From a virus (lineage: Duplodnaviria; Heunggongvirae; Uroviricota; Caudoviricetes), in the IMG/VR virus record IMGVR_UViG_3300022697_000186, positions 173,091 to 236,091 of that record: a DNA stretch of 63,001 bases. One strand, written 5' to 3'. A model generated the notes under the pieces. The model did no database searches, was not told the DNA's origin, and was given only the letters and a program-made list of their open reading frames with translations. A program made the position numbers and the translations under genes. Below are positions 1-63,001 of this stretch, one piece after another; within the stretch, counting starts at the first letter, position 1, and the number at the start of each line of letters is the position of its first letter.

Positions 1-42
1 TAAATTTTTACATGGTTTATTACACATCATACAAATTTTCAT
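1..42 (-). CDS. 5' start of a truncated ORF (MKICMMCNKPCKNL...), probably another repeat-array endonuclease copy
   Basis: ATG at 40-42 abuts the topoisomerase stop (TAAATG). The CxxC start resembles MVECKICNKKY / MICEICKREF of the six full copies. Only 14 codons are visible. Confidence 0.5.
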   Translation of the reverse strand, partial: MKICMMCNKPCKNL

Positions 43-1848
43 TTAAATTTTCCATTTACCATTTACTAATTTACGTTTTTCTTCAGGTTTAACCATTAAT
101 TCAAAAACTCTTTCATATTTTTTTGACCAAGTTACAGGAATAAGTTTTCTAGTACTTTCATCTATAGTAAATACTTTTAATTCATCAGGATTAAATTCTC
201 CTAACCCTTTCATTCTCCTAATAGTTTTACCTTCTTTTCTCGCCTTCTCTACGTCTTCTTTTTCCCATAAAGGTGTGAAATTAGAATTATAACCATAACC
301 ATACAGTGGGGTTTTACATACAAATAATTTATTATTTTTAATTATTTGTGGTAATAATTTTGCAAAAAGTATGATTAAAAGTGATGTTATAAAATGACCT
401 GCCGGATCTGCATCAGCAGATAATATAATCTTATTATATCTTAATTTATCTATATTACAATTTTCTTCTATACCACAACCTAACGCTCTAATAATTTCTT
501 CAACTTCTTTATTCTTTAATAAATCTTTTTTAGTCAAACAATTGGGAATAACACCTCTAAGTGGTAAGATAGCATGTTTAGTAGTATCTCTAACTTCAAC
601 TAAACCACCTACTGCTGAATCACCTTCACCTATTAATAGTTCTCCACCTAGTGTAGTACAGTCTCTTAATTTAGTAAATTTAGTAGATGTACGTCCTTTA
701 CTATCAATTATTTTTATTTTCTTTGACTGTATTGATTTTCTATATAATTGAAATTTTTCTAATAATATAGTACGTTCTTCTTCGTTTTCTTCAAAATATT
801 TTTTAATTTGAGACTCTAAATTATTCATTATAGATAAATCTGTTTTAGATTCTAACTTAACTTTAACTTGTGCCTCAAATGACGTTTTTATAATTTTAAG
901 ATCTAAATATACTCTAAGTCCTGTTAAACAATCTTCAGGATTAAATGTATATCCATATTTTTTCTTAAGTGATCCAAATACATTCTTTAATATATTATTT
1001 AATTTAATTATATGAGCACCACTATGCACTCTAACTAAATTAACACAAGATAAGATTTTGGGTGTTACTGGATTATAATCATCCCATGCAAGTTTAAGTC
1101 TACAACTTTCAACTTTCTTTTTACTTTCAAAATTAGCCCACTTAACAGGATTCTTAGTTAAATAATCAAGAATCATTTCTTGTTCAGTTCCATGTATTAC
1201 TTTATCTTTATTATCTACTCTAAATACAATTTTTAATTTAGGATAATTTGCTGCAGCAATTCTTAATCTTTCTTCTATTGTTTTTAAATCCACTTCAATA
1301 CTAGAAAAATATTTTTTACTAGGCCATACTGTAACTTTAGTTGAAAAGGGTGGTTCATCTTTAAATTTTTTAACATCTCTAGTTATATCACCTTTAGAAT
1401 TAAATTTATATAGTGCATGTTTATTATCACGATATATTTCAATTTCCATTTTATCACTTAAAGCAAACGCACACACAATGCCTATGCCATGAAGTCCACT
1501 TGCTATTTGATATGCACTACCTTCATCACCCTTTTTAAATTTACCAGAAGTAAATAATTTAGTAGATGCTAGCACAGGTGGATCTTGTTCTAATGGTAAT
1601 TTTTCAGAAAAAGGAAAACCTCTACCTGAATCTAAAATTTTAAAATTTTTATTTTTTGTATCTATAAGTACACCTATTATATTAGCATAACCTGCTTGTA
1701 CCTCATCTAAAGAATTATCAAGAATTTCTTCCACTAATCTGGTAGATGTTTCTGTAGAACCAATATACATTCCTGTATTTTGTCTAAGGTGATCTACTTG
1801 AGACATTTCATAAATATGTTCTACATTATAACTCATACTTCTCCTCAA
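43..1848 (-). CDS. gyrB: Type IIA DNA topoisomerase, GyrB/ParE-like subunit (GHKL ATPase + TOPRIM)
   Basis: Motifs GMYIGS, EEILDNSLDE, DSGRG, SGLHGIG, EGDSA, PLRG, DADPAG, RRMKGLGE. Confidence 0.95.
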   Translation of the reverse strand: MRRSMSYNVEHIYEMSQVDHLRQNTGMYIGSTETSTRLVEEILDNSLDEVQAGYANIIGVLIDTKNKNFKILDSGRGFPFSEKLPLEQDPPVLASTKLFTSGKFKKGDEGSAYQIASGLHGIGIVCAFALSDKMEIEIYRDNKHALYKFNSKGDITRDVKKFKDEPPFSTKVTVWPSKKYFSSIEVDLKTIEERLRIAAANYPKLKIVFRVDNKDKVIHGTEQEMILDYLTKNPVKWANFESKKKVESCRLKLAWDDYNPVTPKILSCVNLVRVHSGAHIIKLNNILKNVFGSLKKKYGYTFNPEDCLTGLRVYLDLKIIKTSFEAQVKVKLESKTDLSIMNNLESQIKKYFEENEEERTILLEKFQLYRKSIQSKKIKIIDSKGRTSTKFTKLRDCTTLGGELLIGEGDSAVGGLVEVRDTTKHAILPLRGVIPNCLTKKDLLKNKEVEEIIRALGCGIEENCNIDKLRYNKIILSADADPAGHFITSLLIILFAKLLPQIIKNNKLFVCKTPLYGYGYNSNFTPLWEKEDVEKARKEGKTIRRMKGLGEFNPDELKVFTIDESTRKLIPVTWSKKYERVFELMVKPEEKRKLVNGKWKI

Positions 1849-1856
1849 AAAGGCTC

Positions 1857-1936
1857 GGGTGTAGTGTGTAGGTTTAAGCCCCTCACGGCTAAACTATTAT
1901 ATAGTTTAATTGACATAATATAACGTCACTACACCC
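1857..1936 (-). ncRNA. tRNA-like cloverleaf / structured intergenic element
   Basis: Perfect 10-bp closing inverted repeat (1857-1866 with 1927-1936) enclosing three small hairpins. No CCA end and no canonical TTC loop. Confidence 0.4.
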
Positions 1937-1947
1937 TTGCTAAAATT

Positions 1948-2658
1948 TTACCAATCGTTTAAATTAAAATCTAAACCTTCTACGCTAGTACTTTGCACAG
2001 GTTGTGCTGGTGTATTTACTGGTGCAGCTGCTTGTACTGGAACCGCATTATCAAATGTTGAACCTACTGGTTCATTTTGTTGATTATTATAATTATTACC
2101 ATTATTCTTTTGTCTTTTTTCTCTATCCTGTTTATTTTTCCATTCAGCTTTAGTTTGACCATCCCAACAAGCTACATTGTAAGGAAGATCCACAAAACCA
2201 TGTTTAATAAATGATATAAATATAGGAAGTTCGTCTGATCTAAATGTATAATTAATAGGTTTAGCTCCAGTAGGTGGAAACAGTGTTAGTGTTAACGTAC
2301 CTGTAGGATTACCATTACTATCTTTAGATCTATTTAACAGCATTCTAGAGGGTCTATTTTCTCTAAAATGAGTTACGTTGTAAGTCTGCTTGTATTCAGC
2401 AGGTGTTTTTGGATCTGGATTACTATATGTTCCGTCAAGTAATCCTGGTATTGCCTGGAATGTTCTATGACATTCCTCGACAGACAATGCAAACCATTGT
2501 GTTCCATTTTCCCAATCATATACTTTTTGACCTTTAGTTGGTCTTCCTTTCATATTAGGATCTAATGTAGGTGCCATAGATATTTGAATTGTAGAATTCA
2601 AATATGACACACCTAAATCCAACATCGATGTTCTGGGGTTATAAAACTTTAATGACAA
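1948..2658 (-). CDS. Putative single-stranded DNA-binding protein
   Basis: Globular N-terminus, N/Q/P/A-rich linker and acidic-aromatic C-terminal tip (LDFNLNDW); next to the topoisomerase. Architecture only. Confidence 0.45.
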   Translation of the reverse strand: MSLKFYNPRTSMLDLGVSYLNSTIQISMAPTLDPNMKGRPTKGQKVYDWENGTQWFALSVEECHRTFQAIPGLLDGTYSNPDPKTPAEYKQTYNVTHFRENRPSRMLLNRSKDSNGNPTGTLTLTLFPPTGAKPINYTFRSDELPIFISFIKHGFVDLPYNVACWDGQTKAEWKNKQDREKRQKNNGNNYNNQQNEPVGSTFDNAVPVQAAAPVNTPAQPVQSTSVEGLDFNLNDW

Positions 2659-2669
2659 TTAGTTATCTC

Positions 2670-3368
2670 CTATTCAATATTTACATTTATTTTTTCTTCT
2701 TCTACTTTAGCTGCAGCTTCTTTCATTTGGTCTTTATAATGTTCTTCATATGTTTTCTGAATAATTTGTTTTTGATTCTTCGTAGTAGTATGATCTTGTT
2801 TATTTTCTATTAATTCAGTAATTTCCCAAGTAAATCTTATTCTCTGATTGTGAAGATTTAAATTCTTCTGTGTACCTTTAGCTATAGGTATAAATAATGC
2901 TCTGTATGAAAATAAACTTCTAATATCTATTTTCGTTTGTTCTACTGTTGGAACTTTAAAATCAATATTCCCAAATGTAAATGGAATTATTTTACTAATC
3001 CATAAATCAGATGGAACTTTTGTAAATTTAGTTGCAAAAGGTGGTGAATCAATAATTAAAAGTGTTCTACTTTTCTCATTATATACAAACATAGCGTGAC
3101 CTGCAGCATATAATTTTAAGGAATTAATTGAACCTAAATTAATTATCTCTGAACAATAAGCAGCTTCTTGTAAGGCTTTTAATGCTTTATGTTTTTTGCA
3201 TCTTGCTGGATCTTCTTTACATCTGAGACATTCTCTCTCAACCCATGTCTTTTCATTTATTAAAGAAAACTCATTAATAATATTCTTAATTACATCTGTA
3301 TTTAAAAGTAATTTTGCAATAGTGCCTTCATGTACAATACCTTTTCCAATTAACGTAGAAATTCTCAT
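2670..3368 (-). CDS. Hypothetical protein with a Cys/His cluster (CLRC..C..H)
   Basis: 232-aa ORF with an AGGAG ribosome-binding site upstream. Confidence 0.7.
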   Translation of the reverse strand: MRISTLIGKGIVHEGTIAKLLLNTDVIKNIINEFSLINEKTWVERECLRCKEDPARCKKHKALKALQEAAYCSEIINLGSINSLKLYAAGHAMFVYNEKSRTLLIIDSPPFATKFTKVPSDLWISKIIPFTFGNIDFKVPTVEQTKIDIRSLFSYRALFIPIAKGTQKNLNLHNQRIRFTWEITELIENKQDHTTTKNQKQIIQKTYEEHYKDQMKEAAAKVEEEKINVNIE

Positions 3369-3435
3369 TCTGTCTCCTATATAATCTTTGGTTATTAATT
3401 AATGTTGTGATAATTTTAAAATTTTTAAGTTTAGT

Positions 3436-3720
3436 TTAATCAGTTGGTTTATCTGCTCCTTTATTTTCTTCTTGATCTGCTCTTTGTTGTATTCCTGAAT
3501 CAACAAATTCAATTTTAAACTTTGGACCAGTAAGATCAATCTTAGCATTCTGTAGTTTATGTAATCCAATAGTTCTCATATATATTAACAAATCCGCAGG
3601 TGGATTTTCTACTTCAACAGTCATATTATTCGCGAATTTCATATACATATTAGTTGATCCAGGATCAAATCCTATTAATTTACCTTTTAACTCCAAACCA
3701 TTAGTCACTAGTTCTAACAT
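3436..3720 (-). CDS. Hypothetical protein
   Basis: 94-aa ORF with AGGAG upstream. Confidence 0.7.
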   Translation of the reverse strand: MLELVTNGLELKGKLIGFDPGSTNMYMKFANNMTVEVENPPADLLIYMRTIGLHKLQNAKIDLTGPKFKIEFVDSGIQQRADQEENKGADKPTD

Positions 3721-3933
3721 ATTTTTCTCCTGAATTATTATAAATACTTAATATACACGACACATAATCCTTTCTAATAAGTATATTATTTTAATTAGTT
3801 GTGCCCCAAAAATTAAAAAATTTAAAAAAAATAAAATTTTAAGTCTGATTAAATACAGACTCTCCAATATACCTAGTATATCGAAGATTATTCACTATGA
3901 ATTAAAACAAAAAGTTGCAAAACTAATTATTCT

Positions 3934-3950
3934 AATATTTAATATATATA
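3934..3950 (-). promoter_or_regulatory. Candidate phage promoter, class A (TATATATTAAATATT)
   Basis: Identical 17-mer at 22692-22708; both are intergenic and upstream of gene blocks. Confidence 0.5.
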
Positions 3951-3957
3951 CTGAATT

Positions 3958-4446
3958 TTAATCGCTTGTATAATCTGATTGAGATTCACGAACCAATACA
4001 TTCAAGAATATACTTAAACTCTCATTATCAATATCTCTTATAGCGATTCGTAGTAATTTAGATGCGTTCATTTCTATCAATAATTTCTTTAATTCAACTC
4101 TAGATATGGTTAAAGGTATTTTATCATATTCAAATTTTAATACAAGTTTAGTTTTTATAAATAATAAAAGTTTTTTAATTTCAGATGAAAAATCATCAAT
4201 TGAATTTCCTATTGATAAATATGTCTTTAAACTATTTAATGAATATACTTTAATAATTTGCTTTAATACTACTAACCAGAATTGACTATTTCCCTTTTTT
4301 TCAAGTTCATCTAATAGAAATTGTAGTTCATATTTTGAAGTTTTCTTAGTTATAGAAAATAATAAATCTTTAGAATTTAAAAATGCCATTTCCTCTTCTA
4401 CGATACCATAATAAGTTCCTATATCTAATGTATTTGATATACTCAT
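3958..4446 (-). CDS. Hypothetical protein downstream of RNAP beta
   Basis: 162-aa ORF continuing the RNAP gene run. Confidence 0.7.
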   Translation of the reverse strand: MSISNTLDIGTYYGIVEEEMAFLNSKDLLFSITKKTSKYELQFLLDELEKKGNSQFWLVVLKQIIKVYSLNSLKTYLSIGNSIDDFSSEIKKLLLFIKTKLVLKFEYDKIPLTISRVELKKLLIEMNASKLLRIAIRDIDNESLSIFLNVLVRESQSDYTSD

Positions 4447-4461
4447 AATTAAATTTCCATA

Positions 4462-7400
4462 TTAAGTTGCTTCTAAATGAATTGCCATCATCATTTGCGT
4501 TAATAAATCTTTTTCTGGGTTTGTTGTAGCTGGCCTAAATCTAGTTTTACCTGTTTGTATAATTTCAGAAATCATCACGTTCTTAGTAGAATGGTCGGAA
4601 CTTAATGGACCAAAAAATTCTTCAATCATATAAGGTGCATTCCAAGCTAATAAACTATACATATCATACTCAGATACCTTTTGACCACCATCTCTTTTCT
4701 TTCCTTGTGTAGGTCCAAATGTTTTACCTGTATATGGTCCAGTTCCCCTAGATGCCATTTTTTTATCTGCAAGATGTTCTAATTTATGTACATATGCAAG
4801 TCCTACTGCTACAGGTTTTGTTTTCTTTTTATATTCAGGTAAAAATAAAGGTATTCTTGGAGACAAACCTAATAAAGTCATAGCCTTTAATATATCTTCT
4901 CTAGCTGGACTTTTAAATGGTGGAATTATAATTGGTATGTAACCTCTATTTTTAATTTGTCCAATTATTTTTTGGTAGTTTTTATCAGATAAGGATTTAA
5001 ACTTTTTAAATACATTTCTACTATATTCTTTATTTCTAGTACCATCCATTAATTTTAAAACTCTTTCATATATAGATGTAAATCCACCTCTAGGCATACT
5101 ACCTGCTAATGATCCTAATTTTTTAGCTATCATTCCGGTATGTAATTCTAACATTTGACCACTATTCATCCTGTTAATAACACCAATAGGATTAAAGACC
5201 ATATCTATACGTTCACCATCTGGCGTAATGGGCATGTTTTCATCTTTTTCAATTAAACCAATAACACCTTTACCACCATGTCTGTTACTTAACTTATCAG
5301 CTTTCTTTAACTCTAACCTTTGTTCAATATAAAATTCTATCATTATACCTTCAAACTTTTCATTTTTTTCTTTAAATTTTCCTTCAGGATATGATCCTTT
5401 TGCTTTAATATAAAAATCTTTAAATTCTTTATATTGAGGAATTAAAACTTTTGGTATTTTTTCTTCGTTAACATTAGAATATATTTTAATATTATTTATT
5501 ATACCTTCTTTAGATCTTAAATGCTTAAAGGATTCAACATCAGTAGCTTCATCAGAATACGTTATTAATATACCACCCTTTTCCATCTCGTTACCAACTT
5601 TTTCTATAAATACAACATCATGATCTTTTTCTAAATATATAACTTCTTTTTCTATATGTCTTGATGTGAAAAGTTTTGCTATACTTTCAGATACAACTAT
5701 ACCGTCCTCAAAATTATATCCTTTCCAAGGCATATAAGCTGTAAGTACATTTAAACCAGTTGAAATCATACCATTAATTATAGATGCTCCTTCAGATATA
5801 ATTTTGTCTTTTTTGACTTTATCCCCAACAGATACTAAATGTTTAAATTCACTTAATCCAGATTTACCTTGACCACTTTTTAGTTCTCTAGCAGTTGTAT
5901 CTATATTATGTTTTTTACCTTTACTATCTCTAATTGTAATTAAGTTAGTAGATACTGATATAACAGTACCATCTGCTGGAGATTTTTTAACAAAATTATC
6001 TGATAATAAATTTGTTAATAATGATTCATATCCAGTTTGTACAGCAGCCGGTTGTGGATTAGCTAATGGTATAGATTGTTTGCTATGTGCAGTACCCATT
6101 AGTACTCTACAACCATCATTGGATTCTACAAAAGGTATTAGTGCAGGTCCTGTACTAAGTATTTCTGTCGGTTTAACAGTTGAGCTATCTTTAACCATAA
6201 ACATACCTCTATTATTAGACAATGCTACACCAACAGATAAGTGCTGTTGTATACCAACACCAGGACCATCAGGTGTTTCAAGAGGATCAATATTCCCATA
6301 ATAAGTAGAATGTATATTACGTCCAGCCATGGGAAATGTATCTACATTAGATACACCACCAATACCTATTGGTGTAATTCTAGTCATCATAGATAATTCT
6401 TCCATTGGATTTATATTTTCTAATTGTTGTACGTTTTGAGATTGTTGAACTTCACTAAATGCTTTAGTTGGTACAATAGTAAACTGTGCAGTTTTATCAC
6501 CTCTAGCTCTTTTTTCAGCATATTCACTATAAGCTCTAGGTATTTGTTTTTCAAGTATATGAGTAAAAACTTCAGAAGTTCTTATTCTTTGTTTATCAAT
6601 ACCATTTCTATCATCTACTGTTCCTGCTATTACTTCTTTACATATATATTTAATTATAGCTGGTAGTTTAGTAGGATCACCTTTTGATTTTAACACTTCT
6701 ACTTCTATTGGTGTCACTATATTTGTCCATATTTTATCAATACCATTAAAACAATTTCGTGTACCTGTATATTTAATTAAAACCTCCATCCAAAAATCTT
6801 TAGATTTTATATTAAAATTATTAGTAGGCAATGGTATATGTTTAAGTGACTCTACTATTTCTTCTCCAATTTCATCTTTAGTATTAAATACTATATATTC
6901 AGTATTTGATAATTTTATAGAACCAGGAATATTTTCTTTAGATATATAATATGACATCTTAAAATATTTTAACATTTCATCAAAACCTAATAAATAAGCT
7001 AATGGTGCCATTATAGGGAATTTATATCCAGATATATGCATTATTAAATAAGATGTACTTTTTAATCTCTTACTTATAATTGTAATAACACTATATGATG
7101 ATTCAAATTTTCCATGATATGGTTTAAAAAAGAATATAGGATATGTTATTAATTGTGTAACCAATATTTTATTTTGACCATTAACTAAAAAAGTTCCATT
7201 CTCAGTCAGATGTGGGAGATCAATATATAGTTTATGTAACCTTCTATCTTTACCTATAAGTTCTATGTTATATCTATCTATAATTCTTTCTTTTAATTGT
7301 TCAGGACCAGACTTAATAACTTCAGATTTAATACTTTTTAATTTTAATGGTGGATCTAATGTTTCTAAACGTTTAAAAGTAGTAACTATATCTTTCTTTA

Positions 7401-8538
7401 ATAATTTTTTAAAATCATTTTTTCTTTTATCTAATACATGTGTAGGTACTTGATTATCTACTAATGATGATGGTTTAGACATTTTTGTAATTTCATCTGT
7501 TGATGTTGTAGTTACCTTTCTTCTTGGTATCATCATTTCAGAATATGTTCTAATTAATTTCTTTTTCTTTATTGGATCTTTTGCTACTTGTTTGGCTATA
7601 AATTTTGCTTTATCCATATTACCTGTAACATGATAAACTATAGCTGCTGTCATTGTTTCTTCTTTATCTATAGTGTCCACATCACTACTCATCGATGGAT
7701 CAGAATCTAAATAATTTCTAACCACATCTTTTAATATTTCTTGATTTACAATATTAGCTTCTTCTGATATTTCATCATTTTTTATAATAGGAGCATTATC
7801 TTGAGATATTTCACTTGATAAAATATCAACTTCCTCTTCCTCAACTAAATCTTCATCTATACTTTTAAGTTTTTTTAATATGTTTCTAATTCTACCTAAA
7901 TTAGGTTTTTCATTTTTGTCAAATAATAATACATATCTTCGAGACGTATGATCATATACATGTAATAACAATTTATCAAATGGTAATTCTTCAATATTAC
8001 CTTTAACCCAATTAACTAGCATTGAATATATAGGAAATACTTTTCTTTTAAATATTTTATTTGGTATATTTTCATCTAAATTCACAGAATATAATAATAC
8101 TCTTTCAAATGATTCAGTTGAAATATTAGTTGCAGTATTGACAATTCTATTAATATATGATACAGATCTACCTGTATTAAATCTTGTAAAATTAAATTTT
8201 TTAGTAGCATATCTAATAAACGTATTTATATCGTAGAAAAAATTCTTACCAACAAAATCAGAGAACTCACCAGCAAATCCTTTAATTGGTCTAAGTCCAT
8301 GAGCCATAGCTGCTTTTCTATATTCAGAAGTTAATTTGGTTATTGGTTTTTTAGTAGTTGGTACAAATAAATATCTTACATGCTGTTTTTTAATACCCAA
8401 TGATCTATATGATTTTAGAAAACTATCATTTTCAGATACGTAAATAAAACATACATTCTTACCCTCTGGTGTACCGGCTGCTGGTAGTATAAATCCATCA
8501 GTAGGTCTATATAATTTTAATTTACTAAATTGTTTCAA
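4462..8538 (-). CDS. rpoB: Phage multisubunit RNA polymerase beta subunit with long N-terminal extension
   Basis: GTFLVNG, YYGNIDPLETPDGPGVG, RVLMG..QSIPL, GYNFEDGIVVS, DKLSNRHGGKG, RMNSGQ, KLEHLADKK, GGQKVSEYD; TTG start. Confidence 0.95.
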   Translation of the reverse strand: MKQFSKLKLYRPTDGFILPAAGTPEGKNVCFIYVSENDSFLKSYRSLGIKKQHVRYLFVPTTKKPITKLTSEYRKAAMAHGLRPIKGFAGEFSDFVGKNFFYDINTFIRYATKKFNFTRFNTGRSVSYINRIVNTATNISTESFERVLLYSVNLDENIPNKIFKRKVFPIYSMLVNWVKGNIEELPFDKLLLHVYDHTSRRYVLLFDKNEKPNLGRIRNILKKLKSIDEDLVEEEEVDILSSEISQDNAPIIKNDEISEEANIVNQEILKDVVRNYLDSDPSMSSDVDTIDKEETMTAAIVYHVTGNMDKAKFIAKQVAKDPIKKKKLIRTYSEMMIPRRKVTTTSTDEITKMSKPSSLVDNQVPTHVLDKRKNDFKKLLKKDIVTTFKRLETLDPPLKLKSIKSEVIKSGPEQLKERIIDRYNIELIGKDRRLHKLYIDLPHLTENGTFLVNGQNKILVTQLITYPIFFFKPYHGKFESSYSVITIISKRLKSTSYLIMHISGYKFPIMAPLAYLLGFDEMLKYFKMSYYISKENIPGSIKLSNTEYIVFNTKDEIGEEIVESLKHIPLPTNNFNIKSKDFWMEVLIKYTGTRNCFNGIDKIWTNIVTPIEVEVLKSKGDPTKLPAIIKYICKEVIAGTVDDRNGIDKQRIRTSEVFTHILEKQIPRAYSEYAEKRARGDKTAQFTIVPTKAFSEVQQSQNVQQLENINPMEELSMMTRITPIGIGGVSNVDTFPMAGRNIHSTYYGNIDPLETPDGPGVGIQQHLSVGVALSNNRGMFMVKDSSTVKPTEILSTGPALIPFVESNDGCRVLMGTAHSKQSIPLANPQPAAVQTGYESLLTNLLSDNFVKKSPADGTVISVSTNLITIRDSKGKKHNIDTTARELKSGQGKSGLSEFKHLVSVGDKVKKDKIISEGASIINGMISTGLNVLTAYMPWKGYNFEDGIVVSESIAKLFTSRHIEKEVIYLEKDHDVVFIEKVGNEMEKGGILITYSDEATDVESFKHLRSKEGIINNIKIYSNVNEEKIPKVLIPQYKEFKDFYIKAKGSYPEGKFKEKNEKFEGIMIEFYIEQRLELKKADKLSNRHGGKGVIGLIEKDENMPITPDGERIDMVFNPIGVINRMNSGQMLELHTGMIAKKLGSLAGSMPRGGFTSIYERVLKLMDGTRNKEYSRNVFKKFKSLSDKNYQKIIGQIKNRGYIPIIIPPFKSPAREDILKAMTLLGLSPRIPLFLPEYKKKTKPVAVGLAYVHKLEHLADKKMASRGTGPYTGKTFGPTQGKKRDGGQKVSEYDMYSLLAWNAPYMIEEFFGPLSSDHSTKNVMISEIIQTGKTRFRPATTNPEKDLLTQMMMAIHLEAT

Positions 8539-8539
8539 C

Positions 8540-10024
8540 TTATTTTCCTTTATCTACTAATGAAGAACCAAATAACACACTTTCAATAGGACTTTCTGGT
8601 CCTCTATCAGTAATTAAACCTTGATTGATAGCTTTCGAGAAATCTTCGAATGCTAGTCCAAGAGGCCAACTTATAACACCTGGTAATTTTTTAATACTTA
8701 GTAATATAGGATCATATGGTTTTTTAAGACGAGCAAGTATTTGTGGGTTACTTTTATTTCTTAATATATTAGATAGTACTATCTCTAAATGTACACTATC
8801 ATAATTTCTAGTATGAGAAAAGTTTTTCCAAAATTTTAAGAATAGACTTGGAACATCACCCCATGGACTTTTACCACCAACAAAAGAATCAAAGTCTCTA
8901 GCAAGTTTTGTATAATCTTCTTGTTTAGGTTTAACATGAAACATTTCGTCATCTTTATTATAAGTAATAGATATAATGTTATCTGCTACTTCAGTATCTT
9001 CAGTTACATAAACAGTGGTTTCATTCTCTAATCTTACAGAGATATCAACATCATCAATTATTATATCAAAATATCCAGTAGGTAATATGTATTTATTATC
9101 TTCTTGTTTTATTTTAATACCTGACCTTTCAAAAATATTAGTATCAATATTTAAAGTGATAAATTCAGATCTGCATACCATTATTTCTTTAACCTGTTCT
9201 AATGATCTTCTAATTTGATCTTCTAATTTATCATCAATTGTTTCCATAATACTTTTAATTAAATCTAATCTTTCAAGTATAACTGCTCCACCAGTATGAA
9301 AACTATTATGATTTTGAATACAACCTAAAAGGAAATCATTGGTGTTTGTTTTAATGTCATATACATAAGAATTCCAATTAGATGTTTTTCTAGTTCTCAA
9401 AATAGTCACATAATTTTTAATGATTGTGTCAGTTTTTTCTAAATTAATATCAATTGTAAAATAAACTTTATCATCTATATTAATTAAATCTATAGTCGAT
9501 ATAAAACCTACTCTATCACATATTAATTTAATTTGTTGTATCAAATTATAACTTTCAATTTTAATATTTAAAGATTTTGTCACTTTATAAAATAATCTAA
9601 TAAATTTTTCTAACCATTCTTTATCATAATTAATAAAATTTGGTTCCAGTCTTAAAGTTGATAAATTATCATTTCTAACTATTTCTGACTTTATTTCAGA
9701 ATTAATAATTGCACTTACAACATGTTCTTGATTTGATTTAGGAATAATATTATTATCATTTTGAGTAATAGAATTGTCAATCCAAATTTTGTCATTAATC
9801 TCTAAAGTTTTAGCTTCAATTTCTAAAATTTCTTTATTTCTACTAATAAATAAAGGATGATTTTCTTGACAAAATATTGTATGACCTGTTTCTGTAATTA
9901 ATAATAACATATCACATACTGGTAAATGTCTCTGTATAGAACTTGTAGTAACGGCACCACTTTGTCCTTGTATTTCAGTTACTAAATCAATAGTTTCTAA
10001 TTGTATATTTTCTTCTACTATCAC
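8540..10024 (-). CDS. rpoC: Split intein C-fragment fused to RNAP beta' C-terminal part
   Basis: Intein motifs GHTIFCQENHPLF and VYDIKT..QNHN, followed by SFHTGG (RpoC TFHxGG) and later DSVHLEIVL and LAFE. Confidence 0.9.
   Translation of the reverse strand: MIVEENIQLETIDLVTEIQGQSGAVTTSSIQRHLPVCDMLLLITETGHTIFCQENHPLFISRNKEILEIEAKTLEINDKIWIDNSITQNDNNIIPKSNQEHVVSAIINSEIKSEIVRNDNLSTLRLEPNFINYDKEWLEKFIRLFYKVTKSLNIKIESYNLIQQIKLICDRVGFISTIDLINIDDKVYFTIDINLEKTDTIIKNYVTILRTRKTSNWNSYVYDIKTNTNDFLLGCIQNHNSFHTGGAVILERLDLIKSIMETIDDKLEDQIRRSLEQVKEIMVCRSEFITLNIDTNIFERSGIKIKQEDNKYILPTGYFDIIIDDVDISVRLENETTVYVTEDTEVADNIISITYNKDDEMFHVKPKQEDYTKLARDFDSFVGGKSPWGDVPSLFLKFWKNFSHTRNYDSVHLEIVLSNILRNKSNPQILARLKKPYDPILLSIKKLPGVISWPLGLAFEDFSKAINQGLITDRGPESPIESVLFGSSLVDKGK
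9305..10024 (-). mobile_element. IntC of atypically split intein (240 aa) with degenerate LAGLIDADG-like remnant
   Basis: Block B-like (HTIFCQENHPLF), block F (VYDIKT) and terminal His-Asn, with Ser+1 at 9302-9304. Confidence 0.85.
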
Positions 10025-12093
10025 TATACTGCCATACCATATTTATAATTGCCGCAGTCCCATATTCTATCGAAACCGTTTAGCTGCATGTTTTGCCATT
10101 CAGTTAAAGTTGAATCAAATGATTCTAATAAATCTTTCAATTTATGTTTCTGATATTTCATTCTGTTTTCTCGACCATTATTTTTTAAATAAAAATAGTT
10201 AGGATTAGTTAGCTCTTTATATTTAAATCCTGAATTTAAATATCCGGTACCTTCACCATATCTAGCATCAGCATAAGTGATAATAGAACTACCAGGATTT
10301 AACTTTTTAAAGTGAGAAAGAAGCTTAGATAATCCTCCTATAACTGATGTATTTATTTTGTTACAAAAACGAAGTATTTCGTAATCATATTTCTTATTAA
10401 ACCTAGATTTTCCCATAGAAATCATCGAAATTAGAGCGTTTTCAAAATAGATTCCAATATGTGTACATTGTATACCACCTTGTAAATGATTATCAAATAA
10501 AAACTGTTTAGCTATTTTATTGTCAACCTTCTGTATTTGGCATTTTCTGGCAAATACTTTATTAGGTGATTTACCCATTTTGTTTAAAAGAATAGATTTC
10601 ACAATATCTCTTTTGTTTAACCACTCATCCTCAAATATCTGTATTAAATGAACACCTTTAGACTTAGCTAAAAGATGTTTATCCTGATGGTAGTTTTTGT
10701 TAACTCCCATTCTTTCACTGTGCCAGTAAAGACCATTGTATTCAATTCCTAATTTAATTTCCGGTATATAGATGTCTATTTCTTTTCCATCTAAAATTTC
10801 TCTATTCCCAGATTCAACATTGGAATAGTACTGTTTTACAAAGGTTAGAACTTCTTGTTCACCAACTGATGTTCCATTTAATTTAGGATAACAGGTTGGA
10901 CATCTAGGTATATGTCCATTCATTAAATGATCCTTAAAATTTGTAGTACATTTAATACAAATAAAAGGATATTTTATATAGTAATTACAAATTCCATTAT
11001 ATTCTTTTAAATTAAATAAAGGAATAACTAATCCTTTTAATCTATCTGAATTTAATAATCTATTATATGAAGTTTCTAGCATTTTGAATTTAAATTCATT
11101 ACTCTGACTAAAATATTTAGTTCCATATTTTTCTAAATTAGTATTTTCTATTTTTTCTCTTATTTCTTGCACTTGACTAGGATTATCTACACCATATTTG
11201 TTTCTGAATGAATCTACAAAAAGTTTCTTTCCTTTTTCAGTTTTCATAGGATTTTTATTTCCAAAAATTTCTAAATTAGTTTTTTCAATTTTTTCTCTAA
11301 TTGCTGGAGAATGAAATGAATATCCTCCGTTATTTATATACGAGGTCTTTTTTATTTTTTCTTTAATTATATCATTTTGATTTGCATATTCTACACCATA
11401 TTTTTCTAAACAAGTTCTCTTGGATTTTTCTTTAAATTCTTTAACTTGAGAAACGTTTTCTACACCATATTTCTCTTTACATGTTTGTTTAAATTTCTCT
11501 TTTACAACTTCAGATTTCATAGGGTTATCTACACCATAATTTTCTAAAGATGTTTTTTTCTTTTTATCCTGAAATTCTTTAACTTGAGAAATGTTTTCCA
11601 CATTATATTTAATTTTCAATGTATCTTTGTATTTCTTTTTATATGATTTTGTTTGAGAATTATGTTCTACTCCATATTTTTTTAATAAGGTATTTTTATA
11701 CTTTTTTTGTATTTCTTTATTTTGAAAAGCGTTTTCTACACCATATTTTTCTAAACAAGTTCTCTTGGATTTTTCTTTAATTTCTTTAGATTGTGAAGCG
11801 TGTTCAACACCATATCTTTCTAAATTAGTTTTCTTAGATCTATTTCTAATTATTTTAGATCTAGTTACACATTGTATAGAACAAAATTCAGCATAACCAT
11901 TAAATATTCCACGAAACTTAGTAGATTTATTACAATTCTCATTTTTACAAATATTATCTTTTTTATTATTTAAAATATATAAATAATAATCCTCTTTAGA
12001 AGGATGAGTGTCTTTTTTATTTTCACAACTAATATGCTTTGATAGAGCTGCTTTTGTAGTAACTTTTTTACTACAAATTTCACATTTAAACAT
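10024..12093 (-). CDS. Free-standing repeat-array endonuclease (Zn finger + about 11 x 23-aa repeats + Vsr/PD-(D/E)XK-like nuclease + GNAT/Mom-like C-terminus), inside fractured rpoC
   Basis: YGVE repeats, EIDIYIPEIKLGIEYNGLYWHSE, YEILRFC..GGLSKLL..ITYADARY, GFDRIWDCGN; coupled to both neighbours (TAAATG, TAGTG). Confidence 0.85.
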   Translation of the reverse strand: MFKCEICSKKVTTKAALSKHISCENKKDTHPSKEDYYLYILNNKKDNICKNENCNKSTKFRGIFNGYAEFCSIQCVTRSKIIRNRSKKTNLERYGVEHASQSKEIKEKSKRTCLEKYGVENAFQNKEIQKKYKNTLLKKYGVEHNSQTKSYKKKYKDTLKIKYNVENISQVKEFQDKKKKTSLENYGVDNPMKSEVVKEKFKQTCKEKYGVENVSQVKEFKEKSKRTCLEKYGVEYANQNDIIKEKIKKTSYINNGGYSFHSPAIREKIEKTNLEIFGNKNPMKTEKGKKLFVDSFRNKYGVDNPSQVQEIREKIENTNLEKYGTKYFSQSNEFKFKMLETSYNRLLNSDRLKGLVIPLFNLKEYNGICNYYIKYPFICIKCTTNFKDHLMNGHIPRCPTCYPKLNGTSVGEQEVLTFVKQYYSNVESGNREILDGKEIDIYIPEIKLGIEYNGLYWHSERMGVNKNYHQDKHLLAKSKGVHLIQIFEDEWLNKRDIVKSILLNKMGKSPNKVFARKCQIQKVDNKIAKQFLFDNHLQGGIQCTHIGIYFENALISMISMGKSRFNKKYDYEILRFCNKINTSVIGGLSKLLSHFKKLNPGSSIITYADARYGEGTGYLNSGFKYKELTNPNYFYLKNNGRENRMKYQKHKLKDLLESFDSTLTEWQNMQLNGFDRIWDCGNYKYGMAV

Positions 12094-13578
12094 TTATAAT
12101 TTATCCTTTTCTTCCCAAATATCATCCATTGATATTAATTTTTTATTTTTATTTATTAAACCTACACCACATTTCATAATCTTTTCCGCCAGACTCCCCA
12201 CTTCTTGTGCAGCTATAATACCCACATTAGGGGATGTTATTTGCTTTATTAAATCCCCGTAACATGTTCTACATATTTTTTTATTTCTACAAAATACAGG
12301 ACTTCTTAATTTGATTTTTTGACCAATCATTTTTTCTGAAATTTTAGTTATTATACCTTTATCATTTAATGTATATCTACCTGGCATTCTATTAAACATT
12401 GGTTTTGTTAATTTAATATTTAAAGTAGATTTTGTTCCACAGTCTTTAACTTTTAAATCAGCTTCAACATCACTTAAAATATATATCATTTTGCGATAAG
12501 TATAGCCACCTTGAGCAGTATTTAAAGCCCTATCAATAACACCTTTACGAGCACCTGATGCTGCATCAAAATAATTTTGAGGAGAATATCCATCATTAAA
12601 TGAATCAGTTATAGGTGGTAATGGATTACCCATTGGATCAGCTATTACACCTTTAGCTACCATAACCTGTCTTAATTGACTAATACCTTTTGATGCACCT
12701 GATTTAACTGCATAATATAAATCGTTATCAGTTTTCTTTAAATGCTTTAATAGTTCAATTTCCATCTGATGTTCAATTTCCATTTGGTCAGATAATGTTT
12801 TTGCCTTACCCAATTGTTGTTTTAATTCTATTAAGGTGTCAGGTAGTTCCATTTGATCTAAAGAAAATGTTTTAGGTTCTATTGTTGCATACTTAAAACC
12901 TAATAACATAAGTTTGTTAATTGTTTTACCAAACATATCACTACTTTTAGCAAGAATTTTACTTAATATATTATCCACTACTTTTTTAGTAATTTCTTCA
13001 TCTACAAACTCAAATTCTTTTGGTAATTCATTATTAAATATAATACGTCCAGCAGTAGTTCTTCTTTTACTACCTTTAAATACCATATCAACTAATTGTG
13101 TTATATTTTCTTGTTCTGCTTGTTCTATATTTTTAATTTTTTTAGGTAACGTTTTACGTCTTGGATCAGCGGTTAAAGTAAATAAACCTAATAACATTTC
13201 TTTACTTATTTCAAAATTAGGTTTATTAATTCCAGTTTTACTAGTAGCAGTAACCATTCTGTCTCTAGCTTCTTTTTGTGCTTCTTCAGATATTGGTGCA
13301 TATATTGCTAATGTATCACCGTCAAAATCTGCACCATATGGTCCTACAGAAGATGGATGTATACTTATTGAAACACCGTCAATAATTTTTACAAACTGTG
13401 CTTGAATTCTACCGGATTCAGTATTAGGATCTCTTTTACTTAATACAATTTTACCCTTTTCTTCAATCTCTCTAATTGCTACATCAAAAACCACATCATA
13501 TATGGATTTTGGAACTTTATAACCTTTAGCTATAAATTTAAGAACTTGCCTTATCTCTTCTGTATTACTTTTTTCCAC
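12094..13578 (-). CDS. rpoC: RNAP beta' central catalytic fragment ending in a short split-intein N-fragment
   Basis: YGADFDGD catalytic loop, SGASKG, GARKGVID..TAQGGYTYRK bridge helix, KDCGT, LRSPVFC..ICRTCYG, VGIIAAQEVG; GTG start. Confidence 0.95.
   Translation of the reverse strand: MEKSNTEEIRQVLKFIAKGYKVPKSIYDVVFDVAIREIEEKGKIVLSKRDPNTESGRIQAQFVKIIDGVSISIHPSSVGPYGADFDGDTLAIYAPISEEAQKEARDRMVTATSKTGINKPNFEISKEMLLGLFTLTADPRRKTLPKKIKNIEQAEQENITQLVDMVFKGSKRRTTAGRIIFNNELPKEFEFVDEEITKKVVDNILSKILAKSSDMFGKTINKLMLLGFKYATIEPKTFSLDQMELPDTLIELKQQLGKAKTLSDQMEIEHQMEIELLKHLKKTDNDLYYAVKSGASKGISQLRQVMVAKGVIADPMGNPLPPITDSFNDGYSPQNYFDAASGARKGVIDRALNTAQGGYTYRKMIYILSDVEADLKVKDCGTKSTLNIKLTKPMFNRMPGRYTLNDKGIITKISEKMIGQKIKLRSPVFCRNKKICRTCYGDLIKQITSPNVGIIAAQEVGSLAEKIMKCGVGLINKNKKLISMDDIWEEKDKL
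12097..12171 (-). mobile_element. IntN of atypically split intein (25 aa, CGVGLINKNKKLISMDDIWEEKDKL)
   Basis: Begins with Cys exactly where RpoC similarity stops (..EKIMK|C), and similarity resumes at S-F-H-T-G-G after IntC. Confidence 0.75.
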
Positions 13579-13590
13579 AACTGTCTACCT

Positions 13591-13911
13591 TTACAAATTT
13601 GTAGATTTATTAAACCGTTCTTTAACCTTTATTAACTCATTACTAAATTTTTCATTAATTTTTGATATTTCAATCGCTCTTTTTTCAGGATCTAATATTC
13701 TATCTAAAGCTTTTACTGCTTGTCTTTTTCTTTTCATAAGTGAGAGCCTTGCTAGTAAAATTTTTCGTTGTATACTTTGTTGAATAGCTAATCTTTTAGC
13801 AGGATCTTTTATAATTTTAGAAGCTAAATTACTATTAGTTATTTTAGAAATAACATTCTTTATATTTTTTGCTCCTATTTCATTAACATAAACTTCTGAT
13901 ACATATTTCAT
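13591..13911 (-). CDS. Basic helical protein with YVSE leader, lying between two beta' fragments
   Basis: Starts MKYVSEVYVNE; 106 aa, K/R-rich. Confidence 0.7.
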   Translation of the reverse strand: MKYVSEVYVNEIGAKNIKNVISKITNSNLASKIIKDPAKRLAIQQSIQRKILLARLSLMKRKRQAVKALDRILDPEKRAIEISKINEKFSNELIKVKERFNKSTNL

Positions 13912-13916
13912 TATAA

Positions 13917-14834
13917 TTAAACCTCATCAATTAATTCTAAACGTTTACCCAAAAAGTCTTTAACAGCTGTATGAAATTCTTCTGGAATATTTTTGGCATA
14001 TTTACTGTTAACTAAACCATATATTAATTGATTCTCAAATAAACTACTTGCCATATCTAATGGTATTCCAATTTGTCCTAAATCTAAACTTGGGTCTGGA
14101 GATATTACACCTCTAGCAGAAAAATCAACTCTCTTACCAAGAATCATTTTTCTAATCATTCCTTGTTTTTTAGAAATAGTAACTCTAGATAATTCATATA
14201 ATTCTCTAATTAACATTTGCATTCTATATGCAAGTATATTATATAATTCACCAGATACACCTTTCAACTGACTAGAGTGTCTTATTATTTTTTGATATAA
14301 CTCTGTAAGTACATCAGCATCTTCTTCTGAACCATCTAAACCTAATGGTCTATATTCAGGAGATATAATAATTAATTTATCTATAAAAAAGGTACCTTTT
14401 TTTATATTATTATTTATCATTTTTACTAATTCATTTCTGTTACCAGTACCATCTTTACTAAGTCTAAATTTTATTTTATCCATATTTTTAACTAGACTAG
14501 TAAAACCAGATAGTTTTCCATTTTCATCTTCTTCTAAAGTACCATCTTCAGATATTTTAAATGAAGTATCTCCAGCAATTAATTTAACAATTTTTCTTTC
14601 AATTGTTTTGGATATTATATCATATAATGAGGGATGTATTACTGTACTATTTAAATCTACCCATGATAAATTTTGCTTTCTTTCTTTAGAACCATCCATT
14701 CCAAAGATTTCTTCGGAATATAATCCTTGAGGGTGGAATGTTTGGGATTTACCTAAATAGATTTGAGGACTAGTGACGGGTCCTTTTAATTTTCTACTTT
14801 TAATAATCTTGTTAACATTAAAAATTTTTATCAT
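13917..14834 (-). CDS. rpoC: RNAP beta' N-terminal fragment, lacking the Zn-ribbon
   Basis: GLYSEEIFG, IISPEYRP, LYQKII, KQGMIRKMILGKRVDFSARGVISPDP. Confidence 0.92.
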   Translation of the reverse strand: MIKIFNVNKIIKSRKLKGPVTSPQIYLGKSQTFHPQGLYSEEIFGMDGSKERKQNLSWVDLNSTVIHPSLYDIISKTIERKIVKLIAGDTSFKISEDGTLEEDENGKLSGFTSLVKNMDKIKFRLSKDGTGNRNELVKMINNNIKKGTFFIDKLIIISPEYRPLGLDGSEEDADVLTELYQKIIRHSSQLKGVSGELYNILAYRMQMLIRELYELSRVTISKKQGMIRKMILGKRVDFSARGVISPDPSLDLGQIGIPLDMASSLFENQLIYGLVNSKYAKNIPEEFHTAVKDFLGKRLELIDEV

Positions 14835-16657
14835 TTTTCACTCTGAATATAAGAATAATTACCACAGTCCCATATTCTGTCGAAACCATTTAATTGCATA
14901 TTTTGCCATTCAGTTAAAGTTGAATCAAATGTTTGTAGTTTGTCCTTTAATTTATGTTTTTGATATTTCATACGGGATTCTCTACAAACCTGTTTATTTA
15001 AATAAAAGTAATTTGGTTTACTTAATTCTTTATATATAAATCCACATTTCTCATATCCTTTACCTTCTCCATATCTTGCGTCAGCATAAGTGATAATAGA
15101 ACTAGGATTATACTCTTTCTTAAAATGCTTCAAAAGTTTAGATAAACCACCCGTAACTGAATAGTTTAATTTATTACAAAATCTTAAAATTTCATAATCA
15201 TACTTCTTGTTGAATCTAGATTTACCCATGGTAATCATAGATACTAATTCATCTTTATAAAATAAACCAATATGAGTTCCATTGATTTCACATTGTAAAT
15301 GATTATCAAATAGAAATTGTTTAGCTATCTTGTTCTCTACTTCTTTAATTTTACATTTACGTGCGAATATCTTAATGGGAGATTTACCCATTTTATTTAA
15401 AATGATACTCTTAACTATATCCTGTTTATTAAACCACTCATCCTCAAATATCTGTATCAAGTGAATACCTTTAGATTTTGCAAGTAAGGTTTTATTCTGA
15501 TGATATTTAGAATCTTTATTACCACCTATTTCACTATGCCAATAAAGTCCATTGTATTCGATACCTAACTTTAGTTCTTCTATATAAATGTCAATTTCTT
15601 TACCTTCTAAAATTATTCTATCTGATTTAGCATTTGGGTAGTACTTCTGTATAAAAGATAGTACTTCTTGTTCAGATTTTGATGTTCCATTTAATTTAGG
15701 ATAACAAGTTGGACATCTAGGAATTTTACCATTATCTAAATGATCCTCAAATATTATTTTACATTTAGTACATTTCCACGGATATTTATTATGATTAATA
15801 GATCCTATGTAATTTTCTAATTTAAATAAAGGTGTAACTAGATCTTTTAATCTATCTGAATTAAGAAGATTTTCAAAACCACTTAATAAATGAGTTTTCT
15901 TTATTTTTTGTTGTATCTTTTTTGATTGTGATACATTTTCTACACCGTATTTATCTAATAAAGTTTTCTTTATTTTCTTTTGAACTTCTTTAACTTGAAA
16001 AACACTCTCAACACCATATTTTTTTAAATTAGTTTTCTTTATTTTATTCTTAATACTTTCCAATTTTAGAGTAGTACTTACACCATATTTCTTTAAACAA
16101 GTTTGTTTAATTTTTTCTTTCACAATTTTAGAAGAACTTGGATGTTTAGTACCATATTTCTCTAAACTTTTTTTTTCCTTATTTTCTTTGACTATGGGAG
16201 ATTGAGAATAATATTCTACACCATATCTTTCTAAACAGGTTTTTTTCTTTTTATCTTGAAATTCTTTAGATTTAGATGGATTTTCAACACCATATCTATC
16301 TTTACATGTTTGTTTAAATTTCTCTTTAATTATATTATTAGACATTGAACACTTAGTAGAACAAAATAAATGATATCCATAAGATATATTTTTAAAAGTT
16401 ACATTAGAATTACATTCTATACAATTAGGTTTAACAGTTAATCCATTTAATAAAAAATAAATTCTTTCTGCTAATGAACATTTTTCACTTAAACTATTTT
16501 TTGTTTCTTTTATAATTAAATCTGAAATATTATCATCAAAATATTTAAAATTTTTAATCGTATGAAAATATATTTTAGGACCTATAATTTTTGGATCTGT
16601 TGTTTTAAATTTAGATATTAAATAGTTATCAATAATTTCTATTATTGGATTTATCAT
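14831..16657 (-). CDS. Repeat-array endonuclease paralog (6 repeats)
   Basis: Same nuclease and C-terminal module as 10024-12093; ATGA overlaps on both sides. Confidence 0.85.
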   Translation of the reverse strand: MINPIIEIIDNYLISKFKTTDPKIIGPKIYFHTIKNFKYFDDNISDLIIKETKNSLSEKCSLAERIYFLLNGLTVKPNCIECNSNVTFKNISYGYHLFCSTKCSMSNNIIKEKFKQTCKDRYGVENPSKSKEFQDKKKKTCLERYGVEYYSQSPIVKENKEKKSLEKYGTKHPSSSKIVKEKIKQTCLKKYGVSTTLKLESIKNKIKKTNLKKYGVESVFQVKEVQKKIKKTLLDKYGVENVSQSKKIQQKIKKTHLLSGFENLLNSDRLKDLVTPLFKLENYIGSINHNKYPWKCTKCKIIFEDHLDNGKIPRCPTCYPKLNGTSKSEQEVLSFIQKYYPNAKSDRIILEGKEIDIYIEELKLGIEYNGLYWHSEIGGNKDSKYHQNKTLLAKSKGIHLIQIFEDEWFNKQDIVKSIILNKMGKSPIKIFARKCKIKEVENKIAKQFLFDNHLQCEINGTHIGLFYKDELVSMITMGKSRFNKKYDYEILRFCNKLNYSVTGGLSKLLKHFKKEYNPSSIITYADARYGEGKGYEKCGFIYKELSKPNYFYLNKQVCRESRMKYQKHKLKDKLQTFDSTLTEWQNMQLNGFDRIWDCGNYSYIQSEK

Positions 16658-17067
16658 TTAAGTTTAATATTTACCTGTTTTTTAAGAATGTTCATTACTT
16701 CATCACTAACATTATGAGTTCTTGGAACCTTTAATATAGTAACTGGATTTTCAACACTATTCATATAAAATTTAATTTTCTCAATAAACTTTATATACTT
16801 ATCTTCTCCAGTCATTGTATGAAGTCTTTTAGCGTTCATTAAACTCTTTTTAAGTACTGGTATTGAAATGGCATTAGCTGGAGATAGAATAGGAAATATA
16901 GGTACTCCTTTTTTATCTTTAGCTAGAAATGCACCAGGGTTTGATTTATACAATGATGCTCTATTAGTCTTACTTTTAAAGAATTCTAAATCATTTTGTA
17001 GATTATTTTCTTTAAGTATACCTTTTAAATCTTTTAAAATATTTTCCATTAAAATTATATTATCCAT
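16654..17067 (-). CDS. Hypothetical protein
   Basis: 137-aa ORF overlapping both neighbours; N-terminal LME/LKE motifs. Confidence 0.65.
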   Translation of the reverse strand: MDNIILMENILKDLKGILKENNLQNDLEFFKSKTNRASLYKSNPGAFLAKDKKGVPIFPILSPANAISIPVLKKSLMNAKRLHTMTGEDKYIKFIEKIKFYMNSVENPVTILKVPRTHNVSDEVMNILKKQVNIKLK

Positions 17068-17971
17068 ATTCTTCCTCCGTTGCTCCCCATAAACTATCAG
17101 TAATTTTATTACCTACTGATCCTAGCCATTTTACAACTGCTCCAATTTTACCTCTAGAAAGTAAACTTGATAAAGATGAAGAGTTTGTTACATTTTTAAC
17201 TACTTGTTTTATTTTAGGATCTTTATCTACATATCCTAATTCAGACATTCGTTTATTACATTTACCAGAACTAACACCACGACATACTAACAATGATGTT
17301 TCTTTATAAATTTTCTTCATAGCTGACATATAATATTTTTTATATCCCATTTTAATTGCAAATGATTTAGAGTTATAACCATAAACTTTATCTGAATCTG
17401 TTTTAATTATTAAATTTTGACCAAGTTTCGCCATTATATTGTAATAAATTTCTGCTAATGTATCTGATTTAGATTTTAAGAACATATAAATCACAGTTGC
17501 TATAGTAGCACCAATGGCTAAATCTATTGTTTTTTTACTAACCTTTTTTACTAATTGAAATTCACCATATTCATGTAATATAATTGAAATTAATTCATTC
17601 TTATTAAGTAAATCTGCTAATTCTGTAGTATAATATACAGTATTTTGAAAAGCAAATGAGTTAGCAACTCCCTGTTTAGTTAAATGTCTTATTTGTATTT
17701 TAGTATTTCCTATTATTTTTTGAACAATCTCCGTTAAATTATCATCCACCCAACTATTTTTATGAATACTAGCTACTTTCACTAGCAAAGTTGTGCCAAT
17801 ACTGCCAAATATCATTTTAGTAAAATCAAAAATATTACCTAATAGTTTTTTTTGAATACCTTCTTGTAAAGTTGATATACATTCAACTAAATTTACATCA
17901 TTTTCTATTAATAGGTTTATATCATTTTCTAAAATATTATTAATCATGTTCTCAGAAACAAAGGAATTCAT
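17060..17971 (-). CDS. Divergent M48-like zinc metalloprotease homolog with FVSEN leader (HEYGE, second His missing)
   Basis: ANSFAF..VYYTTEL..NELISIILHEYG parallels ORF 31097-31912; likely start at the ATG ending at 17971, after GGAG. Confidence 0.6.
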   Translation of the reverse strand: MNSFVSENMINNILENDINLLIENDVNLVECISTLQEGIQKKLLGNIFDFTKMIFGSIGTTLLVKVASIHKNSWVDDNLTEIVQKIIGNTKIQIRHLTKQGVANSFAFQNTVYYTTELADLLNKNELISIILHEYGEFQLVKKVSKKTIDLAIGATIATVIYMFLKSKSDTLAEIYYNIMAKLGQNLIIKTDSDKVYGYNSKSFAIKMGYKKYYMSAMKKIYKETSLLVCRGVSSGKCNKRMSELGYVDKDPKIKQVVKNVTNSSSLSSLLSRGKIGAVVKWLGSVGNKITDSLWGATEEEYG

Positions 17972-18001
17972 TATAATATCTCCATATAAATACACATTAT
18001 C

Positions 18002-18017
18002 TTTACAGTTTGTCCTT
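18002..18017 (-). promoter_or_regulatory. Candidate phage promoter, class B (AGGACAAAYTRTAAA)
   Basis: Motif recurs intergenically at ~41827-41841 and ~49873-49887. Confidence 0.5.
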
Positions 18018-18039
18018 AATCTAAATAAAAAATTTAGGA

Positions 18040-18335
18040 AAAAATGAAGGGTGGGCTAACGCCCTTAACCACAACATAAAAATCAATCATATTTAGTTAT
18101 TGAGAACCATTTAGTGATTCTAATACCAAACGATTCTCAAAACTAAACATCATAAACACTAAGTATAAAACGAATGTGTTTCTAGTGCTAAAATAAGTTT
18201 CATTGATCGCGTGGTATTCTGACATATTTGTATAAATAACCCACAAATTTTATCAGATATAGTTGACTTTTAGTCAATACGTCACATAATGTGACACTGT
18301 AATTATTAAGAAACTTTCCCACTGTTTCTTCCCCT
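18040..18335 (-). ncRNA. Candidate large structured non-coding RNA (~290 nt)
   Basis: Longest ORF-free gap in the window, packed with nested inverted repeats and ending in a GC hairpin plus T-tract on the minus strand. Confidence 0.55.
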
Positions 18336-18800
18336 TTACTCTTTTTTACGTTTTTTCCATTCAGGAGCAGGTGTATCCTGTACCTTCTTTAAACCAATTT
18401 GTAATGCTGTTATATAATCCTGTATTTGTTCTTGTCCTTCAAATATATGTTCATAAGTAGTTTCTATTCTACCAATAAATAATACCCTTGAAGCTACTTT
18501 TAATCTACTCCAAAATACTTGTAGACCTTCTTTAAACCAACCCAACCAAGTCACTTTACCGAAAGTAATAGTTTCATCACCTTCATCTATTTCTTCACCA
18601 ATATATCCGTTATATTTAGCCCAATCTATATCAGCCCATAATGATAGTGTAACACCATGATCCTTATCAAATTCCATACACATTGTATGTGTATGATCAT
18701 CATCCATACATGAACATTGAGCTCTCCAAAAAGTACTTTCATGATTTTCATCACCATTATCTGATACTCTCATAATACCATTAGAAACTTTATTTACCAT
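18336..18800 (-). CDS. Hypothetical protein (CSC..HTH cluster)
   Basis: 154-aa ORF with AGGA upstream. Confidence 0.7.
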   Translation of the reverse strand: MVNKVSNGIMRVSDNGDENHESTFWRAQCSCMDDDHTHTMCMEFDKDHGVTLSLWADIDWAKYNGYIGEEIDEGDETITFGKVTWLGWFKEGLQVFWSRLKVASRVLFIGRIETTYEHIFEGQEQIQDYITALQIGLKKVQDTPAPEWKKRKKE

Positions 18801-18817
18801 TTATTTTCCTTAAATAA

Positions 18818-18882
18818 GTTAGGGTTCCAGGACTATCATATGATTTATTAAATCCATCTTTTCCTGTTCATAAAACCCTAAC
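18818..18882 (-). other. Intergenic stem-loop
   Basis: GTTAGGGTT (18818-18826) pairs with AACCCTAAC (18874-18882); inner CAGGA/TCCTG and GATTTA/TAAATC. Confidence 0.45.
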
Positions 18883-18909
18883 CATGTTATTAATACAATT
18901 TGATTTAAA

Positions 18910-19239
18910 TTATTTTTTACGTAATTTATCACTAAGTTTTTGTGAAGGTGTTCTACTATTACCTTTATTACATCTATGGTCTTGTGAACCATCTATTTTT
19001 TCACATTCAAATCCATAATAATAGACAGTAGAACTCCACATAAATATTTGAGTCCCATTCTGTTTAATTTTAGGCCACAATATTCTTGAATATCTTATAA
19101 TTGTACGTTTAGTTACTTGAACTACTATTGGAACTGATTCTATTAATATAGGAGCAAAAGCCTCAGATTGTTTTAATGTTATAGGACTTATAAATAGCAT
19201 TGTTATTAAACCTAAAATAATATATTTTTTCATTTTCAT
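18910..19239 (-). CDS. Putative secreted or membrane protein
   Basis: Signal-peptide-like N-terminus MKKYIILGLITMLFISPITL..SEA. Confidence 0.6.
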   Translation of the reverse strand: MKMKKYIILGLITMLFISPITLKQSEAFAPILIESVPIVVQVTKRTIIRYSRILWPKIKQNGTQIFMWSSTVYYYGFECEKIDGSQDHRCNKGNSRTPSQKLSDKLRKK

Positions 19240-19243
19240 CCTC

Positions 19244-20275
19244 TTATATATGTTCGTTAATTAAATTTTGGTCCATAGCTGACATTATGGGACAGGTCCA
19301 ATTACATCCTTTACAAAGTGTTTTCTTATCAGCTGCTAATGCTTGTTCAAAATTTAACTTAGAAATTTTATCTGTACCATCTGGATTGAATAAATCAAAC
19401 AATGTAAATTGTGTGGAAAATCTTCCACGTATCCTTAAACACAAGCGGCACGAGTCATCACTATCAATTGTTATATTATGTAAATTACCTTCCCCTAATT
19501 TACAATCCAATTCGGCAGGCATAATATCATAAATTCCATCTAGTAGAATTTTCTTCATATGTATTAAGTAATCACTTTGTTTTAATCTATCAAATAAATC
19601 TCTAACTTCTTGTGTTTTAGGAACTAATAATTTAGGATCTGTTACAGTACTGAAATCATAATAATTCGTCATAGCTATATCAATTACAGTTAGATCAGTA
19701 TAAATTCCTTCTTCAGATAATCGTTTAATTGATTCTTCTACTAAATGTATATTATCTTTACTAACAGTCATTTCAGCTACAGGATCAGTAATTAATCCTT
19801 TATCTTTAAGTTTCTTTAACATATCAAAACCATAATGAGATTTCTTTTGTTCATCATCTGGTTTATCAATATCTAAATAAAAACCAGGATCAACTGAAGC
19901 AGAAAAACCTTTAATAGTACCAACTTCTTTGAATAAGTTTTTATACAATTTATCCATTGTAGGATGACAATTTGTAATCATTGTATAATTAGCATTATTA
20001 GTTTTTAAATGTTTTAATATCATAGCTATATCTGGATGGAGCATACTTTCACCTCCATATACGATTATAAATATATTAGGATTATGTTTTAATAATCTAC
20101 TAATAACATCAACCCAAAAAGACCCTGGTTGTTCATTCTTGTAATAATAATCAGAAGTAGGATATTCTTTAGGCATAGTTACATAGTTAAGATCCCCACT
20201 TATACGGCACATGTCGCATTTGAGGTTACATCTTCTAGTTAAAAGTAAATTAGCTATTTGTATTTTATTATTCAT
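19244..20275 (-). CDS. Radical SAM protein with C-terminal Cys cluster (SPASM/twitch-like)
   Basis: CNLKCDMC (CxxxCxxC), YGGES, C-terminal CRLC and CKGCNWTC. Confidence 0.85.
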   Translation of the reverse strand: MNNKIQIANLLLTRRCNLKCDMCRISGDLNYVTMPKEYPTSDYYYKNEQPGSFWVDVISRLLKHNPNIFIIVYGGESMLHPDIAMILKHLKTNNANYTMITNCHPTMDKLYKNLFKEVGTIKGFSASVDPGFYLDIDKPDDEQKKSHYGFDMLKKLKDKGLITDPVAEMTVSKDNIHLVEESIKRLSEEGIYTDLTVIDIAMTNYYDFSTVTDPKLLVPKTQEVRDLFDRLKQSDYLIHMKKILLDGIYDIMPAELDCKLGEGNLHNITIDSDDSCRLCLRIRGRFSTQFTLFDLFNPDGTDKISKLNFEQALAADKKTLCKGCNWTCPIMSAMDQNLINEHI

Positions 20276-20293
20276 TTAATTCCTTTTTCTCCT

Positions 20294-20647
20294 TTAAGAT
20301 ATCTCTACTACCTGAATTTCAGGTAAATTATTAATCATATCTAATTCTTTTTTAGCTTTTTCTATATCAGTTTTATGTAATTCTTTCATACCATCTTTTA
20401 ATTCTTGAGTAAGTTCAGGATGATTAGAAGGTTTATATTTATCATTTATTGACCAAGTTAAATTATCAATAGTATCTTTTAAATCAACAACATCACCACT
20501 AAAATTACGTTTTTCTTTTAATTGAGCACCACCGAATTGGTTTAGTTTACCTATAGAATAATAGTTAGGAAATTCACCTCCGCCCACAACCACTAAAGCA
20601 TCTTGTGGATAATCTTTTAATTTAATTATTAATTCTTCTACTGTCAT
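20294..20647 (-). CDS. Hypothetical phage protein
   Basis: MTVEELIIKLKDYPQDALVVV, a common small-phage-protein start. Confidence 0.65.
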   Translation of the reverse strand: MTVEELIIKLKDYPQDALVVVGGGEFPNYYSIGKLNQFGGAQLKEKRNFSGDVVDLKDTIDNLTWSINDKYKPSNHPELTQELKDGMKELHKTDIEKAKKELDMINNLPEIQVVEIS

Positions 20648-20666
20648 TTTAATTTCCTTTAATATT

Positions 20667-20903
20667 TTATAGTATCTTATTAGGTACTAATTTACATTCT
20701 ATTATATCATAATTTTTAGGTAATTTTTTAGAACCACGTCTAACGTATTTAGCTTTAGACATTGATATTTTAGCACCGCCTTTAGTAGGCCAATTATCTC
20801 TACCTGAAGTAGATTTCCACCAATCTTTTTTATCCTTATCCCATACTCTATATACTATAGAATTACCATGTGCTACACCTTTTGCGAAATCTTCTAATTT
20901 CAT
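20667..20903 (-). CDS. Hypothetical protein
   Basis: 78-aa ORF, TAATG-coupled. Confidence 0.6.
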   Translation of the reverse strand: MKLEDFAKGVAHGNSIVYRVWDKDKKDWWKSTSGRDNWPTKGGAKISMSKAKYVRRGSKKLPKNYDIIECKLVPNKIL

Positions 20904-22348
20904 TAAAAATATGCCTCCGCTTTATTTTTCATTTTATTAAAATCTTCATCTAACTGGTGTGAATACAATAATGTAAAAAATGTAATTACATCATGCTCTA
21001 AATTTAGGTAAGTTATTTTACTAAGAGTTTCACCATTTATTGTAGAAACCAAGTTTTTCTTACTTGCAGATAATACACCACAAATAGAAGACATAATATC
21101 AAATTTTAATCTCTTTGATGAGAACCCAAATAAAGGTGTCTTATCATTTATTATAAATTCTAAATTCCTAACTTTATAAGAACTTCTAGTTGTAAGAAAT
21201 GAAGTATCTTCAGGACAAGTGATTAAGAATTCGGATATAATAGGAAATTTAGTGTCTAAAGTTCCTTTAGCTAAATGGTTCATAAATATACCAATTAACA
21301 ATGCATGTTTTGGTGGACAAGTAAGAAGAAATTTATATGGTATTTCTAAAACTTTGGAAGCTATAGGAAGTATCACTAATTTCATAACTGGAAATAACAT
21401 GTCAACTGAATCAAGTCTTGTCCTAACATCTTCAAATTGATCTTCATTTAAATTATACTCATGTTCTAATATTGTCATTCCAGCCTTAGCTGCTTTACCT
21501 ATTACATCATTGCAACAATGAACATAAAATGATTCTTTAGACAAACTAGAACCATAAATATCATCACTTCCACCGAATGCCTCTCCATATAATACTTTAT
21601 CTTTGTATACTGTAGTCATCATCCAACGTACACTATCATCTATAAGTGATACTAAAAATGGTACAGGATTTCTATCTACATTTAATGACGTAATCATATT
21701 GTTCATCAGAAAGTTAAAAATTGTCATTACATAACTTTCTGGAGTTTCTAATACCATAACTTTAATTAAATCCCACATATATCTATCAGTAATACTTGAT
21801 CTATATACACGTGATCTAACAAGTTGAAATATTTTATCTGTAGTCTCTAAATCTTTACATGGACTAACTAGTTTATCATAAACTTTTCTATGTACATTAT
21901 CTGTTAATTTTAATTTATCATCATAACAAAAAATAGCATATATCTTTAAAGCAGTTGATGAAATTGCTATTGCTTTAATATCTTTGTCTGTAAATATTAT
22001 AGAAGTTTTACTTGATTTTGCAACATTGTAAAATTTACTAAAATCAATACCTTTTGTAACTAAATAATCTTCACAATAATGTAGAAGATCTTCTGCATGG
22101 TTTAATATTAATTCACTATTATATGAACTCTCTATGTAAGAGTTTAATAACTCTAAAAACCAATCCTCAAAATCTGGAACTTCTACACACATATCTGCTA
22201 ATAAATCTTGAACCACTTGAAATTTATTAGTAATTGAAGATGCACGCAAGTTCAACTCAATTATATTATTTTTAAAAGTTCCTTTCTCATCAGTTTCAAT
22301 GAGATTAAAATTTCTTTTGTCTTTAACGTTTTCTTGAAGATGTAGCAT
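20903..22348 (-). CDS. Large hypothetical protein
   Basis: 481-aa ORF with no motif I recognise. Confidence 0.75.
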   Translation of the reverse strand: MLHLQENVKDKRNFNLIETDEKGTFKNNIIELNLRASSITNKFQVVQDLLADMCVEVPDFEDWFLELLNSYIESSYNSELILNHAEDLLHYCEDYLVTKGIDFSKFYNVAKSSKTSIIFTDKDIKAIAISSTALKIYAIFCYDDKLKLTDNVHRKVYDKLVSPCKDLETTDKIFQLVRSRVYRSSITDRYMWDLIKVMVLETPESYVMTIFNFLMNNMITSLNVDRNPVPFLVSLIDDSVRWMMTTVYKDKVLYGEAFGGSDDIYGSSLSKESFYVHCCNDVIGKAAKAGMTILEHEYNLNEDQFEDVRTRLDSVDMLFPVMKLVILPIASKVLEIPYKFLLTCPPKHALLIGIFMNHLAKGTLDTKFPIISEFLITCPEDTSFLTTRSSYKVRNLEFIINDKTPLFGFSSKRLKFDIMSSICGVLSASKKNLVSTINGETLSKITYLNLEHDVITFFTLLYSHQLDEDFNKMKNKAEAYF

Positions 22349-22633
22349 TTAGCCCCTTTCATCTAGCATGTTATATAATTCAGTTTTTAAATCATCCGAA
22401 ATACTTTCATCTACTTCTATTAATGTTCGGATATTATTATAAGCATTAATAGGATTCTCTGAAATTTCATCCATAGTTTTAGGTAATTTTAGAATGTCAT
22501 TATATAAATTAAAGAGTCTGTCATTAATTGACTCAATTTTGCACTCATCACACCACCTAAGTTTAGATATTGCTGGTAATAAAATAATTAATTCATCGAT
22601 ATAATCAGCGATCTCAAAACCATCATTAAACAA
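22349..22633 (-). CDS. Hypothetical protein
   Basis: 94-aa ORF, TTG start with AGGAG upstream. Confidence 0.65.
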   Translation of the reverse strand: MFNDGFEIADYIDELIILLPAISKLRWCDECKIESINDRLFNLYNDILKLPKTMDEISENPINAYNNIRTLIEVDESISDDLKTELYNMLDERG

Positions 22634-22691
22634 TATGTCTCCTTTATATTATAACTTATTTCGTAGAAAATTAGCAAATATGTGTATGTTC

Positions 22692-22708
22692 AATATTTAA
22701 TATATATA
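22692..22708 (-). promoter_or_regulatory. Candidate phage promoter, class A
   Basis: 17-bp identity with 3934-3950. Confidence 0.5.
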
Positions 22709-22711
22709 ATC

Positions 22712-23002
22712 TTACTTCATAGTTTTTCTTGCTTGAGATAGAGCTTTTTTTCCATATTTTTGCATAATTTTACTCTTAAATTTTAACATTAACGTCCTAT
22801 GTTTTTGATACATTTTATATGAACCATCATTTCTATCTTTAGCTATTTTCATAGCCATACTACCTGCAAATCTTTGTCTTTTAGTTTTCTTAGTAACTTT
22901 AACCATACTAGATCCAATTTCTTCTAAACTATTTTCTTTTAGTTTTTCTATAAATTTAACTACAGGATGGTCTTCATCTATTTTAAATTTATTATTATTC
23001 AT
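22712..23002 (-). CDS. Small basic protein, possibly virion-internal
   Basis: Acidic N-terminus (LKE, LEE) followed by a very K/R-rich body. Confidence 0.6.
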   Translation of the reverse strand: MNNNKFKIDEDHPVVKFIEKLKENSLEEIGSSMVKVTKKTKRQRFAGSMAMKIAKDRNDGSYKMYQKHRTLMLKFKSKIMQKYGKKALSQARKTMK

Positions 23003-23006
23003 TTTA

Positions 23007-23534
23007 TTATCCTCTCTTTAATGTTGATTTTCTTCGTACTGATCTTAATCCCATTAGAACATCACTCATATCCATAAATTCACCTGGGCAACTTTTCTCT
23101 TCATCAGATATACCAGAATGAAAAACTATATCTTTTTCATCTAATAAAAATAATCTCATTAATGGGTTTAATAGTCTATATCCTAATACTTTAAATATAC
23201 GTTTAGGTGGTATATCATTATCATAATTTCCAACTAATGCTATATGAACAGATTTTTGATTTTCTAAACTTATATCAGGAAAATCACTAATAGTTAACAT
23301 TGGTTGATTTACTATAATTTGGTAATCATTACCAACTCTATCCACTATAAAATGATAACCGGATTCTTTTTTATATAATCTATAGTATGTGTTTTGAAAT
23401 ACATTAGTTTGAAAAGTTGGTTTATCAAATTGTAATGATGGTATACCTGGTAATTTACATGAAGTATGATGTAACACTATTTTATTAGGCCACCTATCAC
23501 TATTTTTTACATTAGTTGCTCGTAAAGGTATCAT
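23007..23534 (-). CDS. N-acetylmuramoyl-L-alanine amidase (Amidase_2-like)
   Basis: KIVLHHT, GYHFIV, HIALVGNY, FHS..SCPG zinc-ligand pattern. Confidence 0.8.
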   Translation of the reverse strand: MIPLRATNVKNSDRWPNKIVLHHTSCKLPGIPSLQFDKPTFQTNVFQNTYYRLYKKESGYHFIVDRVGNDYQIIVNQPMLTISDFPDISLENQKSVHIALVGNYDNDIPPKRIFKVLGYRLLNPLMRLFLLDEKDIVFHSGISDEEKSCPGEFMDMSDVLMGLRSVRRKSTLKRG

Positions 23535-23546
23535 TATATTCTCCCA

Positions 23547-24374
23547 TTATAGAAATCCAGGTAACACATCATTAATATTTAACGGTATACCAGAGGCGTC
23601 AATTGCTTCACCTGCTACATTTGTTTTATGTAATAAATCCTCAGTACATTTATTTATGTCATCTTTTGCGCCATCCAATGCACTTTTCATAGAATTCATT
23701 TCATCTTTTACTGCTTGTGAAGCAGTAGACAGTAATCCATTTGGACCTTCTCCTAATCTATCTTTAGCTGCATCAATACGTGATTTATATGCAGAATAAT
23801 CATCAGGACAAAGGTCTTTTAAACAGATTATTAAATCATCTAAATCTAGGGTTTGATCTGGTATACCTAAATCAAACTTATCATTATCAAATTTAAGTTG
23901 ATCCAAATTAATAGGCCACGTAGGTAAATCTCCTAATCCTGGTATATCTGGTACATTTATATTAGTTACTGAATCACTCATTTTAATTGTTATATCTAAC
24001 TGTAAACCTTTTAATAATGATCCTGGGTCAGGAAAACTTTTCTTTAACCAAGGACATTTATCTTGAGCAACAGCAGATGATTCTTTACTTGCTTCATCCG
24101 TACAATCAGGTGTATTTTCTGCTGCTTTAGATTTAATTGCATCTAATGCTGAAATTAATGAATTTGCTGGACCTGACGCAGCAGTACTAACTGCTATTTT
24201 AATTGCATCACCAGCTATTCCTAATTGATTAGCTGCATCTTCGAATGCTTTAATTTTTCCATCTAAAACACTTTTTAATAAACTACATACACCAGTATCT
24301 ATTAATAGACTACTTGGTGTTGGTAATGATGGTGGTATTGGTGGAACCCCGGGTATGCTAATTGGTAATCCCAT
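23547..24374 (-). CDS. Hypothetical, probably baseplate-associated protein
   Basis: Pro-rich N-terminus; directly downstream of the gp5-like gene. Confidence 0.55.
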   Translation of the reverse strand: MGLPISIPGVPPIPPSLPTPSSLLIDTGVCSLLKSVLDGKIKAFEDAANQLGIAGDAIKIAVSTAASGPANSLISALDAIKSKAAENTPDCTDEASKESSAVAQDKCPWLKKSFPDPGSLLKGLQLDITIKMSDSVTNINVPDIPGLGDLPTWPINLDQLKFDNDKFDLGIPDQTLDLDDLIICLKDLCPDDYSAYKSRIDAAKDRLGEGPNGLLSTASQAVKDEMNSMKSALDGAKDDINKCTEDLLHKTNVAGEAIDASGIPLNINDVLPGFL

Positions 24375-24385
24375 TTTTTCTCCTT

Positions 24386-25465
24386 TTAAGTATCTCTTTC
24401 TCCAACAGGACTAGCACCAGTTGCTGCAACTGCTTCACCTGCTTCACTAGCAGCACCAGCACTTCCTGCTCCACCTGCATGTGATATACTTGTAGCACCA
24501 TCTGAAATAGCTCCACCTGCTGAATGATTAATATTAGCAGCAGCTTCCGAATTTACATTAGCTCCTGCTTTTAAATTTACATTAGCTCCACTTTGGCTAT
24601 TAACGTTTCCGCCAGCCTTAATTCCTATATCTGCAGTTGATGATATTTTAACTTCACCTGCTGCCTTAACGTTTATCTCTTGTATTGCTTGCTGATTTAA
24701 TTTAGCTGCTGCTTTTGTATTGGTATCTTTTATTGATAATGTATTAAAGTTTTCTCCTGCTTTAATATTAAAATCTTTAGATGCTTCAAAAAACACATTA
24801 CCAGCAGATTTAATATGAATATCATTTTTAAATTCTATATGCAATTCTTGTTCATCAATATCAAAATGTATATAATCACCTTTATGTGATCTCATCAATA
24901 TTTTTTCTTTACCATCTCGTTCATCTAATAATATAGTTGTTTGATTATCATCAATTGTATATACTGAATTAGAATCACCCTCAGCCGTGGATACCGCTTC
25001 TGTCCGCTTCTTACCTGTAATCTCTACCCTTTGTACATCATCTGAATCAGAAACTACTATTGTTCTTCCAGATTGAGTTTTAATAACTGTATATACTTTA
25101 TGAGGTTCAGTTACATCTCTATTCTCAGGTGGAAGCTTCGAGTTTTGAATATTGATAGCATTCATATAAAATGGTTTTCCGCAGTTACCGCCCTCATAAA
25201 AAATCCACACCCAAGAATCTTTAAGTGGAACATAAACAGTTCCTGCTACATAACTACCACTACCTTCAACATTTCTTCCACCAATTGCATTATTAGCAGG
25301 ATACGCAATCAATCCATATCCTTCTTCTTCGTTATAATTAGGGTCCAAATCTGTCATTGTATCTGGGCAGAATATTCTAATGGCACCGTAATCATTATTA
25401 TCAATATCTACTTCTGTAACACGGGCTCGATAAAAACCTAAAAGTTTTCTTGAAGAAATTGGCAT
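24386..25465 (-). CDS. Baseplate hub/spike protein, T4 gp5/VgrG-like (OB fold + beta-helix, no lysozyme domain)
   Basis: GFYRARV, YGAIRIFCP, YVPLKDSWVWIFYEGG..P, IKTQSGRTI and 8-residue beta-helix repeats. Confidence 0.85.
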   Translation of the reverse strand: MPISSRKLLGFYRARVTEVDIDNNDYGAIRIFCPDTMTDLDPNYNEEEGYGLIAYPANNAIGGRNVEGSGSYVAGTVYVPLKDSWVWIFYEGGNCGKPFYMNAINIQNSKLPPENRDVTEPHKVYTVIKTQSGRTIVVSDSDDVQRVEITGKKRTEAVSTAEGDSNSVYTIDDNQTTILLDERDGKEKILMRSHKGDYIHFDIDEQELHIEFKNDIHIKSAGNVFFEASKDFNIKAGENFNTLSIKDTNTKAAAKLNQQAIQEINVKAAGEVKISSTADIGIKAGGNVNSQSGANVNLKAGANVNSEAAANINHSAGGAISDGATSISHAGGAGSAGAASEAGEAVAATGASPVGERDT

Positions 25466-25479
25466 TATTAAATCCTTAT

Positions 25480-27399
25480 TTAGTATGCATATTTATAGTT
25501 ACCACAGTCCCAAATCCTATCGAATCCATTTAACTGCATATTCTGCCATTCAGTAAGATTTGGATCAAACACTTCTAATAGTTTGTCCAGTTTATGTTTC
25601 TGATATTTCATACGGGATTCCTTATTTACATAATCTTTAGTATAAAAATATGATGAATTAGTTAACTCTTTATATTTAAATCCACTACTTAAATATCCAG
25701 CACCTTCACCATATCTTGCATCAGCATATGTAATAATTGAACTATTTGGGTTTAATTTCTTAAAATACTTTAGTAATTTAGATAATCCACCAGTAATAGA
25801 ATAATTTAACTTATTACAGAATCTAAGTATCTCAAAGTCATAATTCTTATTGAATCTTGATTTACCCATTGTGATTAAAGAAACTAATTCAGATTCAAAA
25901 TAAAGACCTAAATGAATTCCATTAATTTCAGATTGTAAATGATTATCAAATAAAAACTGTTTAGCTTCTTTGTTAGAAACTTCTTTAATTTTACATTTAC
26001 GTGCAAAAATCTTATTAGGTGATTTACCCATTTTGTTTAAAAGAATACTCTTTATAATATCTTGTTTCTCAATCCACTCGTCCTCAAATATCTGTATCAA
26101 ATGAATACCTTTTTGTTTTGCAAGTAAAGTTTTCTCTTGATGATATTTAGAATCTTTATTACCACCTATTTCACTGTGCCAGTAAAGTCCATTGTATTCA
26201 ATACCTAATTTTAACTCTTCAATATAGATATCTATTTCTTTACCTTCTAAAATTTCTCTATTTGATTTAGATTCTGTATAGTATTGTCTTATGAAAGATA
26301 AGACTTCTTGTTCCCCTTGTGATTTATTATATAATATAGGATAACATTTTAAACATCTTGGTATTTTACCATTATCTAAATTATCTTCAAATTCAGTATT
26401 ACATTTGTTACATTTCCAACTATATTTATCTTCTATACCTTTATAGTCATTAAATTCAAATAAAGGAGTAACTAGATCTTTTAATCTGTCTGAATTTAAT
26501 AAATTATTAAAATACTTTGATCTTTTTTTTAATTTTGATCTACTTATAATTTTTTCAGATTGCATAGGATATTCTACATTATAATTTTTTAAACAAGTAT
26601 CTTTTTTCTTTTGTTTTATTTCTTTGATTTGTGAAATATTTTCTACACCATATTTCTCTATTATTGTTTGTTTAGATTTTTCTTTAAATTCTTCTACTTG
26701 AAATGGGTTTTCTACACCATATCTATCTAAATTAGTTTTTTTTATTTTTTCTTGAACTTCTTTTATTTTAGATGGATGTTCTACACCGTATCTATCTAAA
26801 CAAGTTTGTTTTGTCTTTTGTCTAAATTCTTTAGTTTTAGATGGATGTTCTACACCATATTTCTCAATACAAGTTTGTTTATTTTTTTCTGTATTCCTAT
26901 AATTTAAATTACCATATCTATCTAAACAAGTCTTTTTAGATTTTTCTTTAAACTCTTTTGTCTTCGAATAACTTTCTACACCATATTTTTCTAAGCAAGT
27001 CTGTTTAGATTTTTCTCTCACAACTTTAGATTTCATAGGGTTATTTATACCATATCTTTCTAAGCATGTCTTCTTAAATTTATCCTGTATAGTTTTTGAA
27101 TTTCTAGAACATTTACAAGAACAATATTTTGAATAACCTAAATTAAAATTTAAAAATGATACTTTATTATCACATTCTTTACATATTGGTATATGCTTTA
27201 AATCATTATAAATTATATAAGTAATTTCACCTAAGTTATTAATTTTTACATTTAACATATCTTCAATTTTTTTACTTAATATATTCTTATAAAAAACACC
27301 TGATTTTGTTTTTAAAGATCTTAAAGATGAATAATAACCTCTAGTTCCAACTTTATTACCACTTAATTTTTCAGTTTCTTTTAAAAGAATTAAAGACAT
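25480..27399 (-). CDS. Repeat-array endonuclease paralog (8 repeats)
   Basis: Same conserved C-terminal module. Confidence 0.85.
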   Translation of the reverse strand: MSLILLKETEKLSGNKVGTRGYYSSLRSLKTKSGVFYKNILSKKIEDMLNVKINNLGEITYIIYNDLKHIPICKECDNKVSFLNFNLGYSKYCSCKCSRNSKTIQDKFKKTCLERYGINNPMKSKVVREKSKQTCLEKYGVESYSKTKEFKEKSKKTCLDRYGNLNYRNTEKNKQTCIEKYGVEHPSKTKEFRQKTKQTCLDRYGVEHPSKIKEVQEKIKKTNLDRYGVENPFQVEEFKEKSKQTIIEKYGVENISQIKEIKQKKKDTCLKNYNVEYPMQSEKIISRSKLKKRSKYFNNLLNSDRLKDLVTPLFEFNDYKGIEDKYSWKCNKCNTEFEDNLDNGKIPRCLKCYPILYNKSQGEQEVLSFIRQYYTESKSNREILEGKEIDIYIEELKLGIEYNGLYWHSEIGGNKDSKYHQEKTLLAKQKGIHLIQIFEDEWIEKQDIIKSILLNKMGKSPNKIFARKCKIKEVSNKEAKQFLFDNHLQSEINGIHLGLYFESELVSLITMGKSRFNKNYDFEILRFCNKLNYSITGGLSKLLKYFKKLNPNSSIITYADARYGEGAGYLSSGFKYKELTNSSYFYTKDYVNKESRMKYQKHKLDKLLEVFDPNLTEWQNMQLNGFDRIWDCGNYKYAY

Positions 27400-27400
27400 C

Positions 27401-27724
27401 TTATTTCCTAATTAAAGTAAATCCCTTATTAATTAACTTACCCTTTTTCATAGCATCCTCTGGTAAGTCTACATATAACCCGCCTTTTTTACTTTGTCCT
27501 AAAACTTTTAGAACTTTGCTAAACTGTTGGATGTTAGTAACTTTAGTTGATGTAGTTGGTTTGTTTTTATCATTTAAAATTAGAACTTTATCTCCTATTT
27601 TAAATTCTCCACTTTCTACAAAACCTAAAGCTATAACTTTACTAAATTCTTTAGACCAGAATAACTTTTCAATTTTGAACTTTGATTCAATTGCTTCTTC
27701 TAAATACTTTTCTGATATATACAT
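27401..27724 (-). CDS. Stand-alone EF-Tu domain II-like beta-barrel protein with YISEKY leader
   Basis: FKIEKLF..VIALGFVESGEFKIGDKVLI..TKVTNIQQFSKVL..GGLYV aligns by eye with EF-Tu IEDVF..VVTGRVERGIIKVGEEVEI..TGVEMFRKLL..VGVLL. Confidence 0.6.
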   Translation of the reverse strand: MYISEKYLEEAIESKFKIEKLFWSKEFSKVIALGFVESGEFKIGDKVLILNDKNKPTTSTKVTNIQQFSKVLKVLGQSKKGGLYVDLPEDAMKKGKLINKGFTLIRK

Positions 27725-28249
27725 TTATATTCTCTCCATCACATATAATCCATTATTATTTTCAAATACTTCTTTTGTTTTCCACTCTTTATTATCTTTA
27801 AGAAATTCTTTTATAGCTTGCATTAAACCAGGTTTTTGTCTATTTTCACCTTGTTCTCCAAAGGTAACAGTATCATGACAAATAATATATTTACTTACAC
27901 TATTTGAATGTTTTTTTAGTTCTTGACTTAATTGTTTATAAGTATGTAAAGTATCAATAAATAATAATTCTGTAGGTTGTATATTTATTTGCAGGGTATT
28001 TGCTTGTGTTAGAATAAATCTAGTCGTACCTTCTAATGCTTTATATTTTTTATAATCAAATTTTTTAATATCAACATCATATGATAAAAGAGTCTTTGGT
28101 TGAGCAGATAAGAATGCAGATGTAGATACACCAGTTCTAACACCAAATTCAGTTACATGGTTACACATAGATGCATATTTCCTAAGTGTAGGTAAATGCT
28201 CATTGATATCTGATTTAGTCTCACAAAGAATTTGATAAAGATTATCCAA
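27725..28249 (-). CDS. Class I SAM-dependent methyltransferase (Methyltransf_24-like)
   Basis: VTEFGVRTGVST, LLFIDTLHTY, IICHD. Confidence 0.85.
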   Translation of the reverse strand: MDNLYQILCETKSDINEHLPTLRKYASMCNHVTEFGVRTGVSTSAFLSAQPKTLLSYDVDIKKFDYKKYKALEGTTRFILTQANTLQINIQPTELLFIDTLHTYKQLSQELKKHSNSVSKYIICHDTVTFGEQGENRQKPGLMQAIKEFLKDNKEWKTKEVFENNNGLYVMERI

Positions 28250-28529
28250 AATTAACCCTTTCTATAGGAAAATATATAAATTTTAAAATAACAAGACAAC
28301 ATAAAAAGTTAAATATAATATTAAACATAACTGGTAGATCCCATCCTAATTGCATAGGAATATAAATTAAATACGAAGACTCTCCTATAAACCATAACCA
28401 TACAAATAAAGAAGAAACACCTTTACTATGTCCTTGTTTATATGATTTAAATGCTTGTGGTATACCGCATATAGCCAAACAAAATGAACCCAACCATCCT
28501 ACAGTTTTAATTAAAGTGATTTCCACCAT
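28242..28529 (-). CDS. PQ-loop / SemiSWEET-like membrane transporter
   Basis: Three hydrophobic helices; GIPQAFKSYK..SKGVS. Confidence 0.8.
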   Translation of the reverse strand: MVEITLIKTVGWLGSFCLAICGIPQAFKSYKQGHSKGVSSLFVWLWFIGESSYLIYIPMQLGWDLPVMFNIIFNFLCCLVILKFIYFPIERVNFG

Positions 28530-29095
28530 ATACTACCACCACCTTTTGATGCTTGCCAACCTTTAACATATTTGTTTAAAGCATTTATAATTGGTTTGTG
28601 GAAACGGTCATGTCCACCAAACATTCCGCCTGGTTTAACAAACTGTTGATAATTTTTAACATCTTCATCCACTTTCGGAAACTCATGCGCTGCATCTATG
28701 AAAACAAAATCTGCTTTCACTTTTTTCTCTTTTAATATCTTCCAAGCTTCTCTTGAATCAGCCTTTATTATTTCAATAATACCTGACTTAATTTGTTGAG
28801 ACATATTGTTTTTAAATTCATTAAATACAGAATCACTACCTTTTTTATTTACTTCCTTTGTGGTTTCTTCTGCTGGTGCATCACCCATCCATGTATCTAT
28901 TACATACATCTTAACATTAGAGTGTGCAAGTACTGTGGTACTTCTACCTTTCCATGAACCAACTTCAACAATAGTTTTACACTGACTACCTATATCTGCT
29001 AACCATTTTAATTCATAATCTTTCATAAAACCATGTAATGTTAAAGATCTATCATATCTGGTTTTATCAACTGAACCAAGTCCTTGTTTAATCAT
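28511..29095 (-). CDS. Class I SAM-dependent methyltransferase (Methyltransf_24-like)
   Basis: VEVGSWKGRST, IDTW, FVFIDAAH, KPGGMFGGHD. Confidence 0.9.
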   Translation of the reverse strand: MIKQGLGSVDKTRYDRSLTLHGFMKDYELKWLADIGSQCKTIVEVGSWKGRSTTVLAHSNVKMYVIDTWMGDAPAEETTKEVNKKGSDSVFNEFKNNMSQQIKSGIIEIIKADSREAWKILKEKKVKADFVFIDAAHEFPKVDEDVKNYQQFVKPGGMFGGHDRFHKPIINALNKYVKGWQASKGGGSIWWKSL

Positions 29096-29115
29096 TTTGT
29101 ATAACTAACTTCAAC

Positions 29116-31083
29116 TTATTTATATCCCATTAACTTAGGTGCTGCTGAAATCATATATTTTGCTACTTCTGCTGCACCTACTATATCTTCAAACATACCT
29201 TTACTCCATTCAACAATATCTTCCATTCTAGTAGATAAATTCGGATCAGTACCAGTATCAAGAACAAAATTATAAATTTTTACATCAGTATCTTGTCCAA
29301 TTCTATGAACTCTATCCTCCGCTTGTAATTTATCTGTATGTCTCCAAGGTGAATTAATAAAAACTATTGTGTTTGCTTCAATTAACGTAACACCAGTACT
29401 TAAAGTTTGTATAGTAGCTATTAAAGGATTTGATTTATAATCATCTTCAAATTTCATTAATATAGATTTAATGTTACTAGATGTTTCACCATAAACAAGT
29501 AATGGTTTACGTTTACAAGTTTTTTCAACGTATTCATTTGCTTTCTTTACAACATCAACATATGTAGTAAAACATACAGTCTTTTTTTCAGCTGACTTAA
29601 TTATTTCACATAATGGACTTGATTTAATCATATCTGAATACATTTGGGCTCTTAATCTATTTAATAAACCACCAATAACTTCACCCATTATTTTAAGATT
29701 TACATATTTAATTACAGATTTAGCTTCTTTAAACTTCTTTTTAATTTCAATAGGTAAGTTTGGCATTAATATTTCTTTTTCATATACATTTGCAATCTTT
29801 ACTCTTTCAACTAATTTTTTATCTCTAGCATTATATCCATATTTTTTTAAATAATCAACAGTGGATTTGTACTCTTCAAATTTCTTGGTTTCTTCAAAAG
29901 ACCAAGAATCTTCTACTGATTTTTTAGATATATAATCAATAACTTCATCAAAATCATTTTGATATTTTCCCATATTTTTATTATAATAAAGAGTTCGTTC
30001 TCTTATATAATCAACAACTTTTGTTTTTACATTTTCTAAAGTATACTCTTTTGAATTAGATGTTTTAATTTTAACTTCTTTATATTCTTTATTAGGTAAA
30101 TTTAATACTTCAATCTTCATTTTCCTATGCATTATCATACCTAATCTATTTCTAAGTATCTGGGAAGCTACAGCAGTACTTAAACCAAATACTTTAACAA
30201 AAATTGATTTAGCGTCATCATCAAATAATGGATCTAAAATACTTAGCGCAGGAATCATCTCTGTACCCATAGCTTTAATAGGAGTACCACTCATTAATAA
30301 TACATCATTTGTTTTAGTAACTTTAGCTATAGAAACTAATTTTAATACACGTTTGGCATCTTTATTTCTAAAATTATGACTTTCATCAACTATTATTCCA
30401 GTTCTTTTAGATGCTATTACAAAGGGAAGTATTTGACTTAATTTTTCTATGGATTCATAATTCACTATGTAAAATCTACTCTTCTTAGGTTTGTCACCAA
30501 TAATCCAAATATTCTGCTTCTCGCTAAATATAGAATTAATTTCATTTTCCCAAACTGTTCTTAAAACACTTTTAGGTGCTATTATAATAACAGCATCTTT
30601 TTTCAAACCTTGCATTAGAGCTAAAGATGTAAATGTTTTTCCTAAACCTTGTTCAAATGCTAAAATATAACCATTTAAATTATACTTTCTTTTATTTTGA
30701 TCATAATTCTGTATAAAATTATTTTGATAAGATTTTAACGTATATTTAAAATCAGAACTTTTTACATTAACACCACTGGAAAGATTTTTAGATACATTTG
30801 ACATCCATGTTTTTTCTAATATCATATTTTGTATAGTAATGTAAACATTCTTTTTATTTGAAAAAGTAGACAGTTCAGATAATATATAAACCAGTTCAGG
30901 TAAAAAGAATTTATGAACAATTATATTACCATGACCAAAAATAGAAAAAGTGTTATCAAATATTTTTGATATTCTTGATGTTTTGTACCTCTTCTTTAAA
31001 TCTCTACGAAAACTATTAATTGGAAACCTAGTTATTTTAACAGTATTACCAGTTGGATCATCTATTACATCTAAAAATATCAT
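29116..31083 (-). CDS. SNF2-family helicase/ATPase
   Basis: LAFEQGLGKT, DESH, MSGTP, STGVTL, QAEDRVHRIGQ. Confidence 0.92.
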   Translation of the reverse strand: MIFLDVIDDPTGNTVKITRFPINSFRRDLKKRYKTSRISKIFDNTFSIFGHGNIIVHKFFLPELVYILSELSTFSNKKNVYITIQNMILEKTWMSNVSKNLSSGVNVKSSDFKYTLKSYQNNFIQNYDQNKRKYNLNGYILAFEQGLGKTFTSLALMQGLKKDAVIIIAPKSVLRTVWENEINSIFSEKQNIWIIGDKPKKSRFYIVNYESIEKLSQILPFVIASKRTGIIVDESHNFRNKDAKRVLKLVSIAKVTKTNDVLLMSGTPIKAMGTEMIPALSILDPLFDDDAKSIFVKVFGLSTAVASQILRNRLGMIMHRKMKIEVLNLPNKEYKEVKIKTSNSKEYTLENVKTKVVDYIRERTLYYNKNMGKYQNDFDEVIDYISKKSVEDSWSFEETKKFEEYKSTVDYLKKYGYNARDKKLVERVKIANVYEKEILMPNLPIEIKKKFKEAKSVIKYVNLKIMGEVIGGLLNRLRAQMYSDMIKSSPLCEIIKSAEKKTVCFTTYVDVVKKANEYVEKTCKRKPLLVYGETSSNIKSILMKFEDDYKSNPLIATIQTLSTGVTLIEANTIVFINSPWRHTDKLQAEDRVHRIGQDTDVKIYNFVLDTGTDPNLSTRMEDIVEWSKGMFEDIVGAAEVAKYMISAAPKLMGYK

Positions 31084-31096
31084 TTAAATAAATCTT

Positions 31097-31912
31097 TTAT
31101 GAAAACATCTTAAGAATTTTTAATTTAATATTTTTAAAATTAATAAGAGAACCTGATAATGCAATTGATTTAACTTTTGATGTTTTTAATATATTTTCAA
31201 TTCTATCTTTTAATTCTGGATGTTCATCATTTTTATAAAGATTAGACATTAATACACTACATTGTTGAGATTTTGGATTAATTGATGAGTCTTCACATAT
31301 TTTTTTTCTAATAAATTCTTCAACTTTTTTTAATGCAGAAATTAATTCACGTCCATAACCCTTTTTAGTGGCAAACGAATCAGAATAATATTCCCATTTT
31401 CTACCTGTTGGTAATTGTTTAGTTTGTTCTGCTCCAATATATCCTAAAAATACTAAAAATTGCAAATATATAACATATAAAAGTGGAACAAATGTAGATA
31501 ATAATGATGTGATTACTGCTAATATAAATCCACTAAATATGGTTGTTTTATTTTTCTGATTTAATTGAGATATATGATTACCATGATGATGACCATATTC
31601 ATGCAGTAATACGGCAACCATTTCTTTTTCATTCAATAATTTAACTAATCCTGTTGTATAATTTAAGGATGGTATTTCTTCAAATACAAATGCATTTGGT
31701 TCTTTGTTAAGAATTTCATATACTTTAACATCATTATCCTTTAAAATATCCTTAAATTTCTTTGTATATTTTTCATTTAATTTTCTTTTAGATATTATAT
31801 TATTTCTTGTCATCTTAGGTAACAATGTAAACATTAATAACATCATTACTGCATTTAATACTGATATAATTACATTTATATTTTCTTTAACATATTTCTC
31901 TGATATATACAT
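31097..31912 (-). CDS. M48/HtpX-like membrane zinc metalloprotease with YISEKY leader
   Basis: EPNAF, AVLLHEYGH, EYYSD, HP...RI; transmembrane segments. Confidence 0.85.
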   Translation of the reverse strand: MYISEKYVKENINVIISVLNAVMMLLMFTLLPKMTRNNIISKRKLNEKYTKKFKDILKDNDVKVYEILNKEPNAFVFEEIPSLNYTTGLVKLLNEKEMVAVLLHEYGHHHGNHISQLNQKNKTTIFSGFILAVITSLLSTFVPLLYVIYLQFLVFLGYIGAEQTKQLPTGRKWEYYSDSFATKKGYGRELISALKKVEEFIRKKICEDSSINPKSQQCSVLMSNLYKNDEHPELKDRIENILKTSKVKSIALSGSLINFKNIKLKILKMFS

Positions 31913-31925
31913 GTTATAACCCCTT

Positions 31926-32612
31926 TTAATCTTCTTTTGGTGGCATTGTAGATTTATATTGATTAAAAACTTTTTGAGACATTAAACCAGCAACTTTTGC
32001 TAAATCAACATAAAAATATTTTTCAATTGGTTTTGAATTTTTTACTGCATATTCAGCATAACTGCCATCAAAAGTCATTTGATCATATTTTTCAAAAGAA
32101 TCTTCACTTAAAATTTTTTCTACAATATCTATTACACTTACACCATTAATTTCAGTCTCTCTAGCATAAACTCCTTCCCAAAATGATAGTGGTTGATCAT
32201 CACCAGCAAACCGCATAATAATTGGATCACTTATATTTTTAGGAGGTTTAACATACAATCCATATGTGTTTTTTATACCTTTTCCATATAACATTTCTTT
32301 TAAGTGTAAATTTATTGAATCATATAAACCATCATTTAATGTATTCATTACATATTTATCACAAGATTGTTTAGTTAATGCTTTAATCATTACTTCATTA
32401 ACTGCTTTTTTTGAAAATCCCGTCTTTAGTAAAAATTTAGGTATTAATTTACTTTCTATTTTCCAAATTATATCAGAACCTTTTTTAAGGTTTGGTTGAA
32501 GTTTCTTTGTTATTATTTTACTTAATTTTGAAATATATATATATTGTTCTTTATTTAAACCTGTTAATTTTTTATTTATCCAATCTCCTGTTATACCTTC
32601 TGATATATACAT
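31926..32612 (-). CDS. Hypothetical protein with YISE leader
   Basis: Starts MYISEG; 228 aa. Confidence 0.7.
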   Translation of the reverse strand: MYISEGITGDWINKKLTGLNKEQYIYISKLSKIITKKLQPNLKKGSDIIWKIESKLIPKFLLKTGFSKKAVNEVMIKALTKQSCDKYVMNTLNDGLYDSINLHLKEMLYGKGIKNTYGLYVKPPKNISDPIIMRFAGDDQPLSFWEGVYARETEINGVSVIDIVEKILSEDSFEKYDQMTFDGSYAEYAVKNSKPIEKYFYVDLAKVAGLMSQKVFNQYKSTMPPKED

Positions 32613-32613
32613 G

Positions 32614-33399
32614 TTATAACTCCTTTACGTATTTTTTAAATTTATCCATATTCTCTAATATATATTTAGGAACATTTAATTTCTCTACGAATTTATATTT
32701 ATTAAGTTTTCTACCAAATAAATCTTTACCTTCTCTTAAACATTTTTCAACATTTTCTTTGTTCCAATATTTCTCAGTACTATATTCAGCATGAGCCATT
32801 ATTTTTAATTTTTTTATTACTCGTTCAACTCCACCTAAATAAGAAAAATGCCATCCTGCATTATTAATAGCTTTAAAATTATTTCGTTCTAATCTCATAT
32901 CCGATAATGCTTTATTTTTCAAGTGTTTTCCTCTCATGGAAATAACAGCTCTCCAAGATGATAATGATTGGCAATTTAAATAATAATAATAAAGATGTTG
33001 CATTAATGTAACAGGTTTTTGTTCTTTCTTTAAAATAGGAAGAACATCTGGATTCATAATTTCATCTACATCTCCAGATATAATTAAATCATTAGATTTA
33101 AATTTAACTTGTTGGATTGCATTACGTTGATGATTTTCATTATACCATCTAGAACGTTTACCTTCTGGAAGTTTATCTTTAGGTAATAATCCATTATCTA
33201 TTATATGAATTATTTTATCTTTAAACTTCCTAAATCTAAGATCATTTTTAACTAATTCAAAATATAAAGGTTTCTTTTCTCCAGATTGAGTATAAGGTCC
33301 TTCTGATATAACAAACTTATCAACTATTGAATTCATAGTATTTAATTGAACTTCTAACAAATCATATTCATCATTAAACATGAAACAATAATAAATCAT
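32614..33399 (-). CDS. Glycosyltransferase family 17-like (beta-1,4-GlcNAc transferase type)
   Basis: FMFNDEYDLL, VDKFVISE, ENHQRN, GDVDEI, AGWHFSY. Confidence 0.88.
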   Translation of the reverse strand: MIYYCFMFNDEYDLLEVQLNTMNSIVDKFVISEGPYTQSGEKKPLYFELVKNDLRFRKFKDKIIHIIDNGLLPKDKLPEGKRSRWYNENHQRNAIQQVKFKSNDLIISGDVDEIMNPDVLPILKKEQKPVTLMQHLYYYYLNCQSLSSWRAVISMRGKHLKNKALSDMRLERNNFKAINNAGWHFSYLGGVERVIKKLKIMAHAEYSTEKYWNKENVEKCLREGKDLFGRKLNKYKFVEKLNVPKYILENMDKFKKYVKEL

Positions 33400-34055
33400 T
33401 TAAATTTCTCATGACGTTTTAAAGCTTTTTCATAAAGTTTATAATCTTTTTCAAAATATTTTCTCATCTGTTCTTTATCATATTCAGAAACAATAGGTTT
33501 TTTAGGGTTGACATTTTTTGGCTCTAATCTTTCACCTAAATCTACTTCAAATATTTTTTCAAATTGTTTTAAACTTTCTTCATAATTTTCTACAATACCA
33601 ATAAATTTAAAATTACTTAATCCACAATTTATTATTTTAGACATATAATTATTATATATTTCACAAAAATCATATAACGTACAATCAGTATATAATCTTT
33701 CAACTGTTTCATGAAGTTTTTCTCTGCCTGAATTTATTTTTTGTCTATAATAATAATAATGAGAAATTATTCTTTCTACTGGATCTCTAACCCATGTTAT
33801 CATTTTTATATTAGAATATTTATATTTACTAGCTCTCACATGTCCACAAATAAAAGGTTGATTTTGATAATTAACAATAATATTATTTTTAGGAGATACT
33901 CCGATTACAACATGTTCTTCTAAATTTAAAACATCAGTTTTATCAAAATAAATATCTTCTTCATTATAAATATTCTGTTTCAATAAATCAACAAAAGTAT
34001 TACCACCAGTTTTTTGTAAATGTATAAATACTAATTTAGGTTTATTTTTTTCCAT
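33396..34055 (-). CDS. Sulfotransferase family 2-like protein
   Basis: PAPS-binding motifs FIHLQKTGGNT and RDPVERIISHY; D..LY C-terminus; likely start MEKNKPK. Confidence 0.85.
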   Translation of the reverse strand: MEKNKPKLVFIHLQKTGGNTFVDLLKQNIYNEEDIYFDKTDVLNLEEHVVIGVSPKNNIIVNYQNQPFICGHVRASKYKYSNIKMITWVRDPVERIISHYYYYRQKINSGREKLHETVERLYTDCTLYDFCEIYNNYMSKIINCGLSNFKFIGIVENYEESLKQFEKIFEVDLGERLEPKNVNPKKPIVSEYDKEQMRKYFEKDYKLYEKALKRHEKFK

Positions 34056-34833
34056 CAATATGAAACCTTTCCATATTAGCATAACCTTCTTTCATTGGTC
34101 TACCTCTTGGAATATTTCTTAAGTTTTTTCCATGTAAAATTTGCAGCCACATAGGGTTATTTCCATCTGTTTTAATTTGTTCAGGTTTTGTATATTTAAT
34201 CATCGTAGTATGATGTTCGTAGTGTACTGTTTTAATTAATTTGTCTGTTACAGGTTCAATTAAACTTATAAAAGGATTAGCACCAGTACCAACATAAGGA
34301 AAATGTCTAACTACATTTTTCCTTTCTTCAAAAATATAACCATTAACAAAATTTAATATCTGATTTTTTTGAATAGGTTTAAATTTTTTTTGTACAATTT
34401 CTATATATCTATCACTTAATCCATCATCACAATCAAGCCTAGAAGTAATAACAAACTTAGTATCCTTATCTAATCTTGATTTAATATCATCAGAAATTAT
34501 TTGTTGATGTTTTTTACCATAATCCCAACAATAAGGTTTCTTTAAAAATATTGGAGTAATTCTATCCAAACCTTTAAGTAACTTTCTATTAGTCATTTCA
34601 TCATCAAAATAAACTAACCATTCAAAATTTTGATTTTTTTGATTAACAATACTAGGATAACAATATTTTTTAAAATATTTCATTCTATGTTCTAACCATT
34701 CAGCAGGAGGTGCTTTACAACTTTTTAAATGTGAAGTATTATTATATTCACTTATTTGATCTTCATTAAGAGGATACCAATGATACGCTACATTTACATG
34801 GGTACAAATAAAATGTTTAAATTGATTAGACAT
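34042..34833 (-). CDS. GT-A fold glycosyltransferase (putative rhamnosyltransferase-like)
   Basis: HRMKYF..CYPSIVNQKNQNFEWL, SRLDCDD, WLQILHGKN. Confidence 0.8.
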   Translation of the reverse strand: MSNQFKHFICTHVNVAYHWYPLNEDQISEYNNTSHLKSCKAPPAEWLEHRMKYFKKYCYPSIVNQKNQNFEWLVYFDDEMTNRKLLKGLDRITPIFLKKPYCWDYGKKHQQIISDDIKSRLDKDTKFVITSRLDCDDGLSDRYIEIVQKKFKPIQKNQILNFVNGYIFEERKNVVRHFPYVGTGANPFISLIEPVTDKLIKTVHYEHHTTMIKYTKPEQIKTDGNNPMWLQILHGKNLRNIPRGRPMKEGYANMERFHIDGKK

Positions 34834-35341
34834 TATATACCTTATTTAATATTAAATTCACTGTTTCATTTATGTTTAATTTTTCAGTATTAACTATTAT
34901 GTCCGGTTTATTAGGAGTTTCAAATATAGAATCAATTCCAGTATAATTTTTTATTAAACCATCTTTAACTTTTTGATAAAAACCTTTTGGATCACGTTCC
35001 ATACATTTTTTTAATGAACATTCAACAAAAATTTCATAGTAATCATAATCTTTTAAAGTCTCTCTTATTAAACCTCTATCTTCATTAAAAGGAGTAATAA
35101 AAGAAGCTAATACTAAATGTCCTTTTTTAGCAAACAATTTGGCTACTTCGGATGCTCTTCTAAGATTTTCTTTTCTATCTTCATCACTAAAACCTAAATT
35201 TTTATTTAATCCTTGTCTTAAATCATCACCGTCCAATATAACAACTCTCTCATCTTTATCAAGTAATCTTTTTTCTAATTCTAATGCTAGTGTAGTTTTA
35301 CCCGCTCCGGATAAACCAGTAAACCAAAAAACTTTTTTCAA
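34826..35341 (-). CDS. cysC: Adenylylsulfate (APS) kinase
   Basis: WFTGLSGAGKTT, LDGDDLR, LGFSDEDRKEN, RDPKGFY, TGIDS.FE.P. Confidence 0.95.
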   Translation of the reverse strand: MKKVFWFTGLSGAGKTTLALELEKRLLDKDERVVILDGDDLRQGLNKNLGFSDEDRKENLRRASEVAKLFAKKGHLVLASFITPFNEDRGLIRETLKDYDYYEIFVECSLKKCMERDPKGFYQKVKDGLIKNYTGIDSIFETPNKPDIIVNTEKLNINETVNLILNKVYNV

Positions 35342-35353
35342 ACTATTCCTCCA

Positions 35354-36238
35354 TTATTTAGAATATTTTTTTAATCTTTTTACACCAGTAAATACTAATT
35401 TTTTAAATAAGTCTGATTTAATTTTCTTCCCCCAAAACGTACTGAATTGTGTAGCACCAGGTATTTCACTTGCCATCATTGTAGCATAAAACCTAGATAT
35501 ATCTTCAAATATAGGTAGTGAAGATATACCACCTATATTAATAATTGTTTGTGAAAATTTATTTTCGGAAATAGGTATTATATTATTATCATTTATAGCC
35601 TTTAAAAACTGAATAGTTGATCTAAAATCATAATCTAAATTTAAATCATCAGCATTTACCAATAAGGTATTAGCTGTTTTTTTAATCATTTGTGGTGTCA
35701 ATTTAATACCAAACATACCAGCTCTTACATATATTTTTATAAAAAATTTAAGAGTAGGTATTAAATTTTTATATGCACCAATTAATCCCGCACGCTTTCC
35801 AAACAATTTCATAAATATAGAAAATATAAAATCAGATACATCATTTTCTAAATCATTAGAAAATACAGACTTATTTATAAATGTACTTAATGCTATTGTA
35901 TATAAATATAAAGAATAAACATCTGAACTGGTGTAATCTGAACTATACGTTGCAGGTAAAACACCCAAATTGACAACAGGTAATCCTTTAATTGTAACGA
36001 ATCCAGGTAATGGATATTTATCCATTTTAACTGCTAAACATTTACGCGCCTGAACTTCTATTATATCACTAGTAGATTGTTTTTTAATTCTTCCAAAGTT
36101 TCTAATTAGTTGATGTAAGTATGTAACATCACCCTTATCTAATTCATAAGCCTTTAAAGTACCTCTACCTAAAGGAACTATATTATGTAACTTACCATCA
36201 GTTTTATAGATTAATTCGAATTCATTTTTAATTCTCAT
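35354..36238 (-). CDS. Hypothetical protein
   Basis: 294-aa ORF. Confidence 0.7.
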   Translation of the reverse strand: MRIKNEFELIYKTDGKLHNIVPLGRGTLKAYELDKGDVTYLHQLIRNFGRIKKQSTSDIIEVQARKCLAVKMDKYPLPGFVTIKGLPVVNLGVLPATYSSDYTSSDVYSLYLYTIALSTFINKSVFSNDLENDVSDFIFSIFMKLFGKRAGLIGAYKNLIPTLKFFIKIYVRAGMFGIKLTPQMIKKTANTLLVNADDLNLDYDFRSTIQFLKAINDNNIIPISENKFSQTIINIGGISSLPIFEDISRFYATMMASEIPGATQFSTFWGKKIKSDLFKKLVFTGVKRLKKYSK

Positions 36239-36247
36239 TTATATCCT

Positions 36248-36739
36248 TTATAATATTGTAGCTAATTTTCTTATATTTTCAAATTCATTTTGATCTAGAG
36301 GATGTATACTAAAATCACTTAAATTTTGAGATGTTTCTTTCACAATTTCTTTTTTTGTGGATATTTTATCTCTGGTTAATTTTAAAATTAAATCAAACGG
36401 AGGAACCAAAAGTTCATCAAATCCTTTAAAATCTTCAATACTATGTATTCTATTAACAAATAATATTAAAGGCCAAAATATAGTATTCCCATAAAAATGA
36501 TGAGATACATAATCTGGACGTTGAAACCAGTTAGGCTCAAACTTGTATTTTTTGGATTTAGCTAATAATAAAAAAAAATTTTGCTCATATGTTTCGATGG
36601 TGGGAGATGGATAATTTACACTAATTGGAGTTGTACTATCACCTACTACAGTATCTTCTACTGTTAAAGTCTCCCTCATATTATCAAGATCTACTGCTAA
36701 TTTAGCATTACGAAATGCTTCTGTATTTATTGTTTCCAT
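36248..36739 (-). CDS. Baseplate wedge protein, T4 gp53-like (LysM-like)
   Basis: RPDYVSHHFYGNTIFWPLILFVNRI motif. Confidence 0.8.
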   Translation of the reverse strand: METINTEAFRNAKLAVDLDNMRETLTVEDTVVGDSTTPISVNYPSPTIETYEQNFFLLLAKSKKYKFEPNWFQRPDYVSHHFYGNTIFWPLILFVNRIHSIEDFKGFDELLVPPFDLILKLTRDKISTKKEIVKETSQNLSDFSIHPLDQNEFENIRKLATIL

Positions 36740-36755
36740 ATGATTATATTCTGTT

Positions 36756-37043
36756 TTACAAGACTGTTCTTCTAACTCTTCGACTCATAAGTTTAGATGC
36801 TTGTTTTCCCTTTGAATATGCAGCTCCAACTGGTGACTTACCTACTTTTTTGATTGATCTATTAAGTAATTTTTTAGCTGATTTAACGGTTCCTAATTTA
36901 GAAATAGGTTTTGTAGCTGCATTAACTCCACCTTTACTTAAAGTACTTCTAGATTTATTTAATACATCGGCACCTTTGCTTAATACTTTCTTTGCTAATT
37001 TTCCAAAAACACTTTCGATATAAATTTCTGATACATATTTCAT
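36756..37043 (-). CDS. Small very basic protein with YVSE leader
   Basis: MKYVSEIYIE followed by a K/R-rich body. Confidence 0.7.
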   Translation of the reverse strand: MKYVSEIYIESVFGKLAKKVLSKGADVLNKSRSTLSKGGVNAATKPISKLGTVKSAKKLLNRSIKKVGKSPVGAAYSKGKQASKLMSRRVRRTVL

Positions 37044-37060
37044 TTTAATCTCCTTTATTT

Positions 37061-37249
37061 TTAACCTAAATTTGGTGTTCTAGCTTTTATTTTTAAAATA
37101 TCTGTCTCGAGTGGTGTTTTACATAATTGATCATTCCCACATGCTTTAATTTTTAATGTTAATTTACTTATAGCATTTTTAGCCATTTTTAAAAAAACAG
37201 GACTAGCCATTTCATTTAAAATATATTTTTCTGATACGTAACTAGCCAT
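37061..37249 (-). CDS. Small protein with YVSEKY leader
   Basis: MASYVSEKYILNE; GGAG upstream of the ATG ending at 37249. Confidence 0.6.
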   Translation of the reverse strand: MASYVSEKYILNEMASPVFLKMAKNAISKLTLKIKACGNDQLCKTPLETDILKIKARTPNLG

Positions 37250-37847
37250 TATATTTCTCCTTACTCCAAGTTTGTTTATCCCAACCACAATTTTCTTTAT
37301 TTATTTTCAATCTACCTTGAATTGTTAATAAATCATCTTCTTCCATATGATGACCATATTGTGCAATCAAATGTTCATATTCACCATGAATTAATTCAAT
37401 TGGTATTTGTAGGAAGCCATTGTGAAATTTCTGATGAATAGAAGATAATAAAGGTATAAAACCTACTCTATTTTCATAATGTAATTCAATTACTTTTATA
37501 CATACATCATAACTACAAAATTCTTTATTACTATTAATAAAACTTAAAATTACACTTTTTGTTAATATATAAAGCCCAACTGGATGATGATGTACATCTA
37601 CAGAAGTTTGAGCATGAACTTCACCAGTTAAAGCACAAGAATAAAATCCTAATACTTCTCTAATGTAATCAGTCCATACTCTATATTCTGGCGCCCGTCT
37701 TATTGAAGTTTCACATGATTTAATAAAACGATTAAGAGTTTTTTCATCATCAAAATTCTCACGTCTAAGTTTTAAAGTATATGGAAATTCTTCAGAACTT
37801 AGTTCCTGAGATTCAACATCAGAAATTATTTTTGCTAGGTTTTCCAT
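37242..37847 (-). CDS. HNH-like fold protein
   Basis: CALTG..VDVHHHP..PLLSSIHQKFH. Confidence 0.55.
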   Translation of the reverse strand: MENLAKIISDVESQELSSEEFPYTLKLRRENFDDEKTLNRFIKSCETSIRRAPEYRVWTDYIREVLGFYSCALTGEVHAQTSVDVHHHPVGLYILTKSVILSFINSNKEFCSYDVCIKVIELHYENRVGFIPLLSSIHQKFHNGFLQIPIELIHGEYEHLIAQYGHHMEEDDLLTIQGRLKINKENCGWDKQTWSKEKYNG

Positions 37848-37866
37848 ATTATAAATCTTTATTTGA

Positions 37867-38055
37867 CTATTTTTTTCTAGAGGCGAGTAAACGTTTAGTT
37901 AGTTCTATAGATTTTTTTGCCTCATCAGTAACATTCGTTAAAATTTTTTTTATTGGACCACTTTTTTTTAATCTTGCGCTTAATCGTTTAGCTGCAATAT
38001 CTGCAACACCTTCTGAACAATATTCTTCTTCTAAAAATTTAATATAAGCTTCCAT
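37867..38055 (-). CDS. Small protein with acidic leader and basic body
   Basis: MEAYIKFLEEEYCSE followed by a K/R-rich helix. Confidence 0.55.
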   Translation of the reverse strand: MEAYIKFLEEEYCSEGVADIAAKRLSARLKKSGPIKKILTNVTDEAKKSIELTKRLLASRKK

Positions 38056-38059
38056 TTAT

Positions 38060-39718
38060 TTACGTCTCCTTATAATAGTTATAAATATAATTACCACAGT
38101 CCCAAATCCTATCGAAACCGTTTAATTGCATGTTTTGCCATTCAGTTAAAGTTGAATCAAATGATTCTAATAAATCTTTCAACTTATGTTTCTGATATTT
38201 CATACGGGATTCTCTATTAAAGTTTTTAATATAATGATAACTAGGATTAGTAAGTTCTTTATATTTAAATCCTGAATTTAAATAACCTGAACCAGTACCA
38301 AATCTAGCATCAGCATAAGTGATAATTGAACTACCAGGATTTAACTTTTTAAAGTAACTTAGTAATTTAGATAGACCACCAGTAACTGATGTGTTTAACT
38401 TATTACAGAATCTTAAAATCTCATAATCGATTGACTTATTAAATCTAGATTTACCCATAGTAATCATTGAAACTAAATCATTATTATAAAAAAGACCTAA
38501 ATGAATTCCATTTATTTCACTCTGAAGATGGTTATTAAATAAGAATTGTTTAGCTATCTTGTTCTCTACAGATTTAATTTTACATTTTCTAGCGAATATT
38601 TTATTGGGAGATTTACCCATTTTGTTTAAAAGAATTGATTTCACTATATCTTGTTTCTCAAACCACTCGTCCTCAAATATCTGTATCAAATGAATACCTT
38701 TTTGTTTTGCAAGTAAAGTTTTATTCTGATGATATTTAGGTTCTGTATTACTACCTAGTTCCGAATGCCAATATAATCCATGATATTCAATACCTAACTT
38801 TAGCTCTTCAATATAGATATCAATTTCTTTTCCATCAAGTATAGTTCTATCTTGTTTAGCATCTGGATAGTATTGTCTTATGAAAGATAGGACTTCTAGC
38901 TCACCTTTAGATGTTCCATTTAATTTTGGATAACACTTGAAACATCTTGGAATCTTTCCATTATCTATATTATCCTCAAATTCAGTTTCACACTTGTTAC
39001 ATTTCCATGAATAATTTTTATATTCATTTGTTCCAGTATAATCTTCAAATTTAAATAAAGGTGTAACTAGATCTTTTAATCTGTCTGAATTTAATAAGTT
39101 ATTAAAAAATTTTTTATGTATTGTCTGTTTAGATTTCTCTTTTATTATCTTATTTTGATTTGGATTTTCTACACTGTATCTTTTTAAACATGTTTGTTTA
39201 TATTTTTCTTTTACAACTTCAGATTTCATTGGGTTATTAACACTGTATCTTTTTAATATTGTGCGTTTAAATTTTTCTTTACCTTTTACCGATTGTAAAT
39301 AATATTCTGCATTATAATTTTTTAAACAAGTATCTTTTTTCTTTTGCTTTATTTCTTCAACTTGTGAAATATTTTCTACACTGTATTTATCTAATAAAGT
39401 TTTCTTTATCTTATCTTTTATGGTTTTATTTTGAAAAGTATTCTCTACCCCGTATTTACCTAAACAAGTTTTCTTATATTTTTCTAATTTTTTAGGTGAT
39501 TTATTAGAACATTGTACGGAACAATATTCAGAAAAGCCTTTTAAAATACCAAGAAATATTAATTCTTTATTACAATAACATTTTTTTACTTTTCCTATAA
39601 ATTTTAGGTAATAATCTTTAATATTTGGATGAGAATTTTTACCTTTTTGATGTCTAAGATGAATTGATAATCCATGCAAATTATTGTATTTTTTATTACA
39701 TATTTTACATTCTACCAT
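38060..39718 (-). CDS. Repeat-array endonuclease paralog (5 repeats)
   Basis: Same conserved C-terminal module. Confidence 0.85.
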   Translation of the reverse strand: MVECKICNKKYNNLHGLSIHLRHQKGKNSHPNIKDYYLKFIGKVKKCYCNKELIFLGILKGFSEYCSVQCSNKSPKKLEKYKKTCLGKYGVENTFQNKTIKDKIKKTLLDKYSVENISQVEEIKQKKKDTCLKNYNAEYYLQSVKGKEKFKRTILKRYSVNNPMKSEVVKEKYKQTCLKRYSVENPNQNKIIKEKSKQTIHKKFFNNLLNSDRLKDLVTPLFKFEDYTGTNEYKNYSWKCNKCETEFEDNIDNGKIPRCFKCYPKLNGTSKGELEVLSFIRQYYPDAKQDRTILDGKEIDIYIEELKLGIEYHGLYWHSELGSNTEPKYHQNKTLLAKQKGIHLIQIFEDEWFEKQDIVKSILLNKMGKSPNKIFARKCKIKSVENKIAKQFLFNNHLQSEINGIHLGLFYNNDLVSMITMGKSRFNKSIDYEILRFCNKLNTSVTGGLSKLLSYFKKLNPGSSIITYADARFGTGSGYLNSGFKYKELTNPSYHYIKNFNRESRMKYQKHKLKDLLESFDSTLTEWQNMQLNGFDRIWDCGNYIYNYYKET

Positions 39719-39731
39719 ATTAAAGTTTTAT

Positions 39732-40853
39732 TTAACCTCCAATAATCTCCAAAATTCTTTCTTGAGTATCCGTTGTTTCAATATCAAAGTCTTTTGAATC
39801 AGTTAATGCCCTTCTAATTGTAGAAACTGACCAAGGTTTAGAACTTCTAGATATATCATCATAATCCAATATATTAGTTAAATTCATTGCATTTTTTAGA
39901 TATGCAAAAGGCAATGTATAACATGCTTTCATTCTCTGAGTACAAAAATGAATCTTTTCAGTGTCCTCATTAAGTACTACTAAATCACCCCAACCACCTT
40001 TAACTAATAATTTATAATCTCTTAAAGTATTTTTTAAATCTTCACTTTCAAAATCAGTATTAGATAATACAGTCATAGTAGACCAAGCAGTTGAATCTCT
40101 TACTGACATCATTTTAAGAAGTTTTTTAGGATTACCTAAATATTGACTATTAGGAGAAAAAATAATATCATTAGAACCACCTGTTTTTTCACCCCTAAAT
40201 AATTTATTCCATTTAGTAAAGGGAATTTTTCCTTTTATAGAATTCCACTTACTAAAGAAAAATCTTTTTATTACACTCATTGATTTGATATCTTTCATTA
40301 AATTAATAATATTATCAACATTTGTAATTGTATAAGGTACTGATTTGATGCCAATAGTTATGGTTCTTACACTATCTCCTCCCAACATAGATGATTTCAT
40401 ACCAATAGGTATAGTCATATATGTTGGTTCTAATCCTACCATATGAAAAAAACTAATACCTTTAGGATGTTCTATAGTATCAACTTGAGATGTATTTACA
40501 TTAGTTTTTAAGGTTTCTTCATCTCGTGATGAAACACTACGCTTAGGAAGATTTTCTATTGTTTTTTGTGTAGCGTTAACAACAGCTGCAGTTGGATCAA
40601 ATACTGGGTCAGTACTTGATGTTACCTCATATCCTTGTAACTTATTTTCTTTATCATATTTAGTTTTAGTGGTTGTTGTCTCAGATCTAACAGTTTTAGT
40701 AAATCCAGTATATTTATTTAATACTGCAAGTTTAATTGCACCAGAATTAGCTAATAAAGTATTACGTTCTACTACTTTTGCAATAGCAGGAATGAACTTT
40801 GTATTCTCAATATTAGGACTAATTAAAGTTGGGATTATGAACAACGCATCCAT
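39732..40853 (-). CDS. Hypothetical protein, possibly structural
   Basis: 373-aa ORF. Confidence 0.7.
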   Translation of the reverse strand: MDALFIIPTLISPNIENTKFIPAIAKVVERNTLLANSGAIKLAVLNKYTGFTKTVRSETTTTKTKYDKENKLQGYEVTSSTDPVFDPTAAVVNATQKTIENLPKRSVSSRDEETLKTNVNTSQVDTIEHPKGISFFHMVGLEPTYMTIPIGMKSSMLGGDSVRTITIGIKSVPYTITNVDNIINLMKDIKSMSVIKRFFFSKWNSIKGKIPFTKWNKLFRGEKTGGSNDIIFSPNSQYLGNPKKLLKMMSVRDSTAWSTMTVLSNTDFESEDLKNTLRDYKLLVKGGWGDLVVLNEDTEKIHFCTQRMKACYTLPFAYLKNAMNLTNILDYDDISRSSKPWSVSTIRRALTDSKDFDIETTDTQERILEIIGG

Positions 40854-40878
40854 TATGTTGTACTCCTATTTATAATTG

Positions 40879-41214
40879 TTAAAGCCAAAGTATATCTTCC
40901 CCAGCATGTTTTGTATTATTTTCTTCAGTATTTGAATTATAAACTCTTTCGTTTATATTTGTAGGTTTAGTTACTTTATTTTTTTTGATTACTTTATTCT
41001 TACTTAAAATAACAGTTGGTGATTTAGTTGTATTTTTAACGACTTTGGTGGATATAATAGATTTTTTAATTGGAGTATATACTTTAGTATTGTCCAATTT
41101 AGGTTTAGAAAGAACTTTCGATGTAATTGGATTAGTATTTATATCAATTTCTCCAAAAATACATAAATCCTCTAAAGTTTCTAAAGTTACTTGTTTTTTA
41201 CTTTGTTCAAACAT
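40879..41214 (-). CDS. Hypothetical low-complexity K/T/N-rich protein
   Basis: 111-aa ORF. Confidence 0.55.
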   Translation of the reverse strand: MFEQSKKQVTLETLEDLCIFGEIDINTNPITSKVLSKPKLDNTKVYTPIKKSIISTKVVKNTTKSPTVILSKNKVIKKNKVTKPTNINERVYNSNTEENNTKHAGEDILWL

Positions 41215-41235
41215 TTAAATGACTATATTTAATGA

Positions 41236-41754
41236 TTATTGAAGAACTAAATCTATTAAAGAATCTCTAAGGGTTTTATGAGAATCAATTAATACCTTAC
41301 CAGACCAATCATTTAAATTAGTTTTATTAGCATGTTTTAAATGATCTTCTAGAACCATAGAATCTATAGATACAGCATGATGTCGTCTAGCTACTACATA
41401 TCTAGCAACTTGTTCTTCACTAAGTCCTTCTAATTCACCTAATTCAGAAATTTCTTCTTTAACTAATTTCGTTACAGAAACATTTTCTAGTAATTGTTTA
41501 GATCTATTTCTTGCATCCTTAGCATCTACCATAGATTCTTTAATCATATCTGCTATAGTTTCATGATTAACTTTAGGAGAATAATTTAATTTTGTGTAAA
41601 TTTCAAAAAGATTACTTAACAGAGCAGCCTTTGTTGATAAATACATTTTTCTATCATTTTCACTTAATTCATTATCTAATTTTTTTCCAAATAGAACTTG
41701 ATCAATACCAAACCAATGCTTTAATACTGTGGCTTTTCTTCCTTTACTAGTCAT
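41236..41754 (-). CDS. Hypothetical protein with several [LI]xE motifs
   Basis: 172-aa ORF with AGGAG upstream. Confidence 0.7.
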   Translation of the reverse strand: MTSKGRKATVLKHWFGIDQVLFGKKLDNELSENDRKMYLSTKAALLSNLFEIYTKLNYSPKVNHETIADMIKESMVDAKDARNRSKQLLENVSVTKLVKEEISELGELEGLSEEQVARYVVARRHHAVSIDSMVLEDHLKHANKTNLNDWSGKVLIDSHKTLRDSLIDLVLQ

Positions 41755-41826
41755 AAACCGCTCCTTCTTCTTATAGTAGTACGTATATGAAATTCCATAT
41801 AATTAACAACAAAACCTTATACTAGG

Positions 41827-41841
41827 TTTATAATTTGTCCT
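41827..41841 (-). promoter_or_regulatory. Candidate phage promoter, class B (AGGACAAATTATAAA)
   Basis: Recurrent intergenic motif. Confidence 0.5.
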
Positions 41842-41858
41842 AAATCAGAAAGTTTAGT

Positions 41859-42233
41859 TTAAGATTCTAAAATTTCTCTTTCTTTACTCAAATCACGATT
41901 CAGAGCTTTTTCAGATGTGAATTTTTCGGGATATCTTGCTTTTAATTTATCTATATTTATTGTCGTAAGTTCATCAAAAGATGTTCCCAATTCATCACAA
42001 AGAATAGCCATATACCACATGATATCCCCCATTTCTTCTTTAATATTTACTAAATCCAATTCTTTTCCATAGTAAATATGTTTTTTTAAAGCATCCATTA
42101 ATTCACCAGCTTCAGTAACAATACCCATTGATCCGTGTAAAATTCTAAAATCTCTAGAAGTAAGTTGTTTATTTATTAATAATTCTTTACTTTCTGTTCT
42201 ACAAGCTGCTGGGACATATTCTTTCATATTCAT
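41859..42233 (-). CDS. MazG-like nucleotide pyrophosphohydrolase
   Basis: GIVTEAGELMD..KK, EEMGDIMWY, NIDKLKARYP. Confidence 0.9.
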   Translation of the reverse strand: MNMKEYVPAACRTESKELLINKQLTSRDFRILHGSMGIVTEAGELMDALKKHIYYGKELDLVNIKEEMGDIMWYMAILCDELGTSFDELTTINIDKLKARYPEKFTSEKALNRDLSKEREILES

Positions 42234-42380
42234 TTTATTTTTTCCTTATTATAGATAATTACCCCCCAATTTTTAAAATTTTTATTACAATTTACCATGA
42301 TTTTATTTAATATAGTTTGATCCAACTACATTATTATAAAAATTCATATAATCAGATCAAACTATTAATTAAATTAAAGT

Positions 42381-42566
42381 TTATTTTCCTTCTAAGACTA
42401 CTGGTGCATCAGATATCGTTATAGATACTTCAACATCAACTTTATTATACTTACTTAATTTTTTATTTAGATTTTTAACTGATCTATCTATTTCTTTGAT
42501 AAATCTATTGGCATCAATGTTTTCACCAGTTGATGTTACTAATATTGTTCCTGAAAATTCTTTCAT
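42381..42566 (-). CDS. Hypothetical small protein
   Basis: 61 aa; weakly resembles 42766-42987. Confidence 0.55.
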   Translation of the reverse strand: MKEFSGTILVTSTGENIDANRFIKEIDRSVKNLNKKLSKYNKVDVEVSITISDAPVVLEGK

Positions 42567-42568
42567 TT

Positions 42569-42766
42569 TTATTCCTCCATTAAATATTGATTTATTTTTT
42601 CTTTTTGAATTTTATGACTATTTAGATGTTTATTATAATATAATTCTGATATATTTTTACCACATTCAGTACATTTATAGCAACAAGGTGAACAATGTAC
42701 CATTTTTTCTTCAACATCTGAATCAGAGTGGCAATCACAATAACATTCTTCGTACGATTTTAGCAT
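42569..42766 (-). CDS. Small Cys/His-rich zinc-binding protein
   Basis: CYCDCH..HC..CC..CTECG..H...H. Confidence 0.6.
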   Translation of the reverse strand: MLKSYEECYCDCHSDSDVEEKMVHCSPCCYKCTECGKNISELYYNKHLNSHKIQKEKINQYLMEE

Positions 42767-42987
42767 TATACATTTTCCGTTAATAATTCTTTCGAGTGTG
42801 AAATGTTTACAATTTCACCATTATCATATGTTTTAGGTTCTACATCGACAAGTGTTTCTAATTCTATTACTACATCTTTACCATGTTTTTTAGAAAGTTT
42901 TTTAACATAAGATGTAATATCTTTTATAATTTTATCACTACTTACATTACCAACGACTACAATTGTAGATTTTATTGAAACATTCAT
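42766..42987 (-). CDS. Hypothetical small protein
   Basis: 73-aa ORF, coupled to the next gene. Confidence 0.55.
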   Translation of the reverse strand: MNVSIKSTIVVVGNVSSDKIIKDITSYVKKLSKKHGKDVVIELETLVDVEPKTYDNGEIVNISHSKELLTENV

Positions 42988-42989
42988 TA

Positions 42990-44861
42990 TTATACTCCTT
43001 TTTTATTAATAATTTTAATTTCATATTTATAATTACCGCAGTCCCAAATCCTATCGAAACCGTTTAATTGCATATTTTGCCATTCAGTTAAAGTTGAATC
43101 AAATGATTCTAATAAATCTTTCAACTTATGTTTTTGATATTTCATTCTGTTTTCACGACCATTATTTTTTAAATAAAAATAGTTAGGATTAGTTAGTTCT
43201 TTATATTTAAATCCACAATTCTCATATCCTTTACCTTCTCCATATCTAGCATCTGCGTAAGTAATAATAGAACTAGGACTATAATCTTTCTTAAAATGCT
43301 TTAAAAGTTTTGATAGTCCACCAGTAATAGAATAATTTAACTTATTACAGAATCTAAGTATCTCATAATCATACGATTTATTAAATCTACTCTTACCCAT
43401 TGTGATTAAAGAAACTAATTGATCTTTATAAAATAAACCTATATGAGTTCCATTAATTTCACCTTGTAAATGATTATCAAATAGAAACTGTTTAGCTATT
43501 TTATTATCAACTTCTTTTATGGTACACTTACGCGCGAATACTTTATTAGGTGATTTACCCATCTTATTCAATAATATACTTTTAACTATATCTTGCTTGC
43601 TCATCCATTCGTCTTCAAATATCTGAATTAAATGAACACCTTTAGATTTTGCAAGTAAAGTTTTATTCTGATGGTATTTAGGATCTGTATTATTACCAAG
43701 TTCACTATGCCAATATAAACCATGATATTCTATACCTAATTTTAACTCTTCAATATAGATATCTATTTCTTTACCTTCTAAAATTATTCTATCTGATTTA
43801 GATTCTGGGTAGTATTTCTGTATAAAAGATAGGACTTCTTGTTCCTCAATTGAGGTACCAGTTAATGGAGGGTAACAAGTTGGACATCTAGGAACTTTCC
43901 CATTAATTAAATTATCTTCAAAATTAATTTGACATTGGGTACATTTCCAAAGATATTTATAACTTGTTCCATTAAAACCATTTAAATTAAATAATGGTGT
44001 AACTAAATCTTTCAATCTATCTGAATTTAATAATCTATTGAAAAATTTTTTATGTAATGATTGTATAGACTTTTCTTTAAATTTTTTAACATTCATGGGA
44101 TTTTTAGCATCATATTTTTTCAAGCAAGTATTTTTAACATCTTCTAAATATTGTTGTGTTTGAGTATAATATTCTACACCATATCTATCTAAATTAGTTT
44201 TCTTTATTTTATCTTGAACTTCTTTAGATTGAAAAGAATATTCTACACCATATTTTTCTAAGCAAGTCTGTTTAGATTTTTCTTTAAACTTATCAGATTG
44301 TAAAGCGTGTTCTACATTATGTTTTTCAAGCATAGTTTGTTTAGATTTCTCTTTAAATTTCTCAGACTGTAAAGCATGTTCAACTCCATATTTTTTTAAC
44401 ATAGTCTGTTTAGATTTCTCTTTCATTATTTTTGATTGTGCTACATATTCAACTCCGTATTTTTTAAAACAAGTTTTCCGATATTTTTCTTTAAATTCTT
44501 CAACCTGTAAAGCATATTCTGTTCCATATTTATCCAACATAGTTTTTCTACGTTTATTTCTTAATTCTTTAGATTGAAAAGAATATTCTACACCATATTT
44601 CTCTAAGCAAGTTCTCTTGGATTTTTCTTTCAATTTATTACACCTTGCCACACATGCTGAGGAACAATATTTTCTATAACCTTTTTCGATAGAAATAAGA
44701 TTAGTCTCTTTTCCACAATAACAATATATTTGGGTTCCAATATATTTTAAATAGTAATCTTTAATATTTGGATGGGATTTCTTTCCTTTTATATATGAAA
44801 TATGTCTTGCTAAAGAACCCATATCCTTATATTTTTTATTACATATTTTACATTCTACCAT
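42990..44861 (-). CDS. Repeat-array endonuclease paralog (8 repeats)
   Basis: Same conserved C-terminal module; immediately downstream of the recA-like gene. Confidence 0.85.
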   Translation of the reverse strand: MVECKICNKKYKDMGSLARHISYIKGKKSHPNIKDYYLKYIGTQIYCYCGKETNLISIEKGYRKYCSSACVARCNKLKEKSKRTCLEKYGVEYSFQSKELRNKRRKTMLDKYGTEYALQVEEFKEKYRKTCFKKYGVEYVAQSKIMKEKSKQTMLKKYGVEHALQSEKFKEKSKQTMLEKHNVEHALQSDKFKEKSKQTCLEKYGVEYSFQSKEVQDKIKKTNLDRYGVEYYTQTQQYLEDVKNTCLKKYDAKNPMNVKKFKEKSIQSLHKKFFNRLLNSDRLKDLVTPLFNLNGFNGTSYKYLWKCTQCQINFEDNLINGKVPRCPTCYPPLTGTSIEEQEVLSFIQKYYPESKSDRIILEGKEIDIYIEELKLGIEYHGLYWHSELGNNTDPKYHQNKTLLAKSKGVHLIQIFEDEWMSKQDIVKSILLNKMGKSPNKVFARKCTIKEVDNKIAKQFLFDNHLQGEINGTHIGLFYKDQLVSLITMGKSRFNKSYDYEILRFCNKLNYSITGGLSKLLKHFKKDYSPSSIITYADARYGEGKGYENCGFKYKELTNPNYFYLKNNGRENRMKYQKHKLKDLLESFDSTLTEWQNMQLNGFDRIWDCGNYKYEIKIINKKGV

Positions 44862-44869
44862 TATTTCAT

Positions 44870-46102
44870 TTAAAAATCTATTTCTATTGAACTTATATCA
44901 GTTGATTTATATTTATCTATTATTTCTGTCTGAATAGCATCTTTGATTTCTCTTTCAAAACATTCTTTAAATTTAGGATCACTCCTATATAATTCTATAG
45001 CTTGTACTTGTCTAAACTTCTTTTCTGGATAATCTACTAAATAACACCAAGCACCAGAATTAATTCTCTTAGTACTTTTTAAGAATTCAAAATTAGTCCA
45101 AAAATTTGAAAATCCTCTTTCAAAACTAAATATTAATTCAGTTTCTATATTAGGACTAAATAATTTATTTTTAACTGTTTTACCTTTAACCTTTGTACCA
45201 AGAAATCCATATTCTCCTTTGATATCACCTATAGGTCGAAAATAGAAAATTTGCATAGCATTAAATAATTGTGCTTTGCCACCAGGTAACTGTTTATCTC
45301 CTAAAAATTTTAAATCATTTGGTGTTTTAAATATACCAATATCAATTTTATCTCTAAGTTGATTGATAGCAACTAACGATATTTTATACTTATTTAATTT
45401 AGCTACATACTTAGGAAGTAAATGTGATAATACTCTTGCCTTTTGTCCTAATACCTGATTAGGATCTTCTGATAATGTGCCAGCCTCAGTTAATGTATTA
45501 GCAATACTATCCCAAACAATTACAGAAGGTATATCTGCTAACGATGGATTCTCTTCTTTATATGTAGCGATACCTTCCACTATTTGAAAAATTTTTTCAA
45601 TAGTCATACTATTATAAGGTTCAACTTTGGGATTAACTACACCTAATTGTGCTAATCTATCTGATGTCATTGATTCTTCACTATCTAAATATACCGATAT
45701 AAATTTACCAGGCCATTTTCTTTGACCAGTAGCAATTATTTTAGAAACAAGAGCACTTTTACCTGACCCAGGAGGTCCTATAAATTGAACAAAACCAGTA
45801 CCAACACCACCACCTAATATTGCATCTAATACATCAAGACCTGTTGGAATTGTCATTCTTGTATTTTCAGGTATTTCAATTTTAAATTGATTTCCTAAAA
45901 ATGTTTTTAGATTTTCTTGTAATTCTTTACTAGCATCTGCTTCTTCATCTGTTATACTATTAACAGATTTTTTAACCTCTGGTTCACTTACTATATCATC
46001 TGATTTTTTTACTACTGTAGTTTTAGTTTTATTTATTATTTTATCTAATACTTCATTTTCTACTACATCTGAATCTGTAGTTTCTTTTTTATGTCTGCCC
46101 AT
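44870..46102 (-). CDS. recA: RecA/UvsX-like recombinase
   Basis: IPTGLDVLDAILGGG, GPPGSGKS, YLDSE, IVWDSIA, INQLR, PGGKA, KNK. Confidence 0.92.
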   Translation of the reverse strand: MGRHKKETTDSDVVENEVLDKIINKTKTTVVKKSDDIVSEPEVKKSVNSITDEEADASKELQENLKTFLGNQFKIEIPENTRMTIPTGLDVLDAILGGGVGTGFVQFIGPPGSGKSALVSKIIATGQRKWPGKFISVYLDSEESMTSDRLAQLGVVNPKVEPYNSMTIEKIFQIVEGIATYKEENPSLADIPSVIVWDSIANTLTEAGTLSEDPNQVLGQKARVLSHLLPKYVAKLNKYKISLVAINQLRDKIDIGIFKTPNDLKFLGDKQLPGGKAQLFNAMQIFYFRPIGDIKGEYGFLGTKVKGKTVKNKLFSPNIETELIFSFERGFSNFWTNFEFLKSTKRINSGAWCYLVDYPEKKFRQVQAIELYRSDPKFKECFEREIKDAIQTEIIDKYKSTDISSIEIDF

Positions 46103-46138
46103 TTTTATATTGCCCTCATATAAAATTTTAAAAGTTTT

Positions 46139-46540
46139 TTATTTGTCCTTATTTTCTTCATTTGAATCAAAATTTGTTTTAAATTTAAGATCATTTTTAT
46201 TTTCATTTAGTTCCATAGCTGTAGCAATCAATCTAACTTTTTCCTCAAATGTTTCACTACCATACTCACCATCATCAGCTTTCTTCTTTAAATCTGCCTC
46301 AAGTTTAATTGAACTATCTATTTGACTTCTAATTTGTAGTTCACTAGTTATAACTTGTGATAAAGTTTTCATTCTTTCCATCATTACAAATCGATTTTTA
46401 TAGTCAGATCCAGAAGGTAAAAGTACATCTAATTTTTTTCTAAACACTGTTGCATCAATTACCATATCATCTAAAGATTTACGATTTGTTCTTAATTCTT
46501 TTAATAAAGACTCAAATGTATTATCATTATCTCCAGACAT
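46139..46540 (-). CDS. Hypothetical helical protein
   Basis: 133-aa ORF. Confidence 0.65.
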   Translation of the reverse strand: MSGDNDNTFESLLKELRTNRKSLDDMVIDATVFRKKLDVLLPSGSDYKNRFVMMERMKTLSQVITSELQIRSQIDSSIKLEADLKKKADDGEYGSETFEEKVRLIATAMELNENKNDLKFKTNFDSNEENKDK

Positions 46541-46663
46541 AATTATTCCATTATAACTTTCACATTTTTATTTTTTTTAATTTCTTCTAACAAAGGATGA
46601 GTCTGTTCTATTTTAATTACTTCTTCTATTTTTTGTTTCTTTTTCCTTTTCTTTTTCTTCATT

Positions 46664-47389
46664 TCATACCTCCATTTGATAATCGTTATATTCTAATAAT
46701 TTAGACCAATTATAAATACCATCTAATCCAAATATTTCATCAGCTAATCCATATTCAACAGTCTCTTTAGATGTTAAATAAACTTCTTCTTTTTTATCCA
46801 TTTCTTCTCTAAGTATTTTTTCTATTGTTTCTCTAGATCTAGTTTTAAATTTACCATTCTTTTTCATTTGATCTATATAAATATTAATCATTATTTTATC
46901 TGCAAGTTTAGTTTGCTTTATCTCTGTGTATGCTTGTTTAACTGTACCACCCATATGTATTGTACCTTGATGAAACATAAAAATACTATTTATCATCATA
47001 ATCCGTTTATTTGCAGCTTGAAATATAAGTGAAGACATTGATCTTGCATGTGTATAATTTAAAATAGTAACAGGATTAGGACAAGCTTTAATTGCATCAT
47101 ATATAGCCATACCTTCAGACCACAATCCTCCACAAGTTTTCATATGTATTAAGATTGGTTTCTCACTTTTTCTCATAAGAATGTTTAAATTTCTAATAAA
47201 TTTATTAGTCATAATATATTCTATCCCTGGTTCATGAGGATCGTCTATATCCTGAGTAGAGTTATATAATTCATCACCAAACAAATAAATTTGATTACTG
47301 TATATATCTATACCATGTTCATGTATTTGATGTATAGGATCGTCTGTTACATATTTATTTATCTTATCTATTTTATGAGTATCAACCAT
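46664..47389 (-). CDS. clpP: ClpP-like protease subunit
   Basis: KPILIHMKTCGG..GMAIYD, ARSMS (Ser), MFHQG (His), YLTSKETVEYGLADEI. Confidence 0.85.
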   Translation of the reverse strand: MVDTHKIDKINKYVTDDPIHQIHEHGIDIYSNQIYLFGDELYNSTQDIDDPHEPGIEYIMTNKFIRNLNILMRKSEKPILIHMKTCGGLWSEGMAIYDAIKACPNPVTILNYTHARSMSSLIFQAANKRIMMINSIFMFHQGTIHMGGTVKQAYTEIKQTKLADKIMINIYIDQMKKNGKFKTRSRETIEKILREEMDKKEEVYLTSKETVEYGLADEIFGLDGIYNWSKLLEYNDYQMEV

Positions 47390-47422
47390 ATAAACCCTAT
47401 TATTTTATACATATTTCTAACC

Positions 47423-48499
47423 TCAATTAGTTTTATTCTCTGTTTTTTCTGTAGATACTTCTTTATTATTTTTACTAAAATGTATTGCATATCTTAATGA
47501 TCCAGATGCAACAGAAGAAAGAGGATCACCAGCATGTCTAATTTCAGATATATCATAAGGAAAATCTTTTTGTTTATTAAAAACTTCTTTAAATAAATCT
47601 AAAAAACCGTTAGGCATACTTGTTCCCCCACTAACTATTATTGGCAAAGGTTCATCTATATCAAGATTTTCAGATACTTTATTAAAATGACTAGAAACAT
47701 TTTTTAATACATGATTTATCAATGATTCATAATAAAATTTTAAAGCTTGAAGTGTCCTATTTTCTTTTTTATTTCTACCTGCTTTTAAATTATTAAAATC
47801 TAATTTTCTTTCTTTTAAAGATGTAACTCTAGTAATAGCAGATATTCCTGAGGACTTTCCTGCTTCTTTGTCAATCCAGTCTCCTCCGATGTCAATACTA
47901 AATTCAAATATAGGAGCACCTTTCCAACTACATGCTATATTTGTAAGACCACAACCAAAGCTGAAAGCTATTCCTGAATATTTTGTATCTTTACATTCGT
48001 TGTATATAACAGCCATGGATTCATTAATTGGTTTTGGTTCAAAATTTAAAGAAGATAAAATATTATTAAAAACTTGGCTATGATATAATGCTGATGAATT
48101 TTCTCCATCAATTGGATCAGCTGGTATTGAATAAACACATACACCAGGACCTTTTCCAATTAATTTTTTTATCATAAGTGTTAAAATATCAATAGCATCT
48201 ACTTCATTTGGAGAAATTACTCCATTTTGCATAGGACGTTTAATATTTTGTCCAAAAATTGTAGAAAATTTAAAGCAATCTTCACCTATTATATATAAAT
48301 ATTCTACATCTCCATTTTCATCTTTTTGTTCAACATAATCTAAATTTGTTCCAGCTATTTCCATACTATCTACATCAGTTGGATCAATAGGTAAAAACAT
48401 ATTACGCATAACCTTAATATCTGCTTCACCATTATTCCCTTTTGAAGACTTAGCAGACACAATATGCATTGTCCCTAAATCTAATCCTATATATTTCAT
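47423..48499 (-). CDS. Actin-like ATPase (MreB/ParM/MamK superfamily)
   Basis: IGLDLGT, INESMAV, SFGCGLTN, IGGDWID, IIVSGGTS, VASG. Confidence 0.85.
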   Translation of the reverse strand: MKYIGLDLGTMHIVSAKSSKGNNGEADIKVMRNMFLPIDPTDVDSMEIAGTNLDYVEQKDENGDVEYLYIIGEDCFKFSTIFGQNIKRPMQNGVISPNEVDAIDILTLMIKKLIGKGPGVCVYSIPADPIDGENSSALYHSQVFNNILSSLNFEPKPINESMAVIYNECKDTKYSGIAFSFGCGLTNIACSWKGAPIFEFSIDIGGDWIDKEAGKSSGISAITRVTSLKERKLDFNNLKAGRNKKENRTLQALKFYYESLINHVLKNVSSHFNKVSENLDIDEPLPIIVSGGTSMPNGFLDLFKEVFNKQKDFPYDISEIRHAGDPLSSVASGSLRYAIHFSKNNKEVSTEKTENKTN

Positions 48500-48539
48500 A
48501 TATTTATCTCCTCATTTCCAACCTTTATATTGTTTAAAT

Positions 48540-48947
48540 TTATTCAACCCCTTCTAACCCTTCATCTAAATCATTAATTTTAATTTTCTTAGATTTATTA
48601 CTAGTTCTAATATCCATTCCTTCAGTATCAATATTAGGAATATAACCAGGACCATCATCTACTTGATATTTTTTTACTTTTTCTTCTATCATAGAACTAC
48701 TGTGTTTAACTATCACTTGTTGTGAATTTAATTTACCACTAGTTAATAATTCTAAAATTTTATCTATTTTATTTTCTAATTTTTTAATTTCATTAGAAAC
48801 TAATTTATCAGAATCATCTTTTTTTTGCTGTATCTCTTTTTTTAATTCTTGAATTCTATCATATGCTTTTAATGTCATATATTTATCCTTTGTACATAAA
48901 AAACATTTAGAAGTTAAATATCTCCATATTTTAAAAATAAATGACAT
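48540..48947 (-). CDS. Hypothetical coiled-coil protein upstream of the actin-like gene
   Basis: 135-aa ORF; start position uncertain. Confidence 0.6.
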   Translation of the reverse strand: MSFIFKIWRYLTSKCFLCTKDKYMTLKAYDRIQELKKEIQQKKDDSDKLVSNEIKKLENKIDKILELLTSGKLNSQQVIVKHSSSMIEEKVKKYQVDDGPGYIPNIDTEGMDIRTSNKSKKIKINDLDEGLEGVE

Positions 48948-49023
48948 ACATATTAAAATTAACCTAATTATTCAATCTAAATTCTTTAATATATTTGCTC
49001 ATTCATTTCTCCTGTTAATATTT

Positions 49024-49845
49024 TTATTTACTAATCCATGCTTGCAGAGGTTTATTCCATTTTGTTATAGCCATATAATTCCATAAACCATGTATAAATA
49101 CACCTATACCATAACCAACTAATGTTGGGTCATTTGTTTTATTATTATATGAAAAATACTTTTGAAAAAATGTTGTAACATAATGCATTAAGACAGCTGC
49201 CCCTCTAACTAAACCAAATTTTAAAATAGCTTTAATAGGTGATCCAAATAATGAAGATAAATATGAGAAAAACTCAACTAAGTTAAATACAAATAAAAAT
49301 GATCCATCTGCTTCATTTTTTATTGCCAAATATTTTCCATATTCTTCAGAGAGAGGAGCAACAACAACAGTTGTAATTATAATTCCAGTTTCAATCCCAA
49401 AAGCTGCCACTGCTAAATTACTTAATAATGAAGATACAAGAATTACTAAAATTAATAAAACTATAGATTCTCCTATTTTAATTTCATTAACCTCCAATAC
49501 TTCTTTAAATATTTGAGAAATTTTAGATAAACCTTCAGTTATATTTTTAGTACCTTCATCTATATCATTACTCTTTATACTTAACTTTAATTTAGAAGAA
49601 GTAGTAGCAACTACTTTTTTAATATCATTACTTAATTTTTTTGTATTAATACCCTTTTTTTCCAAAATTTTTTCAGACTTTTTATGCCAAGCTATATAAT
49701 TCTTATATCTCTTTTTTGTATCCTTACCTATATCTTTAATGGCTGCTTCATTTAAATTAAAATTAGGATCAATTTCACGATAAAATTCTTCAATATCTGC
49801 GAGATTTAATGATTTTGTTATTAATTTCTCACTTATATAATTCAT
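49024..49845 (-). CDS. PrsW/CPBP-type intramembrane protease-like protein with YISEK leader
   Basis: APLSEEYGK, FNLVE, R..AVLMH, IHGLWN; several TM helices; likely start MNYISEKL. Confidence 0.75.
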   Translation of the reverse strand: MNYISEKLITKSLNLADIEEFYREIDPNFNLNEAAIKDIGKDTKKRYKNYIAWHKKSEKILEKKGINTKKLSNDIKKVVATTSSKLKLSIKSNDIDEGTKNITEGLSKISQIFKEVLEVNEIKIGESIVLLILVILVSSLLSNLAVAAFGIETGIIITTVVVAPLSEEYGKYLAIKNEADGSFLFVFNLVEFFSYLSSLFGSPIKAILKFGLVRGAAVLMHYVTTFFQKYFSYNNKTNDPTLVGYGIGVFIHGLWNYMAITKWNKPLQAWISK

Positions 49846-49872
49846 AATATTCTCCAAACCAAAAGCTTATAA

Positions 49873-49887
49873 TTTATAGTTTGTCCT
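49873..49887 (-). promoter_or_regulatory. Candidate phage promoter, class B (AGGACAAACTATAAA)
   Basis: Recurrent intergenic motif. Confidence 0.5.
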
Positions 49888-49890
49888 ATT

Positions 49891-50397
49891 TTAAATCACT
49901 TCAAACTCAAAATCATAATCTTTTAATAGTTTTTGATACAATTCTAGCATTTTATCTTCAATTTTCTTACGATAATCAAGATCTTTAGAATCTCTAATTC
50001 CATCATCATAAATATAATTGTTTGACTTTATAGTTTTAAATATAATTTTATCATATGTATTCATAAATGACTTAGCTGTTTCTAATTTACGATTAGCTAA
50101 CTCATAATAACCCCCAACATATGTATATGCTATAGAATCAATTATTGATCTATCACAAATTACAATATCATACCACTCACAATATTCAATTTCAAATTTC
50201 ATTTGTTCAGCAAAAATCCATAATTGAGACATTTCAGTTGAATCTTTATTAATAGGTAAAGGACACCTTCTAGCTGTTTCAGCTATAATACCAACAGTTT
50301 TATCAGTATTATCTTTTTTAAATTTAGTAGCTAATTCAAATACTGATGTAGTCTTTCCCGTACCATGTGTGCCAGAGAATGCAATCTTCATGAACAT
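49891..50397 (-). CDS. NadR/AAA_28-like P-loop nucleotide kinase
   Basis: IAFSGTHGTGKTT, ETAR, ICDRSIID. Confidence 0.8.
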   Translation of the reverse strand: MFMKIAFSGTHGTGKTTSVFELATKFKKDNTDKTVGIIAETARRCPLPINKDSTEMSQLWIFAEQMKFEIEYCEWYDIVICDRSIIDSIAYTYVGGYYELANRKLETAKSFMNTYDKIIFKTIKSNNYIYDDGIRDSKDLDYRKKIEDKMLELYQKLLKDYDFEFEVI

Positions 50398-53300
50398 GCT
50401 CCCTCATTCTGGGAACAATTATAACACCAATAACAACTTCCTTTTTTTACCATTATATGACCACAATTTGAACATGCTGGTCCATCTAAATTAGAATTAA
50501 TATTAATTGTTTCTAATTGTTTCACAATTTCAGGTTCTTTATTATCTTTAGATTTTAAACCCAATTGAATTTGATCAGATTCCAAAAGAAATTTCATACC
50601 TATAAATTTACCAATATAATCTACAATAGATGTGGCAGTTCTTATATCTGGATTACCTGTAAATCCTGCAGGTTCAAATCTTTGATTCATTAATTTTCTA
50701 ACTATATCTTTTAAAGGAACACCGTATTGTAAATTAATACTAATCATAGTTGCAAAAGAATCAAATATTCCAGATAATGTACTTCCCTGTTTTGAAATCC
50801 TAACAAATATTTCTCCTAATTTACCATCATTATATAAACCACAATGTAAATAACCTTCAACACCAGCAATTGAAAATTTGTGATTTATTGATGTTCTAGT
50901 TGTTGGTAGTTTCTTTCTAAATGGAATACATGTTTTACACATTTCTGGACGTTGTCCATCAGTTGTATCAAAAAATAATTCTTCTTTTTTCTTACTAGTA
51001 TCTTCTCTTTTAAATGCTGAAAATGCTTTTGAACCTTCTCTAAATACAGTAATACCTTTTAGTCCCATTTTCCAAGCTGTAACATATACATCATGTACAT
51101 CATCAACTGAAACATTTTCAGGCATATTTATTGTTTTAGAAATAGCACCTGACAAAAACGGCTGTACTGCAGCTAACATTTTAATGTGAGCCATATAATC
51201 AATACATCTTACACCACCATTAGGGATATTTGCTGTGTCAAATATAGCCAAATGTTCTGGTATCAATTCAGTATTTTCTAAATGTCCATCTCTTTTAAGT
51301 ATAGAAATATAACGTTCAGATTCATTTTCACTATAACCCAAATTAATTAAAGATTGTTTTACTTCATCATTAACTATTTTAATTATAGCACCACCACTAC
51401 CTGCTAAAGATTTTTCTTTAACTAACAAAAACTCTGGTTCAATACCTGTAGTAGAACAACCCATAAGAAAAGAAGTTGTACCAGTTGGAGCAAGTAGTGT
51501 GACTTGTGCATTTCTTATTTTTGAATCAGGTTTTAAGAATTCAGCATTTTTCCAACAATCTTTAACATGTTTCAATAATGTTTCAGTAATTCTTTTATAA
51601 TTAGAACCAGATGCTAACAATGATGCTGCATCATTATGTTTATTTAAAATTCTATGAACATGAGATTTATTTTCTTCATATTTTTCAAACGATCCCATTC
51701 TTTCAGCTAGTTTATTACTAGCATTATAAGCATAACCTGTAAGTAATGCAGTCAATGATGCAGCAACTGTACGACCTTCATTATTACCATAAGGAAACCC
51801 TAACCACATAAGAGTAGAACCTAAATTAGAATAACCTAAACCTAATGGTCTATAATCATGTGAATTTTTTGTAATTCTTTTAGTAGGATAAGAAGAGCAA
51901 CCTACAAGTATATCTTGAGCTATAACCATAGTATTAATAATATCTTTATATTTTTTAATATCAAAATTTACATTACCATCTTTTCCTTTGGAAAATAATC
52001 TAAGTAAATTAATTGAAGCCAAGTTACAAGCAGAATCCTGAACGAAGGCAAATTCCCCACAATTCATAGTATTAACAAATCTAATTTTATTATTCTTTGA
52101 TTTTTCACCTATAATATAATAATTATGAAATTCATCAACTGTTCCATTATAAACATCTTCTTTTCCAATAAGTTCAACAGAAACAACTTTGTGATTATAA
52201 TTTCTACAATCTTCAATAAATTTATCCCAATTATTATTCCAATATTTATTGATAATATTACTATGTATAAATTTTTTAATTCCCTTTTCTTTTAAACACT
52301 TTTTGTATCCATTCCAATCATTTTTATTTATATAATTGTGAATTGATAAAATTTCACTTCCACATATTAAAGCCTTATTTTTAGTAGAAATTATTGCAGC
52401 ATTAACTTTTGATATTCTACCTTCTTTTGTACCAGACCAAATTTTTGATGATAAAGATATTTTCTTTTTAGTAGAATCTGTAGTCTTATAAGATTTTAAT
52501 TTTTCTTTTCTTGAACATTTACCACAAATACTAATTTCTCTATATTTATAATTAGTTATTAAATTATTATTACATTTTTCGCAGGTTTTTTGAATTAAAA
52601 CAACATTAGAACCATGAACATTTTTAATATTAGTATTATATCCTTGTGATAAAGCTTGTTGGTATTGTTCTAAAATAAAATTAGTAATTCCCTCAAAAGA
52701 ATCAAATCCAAGTTCTAAAGCACACCATTTAGATAGTCCAGATATACTTCCGTTTAATTGTTTAGATCTCCATATACCCATATTTTCAAATGATGGTATA
52801 TTTATATTTTCTGTATAATTCTTCCATTCTTTTTTAGTAAACTTTCTTCCAAGTTTTTTTGTTAAATTTAAAGCATGATTTCTTATTTCTTTATTATCAA
52901 TCCCTAAATACATACCATTTTTATCGGCAGAAACAGATTTGCTCATTTTATTCTTATAATTTTTCCATTTTTCTTCAGACCATTCAGTTTGAGCTCGAAC
53001 CATAGGATTATTTTTACCAAACATATTATGACAATGCAATTTATCGTGATTTTTTTTCTTCATTAATTCTAAGTTTTCTATAGAATTATTAAAACTATTA
53101 TAATCTTTATGATGTATGACCTCATCACTTTTTATTTTTATACTATTATAAAATTCATACATCATTCTATGTTCAGATGTATCATAAGAACAAGAACTAA
53201 CCCAAGCATAACCTGATTTATTACCAGATATTTTTTTCCCTAAAGATCTAATATTTCTAGTCATACTTTTAATACTATCATTATTTTTTAAATTTTTAGC

Positions 53301-54584
53301 TTCAATTACATTACCATTATTTAAAATAAATTTATGATTACCTGTAACCTTAACAAAATTACCATCATCAAAATTTACTTTATATATTTCTTGATTATAT
53401 CCTGTAACTCTAGGATTTCTCATATATCTTATTTTTAATTCTCCATCAGAATTATTACAATAAACCGGTACATCTTTACCATCTAAAACTAAAGTTTTAA
53501 AATCAACTATACCTCTTCCATCTGCTACAGATACTAATGTATCACCTGTAACACAAGGATTTGTCGATTTAATTTCTCCACCTTCAGGACAAGTGTGCCA
53601 TTCATTCATAGCATCACTAAATTGTACACCTGGATCTCCTGTTTGCCAAGCCAATTTTGCTATATCTTTTAATAAGTTATCAGCTGCAAATTGATCACAT
53701 TTTTCACCATTAGTAACATTTTTAGTCCACCACTCTTCTTTAGCTTCCGCTTTATTCATAAACTCATCAGATAATCTTACACTTATATTGGTGTTTTGAT
53801 AAAATACATGATCTGATAAATCTGAATTATTATCAACACCATAAGATTTTAAAATTCTAAGTTTTTCTTCTTCTTTTTTCTTACATGTAATAAATTCTTC
53901 AATGTCTGGGTGATCTATATCAAGACAAACTAATTTAGCAGAACGTCTTAATGTACCACCAGATTTTATTACTCCTGCTGATATGTCTGCAGACTTTAGA
54001 AATGAGACAGGACCACTAGCGTTACCTCCAGCTGATATTTTTTCTTTAGCGCTCCTAATACTACTCATGTTTATACCTGTACCACTACCATTCTTGAAAA
54101 TTAAAGCTTCTGTTTTAGCTACCTCAAAAATAGAATCCATAGTATCTTCTATATCTAAAATAAAACAAGCACTACATTGTGGTTTTTCATGTACTCCCAT
54201 ATTAAAATATACAGGACTATTAAATGCGAAATTCTGATTAATTTGATATAATTTTAATTTGTATACGAAATCATTATATTCTTCTTCTGTTTTAAAATAA
54301 TCTAATCTTTTACCTGCTTCACCAATTCCATCAGATACACGATCAACCATATGTTTTATGGAAGTCTCTTTATGTTTTCCAGAATTTAATAAATATTTAC
54401 TACTAACAATAGATACACTGTTGTCATTAAAAAAATCAGGAAATTCCACATCTTCATCAAATACAGCATTTCCTTTTGAATCAATTATTTGTGATTTTCT
54501 TTTAATAAAATTAATATCATCATATGGATCTTTTCTTTTCACGTTAGTTTTTTCCTTTATATTATTGTCATTTTTATTTGTCAT
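50388..54584 (-). CDS. nrdJ: Class II (adenosylcobalamin-dependent) ribonucleotide reductase with intein and C-terminal TSCPD/Zn-ribbon
   Basis: FNSPVYFN, QCSACFI, GSGTG, GGTLRRSA, TNP|intein|CGE, ACNLASINL, RPLGLG, APTGT, GAISKTIN, KGITVFR. Confidence 0.95.
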   Translation of the reverse strand: MTNKNDNNIKEKTNVKRKDPYDDINFIKRKSQIIDSKGNAVFDEDVEFPDFFNDNSVSIVSSKYLLNSGKHKETSIKHMVDRVSDGIGEAGKRLDYFKTEEEYNDFVYKLKLYQINQNFAFNSPVYFNMGVHEKPQCSACFILDIEDTMDSIFEVAKTEALIFKNGSGTGINMSSIRSAKEKISAGGNASGPVSFLKSADISAGVIKSGGTLRRSAKLVCLDIDHPDIEEFITCKKKEEEKLRILKSYGVDNNSDLSDHVFYQNTNISVRLSDEFMNKAEAKEEWWTKNVTNGEKCDQFAADNLLKDIAKLAWQTGDPGVQFSDAMNEWHTCPEGGEIKSTNPCVTGDTLVSVADGRGIVDFKTLVLDGKDVPVYCNNSDGELKIRYMRNPRVTGYNQEIYKVNFDDGNFVKVTGNHKFILNNGNVIEAKNLKNNDSIKSMTRNIRSLGKKISGNKSGYAWVSSCSYDTSEHRMMYEFYNSIKIKSDEVIHHKDYNSFNNSIENLELMKKKNHDKLHCHNMFGKNNPMVRAQTEWSEEKWKNYKNKMSKSVSADKNGMYLGIDNKEIRNHALNLTKKLGRKFTKKEWKNYTENINIPSFENMGIWRSKQLNGSISGLSKWCALELGFDSFEGITNFILEQYQQALSQGYNTNIKNVHGSNVVLIQKTCEKCNNNLITNYKYREISICGKCSRKEKLKSYKTTDSTKKKISLSSKIWSGTKEGRISKVNAAIISTKNKALICGSEILSIHNYINKNDWNGYKKCLKEKGIKKFIHSNIINKYWNNNWDKFIEDCRNYNHKVVSVELIGKEDVYNGTVDEFHNYYIIGEKSKNNKIRFVNTMNCGEFAFVQDSACNLASINLLRLFSKGKDGNVNFDIKKYKDIINTMVIAQDILVGCSSYPTKRITKNSHDYRPLGLGYSNLGSTLMWLGFPYGNNEGRTVAASLTALLTGYAYNASNKLAERMGSFEKYEENKSHVHRILNKHNDAASLLASGSNYKRITETLLKHVKDCWKNAEFLKPDSKIRNAQVTLLAPTGTTSFLMGCSTTGIEPEFLLVKEKSLAGSGGAIIKIVNDEVKQSLINLGYSENESERYISILKRDGHLENTELIPEHLAIFDTANIPNGGVRCIDYMAHIKMLAAVQPFLSGAISKTINMPENVSVDDVHDVYVTAWKMGLKGITVFREGSKAFSAFKREDTSKKKEELFFDTTDGQRPEMCKTCIPFRKKLPTTRTSINHKFSIAGVEGYLHCGLYNDGKLGEIFVRISKQGSTLSGIFDSFATMISINLQYGVPLKDIVRKLMNQRFEPAGFTGNPDIRTATSIVDYIGKFIGMKFLLESDQIQLGLKSKDNKEPEIVKQLETININSNLDGPACSNCGHIMVKKGSCYWCYNCSQNEGACS
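52062..53555 (-). mobile_element. Intein (498 aa) with HNH endonuclease, inserted at the RNR NPCxE catalytic motif
   Basis: N-terminal CVTGDTLV, block B VTGNHKF, HNH EHR..IHHKD..NNSIENL..H, block F DVYNGTV..HNY, end TMN|C. Confidence 0.92.
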
Positions 54585-54592
54585 ATACTTCC

Positions 54593-56293
54593 TTAAAATT
54601 TTAAATTATAAACGTAATTACCACAGTCCCAGATTCTATCGAATCCATTTAATTGCATGTTCTGCCATTCAGTTAAATTAGAATCAAATGATTCTAATAA
54701 ATCTTTCAACTTATGTTTCTGATATTTAATTCTTGATTCTCTACCTTGATTCTTTATATAATAATAATTAGGACTTGTTAATTCTTTATATACAAAATCT
54801 GAATTTAAATATCCAGTACCTTCACCATACCTGGCATCAGCATAAGTGATGATTGATTCTGGATTATACTCTTTCTTAAAATAACTTAAAAGTTTAGATA
54901 GTCCACCAATAACTGATGTATTCTTTTTATTGCAGAATCTAAGTATCTCATAATCAAATGACTTATTAAATCTACTCTTACCCATTGTGATTAAAGAAAC
55001 TAATTGATCTTGGTGATATAAACCAATATGAATTCCGTTAATTTCACCTTGTAAATGATTATCAAATAAGAATTGTTTAGATTCTTTGTTACTTACAGAT
55101 TTAATTTTGCACTTACGTGCGAATATCTTATTAAATGATTTACCCATTTTGTTTAATAAAATGGATTTCACTATATCCTGCTTATTTAACCATTCATCCT
55201 CAAATATCTGTATTAAATGAATACCTTTTTCTTTAGCTAAAAGATGTTTATCCTGATGGTATTTAGGTTCTGTATTATTACCAATTTCACTGTGCCAATA
55301 TAATCCATTATATTCAATACCTAGTTTCAACTCTAATATATAAACGTCAATTTCTTTTCCATCTAAACTGCTTCTATCTTGTTTAGCATTTGGATAGTAT
55401 TGTTTTACAAATTCTAATACTTCTTGTTCACCAATTGATGTTCCATTTAATTTAGGATAACAAGTTGGACATCTGGGAACTTTACCGTTGTCTAAATTAT
55501 CTTCGAATTCAGTTTCACACTTAGTGCATTTCCATGGATATTCATATTTAATTCCTTTATAATCTTCTAATTTAAATAAAGGTGTAACTAGATCTTTTAA
55601 TCTGCTTGAATTTAATAATCTATTAAAAAATTTTTTGTTAAGGTCCTCTTTATATTTATTAGTTTTAGTATAATGATTAACTCCATAATTCTCTAATAAA
55701 GTTTTCTTTGATTTCTCTTTAAATTCTTTAGTTTTAAAATAACTACTTACACCATGATTTCTAATACATGTATTAATCTTTTTTTCTTTAATTTCATTTG
55801 AGTATGATACGTTATCTACACCATAATTCTCTAATAAAGTTTTCTTTGATTTTTCTTTTATCTCATCTAATTGAAATACATTTTCAACACCATATCTATT
55901 CAAATTAGTTTTCTTTATTTTTTCTTTAAATTCTTTAACTTGAAAAACACTTTCAACACCATATTTTTCTAAGCAAGTTTTTTTGTATTTTTCTTTAAAT
56001 TTATCAGATTGTGAAACGTGTTCAACACCATATTTCTTTTTTATAGTTTTTTTACATTTATTCCTAGTTATCTTATTATTTGCAGAACATTTACATGAAC
56101 AATGTTTACTATATCCAGTATGTAATGTTAAAAATTTTGTTTTTTTTCCACAATAACAATAGTTAATATCACCTAAAAATTTATTATAATATTCTTCTTT
56201 TGATAAATGTGTAGAACTATTTTCTTTACGTCCAAGATGAGACCCCAATGATAAATAATTTTTAAATTCTCTTTTACAAATTTCACAAATCAT
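54593..56293 (-). CDS. Repeat-array endonuclease paralog (6 repeats)
   Basis: Same conserved C-terminal module; immediately upstream of nrdJ. Confidence 0.85.
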   Translation of the reverse strand: MICEICKREFKNYLSLGSHLGRKENSSTHLSKEEYYNKFLGDINYCYCGKKTKFLTLHTGYSKHCSCKCSANNKITRNKCKKTIKKKYGVEHVSQSDKFKEKYKKTCLEKYGVESVFQVKEFKEKIKKTNLNRYGVENVFQLDEIKEKSKKTLLENYGVDNVSYSNEIKEKKINTCIRNHGVSSYFKTKEFKEKSKKTLLENYGVNHYTKTNKYKEDLNKKFFNRLLNSSRLKDLVTPLFKLEDYKGIKYEYPWKCTKCETEFEDNLDNGKVPRCPTCYPKLNGTSIGEQEVLEFVKQYYPNAKQDRSSLDGKEIDVYILELKLGIEYNGLYWHSEIGNNTEPKYHQDKHLLAKEKGIHLIQIFEDEWLNKQDIVKSILLNKMGKSFNKIFARKCKIKSVSNKESKQFLFDNHLQGEINGIHIGLYHQDQLVSLITMGKSRFNKSFDYEILRFCNKKNTSVIGGLSKLLSYFKKEYNPESIITYADARYGEGTGYLNSDFVYKELTSPNYYYIKNQGRESRIKYQKHKLKDLLESFDSNLTEWQNMQLNGFDRIWDCGNYVYNLKF

Positions 56294-56296
56294 TAT

Positions 56297-56749
56297 TTAA
56301 TCTTTTACTTTAGTTAATAACCATTTTTGTTGTTTAACATTTTTCTCTTTACCAAATCTTGTCATTGTAAAAACACCTCTCATTGGTTTACCAATAACCT
56401 TAAATTTTATTATAGAATTTGACCACTCTTCAATTTCTGCTTTACCTCTTTGTAGTATTTTAACAGTACCATAACCATGCTTCCCTTCAGGTATTTTACC
56501 TTGAAATGAAAGCCAAATAGGGTCATGATCGCTGGTTCTTACAAGAAGTCGTTTTTCTCCAATACGTCTAGGTACACTATGTTTAGGTATAGCCCAAGAA
56601 GCTAATGTAGGATTTAAATTAGGATGTTTGATTCTCAAATCCCAATGATGTCCAGACTTATCGCTTTTATGTTCCTGTAAAACCCAAGATACAATCTTAA
56701 GTTTACGTTCACCTAATTTATCTACTTTAATTTCTTCATTAAGTAACAT
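56297..56749 (-). CDS. Stand-alone LigD 3'-phosphoesterase domain protein
   Basis: QEH..HWDLRI, LASWAIPK, KRLLVRTSDH, F.G.IP.G..GYG.V, WLL.K. Confidence 0.88.
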   Translation of the reverse strand: MLLNEEIKVDKLGERKLKIVSWVLQEHKSDKSGHHWDLRIKHPNLNPTLASWAIPKHSVPRRIGEKRLLVRTSDHDPIWLSFQGKIPEGKHGYGTVKILQRGKAEIEEWSNSIIKFKVIGKPMRGVFTMTRFGKEKNVKQQKWLLTKVKD

Positions 56750-57052
56750 TTAATATACCTTCAATTCAAATAATAATTTTGTTTTTCCTGTTTTTAATGA
56801 CACTAATGACCAATTATATTCTTTAGTTTTTCTATCTATAATTTTATATCTAACTTTTTTTAATAAAAAATTGATTTTTTTAATCGCGTAATATTTAAAT
56901 ATTTTAGAACTCATTTACTAGTAACTCCTTGAAAGCAATAGGGTCTAATTTTATTACCTCACTTGAAAAGGTATATGTATAGTTTATCCTGTTTTAATGG
57001 ATTGAATTCACTATTCTTCCGTGGATCAAGATACACATAAACATAGAATTCT

Positions 57053-57601
57053 TTATTCATCTTTCTCTATCATCTTTTTAAACACTTTAGAATCTAATTC
57101 TAATATATCTTTTAAGATATATATATTCATATCTATATCTGGTACAATTAATACAGGGTCAAATCTTCCAAAATATCCTTCAATTAAATTTTTACTTAAT
57201 GCAGATAACACAATAATATCAGGTTTCTGATTTTGTTTAGCGATTAACATAGGATATTTACTTGAATCATCCGCTTGTTTTAATGTTTGTTTCCAAAAAT
57301 TTTTTAAATTATCACCCTTTAAATTTATTAATAAAGACCAAATATTAAGATCTTTATAAGTTTTACATTCAATAGAATAGAAATTAGAAAACCAATCAAA
57401 CTCAGGATAAATAGATGTTATATCACCATCTTGATTTTTTGTTTTTTTCCCTTTTTTTAATCTAATTGTATGTCTGCCACCGGAATTACTTGTACGCCAA
57501 AAACCAGAATCATCATCGCCATCACTTAACCAAAGAGATAATTTTTTACAAATATTTCTTTCATAAGATGAACCTTTGGATTTACCACTGCCTATTTTCA
57601 T
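57053..57601 (-). CDS. Holliday junction resolvase-like PD-(D/E)XK nuclease
   Basis: KSKGSSYER, FWRTSNSGG, GDI, IECK, FWKQ. Confidence 0.8.
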   Translation of the reverse strand: MKIGSGKSKGSSYERNICKKLSLWLSDGDDDSGFWRTSNSGGRHTIRLKKGKKTKNQDGDITSIYPEFDWFSNFYSIECKTYKDLNIWSLLINLKGDNLKNFWKQTLKQADDSSKYPMLIAKQNQKPDIIVLSALSKNLIEGYFGRFDPVLIVPDIDMNIYILKDILELDSKVFKKMIEKDE

Positions 57602-57609
57602 AATTTATA

Positions 57610-58020
57610 TAGTTAGTTAGATAGATGTTATTAACTATTTAATAGGTTTATACAATTTCTCTAAAGTTTCACCTTTATCATTTAATACAAATGCCAAAGT
57701 ATTAACAGCGATACTTTTAAAAATTTTTTCATCATTATATCTAGTCATTTCTATAACTAAACAATCTCCACCTTTAACAAAAATTTCTTTTGAAAGACAT
57801 TTTAAACTAGTATAAATTTCACTATCTGTACTTTCACTAGAATTGACTTGTTTAATAATTGGTGGACTACTACCATCATTAGATGCCCATACTTCTGCAG
57901 GATAATAATTGATACTATCAATATCACCAAATAAATACCATCCACCACAATCTATATTTTTTACCTTAACTAACATAACTATCTCCTTTTCTAACTGTGT
58001 TTTATCTATCTAACTAACTA
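57610..58020. repeat. Perfect 17-bp inverted repeats flanking one ORF
   Basis: TAGTTAGTTAGATAGAT (57610-57626) and ATCTATCTAACTAACTA (58004-58020). Confidence 0.8.
57635..57976 (-). CDS. Hypothetical protein inside the inverted repeats
   Basis: 113 aa, AGGAG upstream, C-terminal AFVLNDKGETLEKL. Confidence 0.7.
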   Translation of the reverse strand: MLVKVKNIDCGGWYLFGDIDSINYYPAEVWASNDGSSPPIIKQVNSSESTDSEIYTSLKCLSKEIFVKGGDCLVIEMTRYNDEKIFKSIAVNTLAFVLNDKGETLEKLYKPIK

Positions 58021-58026
58021 ACTATC

Positions 58027-58593
58027 TTAATATACTTTTCTATTAATTGGTGAATCAAATCCAACTATATTTTTGACTATATTATCACTTGGAATCACAT
58101 TAAATACTTTCTTTAAATTTTTAATATCTTTAAGATCTTTAGGTCTATTTATTGCTTTTTTCCATTCAATTAATCTATTTAAATTTAAAAAATTAACACC
58201 TTTAACATTATTTGCTTCTTCAATTAACTGGGGTACTGGTGCAGTAAATGATCTAAATCCTATTTCTATATCACCATCAAATAATTGACAAACAGGATAA
58301 TTAGTAGGAAACCAAGACTCTTTTGTTGCATTATATAATTTTACTTTATAACCAGCTAATCTAAGAACTTTAAAAAATAAATCTTTAGTAACAGATATAT
58401 CCAAATCATCATTTTGTCTAATTCCATATAATGCTAAAACTCCACTAGATACAATAACACATTTGTTACTTGGTAAACCTAATGATTTTAATTTGTCAAT
58501 ATGTCTTACCTTTTTAATATCAGGTTTCAATCCCTGCCCCTGCACCCTTTGTATTATTTGAAGTTCTTCTAAGTATTGTTGTGATGTATACAT
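58027..58593 (-). CDS. Pol-beta superfamily nucleotidyltransferase-like protein with leader
   Basis: VSSGVLALYGIRQNDDLDI (GS..DxD-like) and C-terminal K..RPKDLKD; leader MYTSQQYLEE. Confidence 0.7.
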   Translation of the reverse strand: MYTSQQYLEELQIIQRVQGQGLKPDIKKVRHIDKLKSLGLPSNKCVIVSSGVLALYGIRQNDDLDISVTKDLFFKVLRLAGYKVKLYNATKESWFPTNYPVCQLFDGDIEIGFRSFTAPVPQLIEEANNVKGVNFLNLNRLIEWKKAINRPKDLKDIKNLKKVFNVIPSDNIVKNIVGFDSPINRKVY

Positions 58594-58595
58594 TA

Positions 58596-59306
58596 TTAAT
58601 GAATATGGATTTGTATTGGTGGAAGTGAATTTTCCGCTAAACGTTCAATAATTCTTTCTCTAAGTTCTCGACCATCAGATTTTAATACGTCACCTTGCAA
58701 AGGAATTGGTCCCCATGGTGTAGAAATTTCACCATAATGGCTTCTCATATTACCTAATAATATTTGAATATCTGCAAGCGCAAGATTCATAAAATCTATT
58801 TTCATTGATGCATGCACTTTTCTGAGATCTTTAGGTTGCTCCCGCTCATATTCAATAGCAATAAATCCTGTATATTTTGGTAATATACGAATTATATTTG
58901 GTTCAAAAAACTTCCAAGTATAATTAAAACTAGAAAGTGGTTTTAATAAGTTTGATTTAAATACATTTAATGCGAATTCTTTTGCATCATTTGCGTTAAA
59001 TGCACCTATAATAGGATGTCCTGTCATGAATTCAGAAGAATTATTAAAATATATATTTTGTATACCTAATATATCTAATTCTTCGGAATCAAAAAAATAA
59101 TAATGATTTGGTTTACTATCTACTTTATACGATAATAATGTAGTATCTGCACCTGTAACAGCTTCATCTGGAAAATATTGTGAATAAGCTGGTATAGTTA
59201 CTAACTTAATATGATCTTTTAACTGTTCATCATTTTTTTCAATAAAAGTTGATGGTAGAGCAAGACTACTTTTAATATAACTCAACACGTTTGCCCATGA
59301 TAACAT
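58596..59306 (-). CDS. Putative neck/head-completion protein (T4 gp13-like)
   Basis: YIKSSL..IE, LALADIQILLGNMRSHY..PLQG..DG.E..E.L pattern recalled for neck proteins. Confidence 0.55.
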   Translation of the reverse strand: MLSWANVLSYIKSSLALPSTFIEKNDEQLKDHIKLVTIPAYSQYFPDEAVTGADTTLLSYKVDSKPNHYYFFDSEELDILGIQNIYFNNSSEFMTGHPIIGAFNANDAKEFALNVFKSNLLKPLSSFNYTWKFFEPNIIRILPKYTGFIAIEYEREQPKDLRKVHASMKIDFMNLALADIQILLGNMRSHYGEISTPWGPIPLQGDVLKSDGRELRERIIERLAENSLPPIQIHIH

Positions 59307-59467
59307 TATATTTCTTCCTCAACTTTCTTAATAAATTTCTTCTTTAATTTCTTCTTTGGTTTTTCTTTTAGTATTTTAGTATCATTGTTTGGAGCCGGAA
59401 ACTCTATTCCTGGTAAACCAAATGATACATTATCCATAACATATTTTTCTGATACACTTTTATTCAT
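59306..59467 (-). CDS. 53-aa ORF with SVSEKY leader and Lys-rich tail (not in ORF track)
   Basis: MNKSVSEKYVMDNVSFGLPG...KKKLKKKFIKKVEEEI; AGGA upstream; TAATG-coupled. Confidence 0.55.
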   Translation of the reverse strand: MNKSVSEKYVMDNVSFGLPGIEFPAPNNDTKILKEKPKKKLKKKFIKKVEEEI

Positions 59468-59486
59468 AATTTAATCCTTAATAATA

Positions 59487-60911
59487 TTACCATTTTTCAT
59501 AACCAATAATAACAGGTACCATTTCTTTCCAATATTCAGTATTCCCTGCTCTTGCATCAACACAAGATTGAAATGCTCTAAAATCAACTTTAACTTTCTT
59601 TGGATCTTTTCTATAATAAGTCATAATATTATTATAAACTTCTCTCTTTAATTCAATAGGAATACTAGGACTAACATATTTCATTAATTTATCAAGTGAT
59701 GTTAAAACTTCTTTTGTATTATAATTTACTTGTAATACAGGTGCTCTACTTGCTAGAGCTAAATCAATTTTACTTCTATCTAAATTTGTAATGATAATTA
59801 ACTGTCCTGTGAATTCAAACTTTTCAGGAGCCTCAGACTCTTCTTGCGTTTCATTATTTTGAGACATCATTTTTTTAAGAGGTAGTGATACAATTCTTCT
59901 ACTATATGTATCAGTAATTGCCTTTAATAAATTTATAACTTCAGGATCACTTAAAGGTGTATCAAAATCATCAAAAATAATTATTTTATCTCTATTTCTA
60001 TACAATATAGAATAAACTGCTTCCAAATCTAAAGCACTACCTTTATGTATACTATAATCTTTACCTGGTCTCATACCTGCAAAATTAAATGTTCTTCTTA
60101 CAGTATATGTTTTTGACATCCCTGGTGGCCCAGATAATATTAATGCGTTTGCTTTTTTATCTATAATTAATTGAATGTGCCTTTTTAATTTATCCATTAA
60201 AGCAAATTCTGGTTCTGATCCAGTTTGTTTTCCAAATAAATCGCTTTGTATTTCCTTTTCTACTACATTTTCAGTATATATTTCAGTTGCATATTTTTTT
60301 GCCTTTTTAATATAATATACAATAAATGCTATAGCAAGTGAAAGATAAAAGATACCCACTACAGTATAATAAACTTTCATAGCTGAAGATTGCATGTTCC
60401 AAAATAATTTAAAGTCTTTATATAAATTTTTAATAAAACCAATTTTTTTAGAATTTTCTTCTTTGATATAGATATTATCTAATTCTAAAAAAGAATTAAA
60501 TATATTATCAATATGGGTAGCATTATCACAATATTGTTCCGATACAAATTTATTTTTAATGAAGGATACACTCTTACCAATTTTAATTATAGACCCTTTA
60601 TTTGCAGCAAAAGATAATGCTAAAAATGTTTTAAATTCTTGATCAGTTATTGTTGGATCAAATTGTAAAAAAATAACAGGTTTTAAATCAGGGGTGTAAA
60701 ATTCTATTCCATATATTTCATTAAATGAAGAATTTTTAGAAGAAAGTCTAATCATTTTTGGAGAACCAGCTGCATAAGTAATAAAATATTTTATTCCATA
60801 TAATTTACCATGAGTTTTTGTTGAAAAAGTATCTATATCTCTGATTTTTCTTATTGATTTAATTCCAAATATTTTCTGTTTATCAAGATTCTTTATATAC
60901 TTACTATCCAT
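59487..60911 (-). CDS. Membrane-anchored AAA-type ATPase
   Basis: TM helix, GPPGMSKT, IIIFDDFD, IIITN, ALASR; internal FVSEQY motif before the TM segment. Confidence 0.75.
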   Translation of the reverse strand: MDSKYIKNLDKQKIFGIKSIRKIRDIDTFSTKTHGKLYGIKYFITYAAGSPKMIRLSSKNSSFNEIYGIEFYTPDLKPVIFLQFDPTITDQEFKTFLALSFAANKGSIIKIGKSVSFIKNKFVSEQYCDNATHIDNIFNSFLELDNIYIKEENSKKIGFIKNLYKDFKLFWNMQSSAMKVYYTVVGIFYLSLAIAFIVYYIKKAKKYATEIYTENVVEKEIQSDLFGKQTGSEPEFALMDKLKRHIQLIIDKKANALILSGPPGMSKTYTVRRTFNFAGMRPGKDYSIHKGSALDLEAVYSILYRNRDKIIIFDDFDTPLSDPEVINLLKAITDTYSRRIVSLPLKKMMSQNNETQEESEAPEKFEFTGQLIIITNLDRSKIDLALASRAPVLQVNYNTKEVLTSLDKLMKYVSPSIPIELKREVYNNIMTYYRKDPKKVKVDFRAFQSCVDARAGNTEYWKEMVPVIIGYEKW

Positions 60912-61038
60912 TTGGTTTATCCTTTTTCTTTTTTTTCTTTACTATCAAAACACGCACAACATCATCAATTGATCTAACTAATTTATTAGTAATTTTTGAT
61001 GTAGTACTATCTTTTATATATTTTTCTGATACATACAT
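60904..61038 (-). CDS. 44-aa ORF with YVSEKY leader (not in ORF track)
   Basis: MYVSEKYIKDSTTSK...VKKKKKKDKPNG; ATG abuts the upstream stop. Confidence 0.55.
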   Translation of the reverse strand: MYVSEKYIKDSTTSKITNKLVRSIDDVVRVLIVKKKKKKDKPNG

Positions 61039-61449
61039 TTAATCATGATCCTTTGTAGCTAAGTAACCAACACTACCTACACCCGCAGCACCAATAACAT
61101 AAGGCGATACTTTATCATACTGTTGTTTTCTTAATGATTTGGATTTCTTAAAATTTATTTTTAATTTGTTTTTTTGTTTCTTAGCTATTTTATAAACTTT
61201 ACTTTGTTCTTTTTCAAAGTTCTTTTTAATAGCTTTAATTTCTCTATCCTTTACTAATTTAATTTTAGGACCACGAAGTTTATTATATTTTTGTTTTACT
61301 CTTTTTAGAGCATCATCTCTTAACTTTCTTAAATTAGTAACTATTTTTTTATTTTGAGCAGAAATTATACTAAATTCTTTCTTTTGTAATTTAGAAATAG
61401 GTGTTAATCTATTTATTATTTTTTTAATATAATTTTCTGTTATATTCAT
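61039..61449 (-). CDS. Very basic protein with ITENY leader and Gly/Ala-rich hydrophobic tail
   Basis: MNITENYIKK; tail VIGAAGVGSVGYLATK. Confidence 0.7.
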   Translation of the reverse strand: MNITENYIKKIINRLTPISKLQKKEFSIISAQNKKIVTNLRKLRDDALKRVKQKYNKLRGPKIKLVKDREIKAIKKNFEKEQSKVYKIAKKQKNKLKINFKKSKSLRKQQYDKVSPYVIGAAGVGSVGYLATKDHD

Positions 61450-61452
61450 ATA

Positions 61453-61497
61453 TCATCCTTTAAGATTTTCCTCTAAATAATTTTCTGATACATACAT
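61453..61497 (-). CDS. 14-codon mini-ORF consisting almost only of the leader (MYVSENYLEENLKG)
   Basis: Read directly from sequence; fills the gap between two ORFs. Confidence 0.4.
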   Translation of the reverse strand: MYVSENYLEENLKG

Positions 61498-61501
61498 AAA
61501 A

Positions 61502-61702
61502 TTATTTCTTATAGTTTTCTTCTTCTTTAATAGCGGCTAATGTGTTAGTAGATTTGTTAAGTGATTCACAACTATTACATCTATAATGCCAAGATTGTAT
61601 ATCATAACTAAATCTACGTTCTTTCATTGGTTGTCCACAACCATTACAAATTTGATCGTTTGGTCTTCCTGTTGAGTATCCCATTTCTTTAACTCTCTCC
61701 AA
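61502..61702 (-). CDS. Small zinc-ribbon protein
   Basis: CNGC..CNSC. Confidence 0.55.
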   Translation of the reverse strand: MERVKEMGYSTGRPNDQICNGCGQPMKERRFSYDIQSWHYRCNSCESLNKSTNTLAAIKEEENYKK

Positions 61703-62867
61703 ATAAATTATTTACATTATCTTCTCTAAGATAATTATCTTCTAACATTTCTAATGAACTTAAAAAACTTTTAGCGGAAGGAATTGTTTTAACACCTTCT
61801 TTTTTTAAGACATCATTAATATACTTAATATAAGTAGTTGCACCTGTTCGTTCCATCCATAAACATAATTGTTCAAAAGAAATTAGTTTAAATGCATTTG
61901 TCACTAAATCATTATGTATAACAGCTTTTTGCCAACTATTAGACATATTTTTTAATGGCACTTTATCTTCATGGAAAAATTTACCACCATTATGTACTCT
62001 CTCATTTAATTCATCAATAGATCCAATAAGTTCATTTACTAAATGTTTATTACTAAACATTTTCATAACAGTCATTGGTCCTATTCTATCAACACCTTTA
62101 ACATCATCACCATCATCACCAACTATAGACATCATAGCAGGAAAATGATTAGTATCTAATTTAGATAACATTTCCAAATTTTCTGCATATTTTTTTGTAG
62201 AACCTTTTTGTACTTTTGTATATGCCTTTAATATAGAATCTTTCATATACATATATTTTGTACCACGATTCTTATATATCATAACTGTATTTGGTAAGTT
62301 CAAATTTTGATATAAATCTTTATCATTTGATGTGATAATATGAAGAGTTTTAGGTTCATTATTAAACTTTCTATCTATTAAATAATAAGGTAGAAAATCT
62401 GACTCTAAAAACTTTAAGGCAAAAAAATAAACGTTCTTTATTTTATTAGATACAATTTCAGATAATTGAAAATTTTTATCTCTTATTTCTTTTAATTTAA
62501 TATCATTATCTGGTATCGCAGTATTACTAATAACTCTACGACACTTATAATCTTTACTAATATTTAAATGATAATTGGATCTACCTATATCTGTACAGAA
62601 ATAAATTTCTGCTTTAAGATTTCTTTCGTTTGCATAATCTTTCCAATAAGATGCATAAAGAACTACAGATTGGAAAATACTACTATCCATAAATTCCATA
62701 GTATCAGAATTTACTACTATTTCATTAGCCACATCTTCAACAAATAAAGATGTCATTACATTTTTCAAATCTACGTAAACTCTAAGTTTATTATAATCAT
62801 TTTTACTAATCAAGTTACTTAGCTCAGTTGGGGGATAACACGAAATCAATGACCTAGGGTTTGGCAA
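61689..62867 (-). CDS. 5'-3' exonuclease / T4 RNase H / FEN-like
   Basis: VYVDLKN, YKCRR, LESDF, SNDKDLYQ, GDDGDDVKGVDRIG. Confidence 0.85.
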   Translation of the reverse strand: MPNPRSLISCYPPTELSNLISKNDYNKLRVYVDLKNVMTSLFVEDVANEIVVNSDTMEFMDSSIFQSVVLYASYWKDYANERNLKAEIYFCTDIGRSNYHLNISKDYKCRRVISNTAIPDNDIKLKEIRDKNFQLSEIVSNKIKNVYFFALKFLESDFLPYYLIDRKFNNEPKTLHIITSNDKDLYQNLNLPNTVMIYKNRGTKYMYMKDSILKAYTKVQKGSTKKYAENLEMLSKLDTNHFPAMMSIVGDDGDDVKGVDRIGPMTVMKMFSNKHLVNELIGSIDELNERVHNGGKFFHEDKVPLKNMSNSWQKAVIHNDLVTNAFKLISFEQLCLWMERTGATTYIKYINDVLKKEGVKTIPSAKSFLSSLEMLEDNYLREDNVNNLFGES

Positions 62868-62873
62868 ACAGCA

Positions 62874-63001
62874 CTACTCCTTATTTTTTAATTGATTTTC
62901 TCTATATTTATCTATACTTTTTTTAGCAACATAACCAGTACCAGCAACTGCTGCAGTACCAGCTCCAACTTTTAATACATCTTTACCAAGAGATTTTAAT
63001 T
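62874..63001 (-). CDS. 3' end of a truncated ORF with Gly/Ala-rich tail
   Basis: ...KVGAGTAAVAGTGYVAKKSIDKYRENQLKNKE*, similar to the tail of 61039-61449. Confidence 0.55.
   Translation of the reverse strand, partial: LKSLGKDVLKVGAGTAAVAGTGYVAKKSIDKYRENQLKNKE

Follow-up and report, generated by a model that had tools for sequence, protein, structure and literature searches.

What do the repeat-bearing nucleases of this phage locus do, and do their repeats read DNA in the manner of TAL effectors, as a preliminary description had proposed? The window, the whole stretch of DNA analyzed (63,001 nt, positions 173,091 to 236,091 of IMG/VR record IMGVR_UViG_3300022697_000186, Caudoviricetes), was reported to hold six related ORFs between 10024 and 56293, and we found all six where they had been placed, on the minus strand. 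The reported counts of 11, 6, 8, 5, 8, and 6 tandem 23-aa repeats were borne out as well, with anchor residues spaced exactly 23 aa apart. As the best explanation overall, with a probability of about 0.7, we propose that the six are free-standing Hef-type homing endonuclease genes of the EDxHD/Vsr-like family, derived from one lineage and guided by their repeat arrays in the way set out below. The features on which this reading draws are as follows.

8540-10024, minus strand: C-terminal intein piece, then the rest of RNA polymerase beta' (...IQNHN/SFHTGG)
10024-12093, minus strand: Hef paralog 1, 689 aa, 11 repeats; between the two split-intein halves of the RNA polymerase beta' gene
11059-11841, minus strand: DUF7487 array of paralog 1, aa 85-345, terminal capping half-repeat included
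12094-13578, minus strand: RNA polymerase beta' fragment with a 25-aa N-terminal intein piece at its end (...AEKIMK/CGVGL...)
14831-16657, minus strand: Hef paralog 2, 608 aa, 6 repeats, no C2H2-like finger in its N-terminal head; directly upstream of the N-terminal fragment of beta'
15869-16321, minus strand: DUF7487 array of paralog 2, aa 113-263
25480-27399, minus strand: Hef paralog 3, 639 aa, 8 repeats, including one shortened unit of 19 aa; followed downstream by a baseplate-hub-like gene
26503-27081, minus strand: DUF7487 array of paralog 3, aa 107-299
38060-39718, minus strand: Hef paralog 4 (P0004), 552 aa, 5 repeats; inserted at a junction where a syntenic relative has two abutting genes
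39482-39718, minus strand: N-terminal zinc head of paralog 4, C2H2-like finger plus four-Cys module (C47, C49, C66, C70)
39098-39481, minus strand: DUF7487 array of paralog 4, aa 80-207
38603-39097, minus strand: linker, zinc ribbon (C240, C243, C259, C262), and EDxHD/Vsr-like nuclease (E273, D300, H313, H318, D350) of paralog 4
38063-38590, minus strand: C-terminal Mom-like GNAT domain of paralog 4, aa 377-552
42990-44861, minus strand: Hef paralog 5, 623 aa, 8 repeats; directly downstream of a UvsX/RecA-like recombinase gene
44034-44624, minus strand: DUF7487 array of paralog 5, aa 80-276
54593-56293, minus strand: Hef paralog 6, 566 aa, 6 repeats; directly upstream of a class II ribonucleotide reductase (RNR) gene
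55619-56059, minus strand: DUF7487 array of paralog 6, aa 79-225

All six genes described as paralogs are real, but the count was too low: the 236-kb phage contig carries twelve Hef-type paralogs, six of which had been overlooked. The paralogs matched PHROG 3339, annotated 'homing endonuclease', at E values of 1e-127 to 1e-143, and tblastn matched 422 phage records, several of them annotated as Hef or homing endonuclease. Hef was reportedly characterized by Sandegren et al. in 2005. In a tree, the 12 paralogs and two proteins of the closest related contig (P0007 and P0009, with C-terminal halves 80-82% identical) formed one clade with a support of 0.998, and judging by their sequences the twelve represent a single lineage-specific expansion in a jumbo-phage genome. 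A megablast search of 8 kb against the phage collection, a PDB search with the whole-protein sequence, and an NCBIfam scan returned no match. The gene family itself is ordinary, the Hef type being known and the Mom-nuclease fusion already in print. Hef of T-even phage U5 and the Hef-like proteins of Campylobacter phages CP220/CPt10, Dickeya phage LIMEstone1 (F-LimIII/VII/VIII/X), and Klebsiella phages RaK2/K64-1 share the full-length architecture of the paralogs (tblastn identity of 31-36% over 78-92% of the protein), and the Hef-like genes are likewise free-standing, located beside essential genes, and present in several copies per genome. Unlike these, the genes described here amount to twelve copies of one lineage-specific expansion, with one copy inside a split intein.

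Each protein is built of four parts: an N-terminal zinc head, a basic DUF7487 array of 5-11 units, a zinc ribbon with a Vsr-like nuclease, and a Mom-like GNAT domain. The linker, CxxC...CxxC zinc ribbon, and nuclease motifs said to be common to the six ORFs are present in all of them. Their C-terminal halves, however, are only 70-84% identical and thus short of the 'almost invariant' claimed, although the N-terminal halves are indeed more divergent (31-56% identical). A profile of the nuclease region matched the catalytic domain of I-Bth0305I (3r3p, E 9e-7), the columns of catalytic D and H falling in register, and Hef has been assigned to the EDxHD/Vsr-like I-Bth0305I family (PMC3239194). The catalytic motifs are intact in 12 of 12 paralogs, and across 65 homologues E273, D300, H313, H318, and D350 (P0004 numbering) are invariant or nearly so, with N or H at the H313 position among the paralogs. 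Which N-terminal head a paralog has does not follow the branching of the C-terminal tree. In this phage lineage, one nuclease clade has come to occupy at least 12 loci with divergence mainly in its N-terminal part, which fits an enzyme retargeted through its array. Relative to the I-Bth0305I/EDxHD family (PDB 3R3P; PMC3239194, PMC2677866), the nuclease core is homologous, the catalytic residues are the same, and the split-intein 'fractured gene' context recurs; I-Bth0305I, unlike the paralogs, is intron-encoded, binds DNA through NUMOD/HTH motifs, and has no DUF7487 array, zinc ribbon, or Mom-like domain.

The C-terminal domain, scanned alone (residues 367-552 of P0004), matched Pfam Mom (PF25680) with an E value of 1.8e-7 and 31.5 bits, above the family cut-off of 27.1 bits, and 42 of 62 homologous domains did the same. 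Foldseek returned phage Mu Mom (8bv8) as its best match (E 1.6e-6), and VIA gave Z scores of 12-13 to GNATs, with 12.1 over 159 residues for Mom; a PDB search with the GNAT-domain profile gave no match. The domain contains invariant R, S, and D-x-R residues at a spacing like that of R111, S124, D149, and R151, which are essential in Mom, and on this spacing it may, like Mom, carry out a tRNA-dependent modification of adenine in dsDNA. Phage Mu Mom (PDB 8BV8) is a stand-alone enzyme, in contrast to the fused domain found here. Mom-family GNAT domains are likewise fused to nucleases of the restriction-endonuclease fold in jumbo-phage Mom-REase fusions, which Iyer et al. (2021; PMC7824862) interpret as a restriction-modification-like system; their passages on Mom make no mention of a repeat array.

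The genes lie at junctions of syntenic genes or, in one case, within a split intein. Paralog 1 separates the IntN and IntC pieces of the RNA polymerase beta' intein, all on one strand, and its locus is exactly the 'fractured gene' layout of N-extein plus IntN, free-standing endonuclease, and IntC plus C-extein described by Dassa et al. (2009; PMC2677866). Other paralogs flank the UvsX and RNR genes, and these places, like the beta' intein, are classic locations for homing genes. At the position of paralog 4, the 377-aa and 205-aa genes of a syntenic relative (L001) abut; this presence/absence comparison involves one distant Hef-free relative, found through its UvsX (48% amino acid identity) and too far diverged for comparison at the DNA level. 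Insertion at essential-gene junctions and in a split intein, together with absence from the relative, is the signature of mobile homing genes, and the paralogs probably home. Upstream of the 12 genes we found no shared promoter or RBS motif, and several of the genes start directly after the stop codon of the gene before them.

To what extent, then, does the array choose the target? All six arrays matched Pfam DUF7487 (PF24308) at E values of 1e-21 to 1e-57 and 77-196 bits, against a gathering score of 27 bits, with the repeat part covering profile positions 1-120; the repeats are therefore far beyond chance. For five of the six genes, TRF independently detected a period of 69 bp. Family-wide, the period is 23 aa in 578 of 643 spacings, and arrays reach 14 units. 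Our literature search returned no paper naming DUF7487 or describing its repeats. AF2 models (pLDDT 91-92) predict a regular helix-loop unit composed of one 15-residue helix and a Gly-containing capped loop with a 3-residue turn. Structure searches with the array model returned only matches too poor to be meaningful (best Foldseek E 0.5, best VIA Z 3.4), with no TALE chain among them; with no solved fold matched, we do not assign the array to the TALE, HhH, TPR, or HEAT folds. Isolated arrays did not match Pfam NUMOD3 even at E values up to 10, although distant kinship is possible, and a language-model atlas search found no named neighbor outside DUF7487. One array stretch matched the Pfam 'T7 gp5.9 RecBCD inhibitor' family over 16 residues (26.6 bits), which we judged too short.

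The arrays are strongly basic, with a net charge of +18 to +25 and a pI of 9.6-9.9, and a zinc module always precedes them. Viral proteins with DUF7487 arrays number in the thousands (one search alone returned more than 5,800 short ones), and beyond the architecture described above we found five other domain partners: a lone DUF559/Vsr-like nuclease, a classical PD-(D/E)xK nuclease, an N-terminal GIY-YIG domain, an HNH domain, and an N6_N4 methylase. The array is thus portable across at least six nuclease or methylase contexts, and its fusion to so many DNA-acting domains indicates a targeting module that probably binds DNA. Most likely, it is a DNA-binding arm that helps in target choice.

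How such an arm would discriminate among sites is where the preliminary description went furthest, picturing a conserved scaffold with a few hypervariable residues after YGV(E/D), each repeat reading one base or base step in a decodable, reprogrammable TALE-like code. We computed per-position entropy over the 44 aligned repeats and found that the supposedly hypervariable residues 14-16 are among the most variable (1.96, 2.78, and 2.52 bits) but do not stand alone, since positions 2, 6, 18, 19, 20, and 21 vary about as much. The family as a whole shows the same pattern, and in both sets more than 10 positions have an entropy of at least 2 bits. Any two repeats share on average 9.3 of 23 residues (about 40%), so the picture of a fixed scaffold with a few variable residues does not hold. 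A code would find some encouragement in the restricted alphabets of the polar loop positions: about 80% of repeats have N, H, Y, or S at position 14, E at position 13 goes with Q at position 17 and D with K, and about half of 1606 repeats fall into four classes (ENQ, EHQ, EYQ, and DNK). Arrays also differ among paralogs at different loci, and between collinear arrays positions 13, 6, 17, 7, 16, and 14 are conserved relative to the variation among repeats (ratio 0.24-0.37, compared with a mean of 0.44), so that loop positions 13-17 keep a repeat-specific identity. Against this, positions 14-16 take 262 different triplets among 766 repeats, and position 21, a hydrophobic core position, covaries with residues 15 and 16 (MI 0.48 and 0.31), indicating that these two residues help to pack the fold. 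N14-P15-x-Q17 looks like a helix N-capping box, which would give the restricted alphabets a structural reason. Relating residue usage at position 14 to genome GC content was rejected as an approach, because codon bias would confound the outcome. With degenerate repeats and no TALE-like fold in Foldseek or VIA, we saw no sign of a decodable repeat-to-base code and regard one as quite unlikely. We hold it just as improbable that DUF7487 represents a novel kind of programmable repeat for DNA recognition, in which residues 13, 14, and 17 (mainly E-N-Q, E-H-Q, E-Y-Q, D-N-K) would read successive bases and phages would redirect nucleases and a methylase to other targets by rearranging the units. Some reading per repeat may nevertheless take place through loop positions 13-17. 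An endonuclease with a conserved catalytic half and a variable module, the broader idea behind the code, is upheld by the portable array and the N-terminal divergence; its TALE-like decoding is not.

At the other extreme, the array might make no choice of sequence at all, acting as a sequence-independent DNA clamp or as a rigid ruler whose repeat number sets how far from the cut a specific binder lies, be it the zinc head, the nuclease, or the Mom-like domain. The most conserved repeat positions are indeed basic or of backbone type (K1, K3, T5, K/R9, Y10, G11, and K22), the specificity of I-Bth0305I lies around its cleavage site rather than in its distal DNA-binding region (PMC3239194), and in I-TevI the linker is a distance determinant (PMC10448857). 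A pure spacer, however, has no need to keep repeat-specific loop residues between collinear arrays, and the array also serves nucleases without any other obvious specificity domain, such as P0211, which consists of an array and a PD-(D/E)xK nuclease only. We consider this account doubtful. The C-terminal domain suggests another possibility, in which the proteins would be restriction-modification-like weapons: the Mom-like domain would modify adenines of the phage's own DNA, the nuclease would attack unmodified DNA of the host or of rival phages, and the array would give both their site preference. That the domain exceeds the Pfam Mom cut-off, that its R, S, and D-x-R residues are spaced as in Mom, and that all copies are intact speak for this, as does the proposal made along these lines by Iyer et al. 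(2021; PMC7824862) for jumbo-phage Mom-REase fusions. The placement of the genes at essential-gene junctions and inside a split intein, and their absence from the syntenic relative, argue against it; in addition, Hef of phage U5 is cited as a homing endonuclease that cleaves nrdB. We think a role purely as weapons rather improbable, although the two activities are not mutually exclusive. Iyer et al. read these same Mom-nuclease fusions as restriction-modification-like weapons and not as homing elements, which counts against homing.

For array-guided homing endonucleases, the reading we prefer, the following mechanism can be proposed. The zinc head and array would most likely lie along the DNA and keep the enzyme on a long target site of loose specificity. 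Backbone contacts would come from the conserved Lys, Thr, and Tyr residues and from the helix N-termini, with a degree of sequence preference contributed by loop residues 13-17, which are specific to each repeat. Cleavage by the nuclease would then follow near the bound site, and repair during co-infection would copy the gene into relatives without a copy. New targets could be acquired as repeats and N-terminal heads are gained, lost, or exchanged, or as they diverge; where similar repeats are found in several paralogs, their place in the array differs.

Such a design would follow the logic of the NUMOD modules of GIY-YIG and HNH enzymes and of the repeated T5orf172 zinc fingers, in which short, exchangeable DNA-binding modules sit on interchangeable nucleases and recombination between repeats alters the arrays (PMC10448857). 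DUF7487 differs from NUMOD in its lack of a Pfam NUMOD3 match, its strict 23-residue period, and its much longer arrays. The analogy to TAL effectors and TALENs holds for architecture only: both systems join a variable-length tandem array of helical repeats to a nuclease, with arrays that differ between paralogs, but TALE repeats are 33-35 aa long, two-helical, wound into a superhelix that follows the major groove, and nearly identical with two variable residues, whereas the DUF7487 unit has 23 aa, a single long helix in the AF2 models, and widely spread variation.

DUF7487 is listed only as a domain of unknown function, and it is found in six or more kinds of DNA-acting catalytic setting. If the array binds DNA with per-repeat preferences, engineers of DNA-targeting proteins would gain a new scaffold that is compact, with 23 residues to the unit. 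This genome is well suited to testing the idea: its twelve nucleases are similar in their catalytic halves, and each has an array and an insertion site of its own; should a code exist after all, the twelve close paralogs would be a ready-made training set. Even without one, a single selfish nuclease lineage has colonized this phage genome, splitting its RNA polymerase beta' gene by way of an intein, and its Hef paralogs occupy about 9% of the contig.

The window, at ~26% GC and with all long ORFs on the minus strand, is the final 63 kb of a 236,091-bp IMG/VR virus record, whose size at a CheckV completeness of 69% identifies the source as a jumbo phage. Six array-bearing genes lie in it, all translating cleanly:

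10024-12093, minus strand: paralog 1, 11 repeat units
14831-16657, minus strand: paralog 2, 6 repeat units
25480-27399, minus strand: paralog 3, 8 repeat units
38060-39718, minus strand: paralog 4, 5 repeat units
42990-44861, minus strand: paralog 5, 8 repeat units
54593-56293, minus strand: paralog 6, 6 repeat units

PHROGs annotates the six as homing endonucleases, and tblastn found relatives in 422 phage records, including genes from Campylobacter phages and RaK2/K64-1-like jumbo phages that are labelled Hef or homing endonuclease. Phage Hef enzymes belong to the EDxHD/Vsr-like family of I-Bth0305I (PMC3239194), and the Hef of phage U5 is cited as an endonuclease cleaving nrdB. A profile of the region between array and C-terminal domain matched the sequence of the I-Bth0305I crystal structure (3r3p, E 9e-7), with the catalytic Asp and His columns, both Ala in that crystallised mutant, lining up. 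Residues D300, E311, H318, E349-D350-E351 and E273 (paralog 4 numbering) are invariant in a 65-sequence alignment and fit an active site of the I-Bth0305I type. The window's genes belong, as new members, to an already known family. We found twelve full-length paralogs on the whole contig, two of them in tandem, with motifs intact in 12 of 12. Together with two proteins from one related contig they form a single clade in a tree of 50 family members (support 0.998), and the remaining homologues are at most 62% identical in the C-terminal half, indicating that, in this phage lineage, a single line of nucleases came to occupy a dozen loci. The tandem pair (G000:C1:84169-87766 on the whole contig, outside the window; 22 bp between genes) has the most degenerate arrays, with 4-5 recognisable units, and one member lacks the Mom-like-domain motifs YADARYG and RIWDCG as searched.

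The unit numbers listed are those of the preliminary description, and we confirmed them: K-Y-G-V anchors are spaced exactly 23 residues apart, an HMM built from the units agrees, and TRF detected a 69-bp period in all but one of the genes. The repeat region corresponds to Pfam DUF7487 (E 1e-21 to 1e-57 across the six proteins). Among paralogs, the C-terminal halves share 70-84% protein identity (about 73-82% at the DNA level) and the N-terminal halves 31-56%, so the contrast reported between the halves stands, although "almost invariant" was too strong for the former. Across the 44 window repeats, K1, K3, T5, L7, Y10, G11 and V12 are best conserved and entropy peaks at position 15 (2.78 bits), followed by 2 (2.76), 16 (2.52), 21 (2.46), then 18 and 6; the same pattern holds across 766 repeats from 124 family members, which carry 262 distinct triplets at positions 14-16. 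With a mean identity of 9.3 of 23 residues between two repeats and high entropy also at 2, 21, 18 and 6, the repeat is degenerate; a fixed framework in which just two or three residues are hypervariable does not describe it. The preliminary observation is real, apart from two overstatements, on C-terminal conservation and on the repeat scaffold. The Pfam DUF7487 model itself (220 positions) merges the repeats (1-120) with a separate C-terminal PD-(D/E)xK-like nuclease domain (120-220), as seen via the metagenomic homologues P0211 and P0157; the window proteins lack this second part. One repeat of paralog 1 (residues 106-121, window about 11731-11778) also matches PF25708, "Phage T7 gp5.9 RecBCD inhibitor", over 16 residues at 26.6 bits, exceeding that family's cut-off, and PF25708 is likewise precomputed on two short array proteins.

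In both AF2 models, of full-length paralog 4 (mean pLDDT 91.6) and of the paralog 1 zinc head with its 11-unit array (pLDDT 91.2), each unit comprises a helix of 15 residues (repeat positions 19-23 and 1-10), a loop of four (G11-V12-x13-x14) and a turn of three (15-17) before the next helix. The array model had no solved-structure counterpart by Foldseek (best E 0.5) or VIA (48,161 chains, best Z 3.4). Within the ESM Atlas, superposition of the array's own model onto other DUF7487 arrays reached TM 0.76 over 261 residues, so the predicted arrangement is consistent within the family. The arrays are highly basic (net charge +18 to +25, pI 9.6-9.9).

The strongest evidence for a DNA-targeting role comes from the array's partner domains. 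Besides the Hef architecture, the array occurs with a DUF559/Vsr-like nuclease alone (P0205), with an N-terminal GIY-YIG nuclease (P0203), with a classical PD-(D/E)xK domain bearing the motif D-I-F-I-P ... I-E-V-K (P0211, P0157) and, in ESM Atlas clusters, with HNH nucleases and an N6/N4 DNA methyltransferase. Short array-bearing proteins numbered 5,836 in one search. Being common to six DNA-acting catalytic contexts and always preceded by a small zinc module, the array most plausibly serves as a DNA-binding arm, analogous in this to NUMOD modules and the zinc-finger repeats of T5orf172 endonucleases (PMC2677866, PMC10448857). It is a widespread, uncharacterised module that probably binds DNA and selects targets. 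Among the twelve paralogs, the diverged part is the N-terminal head plus array. The presence or absence of a C2H2-like finger in the head is discordant with the C-terminal tree, and paralogs share similar units at non-corresponding places in their arrays (in one example, units 2-3 match units 4-5 of another paralog); both point to module exchange.

Whether targets are read by a TALE-like code through the residues after YGV[ED], as the preliminary description suggested, is a separate matter. We compared 14 clusters of collinear arrays, equal in unit number and 55-95% identical, with random repeat pairs. Relative to among-repeat variability, conservation was strongest at positions 13, 6, 17, 7, 16 and 14 (ratios 0.24-0.37, mean 0.44), and the drifting positions were 4, 8, 19, 20 and 23, on the helix surface. 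The loop identity is thus repeat-specific and constrained, the strongest argument for a code. Residue 15, however, covaries with hydrophobic position 21 (Pro with Ile or Val, Tyr with Phe or Tyr), as does residue 16, so these "hypervariable" residues belong to packing. Position 14 (usage N > H > Y > S), together with Pro15 and Gln17, has the look of a helix N-capping box; this and the coupling of positions 13 and 17 (E...Q or D...K) offer a structural explanation for the restricted alphabets. Covariation and capping box both speak against a simple code. Support for a TALE-like code is lacking and such a code is improbable, though conceivable; capping would still be compatible with residues 13, 14 or 17 touching bases.

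The last 175 residues of the paralog 4 model adopt a GNAT fold, whose top Foldseek match is phage Mu Mom (8bv8, E 1.6e-6). VIA gave Z 12-13 against many GNATs and 12.1 over 159 residues against Mom. Scanned alone, the domain exceeds the Pfam Mom threshold (31.5 versus 27.1 bits), and 42 of 62 homologous domains match Pfam Mom. Mom glycylates adenine in dsDNA from Gly-tRNA, with R111, S124, D149 and R151 essential; the Hef domain has an invariant or near-invariant R, S and D-x-R that are similarly spaced, the likeness being one of spacing. Jumbo-phage proteins that fuse a Mom domain to a restriction-fold nuclease are already published and, in PMC7824862, interpreted as restriction-modification-like.

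The paralogs occupy typical homing sites. Paralog 1 sits precisely between a beta' fragment that ends in ...AEKIMK/CGVGL... (a 25-residue N-intein piece) and an ORF with ...IQNHN/SFHTGG, the "fractured gene" layout that gave the first description of Vsr-like endonucleases (PMC2677866). The RNA polymerase beta' gene (window 8540-13578) is interrupted there by an atypically split intein (25-aa N-piece following ...AEKIMK, roughly 240-aa C-piece that ends at ...IQNHN/SFHTGG), and a further break separates beta' fragments 13917-14834 and 12094-13578. Paralog 2 is upstream of the beta' N-terminal fragment, paralog 3 upstream of a baseplate-hub-like gene, paralog 5 downstream of UvsX and paralog 6 upstream of a class II RNR gene. 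This ribonucleotide reductase (window 50388-54584, 1398 aa) contains an intein with an HNH endonuclease domain (Pfam Intein_splicing, HNH_3), a second type of mobile element directly adjoining paralog 6. An 82-kb relative (UvsX 48% identical) has no Hef genes, and homologues of paralog 4's flanking genes abut in it, so a 62-aa ORF at window 37867-38055, between paralog 4 and a conserved 201-aa gene, may have arrived with the nuclease. Several Hef genes begin directly after the upstream stop codon (TAA-ATG; e.g., window 12091-12096 and 16655-16660) with no ribosome-binding site or shared promoter visible at these starts, suggesting translational coupling to the invaded operon.

Follow-up and report, generated by a model that had tools for sequence, protein, structure and literature searches.

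A putative atypically split intein, broken by a free-standing homing endonuclease gene, at the trigger loop of a jumbo phage RNA polymerase

How might a phage obtain an intact catalytic subunit of RNA polymerase (RNAP) when the gene for it is interrupted at the start of the trigger loop by an intein that is itself encoded in two pieces, with a nuclease gene in between? This question is raised by an uncultured jumbo phage (IMG/VR record IMGVR_UViG_3300022697_000186, 69% complete), of which we analysed a stretch of 63,001 nucleotides (positions 173,091 to 236,091 of the record), hereafter referred to as the window. [quoted passage not shown] An ORF check verified the window coordinates of all ORFs described here, and the features of the locus are as follows:

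12172..13578, minus strand: N-extein, the beta' catalytic fragment (residues 1-469), ending ...AEKIMK; Rpb1 domains 2, 3 and 5; ADFDGD Mg site
12097..12171, minus strand: IntN, 25 aa (Cys1 ... Leu25), then a TAA stop at 12094-12096
10024..12093, minus strand: free-standing homing endonuclease gene, 689 aa; DUF7487 repeat array, then putative EDxHD/Vsr-like nuclease domain, then conserved C-terminal domain
9305..10024, minus strand: IntC, 240 aa; GTG start; blocks B (CQENHP), F (VYDIKT) and G (QNHN)
9425..9775, minus strand: decayed LAGLIDADG homing endonuclease remnant in IntC (about residues 84-200), at the position of the intact LAGLIDADG domain of relatives
8540..9304, minus strand: C-extein, the beta' C-terminal fragment, 254 aa from SFHTGG (Ser+1), plus stop
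4462..8538, minus strand: following gene of the operon, encoding the RNAP beta subunit (1358 aa); Pfam Rpb2 domains 3 and 6
13917..14834, minus strand: N-terminal fragment of the same beta' subunit, 305 aa, encoded separately and free of an intein; Pfam Rpb1 domain 2; phrog_2986
14831..16657, minus strand: gene for a 608-aa paralogue of the nuclease, inserted between other genes upstream of the beta' N-terminal fragment

The ORF of the catalytic fragment (13578-12094, minus strand) encodes 494 aa and terminates in AEKIMK followed by CGVGLINKNKKLISMDDIWEEKDKL and the stop; the Cys1 codon of IntN is found at 12171-12169, which gives the IntN length of 25 aa. The C-fragment ORF (10024-8540, minus strand), likewise of 494 aa, reads ...VYDIKTNTNDFLLGCIQNHN up to the intein end and continues with SFHTGG, which gives an IntC of 240 aa. 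The nuclease gene begins immediately past the stop of the N-fragment (TAA ATG), and its own stop, TAG, overlaps the GTG start of IntC by 1 nt (the shared G), this start being without an obvious Shine-Dalgarno sequence. A short IntN that ends in a stop is combined with an IntC that possesses its own start as well as blocks B, F and G, which is the arrangement of an atypical split. The C-terminal half had been placed two genes later; the halves are indeed separated, but by one gene only, that of the nuclease, after which the IntC ORF comes directly.

The same note had located the insertion at the trigger-loop junction of beta' and had regarded the joined exteins as the counterpart of the bacterial RpoC trigger-loop sequence. 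Both statements are borne out by intein-less homologues: P0016, P0019 and P0020 read EK[IV]MK-SFH[TL]GG at the junction, thus providing independent confirmation, and the junction stretch of P0016 aligns with bacterial beta' QLTMR-TFHTGG, i.e., the start of the trigger loop. The N-fragment is homologous to the intein-less beta' proteins P0016 and P0020, and the alignment with bacterial beta' extends to QLTMR, and the C-extein has Foldseek matches to the C-terminal beta' pieces of two non-virion RNAPs, those of AR9 (7s00_F) and phiKZ (8que_D). The predicted spliced product would comprise 723 aa, and the intein-less relatives have 721-726 aa.

The position of the break was mapped on a model of a contiguous homologue, the L010 intein. 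Its AF2 model (pLDDT 88, pTM 0.91) matches TliVMA, PI-SceI and PI-PfuI in Foldseek (E 1e-17 to 1e-11), which indicates a HINT horseshoe fold, and the model of the window IntC (pLDDT mostly 80-94 over residues 10-240) matches both inteins associated with homing endonucleases and mini-inteins, including those of TFIIB and GyrA. In the L010 model, a helix at residues 20-26 is followed by a loop at 27-30 and the next strand at 31-34; IntN spans strands beta1 and beta2 and helix alpha1, and both its end and the start of IntC fall in the loop. On this model, the break lies after helix alpha1, at the site termed S2 (defined in PMC13014065), as in the AceL-TerL and GOS-TerL inteins. Moreover, IntN aligns without gaps to residues 1-25 of the contiguous inteins and IntC begins at about position 24; by this alignment, no intein sequence is lost at the break.

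Conservation of the splicing residues extends across the split forms. The nucleophile at position 1 is Cys in the window and Cys or Ser in 23/23 unique IntN tails (21-31 aa, counted after excluding P0049, an intein-less truncated protein), and His56, Asp223, His239 and Asn240 are invariant in 14/14 split IntCs. The +1 residue, Ser241 in the window, is Ser in 13 and Thr in one of these 14, and the same position in intein-less alleles is also Gly, Ala or Leu. Against the Pfam Intein_splicing model, IntC matches over residues 40-240 with 27 bits, below the cut-off of 35.8 bits. Two departures from usual intein motifs are shared by the family. Block B has Gln in place of the Thr found in most inteins, and since the contiguous relatives have the same Gln, this is a family trait; block A of IntN had been taken as divergent, a claim that does not hold, as [CS]xxGL[VI] is the family norm, unbroken inteins included. 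As a measure of selection we used region-wise identity, synonymous sites being saturated at about 40% protein identity. Mean pairwise identity is 0.41-0.43 in the HINT core, 0.38 in the extein and 0.27 in the endonuclease remnant; by this measure, HINT core and polymerase are equally conserved, while the LAGLIDADG remnant decays. The remnant itself had been recognised correctly: about 115 poorly conserved residues take the place of the intact two-motif LAGLIDADG domain of contiguous relatives, which is detected as PF14528 in P0077.

The protein encoded between the halves matches Pfam DUF7487 (1e-57) and phrog_3339, 'homing endonuclease' (2e-143). In a phmmer comparison with 3r3p (I-Bth0305I) it scored E 1.1e-5, with Asp and His at the positions where the crystallised mutant D196A/H213A has Ala; Pfam REase_MTES_1575 was matched below the cut-off only. 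Judged by these matches, the 689-aa gene product is an EDxHD/Vsr-like homing endonuclease. Its family numbers 12 copies in the genome, and the paralogous 608-aa gene is missing from the equivalent place in L001. A collinear orthologue (45%) lies between the intein halves in L007.

Relatives, recovered by alignment-based scans of viral contigs only, place the window among several states of the same site. Contiguous inteins at this site, for which the earlier note had proposed a search, were found (L001, L003-L005 and L009-L025): unbroken LAGLIDADG inteins of 376-392 aa occupy the identical site in about 20 metagenomic phage loci. The break seen in the window is shared by at least 23 distinct N-fragments and, on the IntC side, by about 29 clusters (50% identity), and hence is not due to chance; each split relative has a stop and a start of its own, at an identical position. 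The halves flank the same nuclease gene in L002 and L007, and in L006 the end of this gene abuts IntC. In L008, the IntC gene is preceded by a DNA ligase gene, and neither the nuclease nor a beta' N-fragment was found within 3 kb upstream of it. The assignment of IntN to IntC partners is based on the window, L002 and L007, together with P0028/P0003 and P0046/P0014, which were paired by equal contig size. A tblastn search with the IntC protein gave no match in 50,697 phage records, and a scan of viral contigs with a single protein as the query found nothing. P0024, a candidate split form with an intact LAGLIDADG domain, was rejected: it nests with the contiguous L016, in which its first residues (MGKNYRK) are internal, and its start was probably mis-called.

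Intein and extein trees were built by a quick method, the C-extein alignment having 248 columns. The split inteins form one clade and their host exteins do not (AU p 1e-63, for a group that was defined by the trait but named after the tree had been seen). Hence, either the cassette is mobile between alleles or its loss is precise. Among near-identical exteins, some carry the intein and others do not, and the lineages sharing the break are 37-47% identical to one another. In the intein tree the split clade sits on long branches, which could partly reflect relaxed constraint.

Given these results, we postulate, with a probability of about 0.8, that the locus encodes a functional, naturally atypically split class-1 intein (S2) in beta' of one of the phage's two multisubunit RNAPs. 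Conservation, fold mapping and gene order lead us to infer that trans-splicing is needed to rebuild the trigger loop, the 25-aa head and the 240-aa tail most likely rejoining it by protein trans-splicing. An ancestral LAGLIDADG-bearing intein would have resided between Lys and Ser of ...IMK/SFHTGG, at the start of the trigger loop, and the free-standing gene of the EDxHD/Vsr-like homing endonuclease would then have inserted in the DNA for the loop after alpha1, creating a stop after about intein residue 25 and a new start. The three genes would be made as separate proteins, and the catalytic fragment (494 aa) would dock with its 25-aa IntN tail into the near-complete HINT domain of IntC. Cys1 would undergo the N-S acyl shift, to be followed by attack of Ser+1, cyclisation of Asn240 and the O-N shift, and the outcome would be a beta' of 723 aa whose trigger loop is intact (AEKIMK-SFHTGG). 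The old LAGLIDADG domain is decaying, and the new nuclease would probably drive the spread of the whole IntN-nuclease-IntC cassette. The wider proposal, that the EDxHD nuclease replaced the decaying LAGLIDADG as the homing engine, that the three parts spread as one cassette and that the clade is a ready natural library, is more tentative, and we put it at slightly less than even odds.

In phages, RNAP subunits of this type frequently occur as natural fragments that assemble non-covalently, and therefore covalent ligation is not logically required. The intein halves could thus serve as a clasp that does not splice but holds the beta' fragments together non-covalently, leaving the trigger loop interrupted by a folded HINT domain or cut on one side only. 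The large subunits of jumbo-phage RNAPs commonly come in pieces, as does this beta' with its further, intein-free break, and the mobE-split NrdA of phage Aeh1 offers a precedent (PMC3045599). However, Cys/Ser1, the block-B His, the block-F Asp, the His-Asn pair and Ser/Thr+1 are invariant across a deep clade, even though the +1 position varies freely in intein-less alleles. The trigger loop has an established role in catalysis, to which it contributes a catalytic His, and a 265-aa domain beside this residue would be expected to block the reaction. Hence, we consider a clasp of this kind unlikely.

A more drastic possibility is that insertion of the nuclease inactivated beta', so that the gene is decaying and the phage is served by its second RNAP or by that of the host. 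There is a second beta'-like gene in the genome, outside the window, in a record that is incomplete. Nevertheless, all pieces keep long open frames and conserved catalytic motifs, the same break persists in diverged lineages with the extein under clear constraint, and phages of the phiKZ/AR9 type require both polymerases; loss of function therefore appears highly improbable. Even less credence can be given to removal or bypass of the nuclease gene at the RNA or translation level (a group I or II intron, bypassing or a frameshift fusion), followed by cis-splicing. EDxHD nucleases do occur in group I introns, e.g., I-Bth0305I (PMC3239194), and the genes of the window abut without a spacer, but no Rfam match for an intron or other RNA was obtained at E <= 1 over positions 8000-17500. 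The gene junctions, moreover, differ among relatives (a 1-nt overlap in the window, an 11-nt one in L007 and an extra 89-aa ORF in L002), the stop and start recur at the same point in every split relative, and the DNA ligase gene precedes IntC in L008.

The layout is of a known kind, is new for this protein, and is part of a large natural family. AceL-TerL and GOS-TerL are active atypical split inteins with the S2 site (Thiel et al., 2014, and Bachmann and Mootz, 2015, as cited in PMC13014065 and PMC11766414). The window intein shares with them a short IntN (25 aa here and in AceL-TerL, 37 aa in GOS-TerL), the S2 break after alpha1, an IntC that holds every motif but N1, and the Cys1 nucleophile, and they differ in having a mini-type IntC of 104-122 aa, in contrast to 240 aa with a vestigial LAGLIDADG here, and a +1 Cys instead of Ser or Thr. 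All of them lie in fractured phage genes (Dassa et al., 2009, PMC2677866), in a terminase there and in the RNAP beta' trigger loop here; the resemblance is architectural only. With fractured genes bearing Vsr-like EDxHD nucleases (Dassa et al., 2009; I-Bth0305I, Taylor et al., 2011, PMC3239194) the locus shares a nuclease-domain match, the catalytic Asp and His and the phage setting. However, the break in most of the published cases lies at the canonical site of endonuclease insertion (IntN 88-105 aa, IntC 33-54 aa), whereas here the nuclease would have entered a second site of an intein already carrying a LAGLIDADG domain, and it is much larger (689 aa), with the DUF7487 repeat array and an extra C-terminal domain. 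VidaL and PolB16, which serve in semisynthesis, are likewise naturally split and have an IntN of 15-16 aa only, and some relatives of the window intein, with P0026 and P0044 among those that have Ser1, combine Ser1 with Ser/Thr+1 and would, like PolB16, do without a catalytic cysteine (PMC13014065), but those inteins are split after strand beta2 (S1), not after alpha1, and reside in other host proteins. The gene of NrdA, an essential enzyme of Aeromonas phage Aeh1 (PMC3045599), is also split by a free-standing homing endonuclease gene, with function kept; there, unlike here with its complete, conserved splicing motifs, no intein is involved and assembly is non-covalent.

If splicing takes place, one of the two phage RNAPs gets its catalytic subunit only via trans-splicing, an unusual dependence for a core transcription enzyme. 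The family presents all stages, from the empty site through the LAGLIDADG intein and the intein broken by a second nuclease to non-adjacent halves without a nuclease by IntC, and thereby makes the gene-breaking model of split-intein origin directly testable in this beta' intein family; if the cassette proposal is true, it would show how atypical (S2) split inteins arise. To our knowledge, few natural inteins have an IntN that is short enough to be made by peptide synthesis, and the clade, with its clusters and IntN lengths as given above, supplies some two dozen diverged pairs of IntN and IntC, a part of which have no catalytic cysteine. If the wider proposal is true, the Ser1/Ser+1 pairs would be cysteine-independent, with PolB16 as their only precedent among natural atypically split inteins.

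The window is the final 63 kb of an IMG/VR virus record that spans 236 kb and is 69% complete according to CheckV; G+C content in the window is 26%, and the minus strand carries nearly all long ORFs, including the RNA polymerase operon that holds the split intein.

The RNA polymerase operon as read along the minus strand (coordinates, strand, feature)
first in the operon, minus: 137-aa ORF
16657-14831, minus: 608-aa nuclease gene
14834-13917, minus: beta' N-terminal fragment, 305 aa
13591-13911, minus: 106-aa ORF between the 305-aa and 494-aa beta' fragments
13578-12094, minus: beta' catalytic fragment, 494 aa
12171-12097, minus: IntN, 25 aa
12093-10024, minus: 689-aa nuclease gene
10024-8540, minus: 494-aa ORF (IntC and C-extein)
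10024-9305, minus: IntC, 240 aa
8538-4462, minus: beta subunit gene, 1358 aa

The catalytic fragment ends in AEKIMK followed by Cys, 24 residues and TAA, immediately after which comes the ATG of the nuclease gene; the last base of the nuclease TAG doubles as the first base of the GTG with which the next ORF starts. In this ORF (10024-8540), Pfam Intein_splicing is matched over residues 40-240, and blocks B (CQENHP), F (VYDIKT) and G (QNHN) are followed by SFHTGG. At the junction, homologues that lack the intein (721-726 aa) have EK[IV]MK-SFH[TL]GG, and the predicted spliced beta' would comprise 469 + 254 = 723 aa. Alignment of one such homologue pairs the junction with bacterial beta' QLTMR-TFHTGG, which in RpoC is the first helix of the trigger loop and includes the catalytic His. 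The ORFs, the intein blocks and the empty-allele junction agree with the earlier note, which had described a 25-aa IntN and a 240-aa IntC split across the trigger-loop junction, and the 689-aa gene abuts both halves, as expected for the free-standing nuclease it had placed between them.

The C-terminal beta' piece has a fold like that of non-virion RNA polymerase subunits from the phages AR9 and phiKZ. Outside the window (G000:C1:144631-145839, within an 897-aa open frame) lies a second gene of beta' type, with 33% identity, and one is also present in the genome of a related locus, L002. Phages of the phiKZ/AR9 type possess two multisubunit polymerase sets; the second gene thus indicates a second, phiKZ/AR9-like set and, together with the fold, identifies a jumbo phage equipped with two such polymerases. 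The other break in beta' of the window, between the 305-aa and 494-aa fragments, is intein-free; this gap holds unrelated small genes that are different in every relative (106 aa in the window, 194 aa in L001, 108 + 120 aa in L002, three ORFs in L003).

Four kinds of allele emerged from protein searches and from alignment-based scanning of contigs from viruses and metagenomes: empty sites, contiguous inteins, window-type breaks and unlinked halves. Contiguous inteins, relatives that the earlier note had proposed to look for, occupy exactly the window's site at ~20 loci (376-392 aa, two LAGLIDADG motifs), some of which encode a full-length, unsplit beta' of 1378-1390 aa. Window-type breaks occur in L002 (IntN of 23 aa, nuclease of 572 aa, an 89-aa ORF, then IntC), L007 (IntN of 27 aa, nuclease of 695 aa, then IntC) and L006, where the nuclease ends immediately upstream of IntC. 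Further split forms are represented by 23 unique IntN tails, 21-31 aa in length, and by ~29 IntC clusters at 50% identity, the clusters being counted where the match begins <=20 residues from the protein N-terminus. In L008, an NAD-dependent DNA ligase gene precedes the IntC gene, and neither nuclease nor beta' N-fragment was found within 3 kb upstream.

Conservation supports the view that the window intein would splice. His56, Asp223, His239 and Asn240 are invariant in 14 split forms (37-47% identical to the window), all with Ser or Thr at +1, and every IntN tail begins with Cys or Ser. In empty alleles, Gly, Ala or Leu is tolerated at +1; hence, retention of the nucleophile is confined to intein-bearing alleles. 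Mean pairwise identity is 0.41-0.43 for the HINT core and 0.38 for the polymerase extein but only 0.27 for the endonuclease remnant, in line with the decay that the earlier note had proposed for it. Removal of the nuclease gene at the RNA level is argued against by the gene junctions, which are unlike one another among relatives; no intron or other RNA family of Rfam was matched at E <= 1 over positions 8000-17500.

The closest contiguous intein is that of L010, and its AF2 model (pLDDT 88, pTM 0.91) matches solved endonuclease-bearing inteins. Residues 1-25 of the intein, which span two strands and helix alpha1, align gap-free with the window IntN, and IntC starts at residue ~24, eight residues upstream of the conserved LET(K) strand; therefore, the nuclease gene entered the loop after alpha1 with intein sequence undeleted. 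For IntC alone, structure is predicted confidently over residues 10-240, the first six residues being disordered. The break coincides with S2, the site at which AceL-TerL and GOS-TerL, both of which trans-splice, are split in nature (PMC13014065; PMC11766414), and one fractured terminase gene has the same unusual break point (Dassa et al., PMC2677866).

The 689-aa nuclease consists of a DUF7487 repeat array, an I-Bth0305I-like domain and a conserved C-terminal domain. It matches I-Bth0305I (PDB 3r3p; E 1e-5), the EDxHD/Vsr-like prototype, and has both catalytic residues, Asp and His. Twelve copies of the family occur in the genome (including 10024-12093 and 14831-16657 of the window), with C-terminal halves 64-76% identical and differing N-terminal repeat arrays, a pattern suggestive of either modular retargeting or gene conversion between copies. 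The nuclease between the L007 halves and that of the window are collinear from end to end (45% identity), which fits an old, position-specific association.

The intein tree places the 17 split forms in a single clade (SH-aLRT 99), whose sister group is made up of the contiguous inteins from L010, L001 and L003. The C-extein tree intermixes split, contiguous and empty alleles: for example, contiguous L010 adjoins empty P0034 (0.06 changes per site each), and split P0012 falls within a well-supported empty-allele group. Monophyly of the split-form exteins is rejected by an AU test (delta lnL 271, p 1e-63). The trees imply that the break arose once and that the cassette has since either passed from one allele to another or undergone precise loss. 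We infer that the EDxHD nuclease is the present homing agent and that the LAGLIDADG domain is decaying.

Other inteins were also observed. At 50388-54584 of the window (minus), a contiguous intein that includes an HNH endonuclease domain (Pfam Intein_splicing, 43.8 bits; HNH_3) interrupts an NrdJ-like class II ribonucleotide reductase of 1398 aa. Three extein residues downstream of the trigger-loop site (SFH|C...HN|TGG), L003:7960-9100, L028, P0009 and P0013 have a second, unrelated LAGLIDADG intein, and the trigger-loop His thus lies between two inteins; of these, the upstream one is split and the downstream one contiguous in P0009 and P0013. L001:6280-7900 is a contiguous intein within the beta' catalytic DFDGD motif, with terminal Asp, not Asn. 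Since P0022 and P0023 start with the C-terminal end of a DFDGD-type intein (...QD|TM), this intein occurs split too; the window has none at its beta' DFDGD site. L029-L040 have an intein at the same ...HN|[ST]FH[ST]GG site, with open frames of >2000 aa upstream of the junction and cellular-looking composition; hence, the site may also be occupied in bacterial RpoC. On one 44.6-kb contig, P0032 and P0018 have the same intein apparently broken within the LAGLIDADG domain (N piece with a 223-aa intein tail, C piece beginning inside the endonuclease), either a canonical-type split or a frameshift.

Taken together, sequence comparisons support the reading of the earlier note. The window case is of a known kind, a fractured gene in which an EDxHD nuclease accompanies an atypically split (S2) intein; no published intein at the trigger-loop site of a phage RNA polymerase was found in the literature. 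What is new is the host protein and insertion site, the vestigial first endonuclease kept within an IntC of 240 aa, a family of this size and depth, and the complete evolutionary series inside it.

Follow-up and report, generated by a model that had tools for sequence, protein, structure and literature searches.

The internal proteins of bacteriophage T4 are highly basic (PMC8442874). In the T4 capsid-targeting sequence (CTS), Tyr4 and Phe7 are needed for targeting and Ile8 and Glu10 for processing, and the gp21 family cleaves after Glu, at L/I-X-E (PMC9026906). The internal-protein loci of T-even phages carry a conserved CTS together with diverse cargos (PMC3012670). In the giant phages phiKZ, 201phi2-1 and SPN3US, gp21-like proteases process the N-terminal propeptides of head and ejection proteins by cutting at S/A-X-E or A-X-E, and many proteins are packed in the head and then ejected. 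SPN3US gp53 and gp54 have an identical 15-residue N-terminus, and gp47 of the same phage, which is packaged and ejected, has a TM helix immediately behind its cleaved propeptide (PMC5694885). Of the two RNA polymerase (RNAP) sets that AR9 and phiKZ each possess, one travels in the virion and is injected (PMC7598289). Among proteins for which virion delivery is predicted, InPase domains and zincin peptidases are typical (PMC5512222).

N-terminal leader and the level of its conservation

The genome under study is that of a 236,091-bp (236-kb) uncultured jumbo phage; feature coordinates refer to the window, i.e. the whole stretch of 63,001 nt analysed, and to its minus strand unless stated otherwise. 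This phage has about fifteen positively charged, otherwise unrelated proteins that open with a shared eight-residue N-terminal peptide of the consensus M-x(0-3)-[YF]-[IV]-S-E-x-[YF]-[ILV](-x-E); the peptide resembles the T4 CTS in being a short N-terminal peptide common to otherwise unrelated, mostly small, basic proteins. The genome-wide motif search with enrichment statistics for which the earlier note had asked gave, for M-x(0-3)-[YF]-[IV]-S-E-x-[YF]-[ILV], 12 N-terminal matches against 0.15 expected from the motif frequency in the interiors of called proteins (Poisson p = 2.8e-19), and the reversed motif, taken as a control, gave 0 N-terminal and 6 interior matches. The core [YF][IV]SE has 29 six-frame matches in the genome, 12 of them at most 4 residues from an ATG, and 13 of the 15 six-frame matches to a looser seven-residue pattern come immediately after an ATG. 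An unbiased scan of N-terminal 4-mers also recorded the strongest enrichment for YVSE, YISE and SEKY. A Shine-Dalgarno sequence is present at most leader-adjacent ATGs, and N-terminal enrichment is evident in three related contigs (p = 1e-9 to 1e-13). These observations confirm the N-terminal leader as real. All 13 leader starts claimed in the earlier note are present on the minus strand at the positions it gave, and two further copies lie outside the window, at genome positions 102148(+) and 39592(-). The leader was not found in 748 kb of head-module DNA from ~75 more distant S77-protease phages, except for the relatives G003 and G006.

The core Ser is present in every one of 37 leaders; among 36 leaders it is encoded by TCA (18), TCT (9), AGT (6), TCG (2) and TCC (1). 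Five Ser codons drawn from both codon boxes therefore show the peptide to be under selection, as the earlier note had argued from a smaller variety of Ser codons. Third positions vary at every conserved residue, and the Glu and Tyr codons match genome usage. Conservation at the DNA or RNA level, as a translation-initiation enhancer or a promoter element overlapping the start codon, would be in keeping with the AT-rich leader codons and with the somewhat over-used TCA (18/36 as against about 30% genome-wide), but is extremely improbable. The codon analysis speaks strongly against it; moreover, the distance from ATG to core shifts by 0-3 codons, and the exact back-translated DNA pattern has no real copy elsewhere in IMG/VR.

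Tagged genes and their genomic context

Throughout the clade, a conserved word, GGACAAACTATAAA, stands upstream of genes for head, sheath, tape-measure and baseplate proteins. The same late-promoter-like word (49873..49886) lies 27 nt upstream of the start of a tagged gene for a multi-TM protein (49024..49845, 273 aa, MNYISEKLI...), whose homolog in the relative G002 is likewise leader-bearing. A second such word, GGACAAACTGTAAA (18002..18015), lies 30 nt upstream of the tagged gene at 17060..17971 (303 aa, MNSFVSENMI...), an M48-type metallopeptidase, and heads the RNAP operon. In this genome, a late-promoter word lies directly before 3 of the 14 tagged genes and at the head of the RNAP operon, which contains two of them; that the genes directly behind the word are a minority (3/14) counts against the capsid-targeting explanation preferred below. 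The clade has two RNAP sets. A further tagged gene (13591..13911, 106 aa, MKYVSEVYVNE...), Lys/Arg-rich with a net charge of +16 without the leader, sits between two fragments of a split RNAP beta-prime gene. This variable leader-gene slot is flanked upstream by the N-terminal fragment (13917..14834; Rpb1 domain 2, positions 1-47) and downstream by the middle fragment (12094..13578; Rpb1 domain 2 positions 92-164, domains 3 and 5).

The tagged gene starting at 17971 is also about 1.3 kb downstream of a radical-SAM enzyme gene (19244-20275), which is conserved in the relatives G001, G003 and G005. Together with the invariant Ser, this would suit a leader that serves as a recognition or modification handle of that enzyme. 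Such a role is highly improbable, as only about 2 of 15 tagged genes have the enzyme gene within 8 genes, the others being up to 150 kb distant. Furthermore, no SPASM domain was found, the Radical_SAM match is marginal (30.6 bits, cut-off 29.5), and G001 retains the enzyme at 55% identity almost without leaders.

The M48 label given earlier is confirmed for the genes starting at 17971 and 31912; the latter (31097..31912, 271 aa, MYISEKYVKE..., E = 7.5e-15) has a TM-like segment immediately after the leader. Its neighbour at 31926..32612 (228 aa), also listed as tagged, has the first half of the leader (MYISEG) and lacks the second, and the two adjacent genes are nearly identical in DNA over the RBS and the first five codons. 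Other labels were not confirmed: the PrsW-like match of the 49845 protein (22.5 bits, cut-off 23.5) and the EF-Tu domain-2-like match of the gene at 27401..27724 (107 aa, MYISEKYLEE...; 26.7 bits, cut-off 30.3) are below Pfam cut-offs, and neither Pfam nor NCBIfam yielded a match for the proposed AAA ATPase (59487-60911). The nucleotidyltransferase assignment of the gene at 58027..58593 (188 aa, MYTSQQYLEE...) found no support in profile or PDB searches, only a G[SG]...DxD signature being visible. The gene at 36756..37043 (95 aa, MKYVSEIYIE...) encodes an extremely basic protein (24 K+R, 3 D+E), and a tagged protein of 62 aa is encoded at 37061..37249 (MASYVSEKYILNE...). Two small proteins with Lys-rich tails are encoded at 59306..59467 (53 aa, MNKSVSEKYVMD...) and 60904..61038 (44 aa, MYVSEKYIKD...). 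The leader MNITENYIKK... of the gene at 61039..61449 (136 aa, 39 K+R) is degenerate and a weak match, but its ortholog in G003 (G003_13926) has a canonical leader, MYVSEQFINN. The listed start at 61497 belongs to a leader-only mini-ORF of 14 codons (MYVSENYLEENLKG then stop, 61453..61497) and not to a full gene; one TGA lies between it and the 61449 gene, whose frame it shares.

The cargos are unrelated apart from two M48 paralogs, and the leader is their sole common part. All of them are net-positive (13/13, as against 53% of the proteome; p = 1.2e-5), and the same is recorded for the relatives G003 (8/8, p = 8e-5), G002 (7/7) and, with one exception, G005 (7/8). Since several cargos are proteases that might need latency, a short motif at the N-terminus in which Ser-Glu is invariant may also be thought of as a degron or regulatory handle, by which a host or phage protease or adaptor sets protein lifetime or activation. 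This is very unlikely; no adaptor or partner for the leader was identified, and neither the head-operon location of tagged genes nor the late-promoter contexts nor the charge bias is predicted by it.

Two sister lineages (MCP 64-69% identical) retain the leader, and in a third it has become degenerate. The peptide persists across lineages of 27-35% GC, and most cargos have no ortholog in the sister phages, the flanking genes being syntenic at 40-59% identity. The portable tag proposed in the earlier note is thus borne out by peptide-level selection on unrelated cargos, by the turnover of cargos under a retained leader among sister phages, and by the homologs of one cargo (58027..58593) outside the clade, from which the leader is missing. 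The relative with the most similar MCP (G001, 71%) has merely three degenerate leaders, which counts against the preferred explanation.

Alternatively, cassette recombination may be the main source of the shared N-terminus, which would then mark a short conserved 5' coding patch that allows new genes to be swapped in and whose peptide does little or nothing. Leader-only mini-ORFs and tandem leaders are in line with this, as evident from the in-frame arrangement at 61497 and 61449 and, in G005, from a 45-nt leader repeat on the flanks of a cargo gene and one ORF with two consecutive leaders; so are the shared RBS and first codons of the neighbours at 32612 and 31912, and the variable slots between syntenic genes. 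Nevertheless, it is quite unlikely as the main cause: the residues are fixed with synonymous codons free and Ser written as both TCN and AGY, the peptide outlasts the divergence in GC content and MCP given above, and recombination alone would not yield uniformly basic cargos. Recombination and targeting are compatible, because T-even internal-protein loci combine a conserved CTS with diverse cargos (PMC3012670), and the leader-coding DNA seems to double as a short homology patch for the exchange of cargo cassettes.

Head genes and the putative maturation site

This genome encodes an MCP of the gp23 family (PF07068, E = 1.6e-34); the annotated MCPs nearest to those of the clade, at 23-25% identity, are from AR9, PBS1 and phiR1-37. 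An S77 (gp21-type) protease above the Pfam cut-off, with His, Ser and His residues invariant in the alignment, and a T4-type portal are present in 5 of 5 relatives. The prohead protease that the earlier note wished to see identified is thus at hand in all five relatives; neither protease nor portal gene was found on this contig, estimated to be 69% complete, and we infer their presence in this phage from the relatives.

The T4 gp23 site L-T-E↓A aligns with a conserved L-[S/A/N]-E↓[G/S]-L of the clade, and the aligned maturation site of this phage is L-S-E, after Glu45, resembling the leader core [I/V]-S-E. With a relaxed pattern, the MCP N-terminus is furthermore the only untagged N-terminal match in 6 of 6 genomes; that this similarity was spotted post hoc counts against it. 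G003 has, between portal and protease and after an acidic protein, two very basic tagged proteins of 82 aa (net +19) and 75 aa (net +14); T4 genes 67 and 68 have the same position and a similar composition, and the tagged protein at 36756..37043 is like this pair in composition.

The earlier note had proposed to look for N-termini after the Glu, where the 10-aa T4 sequence is cut. Roughly half of the leaders in two lineages have the second Glu, as do 0 of 8 in the third (lineage C), [IV]-S-E being the only universal part; therefore, cleavage after a Glu that ends ten residues cannot be a general rule. The predicted cut after [IV]-S-E would take off only 5-8 residues, which counts against the capsid-targeting explanation. 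So does the invariance of the Ser, which is more than P2 requires under the T4 rule of L/I-X-E; the residue could serve some further purpose.

The leader might instead sort or dock proteins elsewhere than in the capsid interior, for instance at a chaperone, in the replication compartment or nucleoid, at the virion RNA polymerase or at the cell membrane; this reading draws on the same evidence of a portable, protein-level tag. Positive charge is also compatible with nucleic-acid or membrane association, two tagged genes are within the RNAP operon, and two cargos have a TM segment directly behind the leader. Most tagged genes, moreover, lie amid replication and nucleotide-metabolism genes, which counts against a capsid role, as the multi-TM membrane proteins among the cargos count against T4-like packaging; SPN3US gp47 offers a precedent for TM cargos. 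A non-capsid destination is unlikely, as it leaves unexplained why two tagged G003 proteins lie between portal and protease, why the leader core matches the maturation site in the MCP alignment and why the leader is like the MCP N-terminus. The leader is also acidic and without a hydrophobic core, showing no secretion-signal features.

Comparison with known systems and proposed role of the leader

The leader is probably a variant of the T4 capsid-targeting system. As in T4, a gp23-type capsid protein (in this phage) is associated with a gp21-type protease (in relatives), and aromatic, acidic and then aromatic-aliphatic-x-Glu residues follow in the same order as Tyr4, Phe7, Ile8 and Glu10, as evident when the T4 CTS MKTYQEFIAE is compared to the leader MTYISQEYIAE of one relative. 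A tag kept over cargos hypervariable between related phages is likewise a feature of the T-even internal-protein loci (PMC3012670, PMC9026906). However, the sequence is another one, with aromatics five positions apart as compared to three in T4, which counts against the likeness; the only universal Glu is internal ([IV]-S-E), unlike that at the end of the T4 tag. The tagged genes number about 15 per genome instead of 3 or 4, are scattered and lie partly within the RNA-polymerase operon, and both enzymes and membrane proteins are among the cargos (M48 peptidases, the PrsW-like protein, InPase). The present clade is also uncultured.

Similarity to phiKZ, 201phi2-1 and SPN3US resides in the jumbo genome, the two multisubunit RNA polymerases and a T4-like protease cutting after Glu. 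The propeptides of those phages are mostly long (20 to >100 residues), as compared to about 8 residues here, and do not form a common tag on unrelated proteins, as the leader does; P3 of their cleavage motif is a small residue, whereas here it would be hydrophobic, with Ser at P2. The polyvalent proteins known from phages and conjugative elements (Iyer, Burroughs, Anand, de Souza, Aravind 2017) share with these cargos zincin-type metallopeptidases, the InPase domain found in one relative's cargo (PF18823, E = 2e-47) and a predicted delivery with DNA, but join many effector domains in one giant polypeptide instead of separate small proteins each with a leader.

The leader is most likely, with confidence a little better than even, a T4-CTS-like docking peptide that would deliver otherwise unrelated and for the most part basic proteins to the scaffold core of the prohead as it assembles. 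The capsid targeting proposed in the earlier note is favoured circumstantially, namely by T4-type head genes and the S77 protease of relatives, by a leader core that resembles the maturation site in the MCP alignment, by the location of tagged genes in a head operon, after late promoters and within the late RNAP operon, and by uniformly basic cargos; docking, cleavage, packaging and ejection of the tagged proteins are what we infer. The tagged genes would be expressed along with the late genes, and the leader would bind a core or scaffold partner which also binds its look-alike, the N-terminal tip of the capsid-protein propeptide, before the shell closes around the core. The S77 (gp21-type) prohead protease would then cut behind the invariant Glu of [IV]-S-E and, in many leaders of two lineages, also or instead behind the second [LIV]-x-E five residues on. 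The basic mature proteins would remain with the DNA and exit the head together with it at infection. If the system is T4-like, the proteins that such phages deliver into the host might be predictable by sequence alone.

An N-terminal leader on unrelated, basic proteins

The genome-wide motif search revealed that the leader, M-x(0-3)-[YF]-[IV]-S-E-x-[YF]-[ILV](-x-E), is concentrated at protein N-termini. Among the called proteins, 12 leaders stand at the N-terminus as compared to 0.15 expected from the interior frequency (Poisson p = 2.8e-19), the reversed motif used as a control has no N-terminal occurrence, and SEKY, YVSE and YISE take the top ranks in an unbiased count of N-terminal 4-mers. 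Six-frame matches to the core [YF][IV]SE number 29 across the genome, of which 12 lie no more than four residues from an ATG, and a loose seven-residue pattern has 15, of which 13 immediately follow an ATG. Every leader start listed in the earlier note is present in the sequence, and the enrichment statistics proposed there as a check are in its favour. The genome holds 12-15 copies in total, two of them beyond the window (genome 102148 (+) and 39592 (-)). At 32612, the second half of the leader is lacking; the weak copy at 61449 is supported by a canonical leader on its ortholog in a relative.

The logo, built over 37 leaders, displays Y (28) or F (7) at the first core position, I (20) or V (16) at the second, S in all 37 at the third and E (34) or Q (3) at the fourth, and [IV]-S-E is found in 34 of the 37 and Gln replaces Glu in the remaining three. 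The fifth position is polar, the sixth is Y (22) or F (11) and the seventh is I (21), L (8) or V (5). At the ninth, E completes a second [LIVM]-x-E in 13 of the 27 leaders from lineages A and B, and none of the 8 from lineage C has it; two window leaders finish in Asp (YIKD, YVMD). Among 36 distinct leaders of the present phage and related ones, the codons of the invariant Ser are TCA (18), TCT (9), AGT (6), TCG (2) and TCC (1), the Glu and Tyr codons match genome-wide usage, and the spacing from Met to core varies from 0 to 3 codons. Selection therefore acts on the leader peptide and not on the DNA, and the five Ser codons bear out the protein-level selection that had been argued from fewer copies. 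The same codon usage rules against a DNA- or RNA-level element as the cause of conservation, which is extremely unlikely. A scan of IMG/VR with the exact back-translated leader DNA pattern gave one chance match without an ORF and no real copy elsewhere.

When the leader is removed, the only related pair among the cargos is that of two M48 peptidases (28% identity). The M48 label is confirmed by Pfam for 17971 and 31912. The PrsW and EF-Tu labels do not hold at that level, as the domain matches (EF-Tu domain-2 for the latter) lie under the Pfam cut-offs, and 'nucleotidyltransferase' and 'AAA ATPase' find no support in profile, NCBIfam or PDB searches. Annotation with PHROGs gave next to nothing for the tagged proteins and for ten proteins of the head and tail modules because the clade is too remote, and tblastn of a tagged M48 protein against 50,697 phage records gave no match. 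The 'zincin protease' adjacent to the major capsid protein (MCP) gene of AR9 was considered as a relative of the tagged M48 proteins and rejected, the similarity not being significant (E = 0.12). Homologs of the 58593 cargo outside the clade begin without the leader; therefore, the leader is an add-on to a pre-existing domain. Cargos of the relatives include one InPase domain (PF18823, E = 2e-47) and one weak C92 amidase match; domains of the InPase and zincin peptidase types are a typical feature of those phage proteins for which entry with the DNA is predicted (PMC5512222).

Many cargos are small and Lys-rich. With the first 12 residues excluded, 13 of 13 are net-positive as compared to 53% of the other proteins (Mann-Whitney p = 1.2e-5), and the same is recorded for 8/8 in G003 (p = 8e-5), 7/7 in G002 and 7/8 in G005, all contigs of related phages. 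Positive charge is a property of the cargos independent of the leader. It resembles that of the T4 internal proteins, which are highly basic (PMC8442874), and matches the T4-type trait of basic cargo compatible with packed DNA.

The leader itself is comparable to the capsid targeting sequence (CTS) of T4. The first ten residues of T4 IPIII (MKTYQEFIAE) are sufficient for packaging; residues 4 and 7 are the main determinants of targeting, and residues 8 and 10 those of processing, and Asp at position 10 blocks cleavage and leaves targeting intact (PMC9026906). The T-even internal proteins have been described as 'a highly diverse set... with only a conserved CTS' (PMC3012670), and this hallmark, a short N-terminal peptide common to otherwise unrelated proteins, is present here, one paralog pair aside. 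In both peptides the elements run Tyr, acidic, Tyr/Phe, Leu/Ile/Val, x, Glu, although the aromatics are five positions apart in the leader and three in the T4 CTS, a two-residue difference. The leader of one relative, MTYISQEYIAE, is close to MKTYQEFIAE, in a peptide too short for a statistical test of homology. Sec, Tat and lipoprotein signals have a positive n-region and a hydrophobic core, whereas the leader (Y-I-S-E-K-Y-L-E-E) is acidic and polar and has no hydrophobic core. A transmembrane segment follows the leader in two cargos only; the objection from these is removed by SPN3US gp47, a packaged ejection protein with a transmembrane helix right behind its propeptide (PMC5694885).

Range of the leader and turnover of tagged genes

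The contig of 236,091 bp (27% GC) is estimated to be ~69% complete. Essentially all real genes in the window, its final 63 kb, lie on the minus strand; they encode a ribonucleotide reductase with an intein/HNH insert, an RNA-polymerase (RNAP) beta subunit, beta-prime in split fragments, RecA-like, volactin-like and SNF2-helicase proteins, a PDDEXK nuclease, an amidase, a radical-SAM protein and many copies of a 550-690-aa endonuclease. The actin-fold protein at window 47423-48499 (-) has a strong Pfam Volactin match (E = 2.4e-63) and is kept in G001, G003 and G004. The MCP is of the T4 gp23 family (PF07068, E = 1.6e-34), and the closest annotated MCPs, no more than 23-25% identical to it, are those of the jumbo phages AR9/PBS1, phiR1-37 and Staphylococcus S6-like phages, which have two multisubunit RNAP gene sets, as does the present genome. 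In the first set, at window 4462-17067 (-), beta-prime is in at least three fragments, and the gaps hold endonuclease genes, an intein and a leader gene; the second, at genome 144150 and 146877 (-), is unsplit and ~28% identical to the first.

The MCP-based scan revealed relatives with 52-71% MCP identity, which make four independent lineages besides the present phage: G001, G002 = G005 (99.96% identical over 118 kb), G003 = G006, and G004. G006 (locus L009) was not retained as a lineage of its own, being 99.6% identical to G003, and the idea that G002 and G005 have different tagged genes at a common locus was rejected: the two are the same phage, but their coordinates are not colinear. Leaders are strongly enriched at N-termini in G002/G005 and G003 (p 1e-9 to 1e-13). 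Those of G001 are degenerate (MHLSEEYY, MISKKYI, MSISQEFL), which shows that the leader system is able to decay, and G004 (38% complete) has no tagged gene and a single 20-aa leader-like ORF. The leader is absent from 748 kb of head-module DNA of ~75 more distant phages with a related protease, the G003/G006 pair excepted.

This distribution also bears on the suggestion that the leader is the client tag of a radical-SAM/SPASM (RiPP-like) maturase. Of 15 tagged genes, about 2 are close to the enzyme gene (within 8 genes) and the rest are dispersed, the enzyme gives a marginal Radical_SAM match only with no SPASM domain found, and G001 retains it almost without leaders; such a role is very unlikely.

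The window is syntenic with G001, G003 and G005, and the core genes are 40-59% identical. Tagged genes occupy variable slots and are mostly without an ortholog in the syntenic relatives. The slot between two split beta-prime fragments holds a different leader-type gene in every lineage, of 106 aa in the present phage, 194 aa in G001, 146 aa in G003, and 226 aa and 121 aa in G005. Leader-only remnants, tandem leaders in one ORF, a 45-nt repeat and two stop-severed leaders point, at the sequence level, to cassette exchange at the leader codons.

The copy at 61497 was listed earlier as a tagged gene; the leader stands, and the ORF is a leader-only one of 14 codons in frame with the 61449 gene. 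At window 61449-61497 (-), the canonical leader (MYVSENYLEENLKG) is followed by one TGA and one codon in the frame of a 136-aa gene, which opens with another leader, a degenerate one (MNITENYI). A nonsense lesion with re-initiation, readthrough or a tandem leader duplication could account for the arrangement. In G002 at 133856-134290 (+) (locus L085), the leader M-F-I-S-E-TAG-F-L-N-E runs in frame into a 137-aa ORF, the leader lying directly behind the late-promoter word described below; the TAG falls exactly at the variable fifth position, making this the second leader cut from its cargo by one in-frame stop. No suppressor tRNA accounts for the two stops; none was found among the 18 tRNAs of the present genome.

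Five leader-bearing ORFs stand in tandem just upstream of the RNAP beta gene in G005 at 133842-136328 (+) (locus L069). A 45-nt leader segment occurs at 134947 and 135606, with one mismatch, on either side of a 175-aa gene at 135076, and the ORF at 135606 has two consecutive leaders (MYISKQFINEKCSST-I-MFLSEQYLTE); the array looks like cassette insertion by recombination at leader codons. The SNF2 helicase ortholog at G005 130646 (+) has a leader-like in-frame extension (MYTYLSEEYIEEFT) before the Met aligned to the start in the present phage, and this may be the leader remnant of a deleted cargo. In the window, the immediate upstream neighbour of the helicase (29116-31083 (-)) is a tagged M48 peptidase gene.

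Recombination at leader codons is real as a process, and the leader might be nothing but its footprint. A pure footprint, however, leaves the fixed residues and the charge bias unexplained, which makes it unlikely; recombination and a functional tag are compatible.

Head genes, candidate late promoters and the capsid protein N-terminus

The prohead protease that the earlier note sought is found in the relatives and not on the present contig. All five relatives have a T4 gp21-type prohead protease (Peptidase_S77) and a T4-type portal, both above the Pfam cut-offs, and the proteases have invariant His, Ser and His within conserved motifs. No S77/S78 protease, HK97 capsid protein or T4 portal was found on the present 69%-complete contig, and the second exon of the AR9 protease as query gave no match to it. 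Judging from the relatives, the protease and portal genes presumably sit in the missing third of the genome. A portal candidate at window 50388-54584 (-) was spurious: the locus encodes a class II-like ribonucleotide reductase of 1398 aa interrupted by an HNH-endonuclease intein, and the match arose from this insert, which also occurs in the large portal proteins of G002 and G003.

The cut made by gp21-family enzymes follows Glu, the motif being L/I-X-E in T4, S/A-X-E in phiKZ and A-X-E in SPN3US (PMC9026906; PMC5694885). When the MCPs of the clade are aligned with T4 gp23, the T4 site F-L-T-E/A-E-I-G (cut after Glu) falls on a conserved L-[S/A/N]-E/[G/S]-L, and the predicted maturation site of the present MCP is L-S-E, after Glu45. 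By motif match, the leader carries a candidate T4-type protease motif, hydrophobic-X-Glu, and its only universal part, [I/V]-S-E, has the same form as the predicted MCP site. The invariance of Ser is more than a simple P2 role accounts for.

The head operon of G003 runs from the portal through an acidic 153-aa protein and then two tagged proteins of 82 aa (net +19) and 75 aa (net +14) to the protease (G003:266637-267332). This is similar to the T4 order of portal, gp67 (acidic tail), gp68 (very basic C-terminal half) and protease gp21. Candidate core proteins of the clade are two conserved ones of 93 aa and 131 aa encoded upstream of the MCP, an acidic 150-aa protein next to the protease, and the protease itself.

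In G000, G001 and G002/G005, many structural genes are preceded at 10-90 nt by a conserved word, GGACAAACTATAAA; these genes are a scaffold-like gene before the MCP gene, an acidic head gene, and sheath, tape-measure-like and baseplate-like genes. The word is sparser in G003, with few copies ahead of recognisable structural genes. As TTTAGGACAAACTATAAAT, it occurs ~18 times in the genome, at 10-90 nt ahead of genes of the head, the tail and the RNAP operon (window 18002-18015, 41827-41840 and 49873-49886 (-); genome 81799, 82181, 89039, 113161, 115767 and others) and is kept in G001, G002/G005 and G003. Its gACA-N5-TA resembles the AR9 late-promoter consensus AACA-N6-T(A/G) (PMC7598289), and the word is probably a late promoter. 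It stands directly ahead of 3 of 14 tagged genes (17971, 49845 and genome 39592) and heads the split-RNAP operon that holds the tagged 17971 and 13911, an operon preceded by the word in G001 and G005 also. The tagged gene at genome 102148 is within the tail gene cluster. Tagged genes with a recognisable late promoter are a minority, the remainder having no assignable promoter. Of the two RNAP sets that AR9 and phiKZ each possess, one is a virion component that is injected, and early genes encode the other (PMC7598289); by this analogy, the late-promoter RNAP set of the window is probably the virion enzyme.

In four lineages, the late-promoter word precedes the gene of a conserved 172-aa protein (window 41236-41754 (-)). 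The protein matches linker-histone H1/H5 and the peptidase A24 C-terminal domain weakly, below threshold, and its gene leads a block with the tagged genes 37249 and 37043. The C-terminal ~100 residues of one tagged cargo family are common to the C-terminus of a conserved late protein (G002 36173 (-), G003 53000 (+) and G001 37045 (-), compared with genome 89116-90642 (+)). The late protein, of 428 aa in G002 and 345 aa in G001, starts with MSFEL... behind a candidate late promoter, and the 508-aa protein at genome 89116 has the same start.

Two further readings are to be weighed against these observations. The leader could direct its cargos to a destination other than the capsid interior, which is rather unlikely, or could be a degron, which is less likely still; neither predicts the tagged pair in the head operon, the match to the MCP site or the late contexts.

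The MCP N-terminus (MKHLLQEAY; gene at genome 82646-84097 (+), locus L001 1261-2709) is conserved in six of six genomes and fits the leader in a relaxed form. Its tip, M-K-H-L-L-Q-E-A-Y, may be set beside the leader M-K-Y-V-S-E-x-Y. The relaxed pattern (two hydrophobics, x, Glu, x, Tyr/Phe, no further than four residues from Met1) has the MCP as its sole untagged N-terminal match common to 6/6 genomes, G001 and G004 included; the pattern was devised after seeing the MCP, so its chance rate of ~0.002 per protein is indicative only. We tentatively suggest, as a possibility short of an even chance, that the tag mimics the extreme N-terminus of the capsid propeptide, borrowing the MCP docking site on the scaffold core to load at least 15 fast-evolving, separately encoded proteins, and recruits cargos by recombination at the leader codons. 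The loaded set would then include membrane-inserting metallopeptidases and the InPase.

Implications for putative host-delivered proteins of the clade

The CTS principle itself is already known, from three or four T-even proteins. If the leader is a capsid-loading tag, this principle would be widened to a far larger and enzymatically diverse cargo set, in a clade that combines a T4-type head with AR9/phiKZ-type dual RNA polymerases. Sequence alone, without phage culture, could then give a list of all the proteins that the clade carries into the host; among them here would be the metallopeptidases, the PrsW-like membrane protein and the EF-Tu-domain-like protein, along with an InPase and numerous small basic proteins without a known function. 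The resemblance of the leader to the MCP propeptide tip and the MCP maturation site further offers a hypothesis for cargo recognition. If the tag does mimic the propeptide, the host-delivered proteins of uncultured AR9-like/T4-like jumbo phages would be readable from sequence, and the tag could act as a packaging handle.
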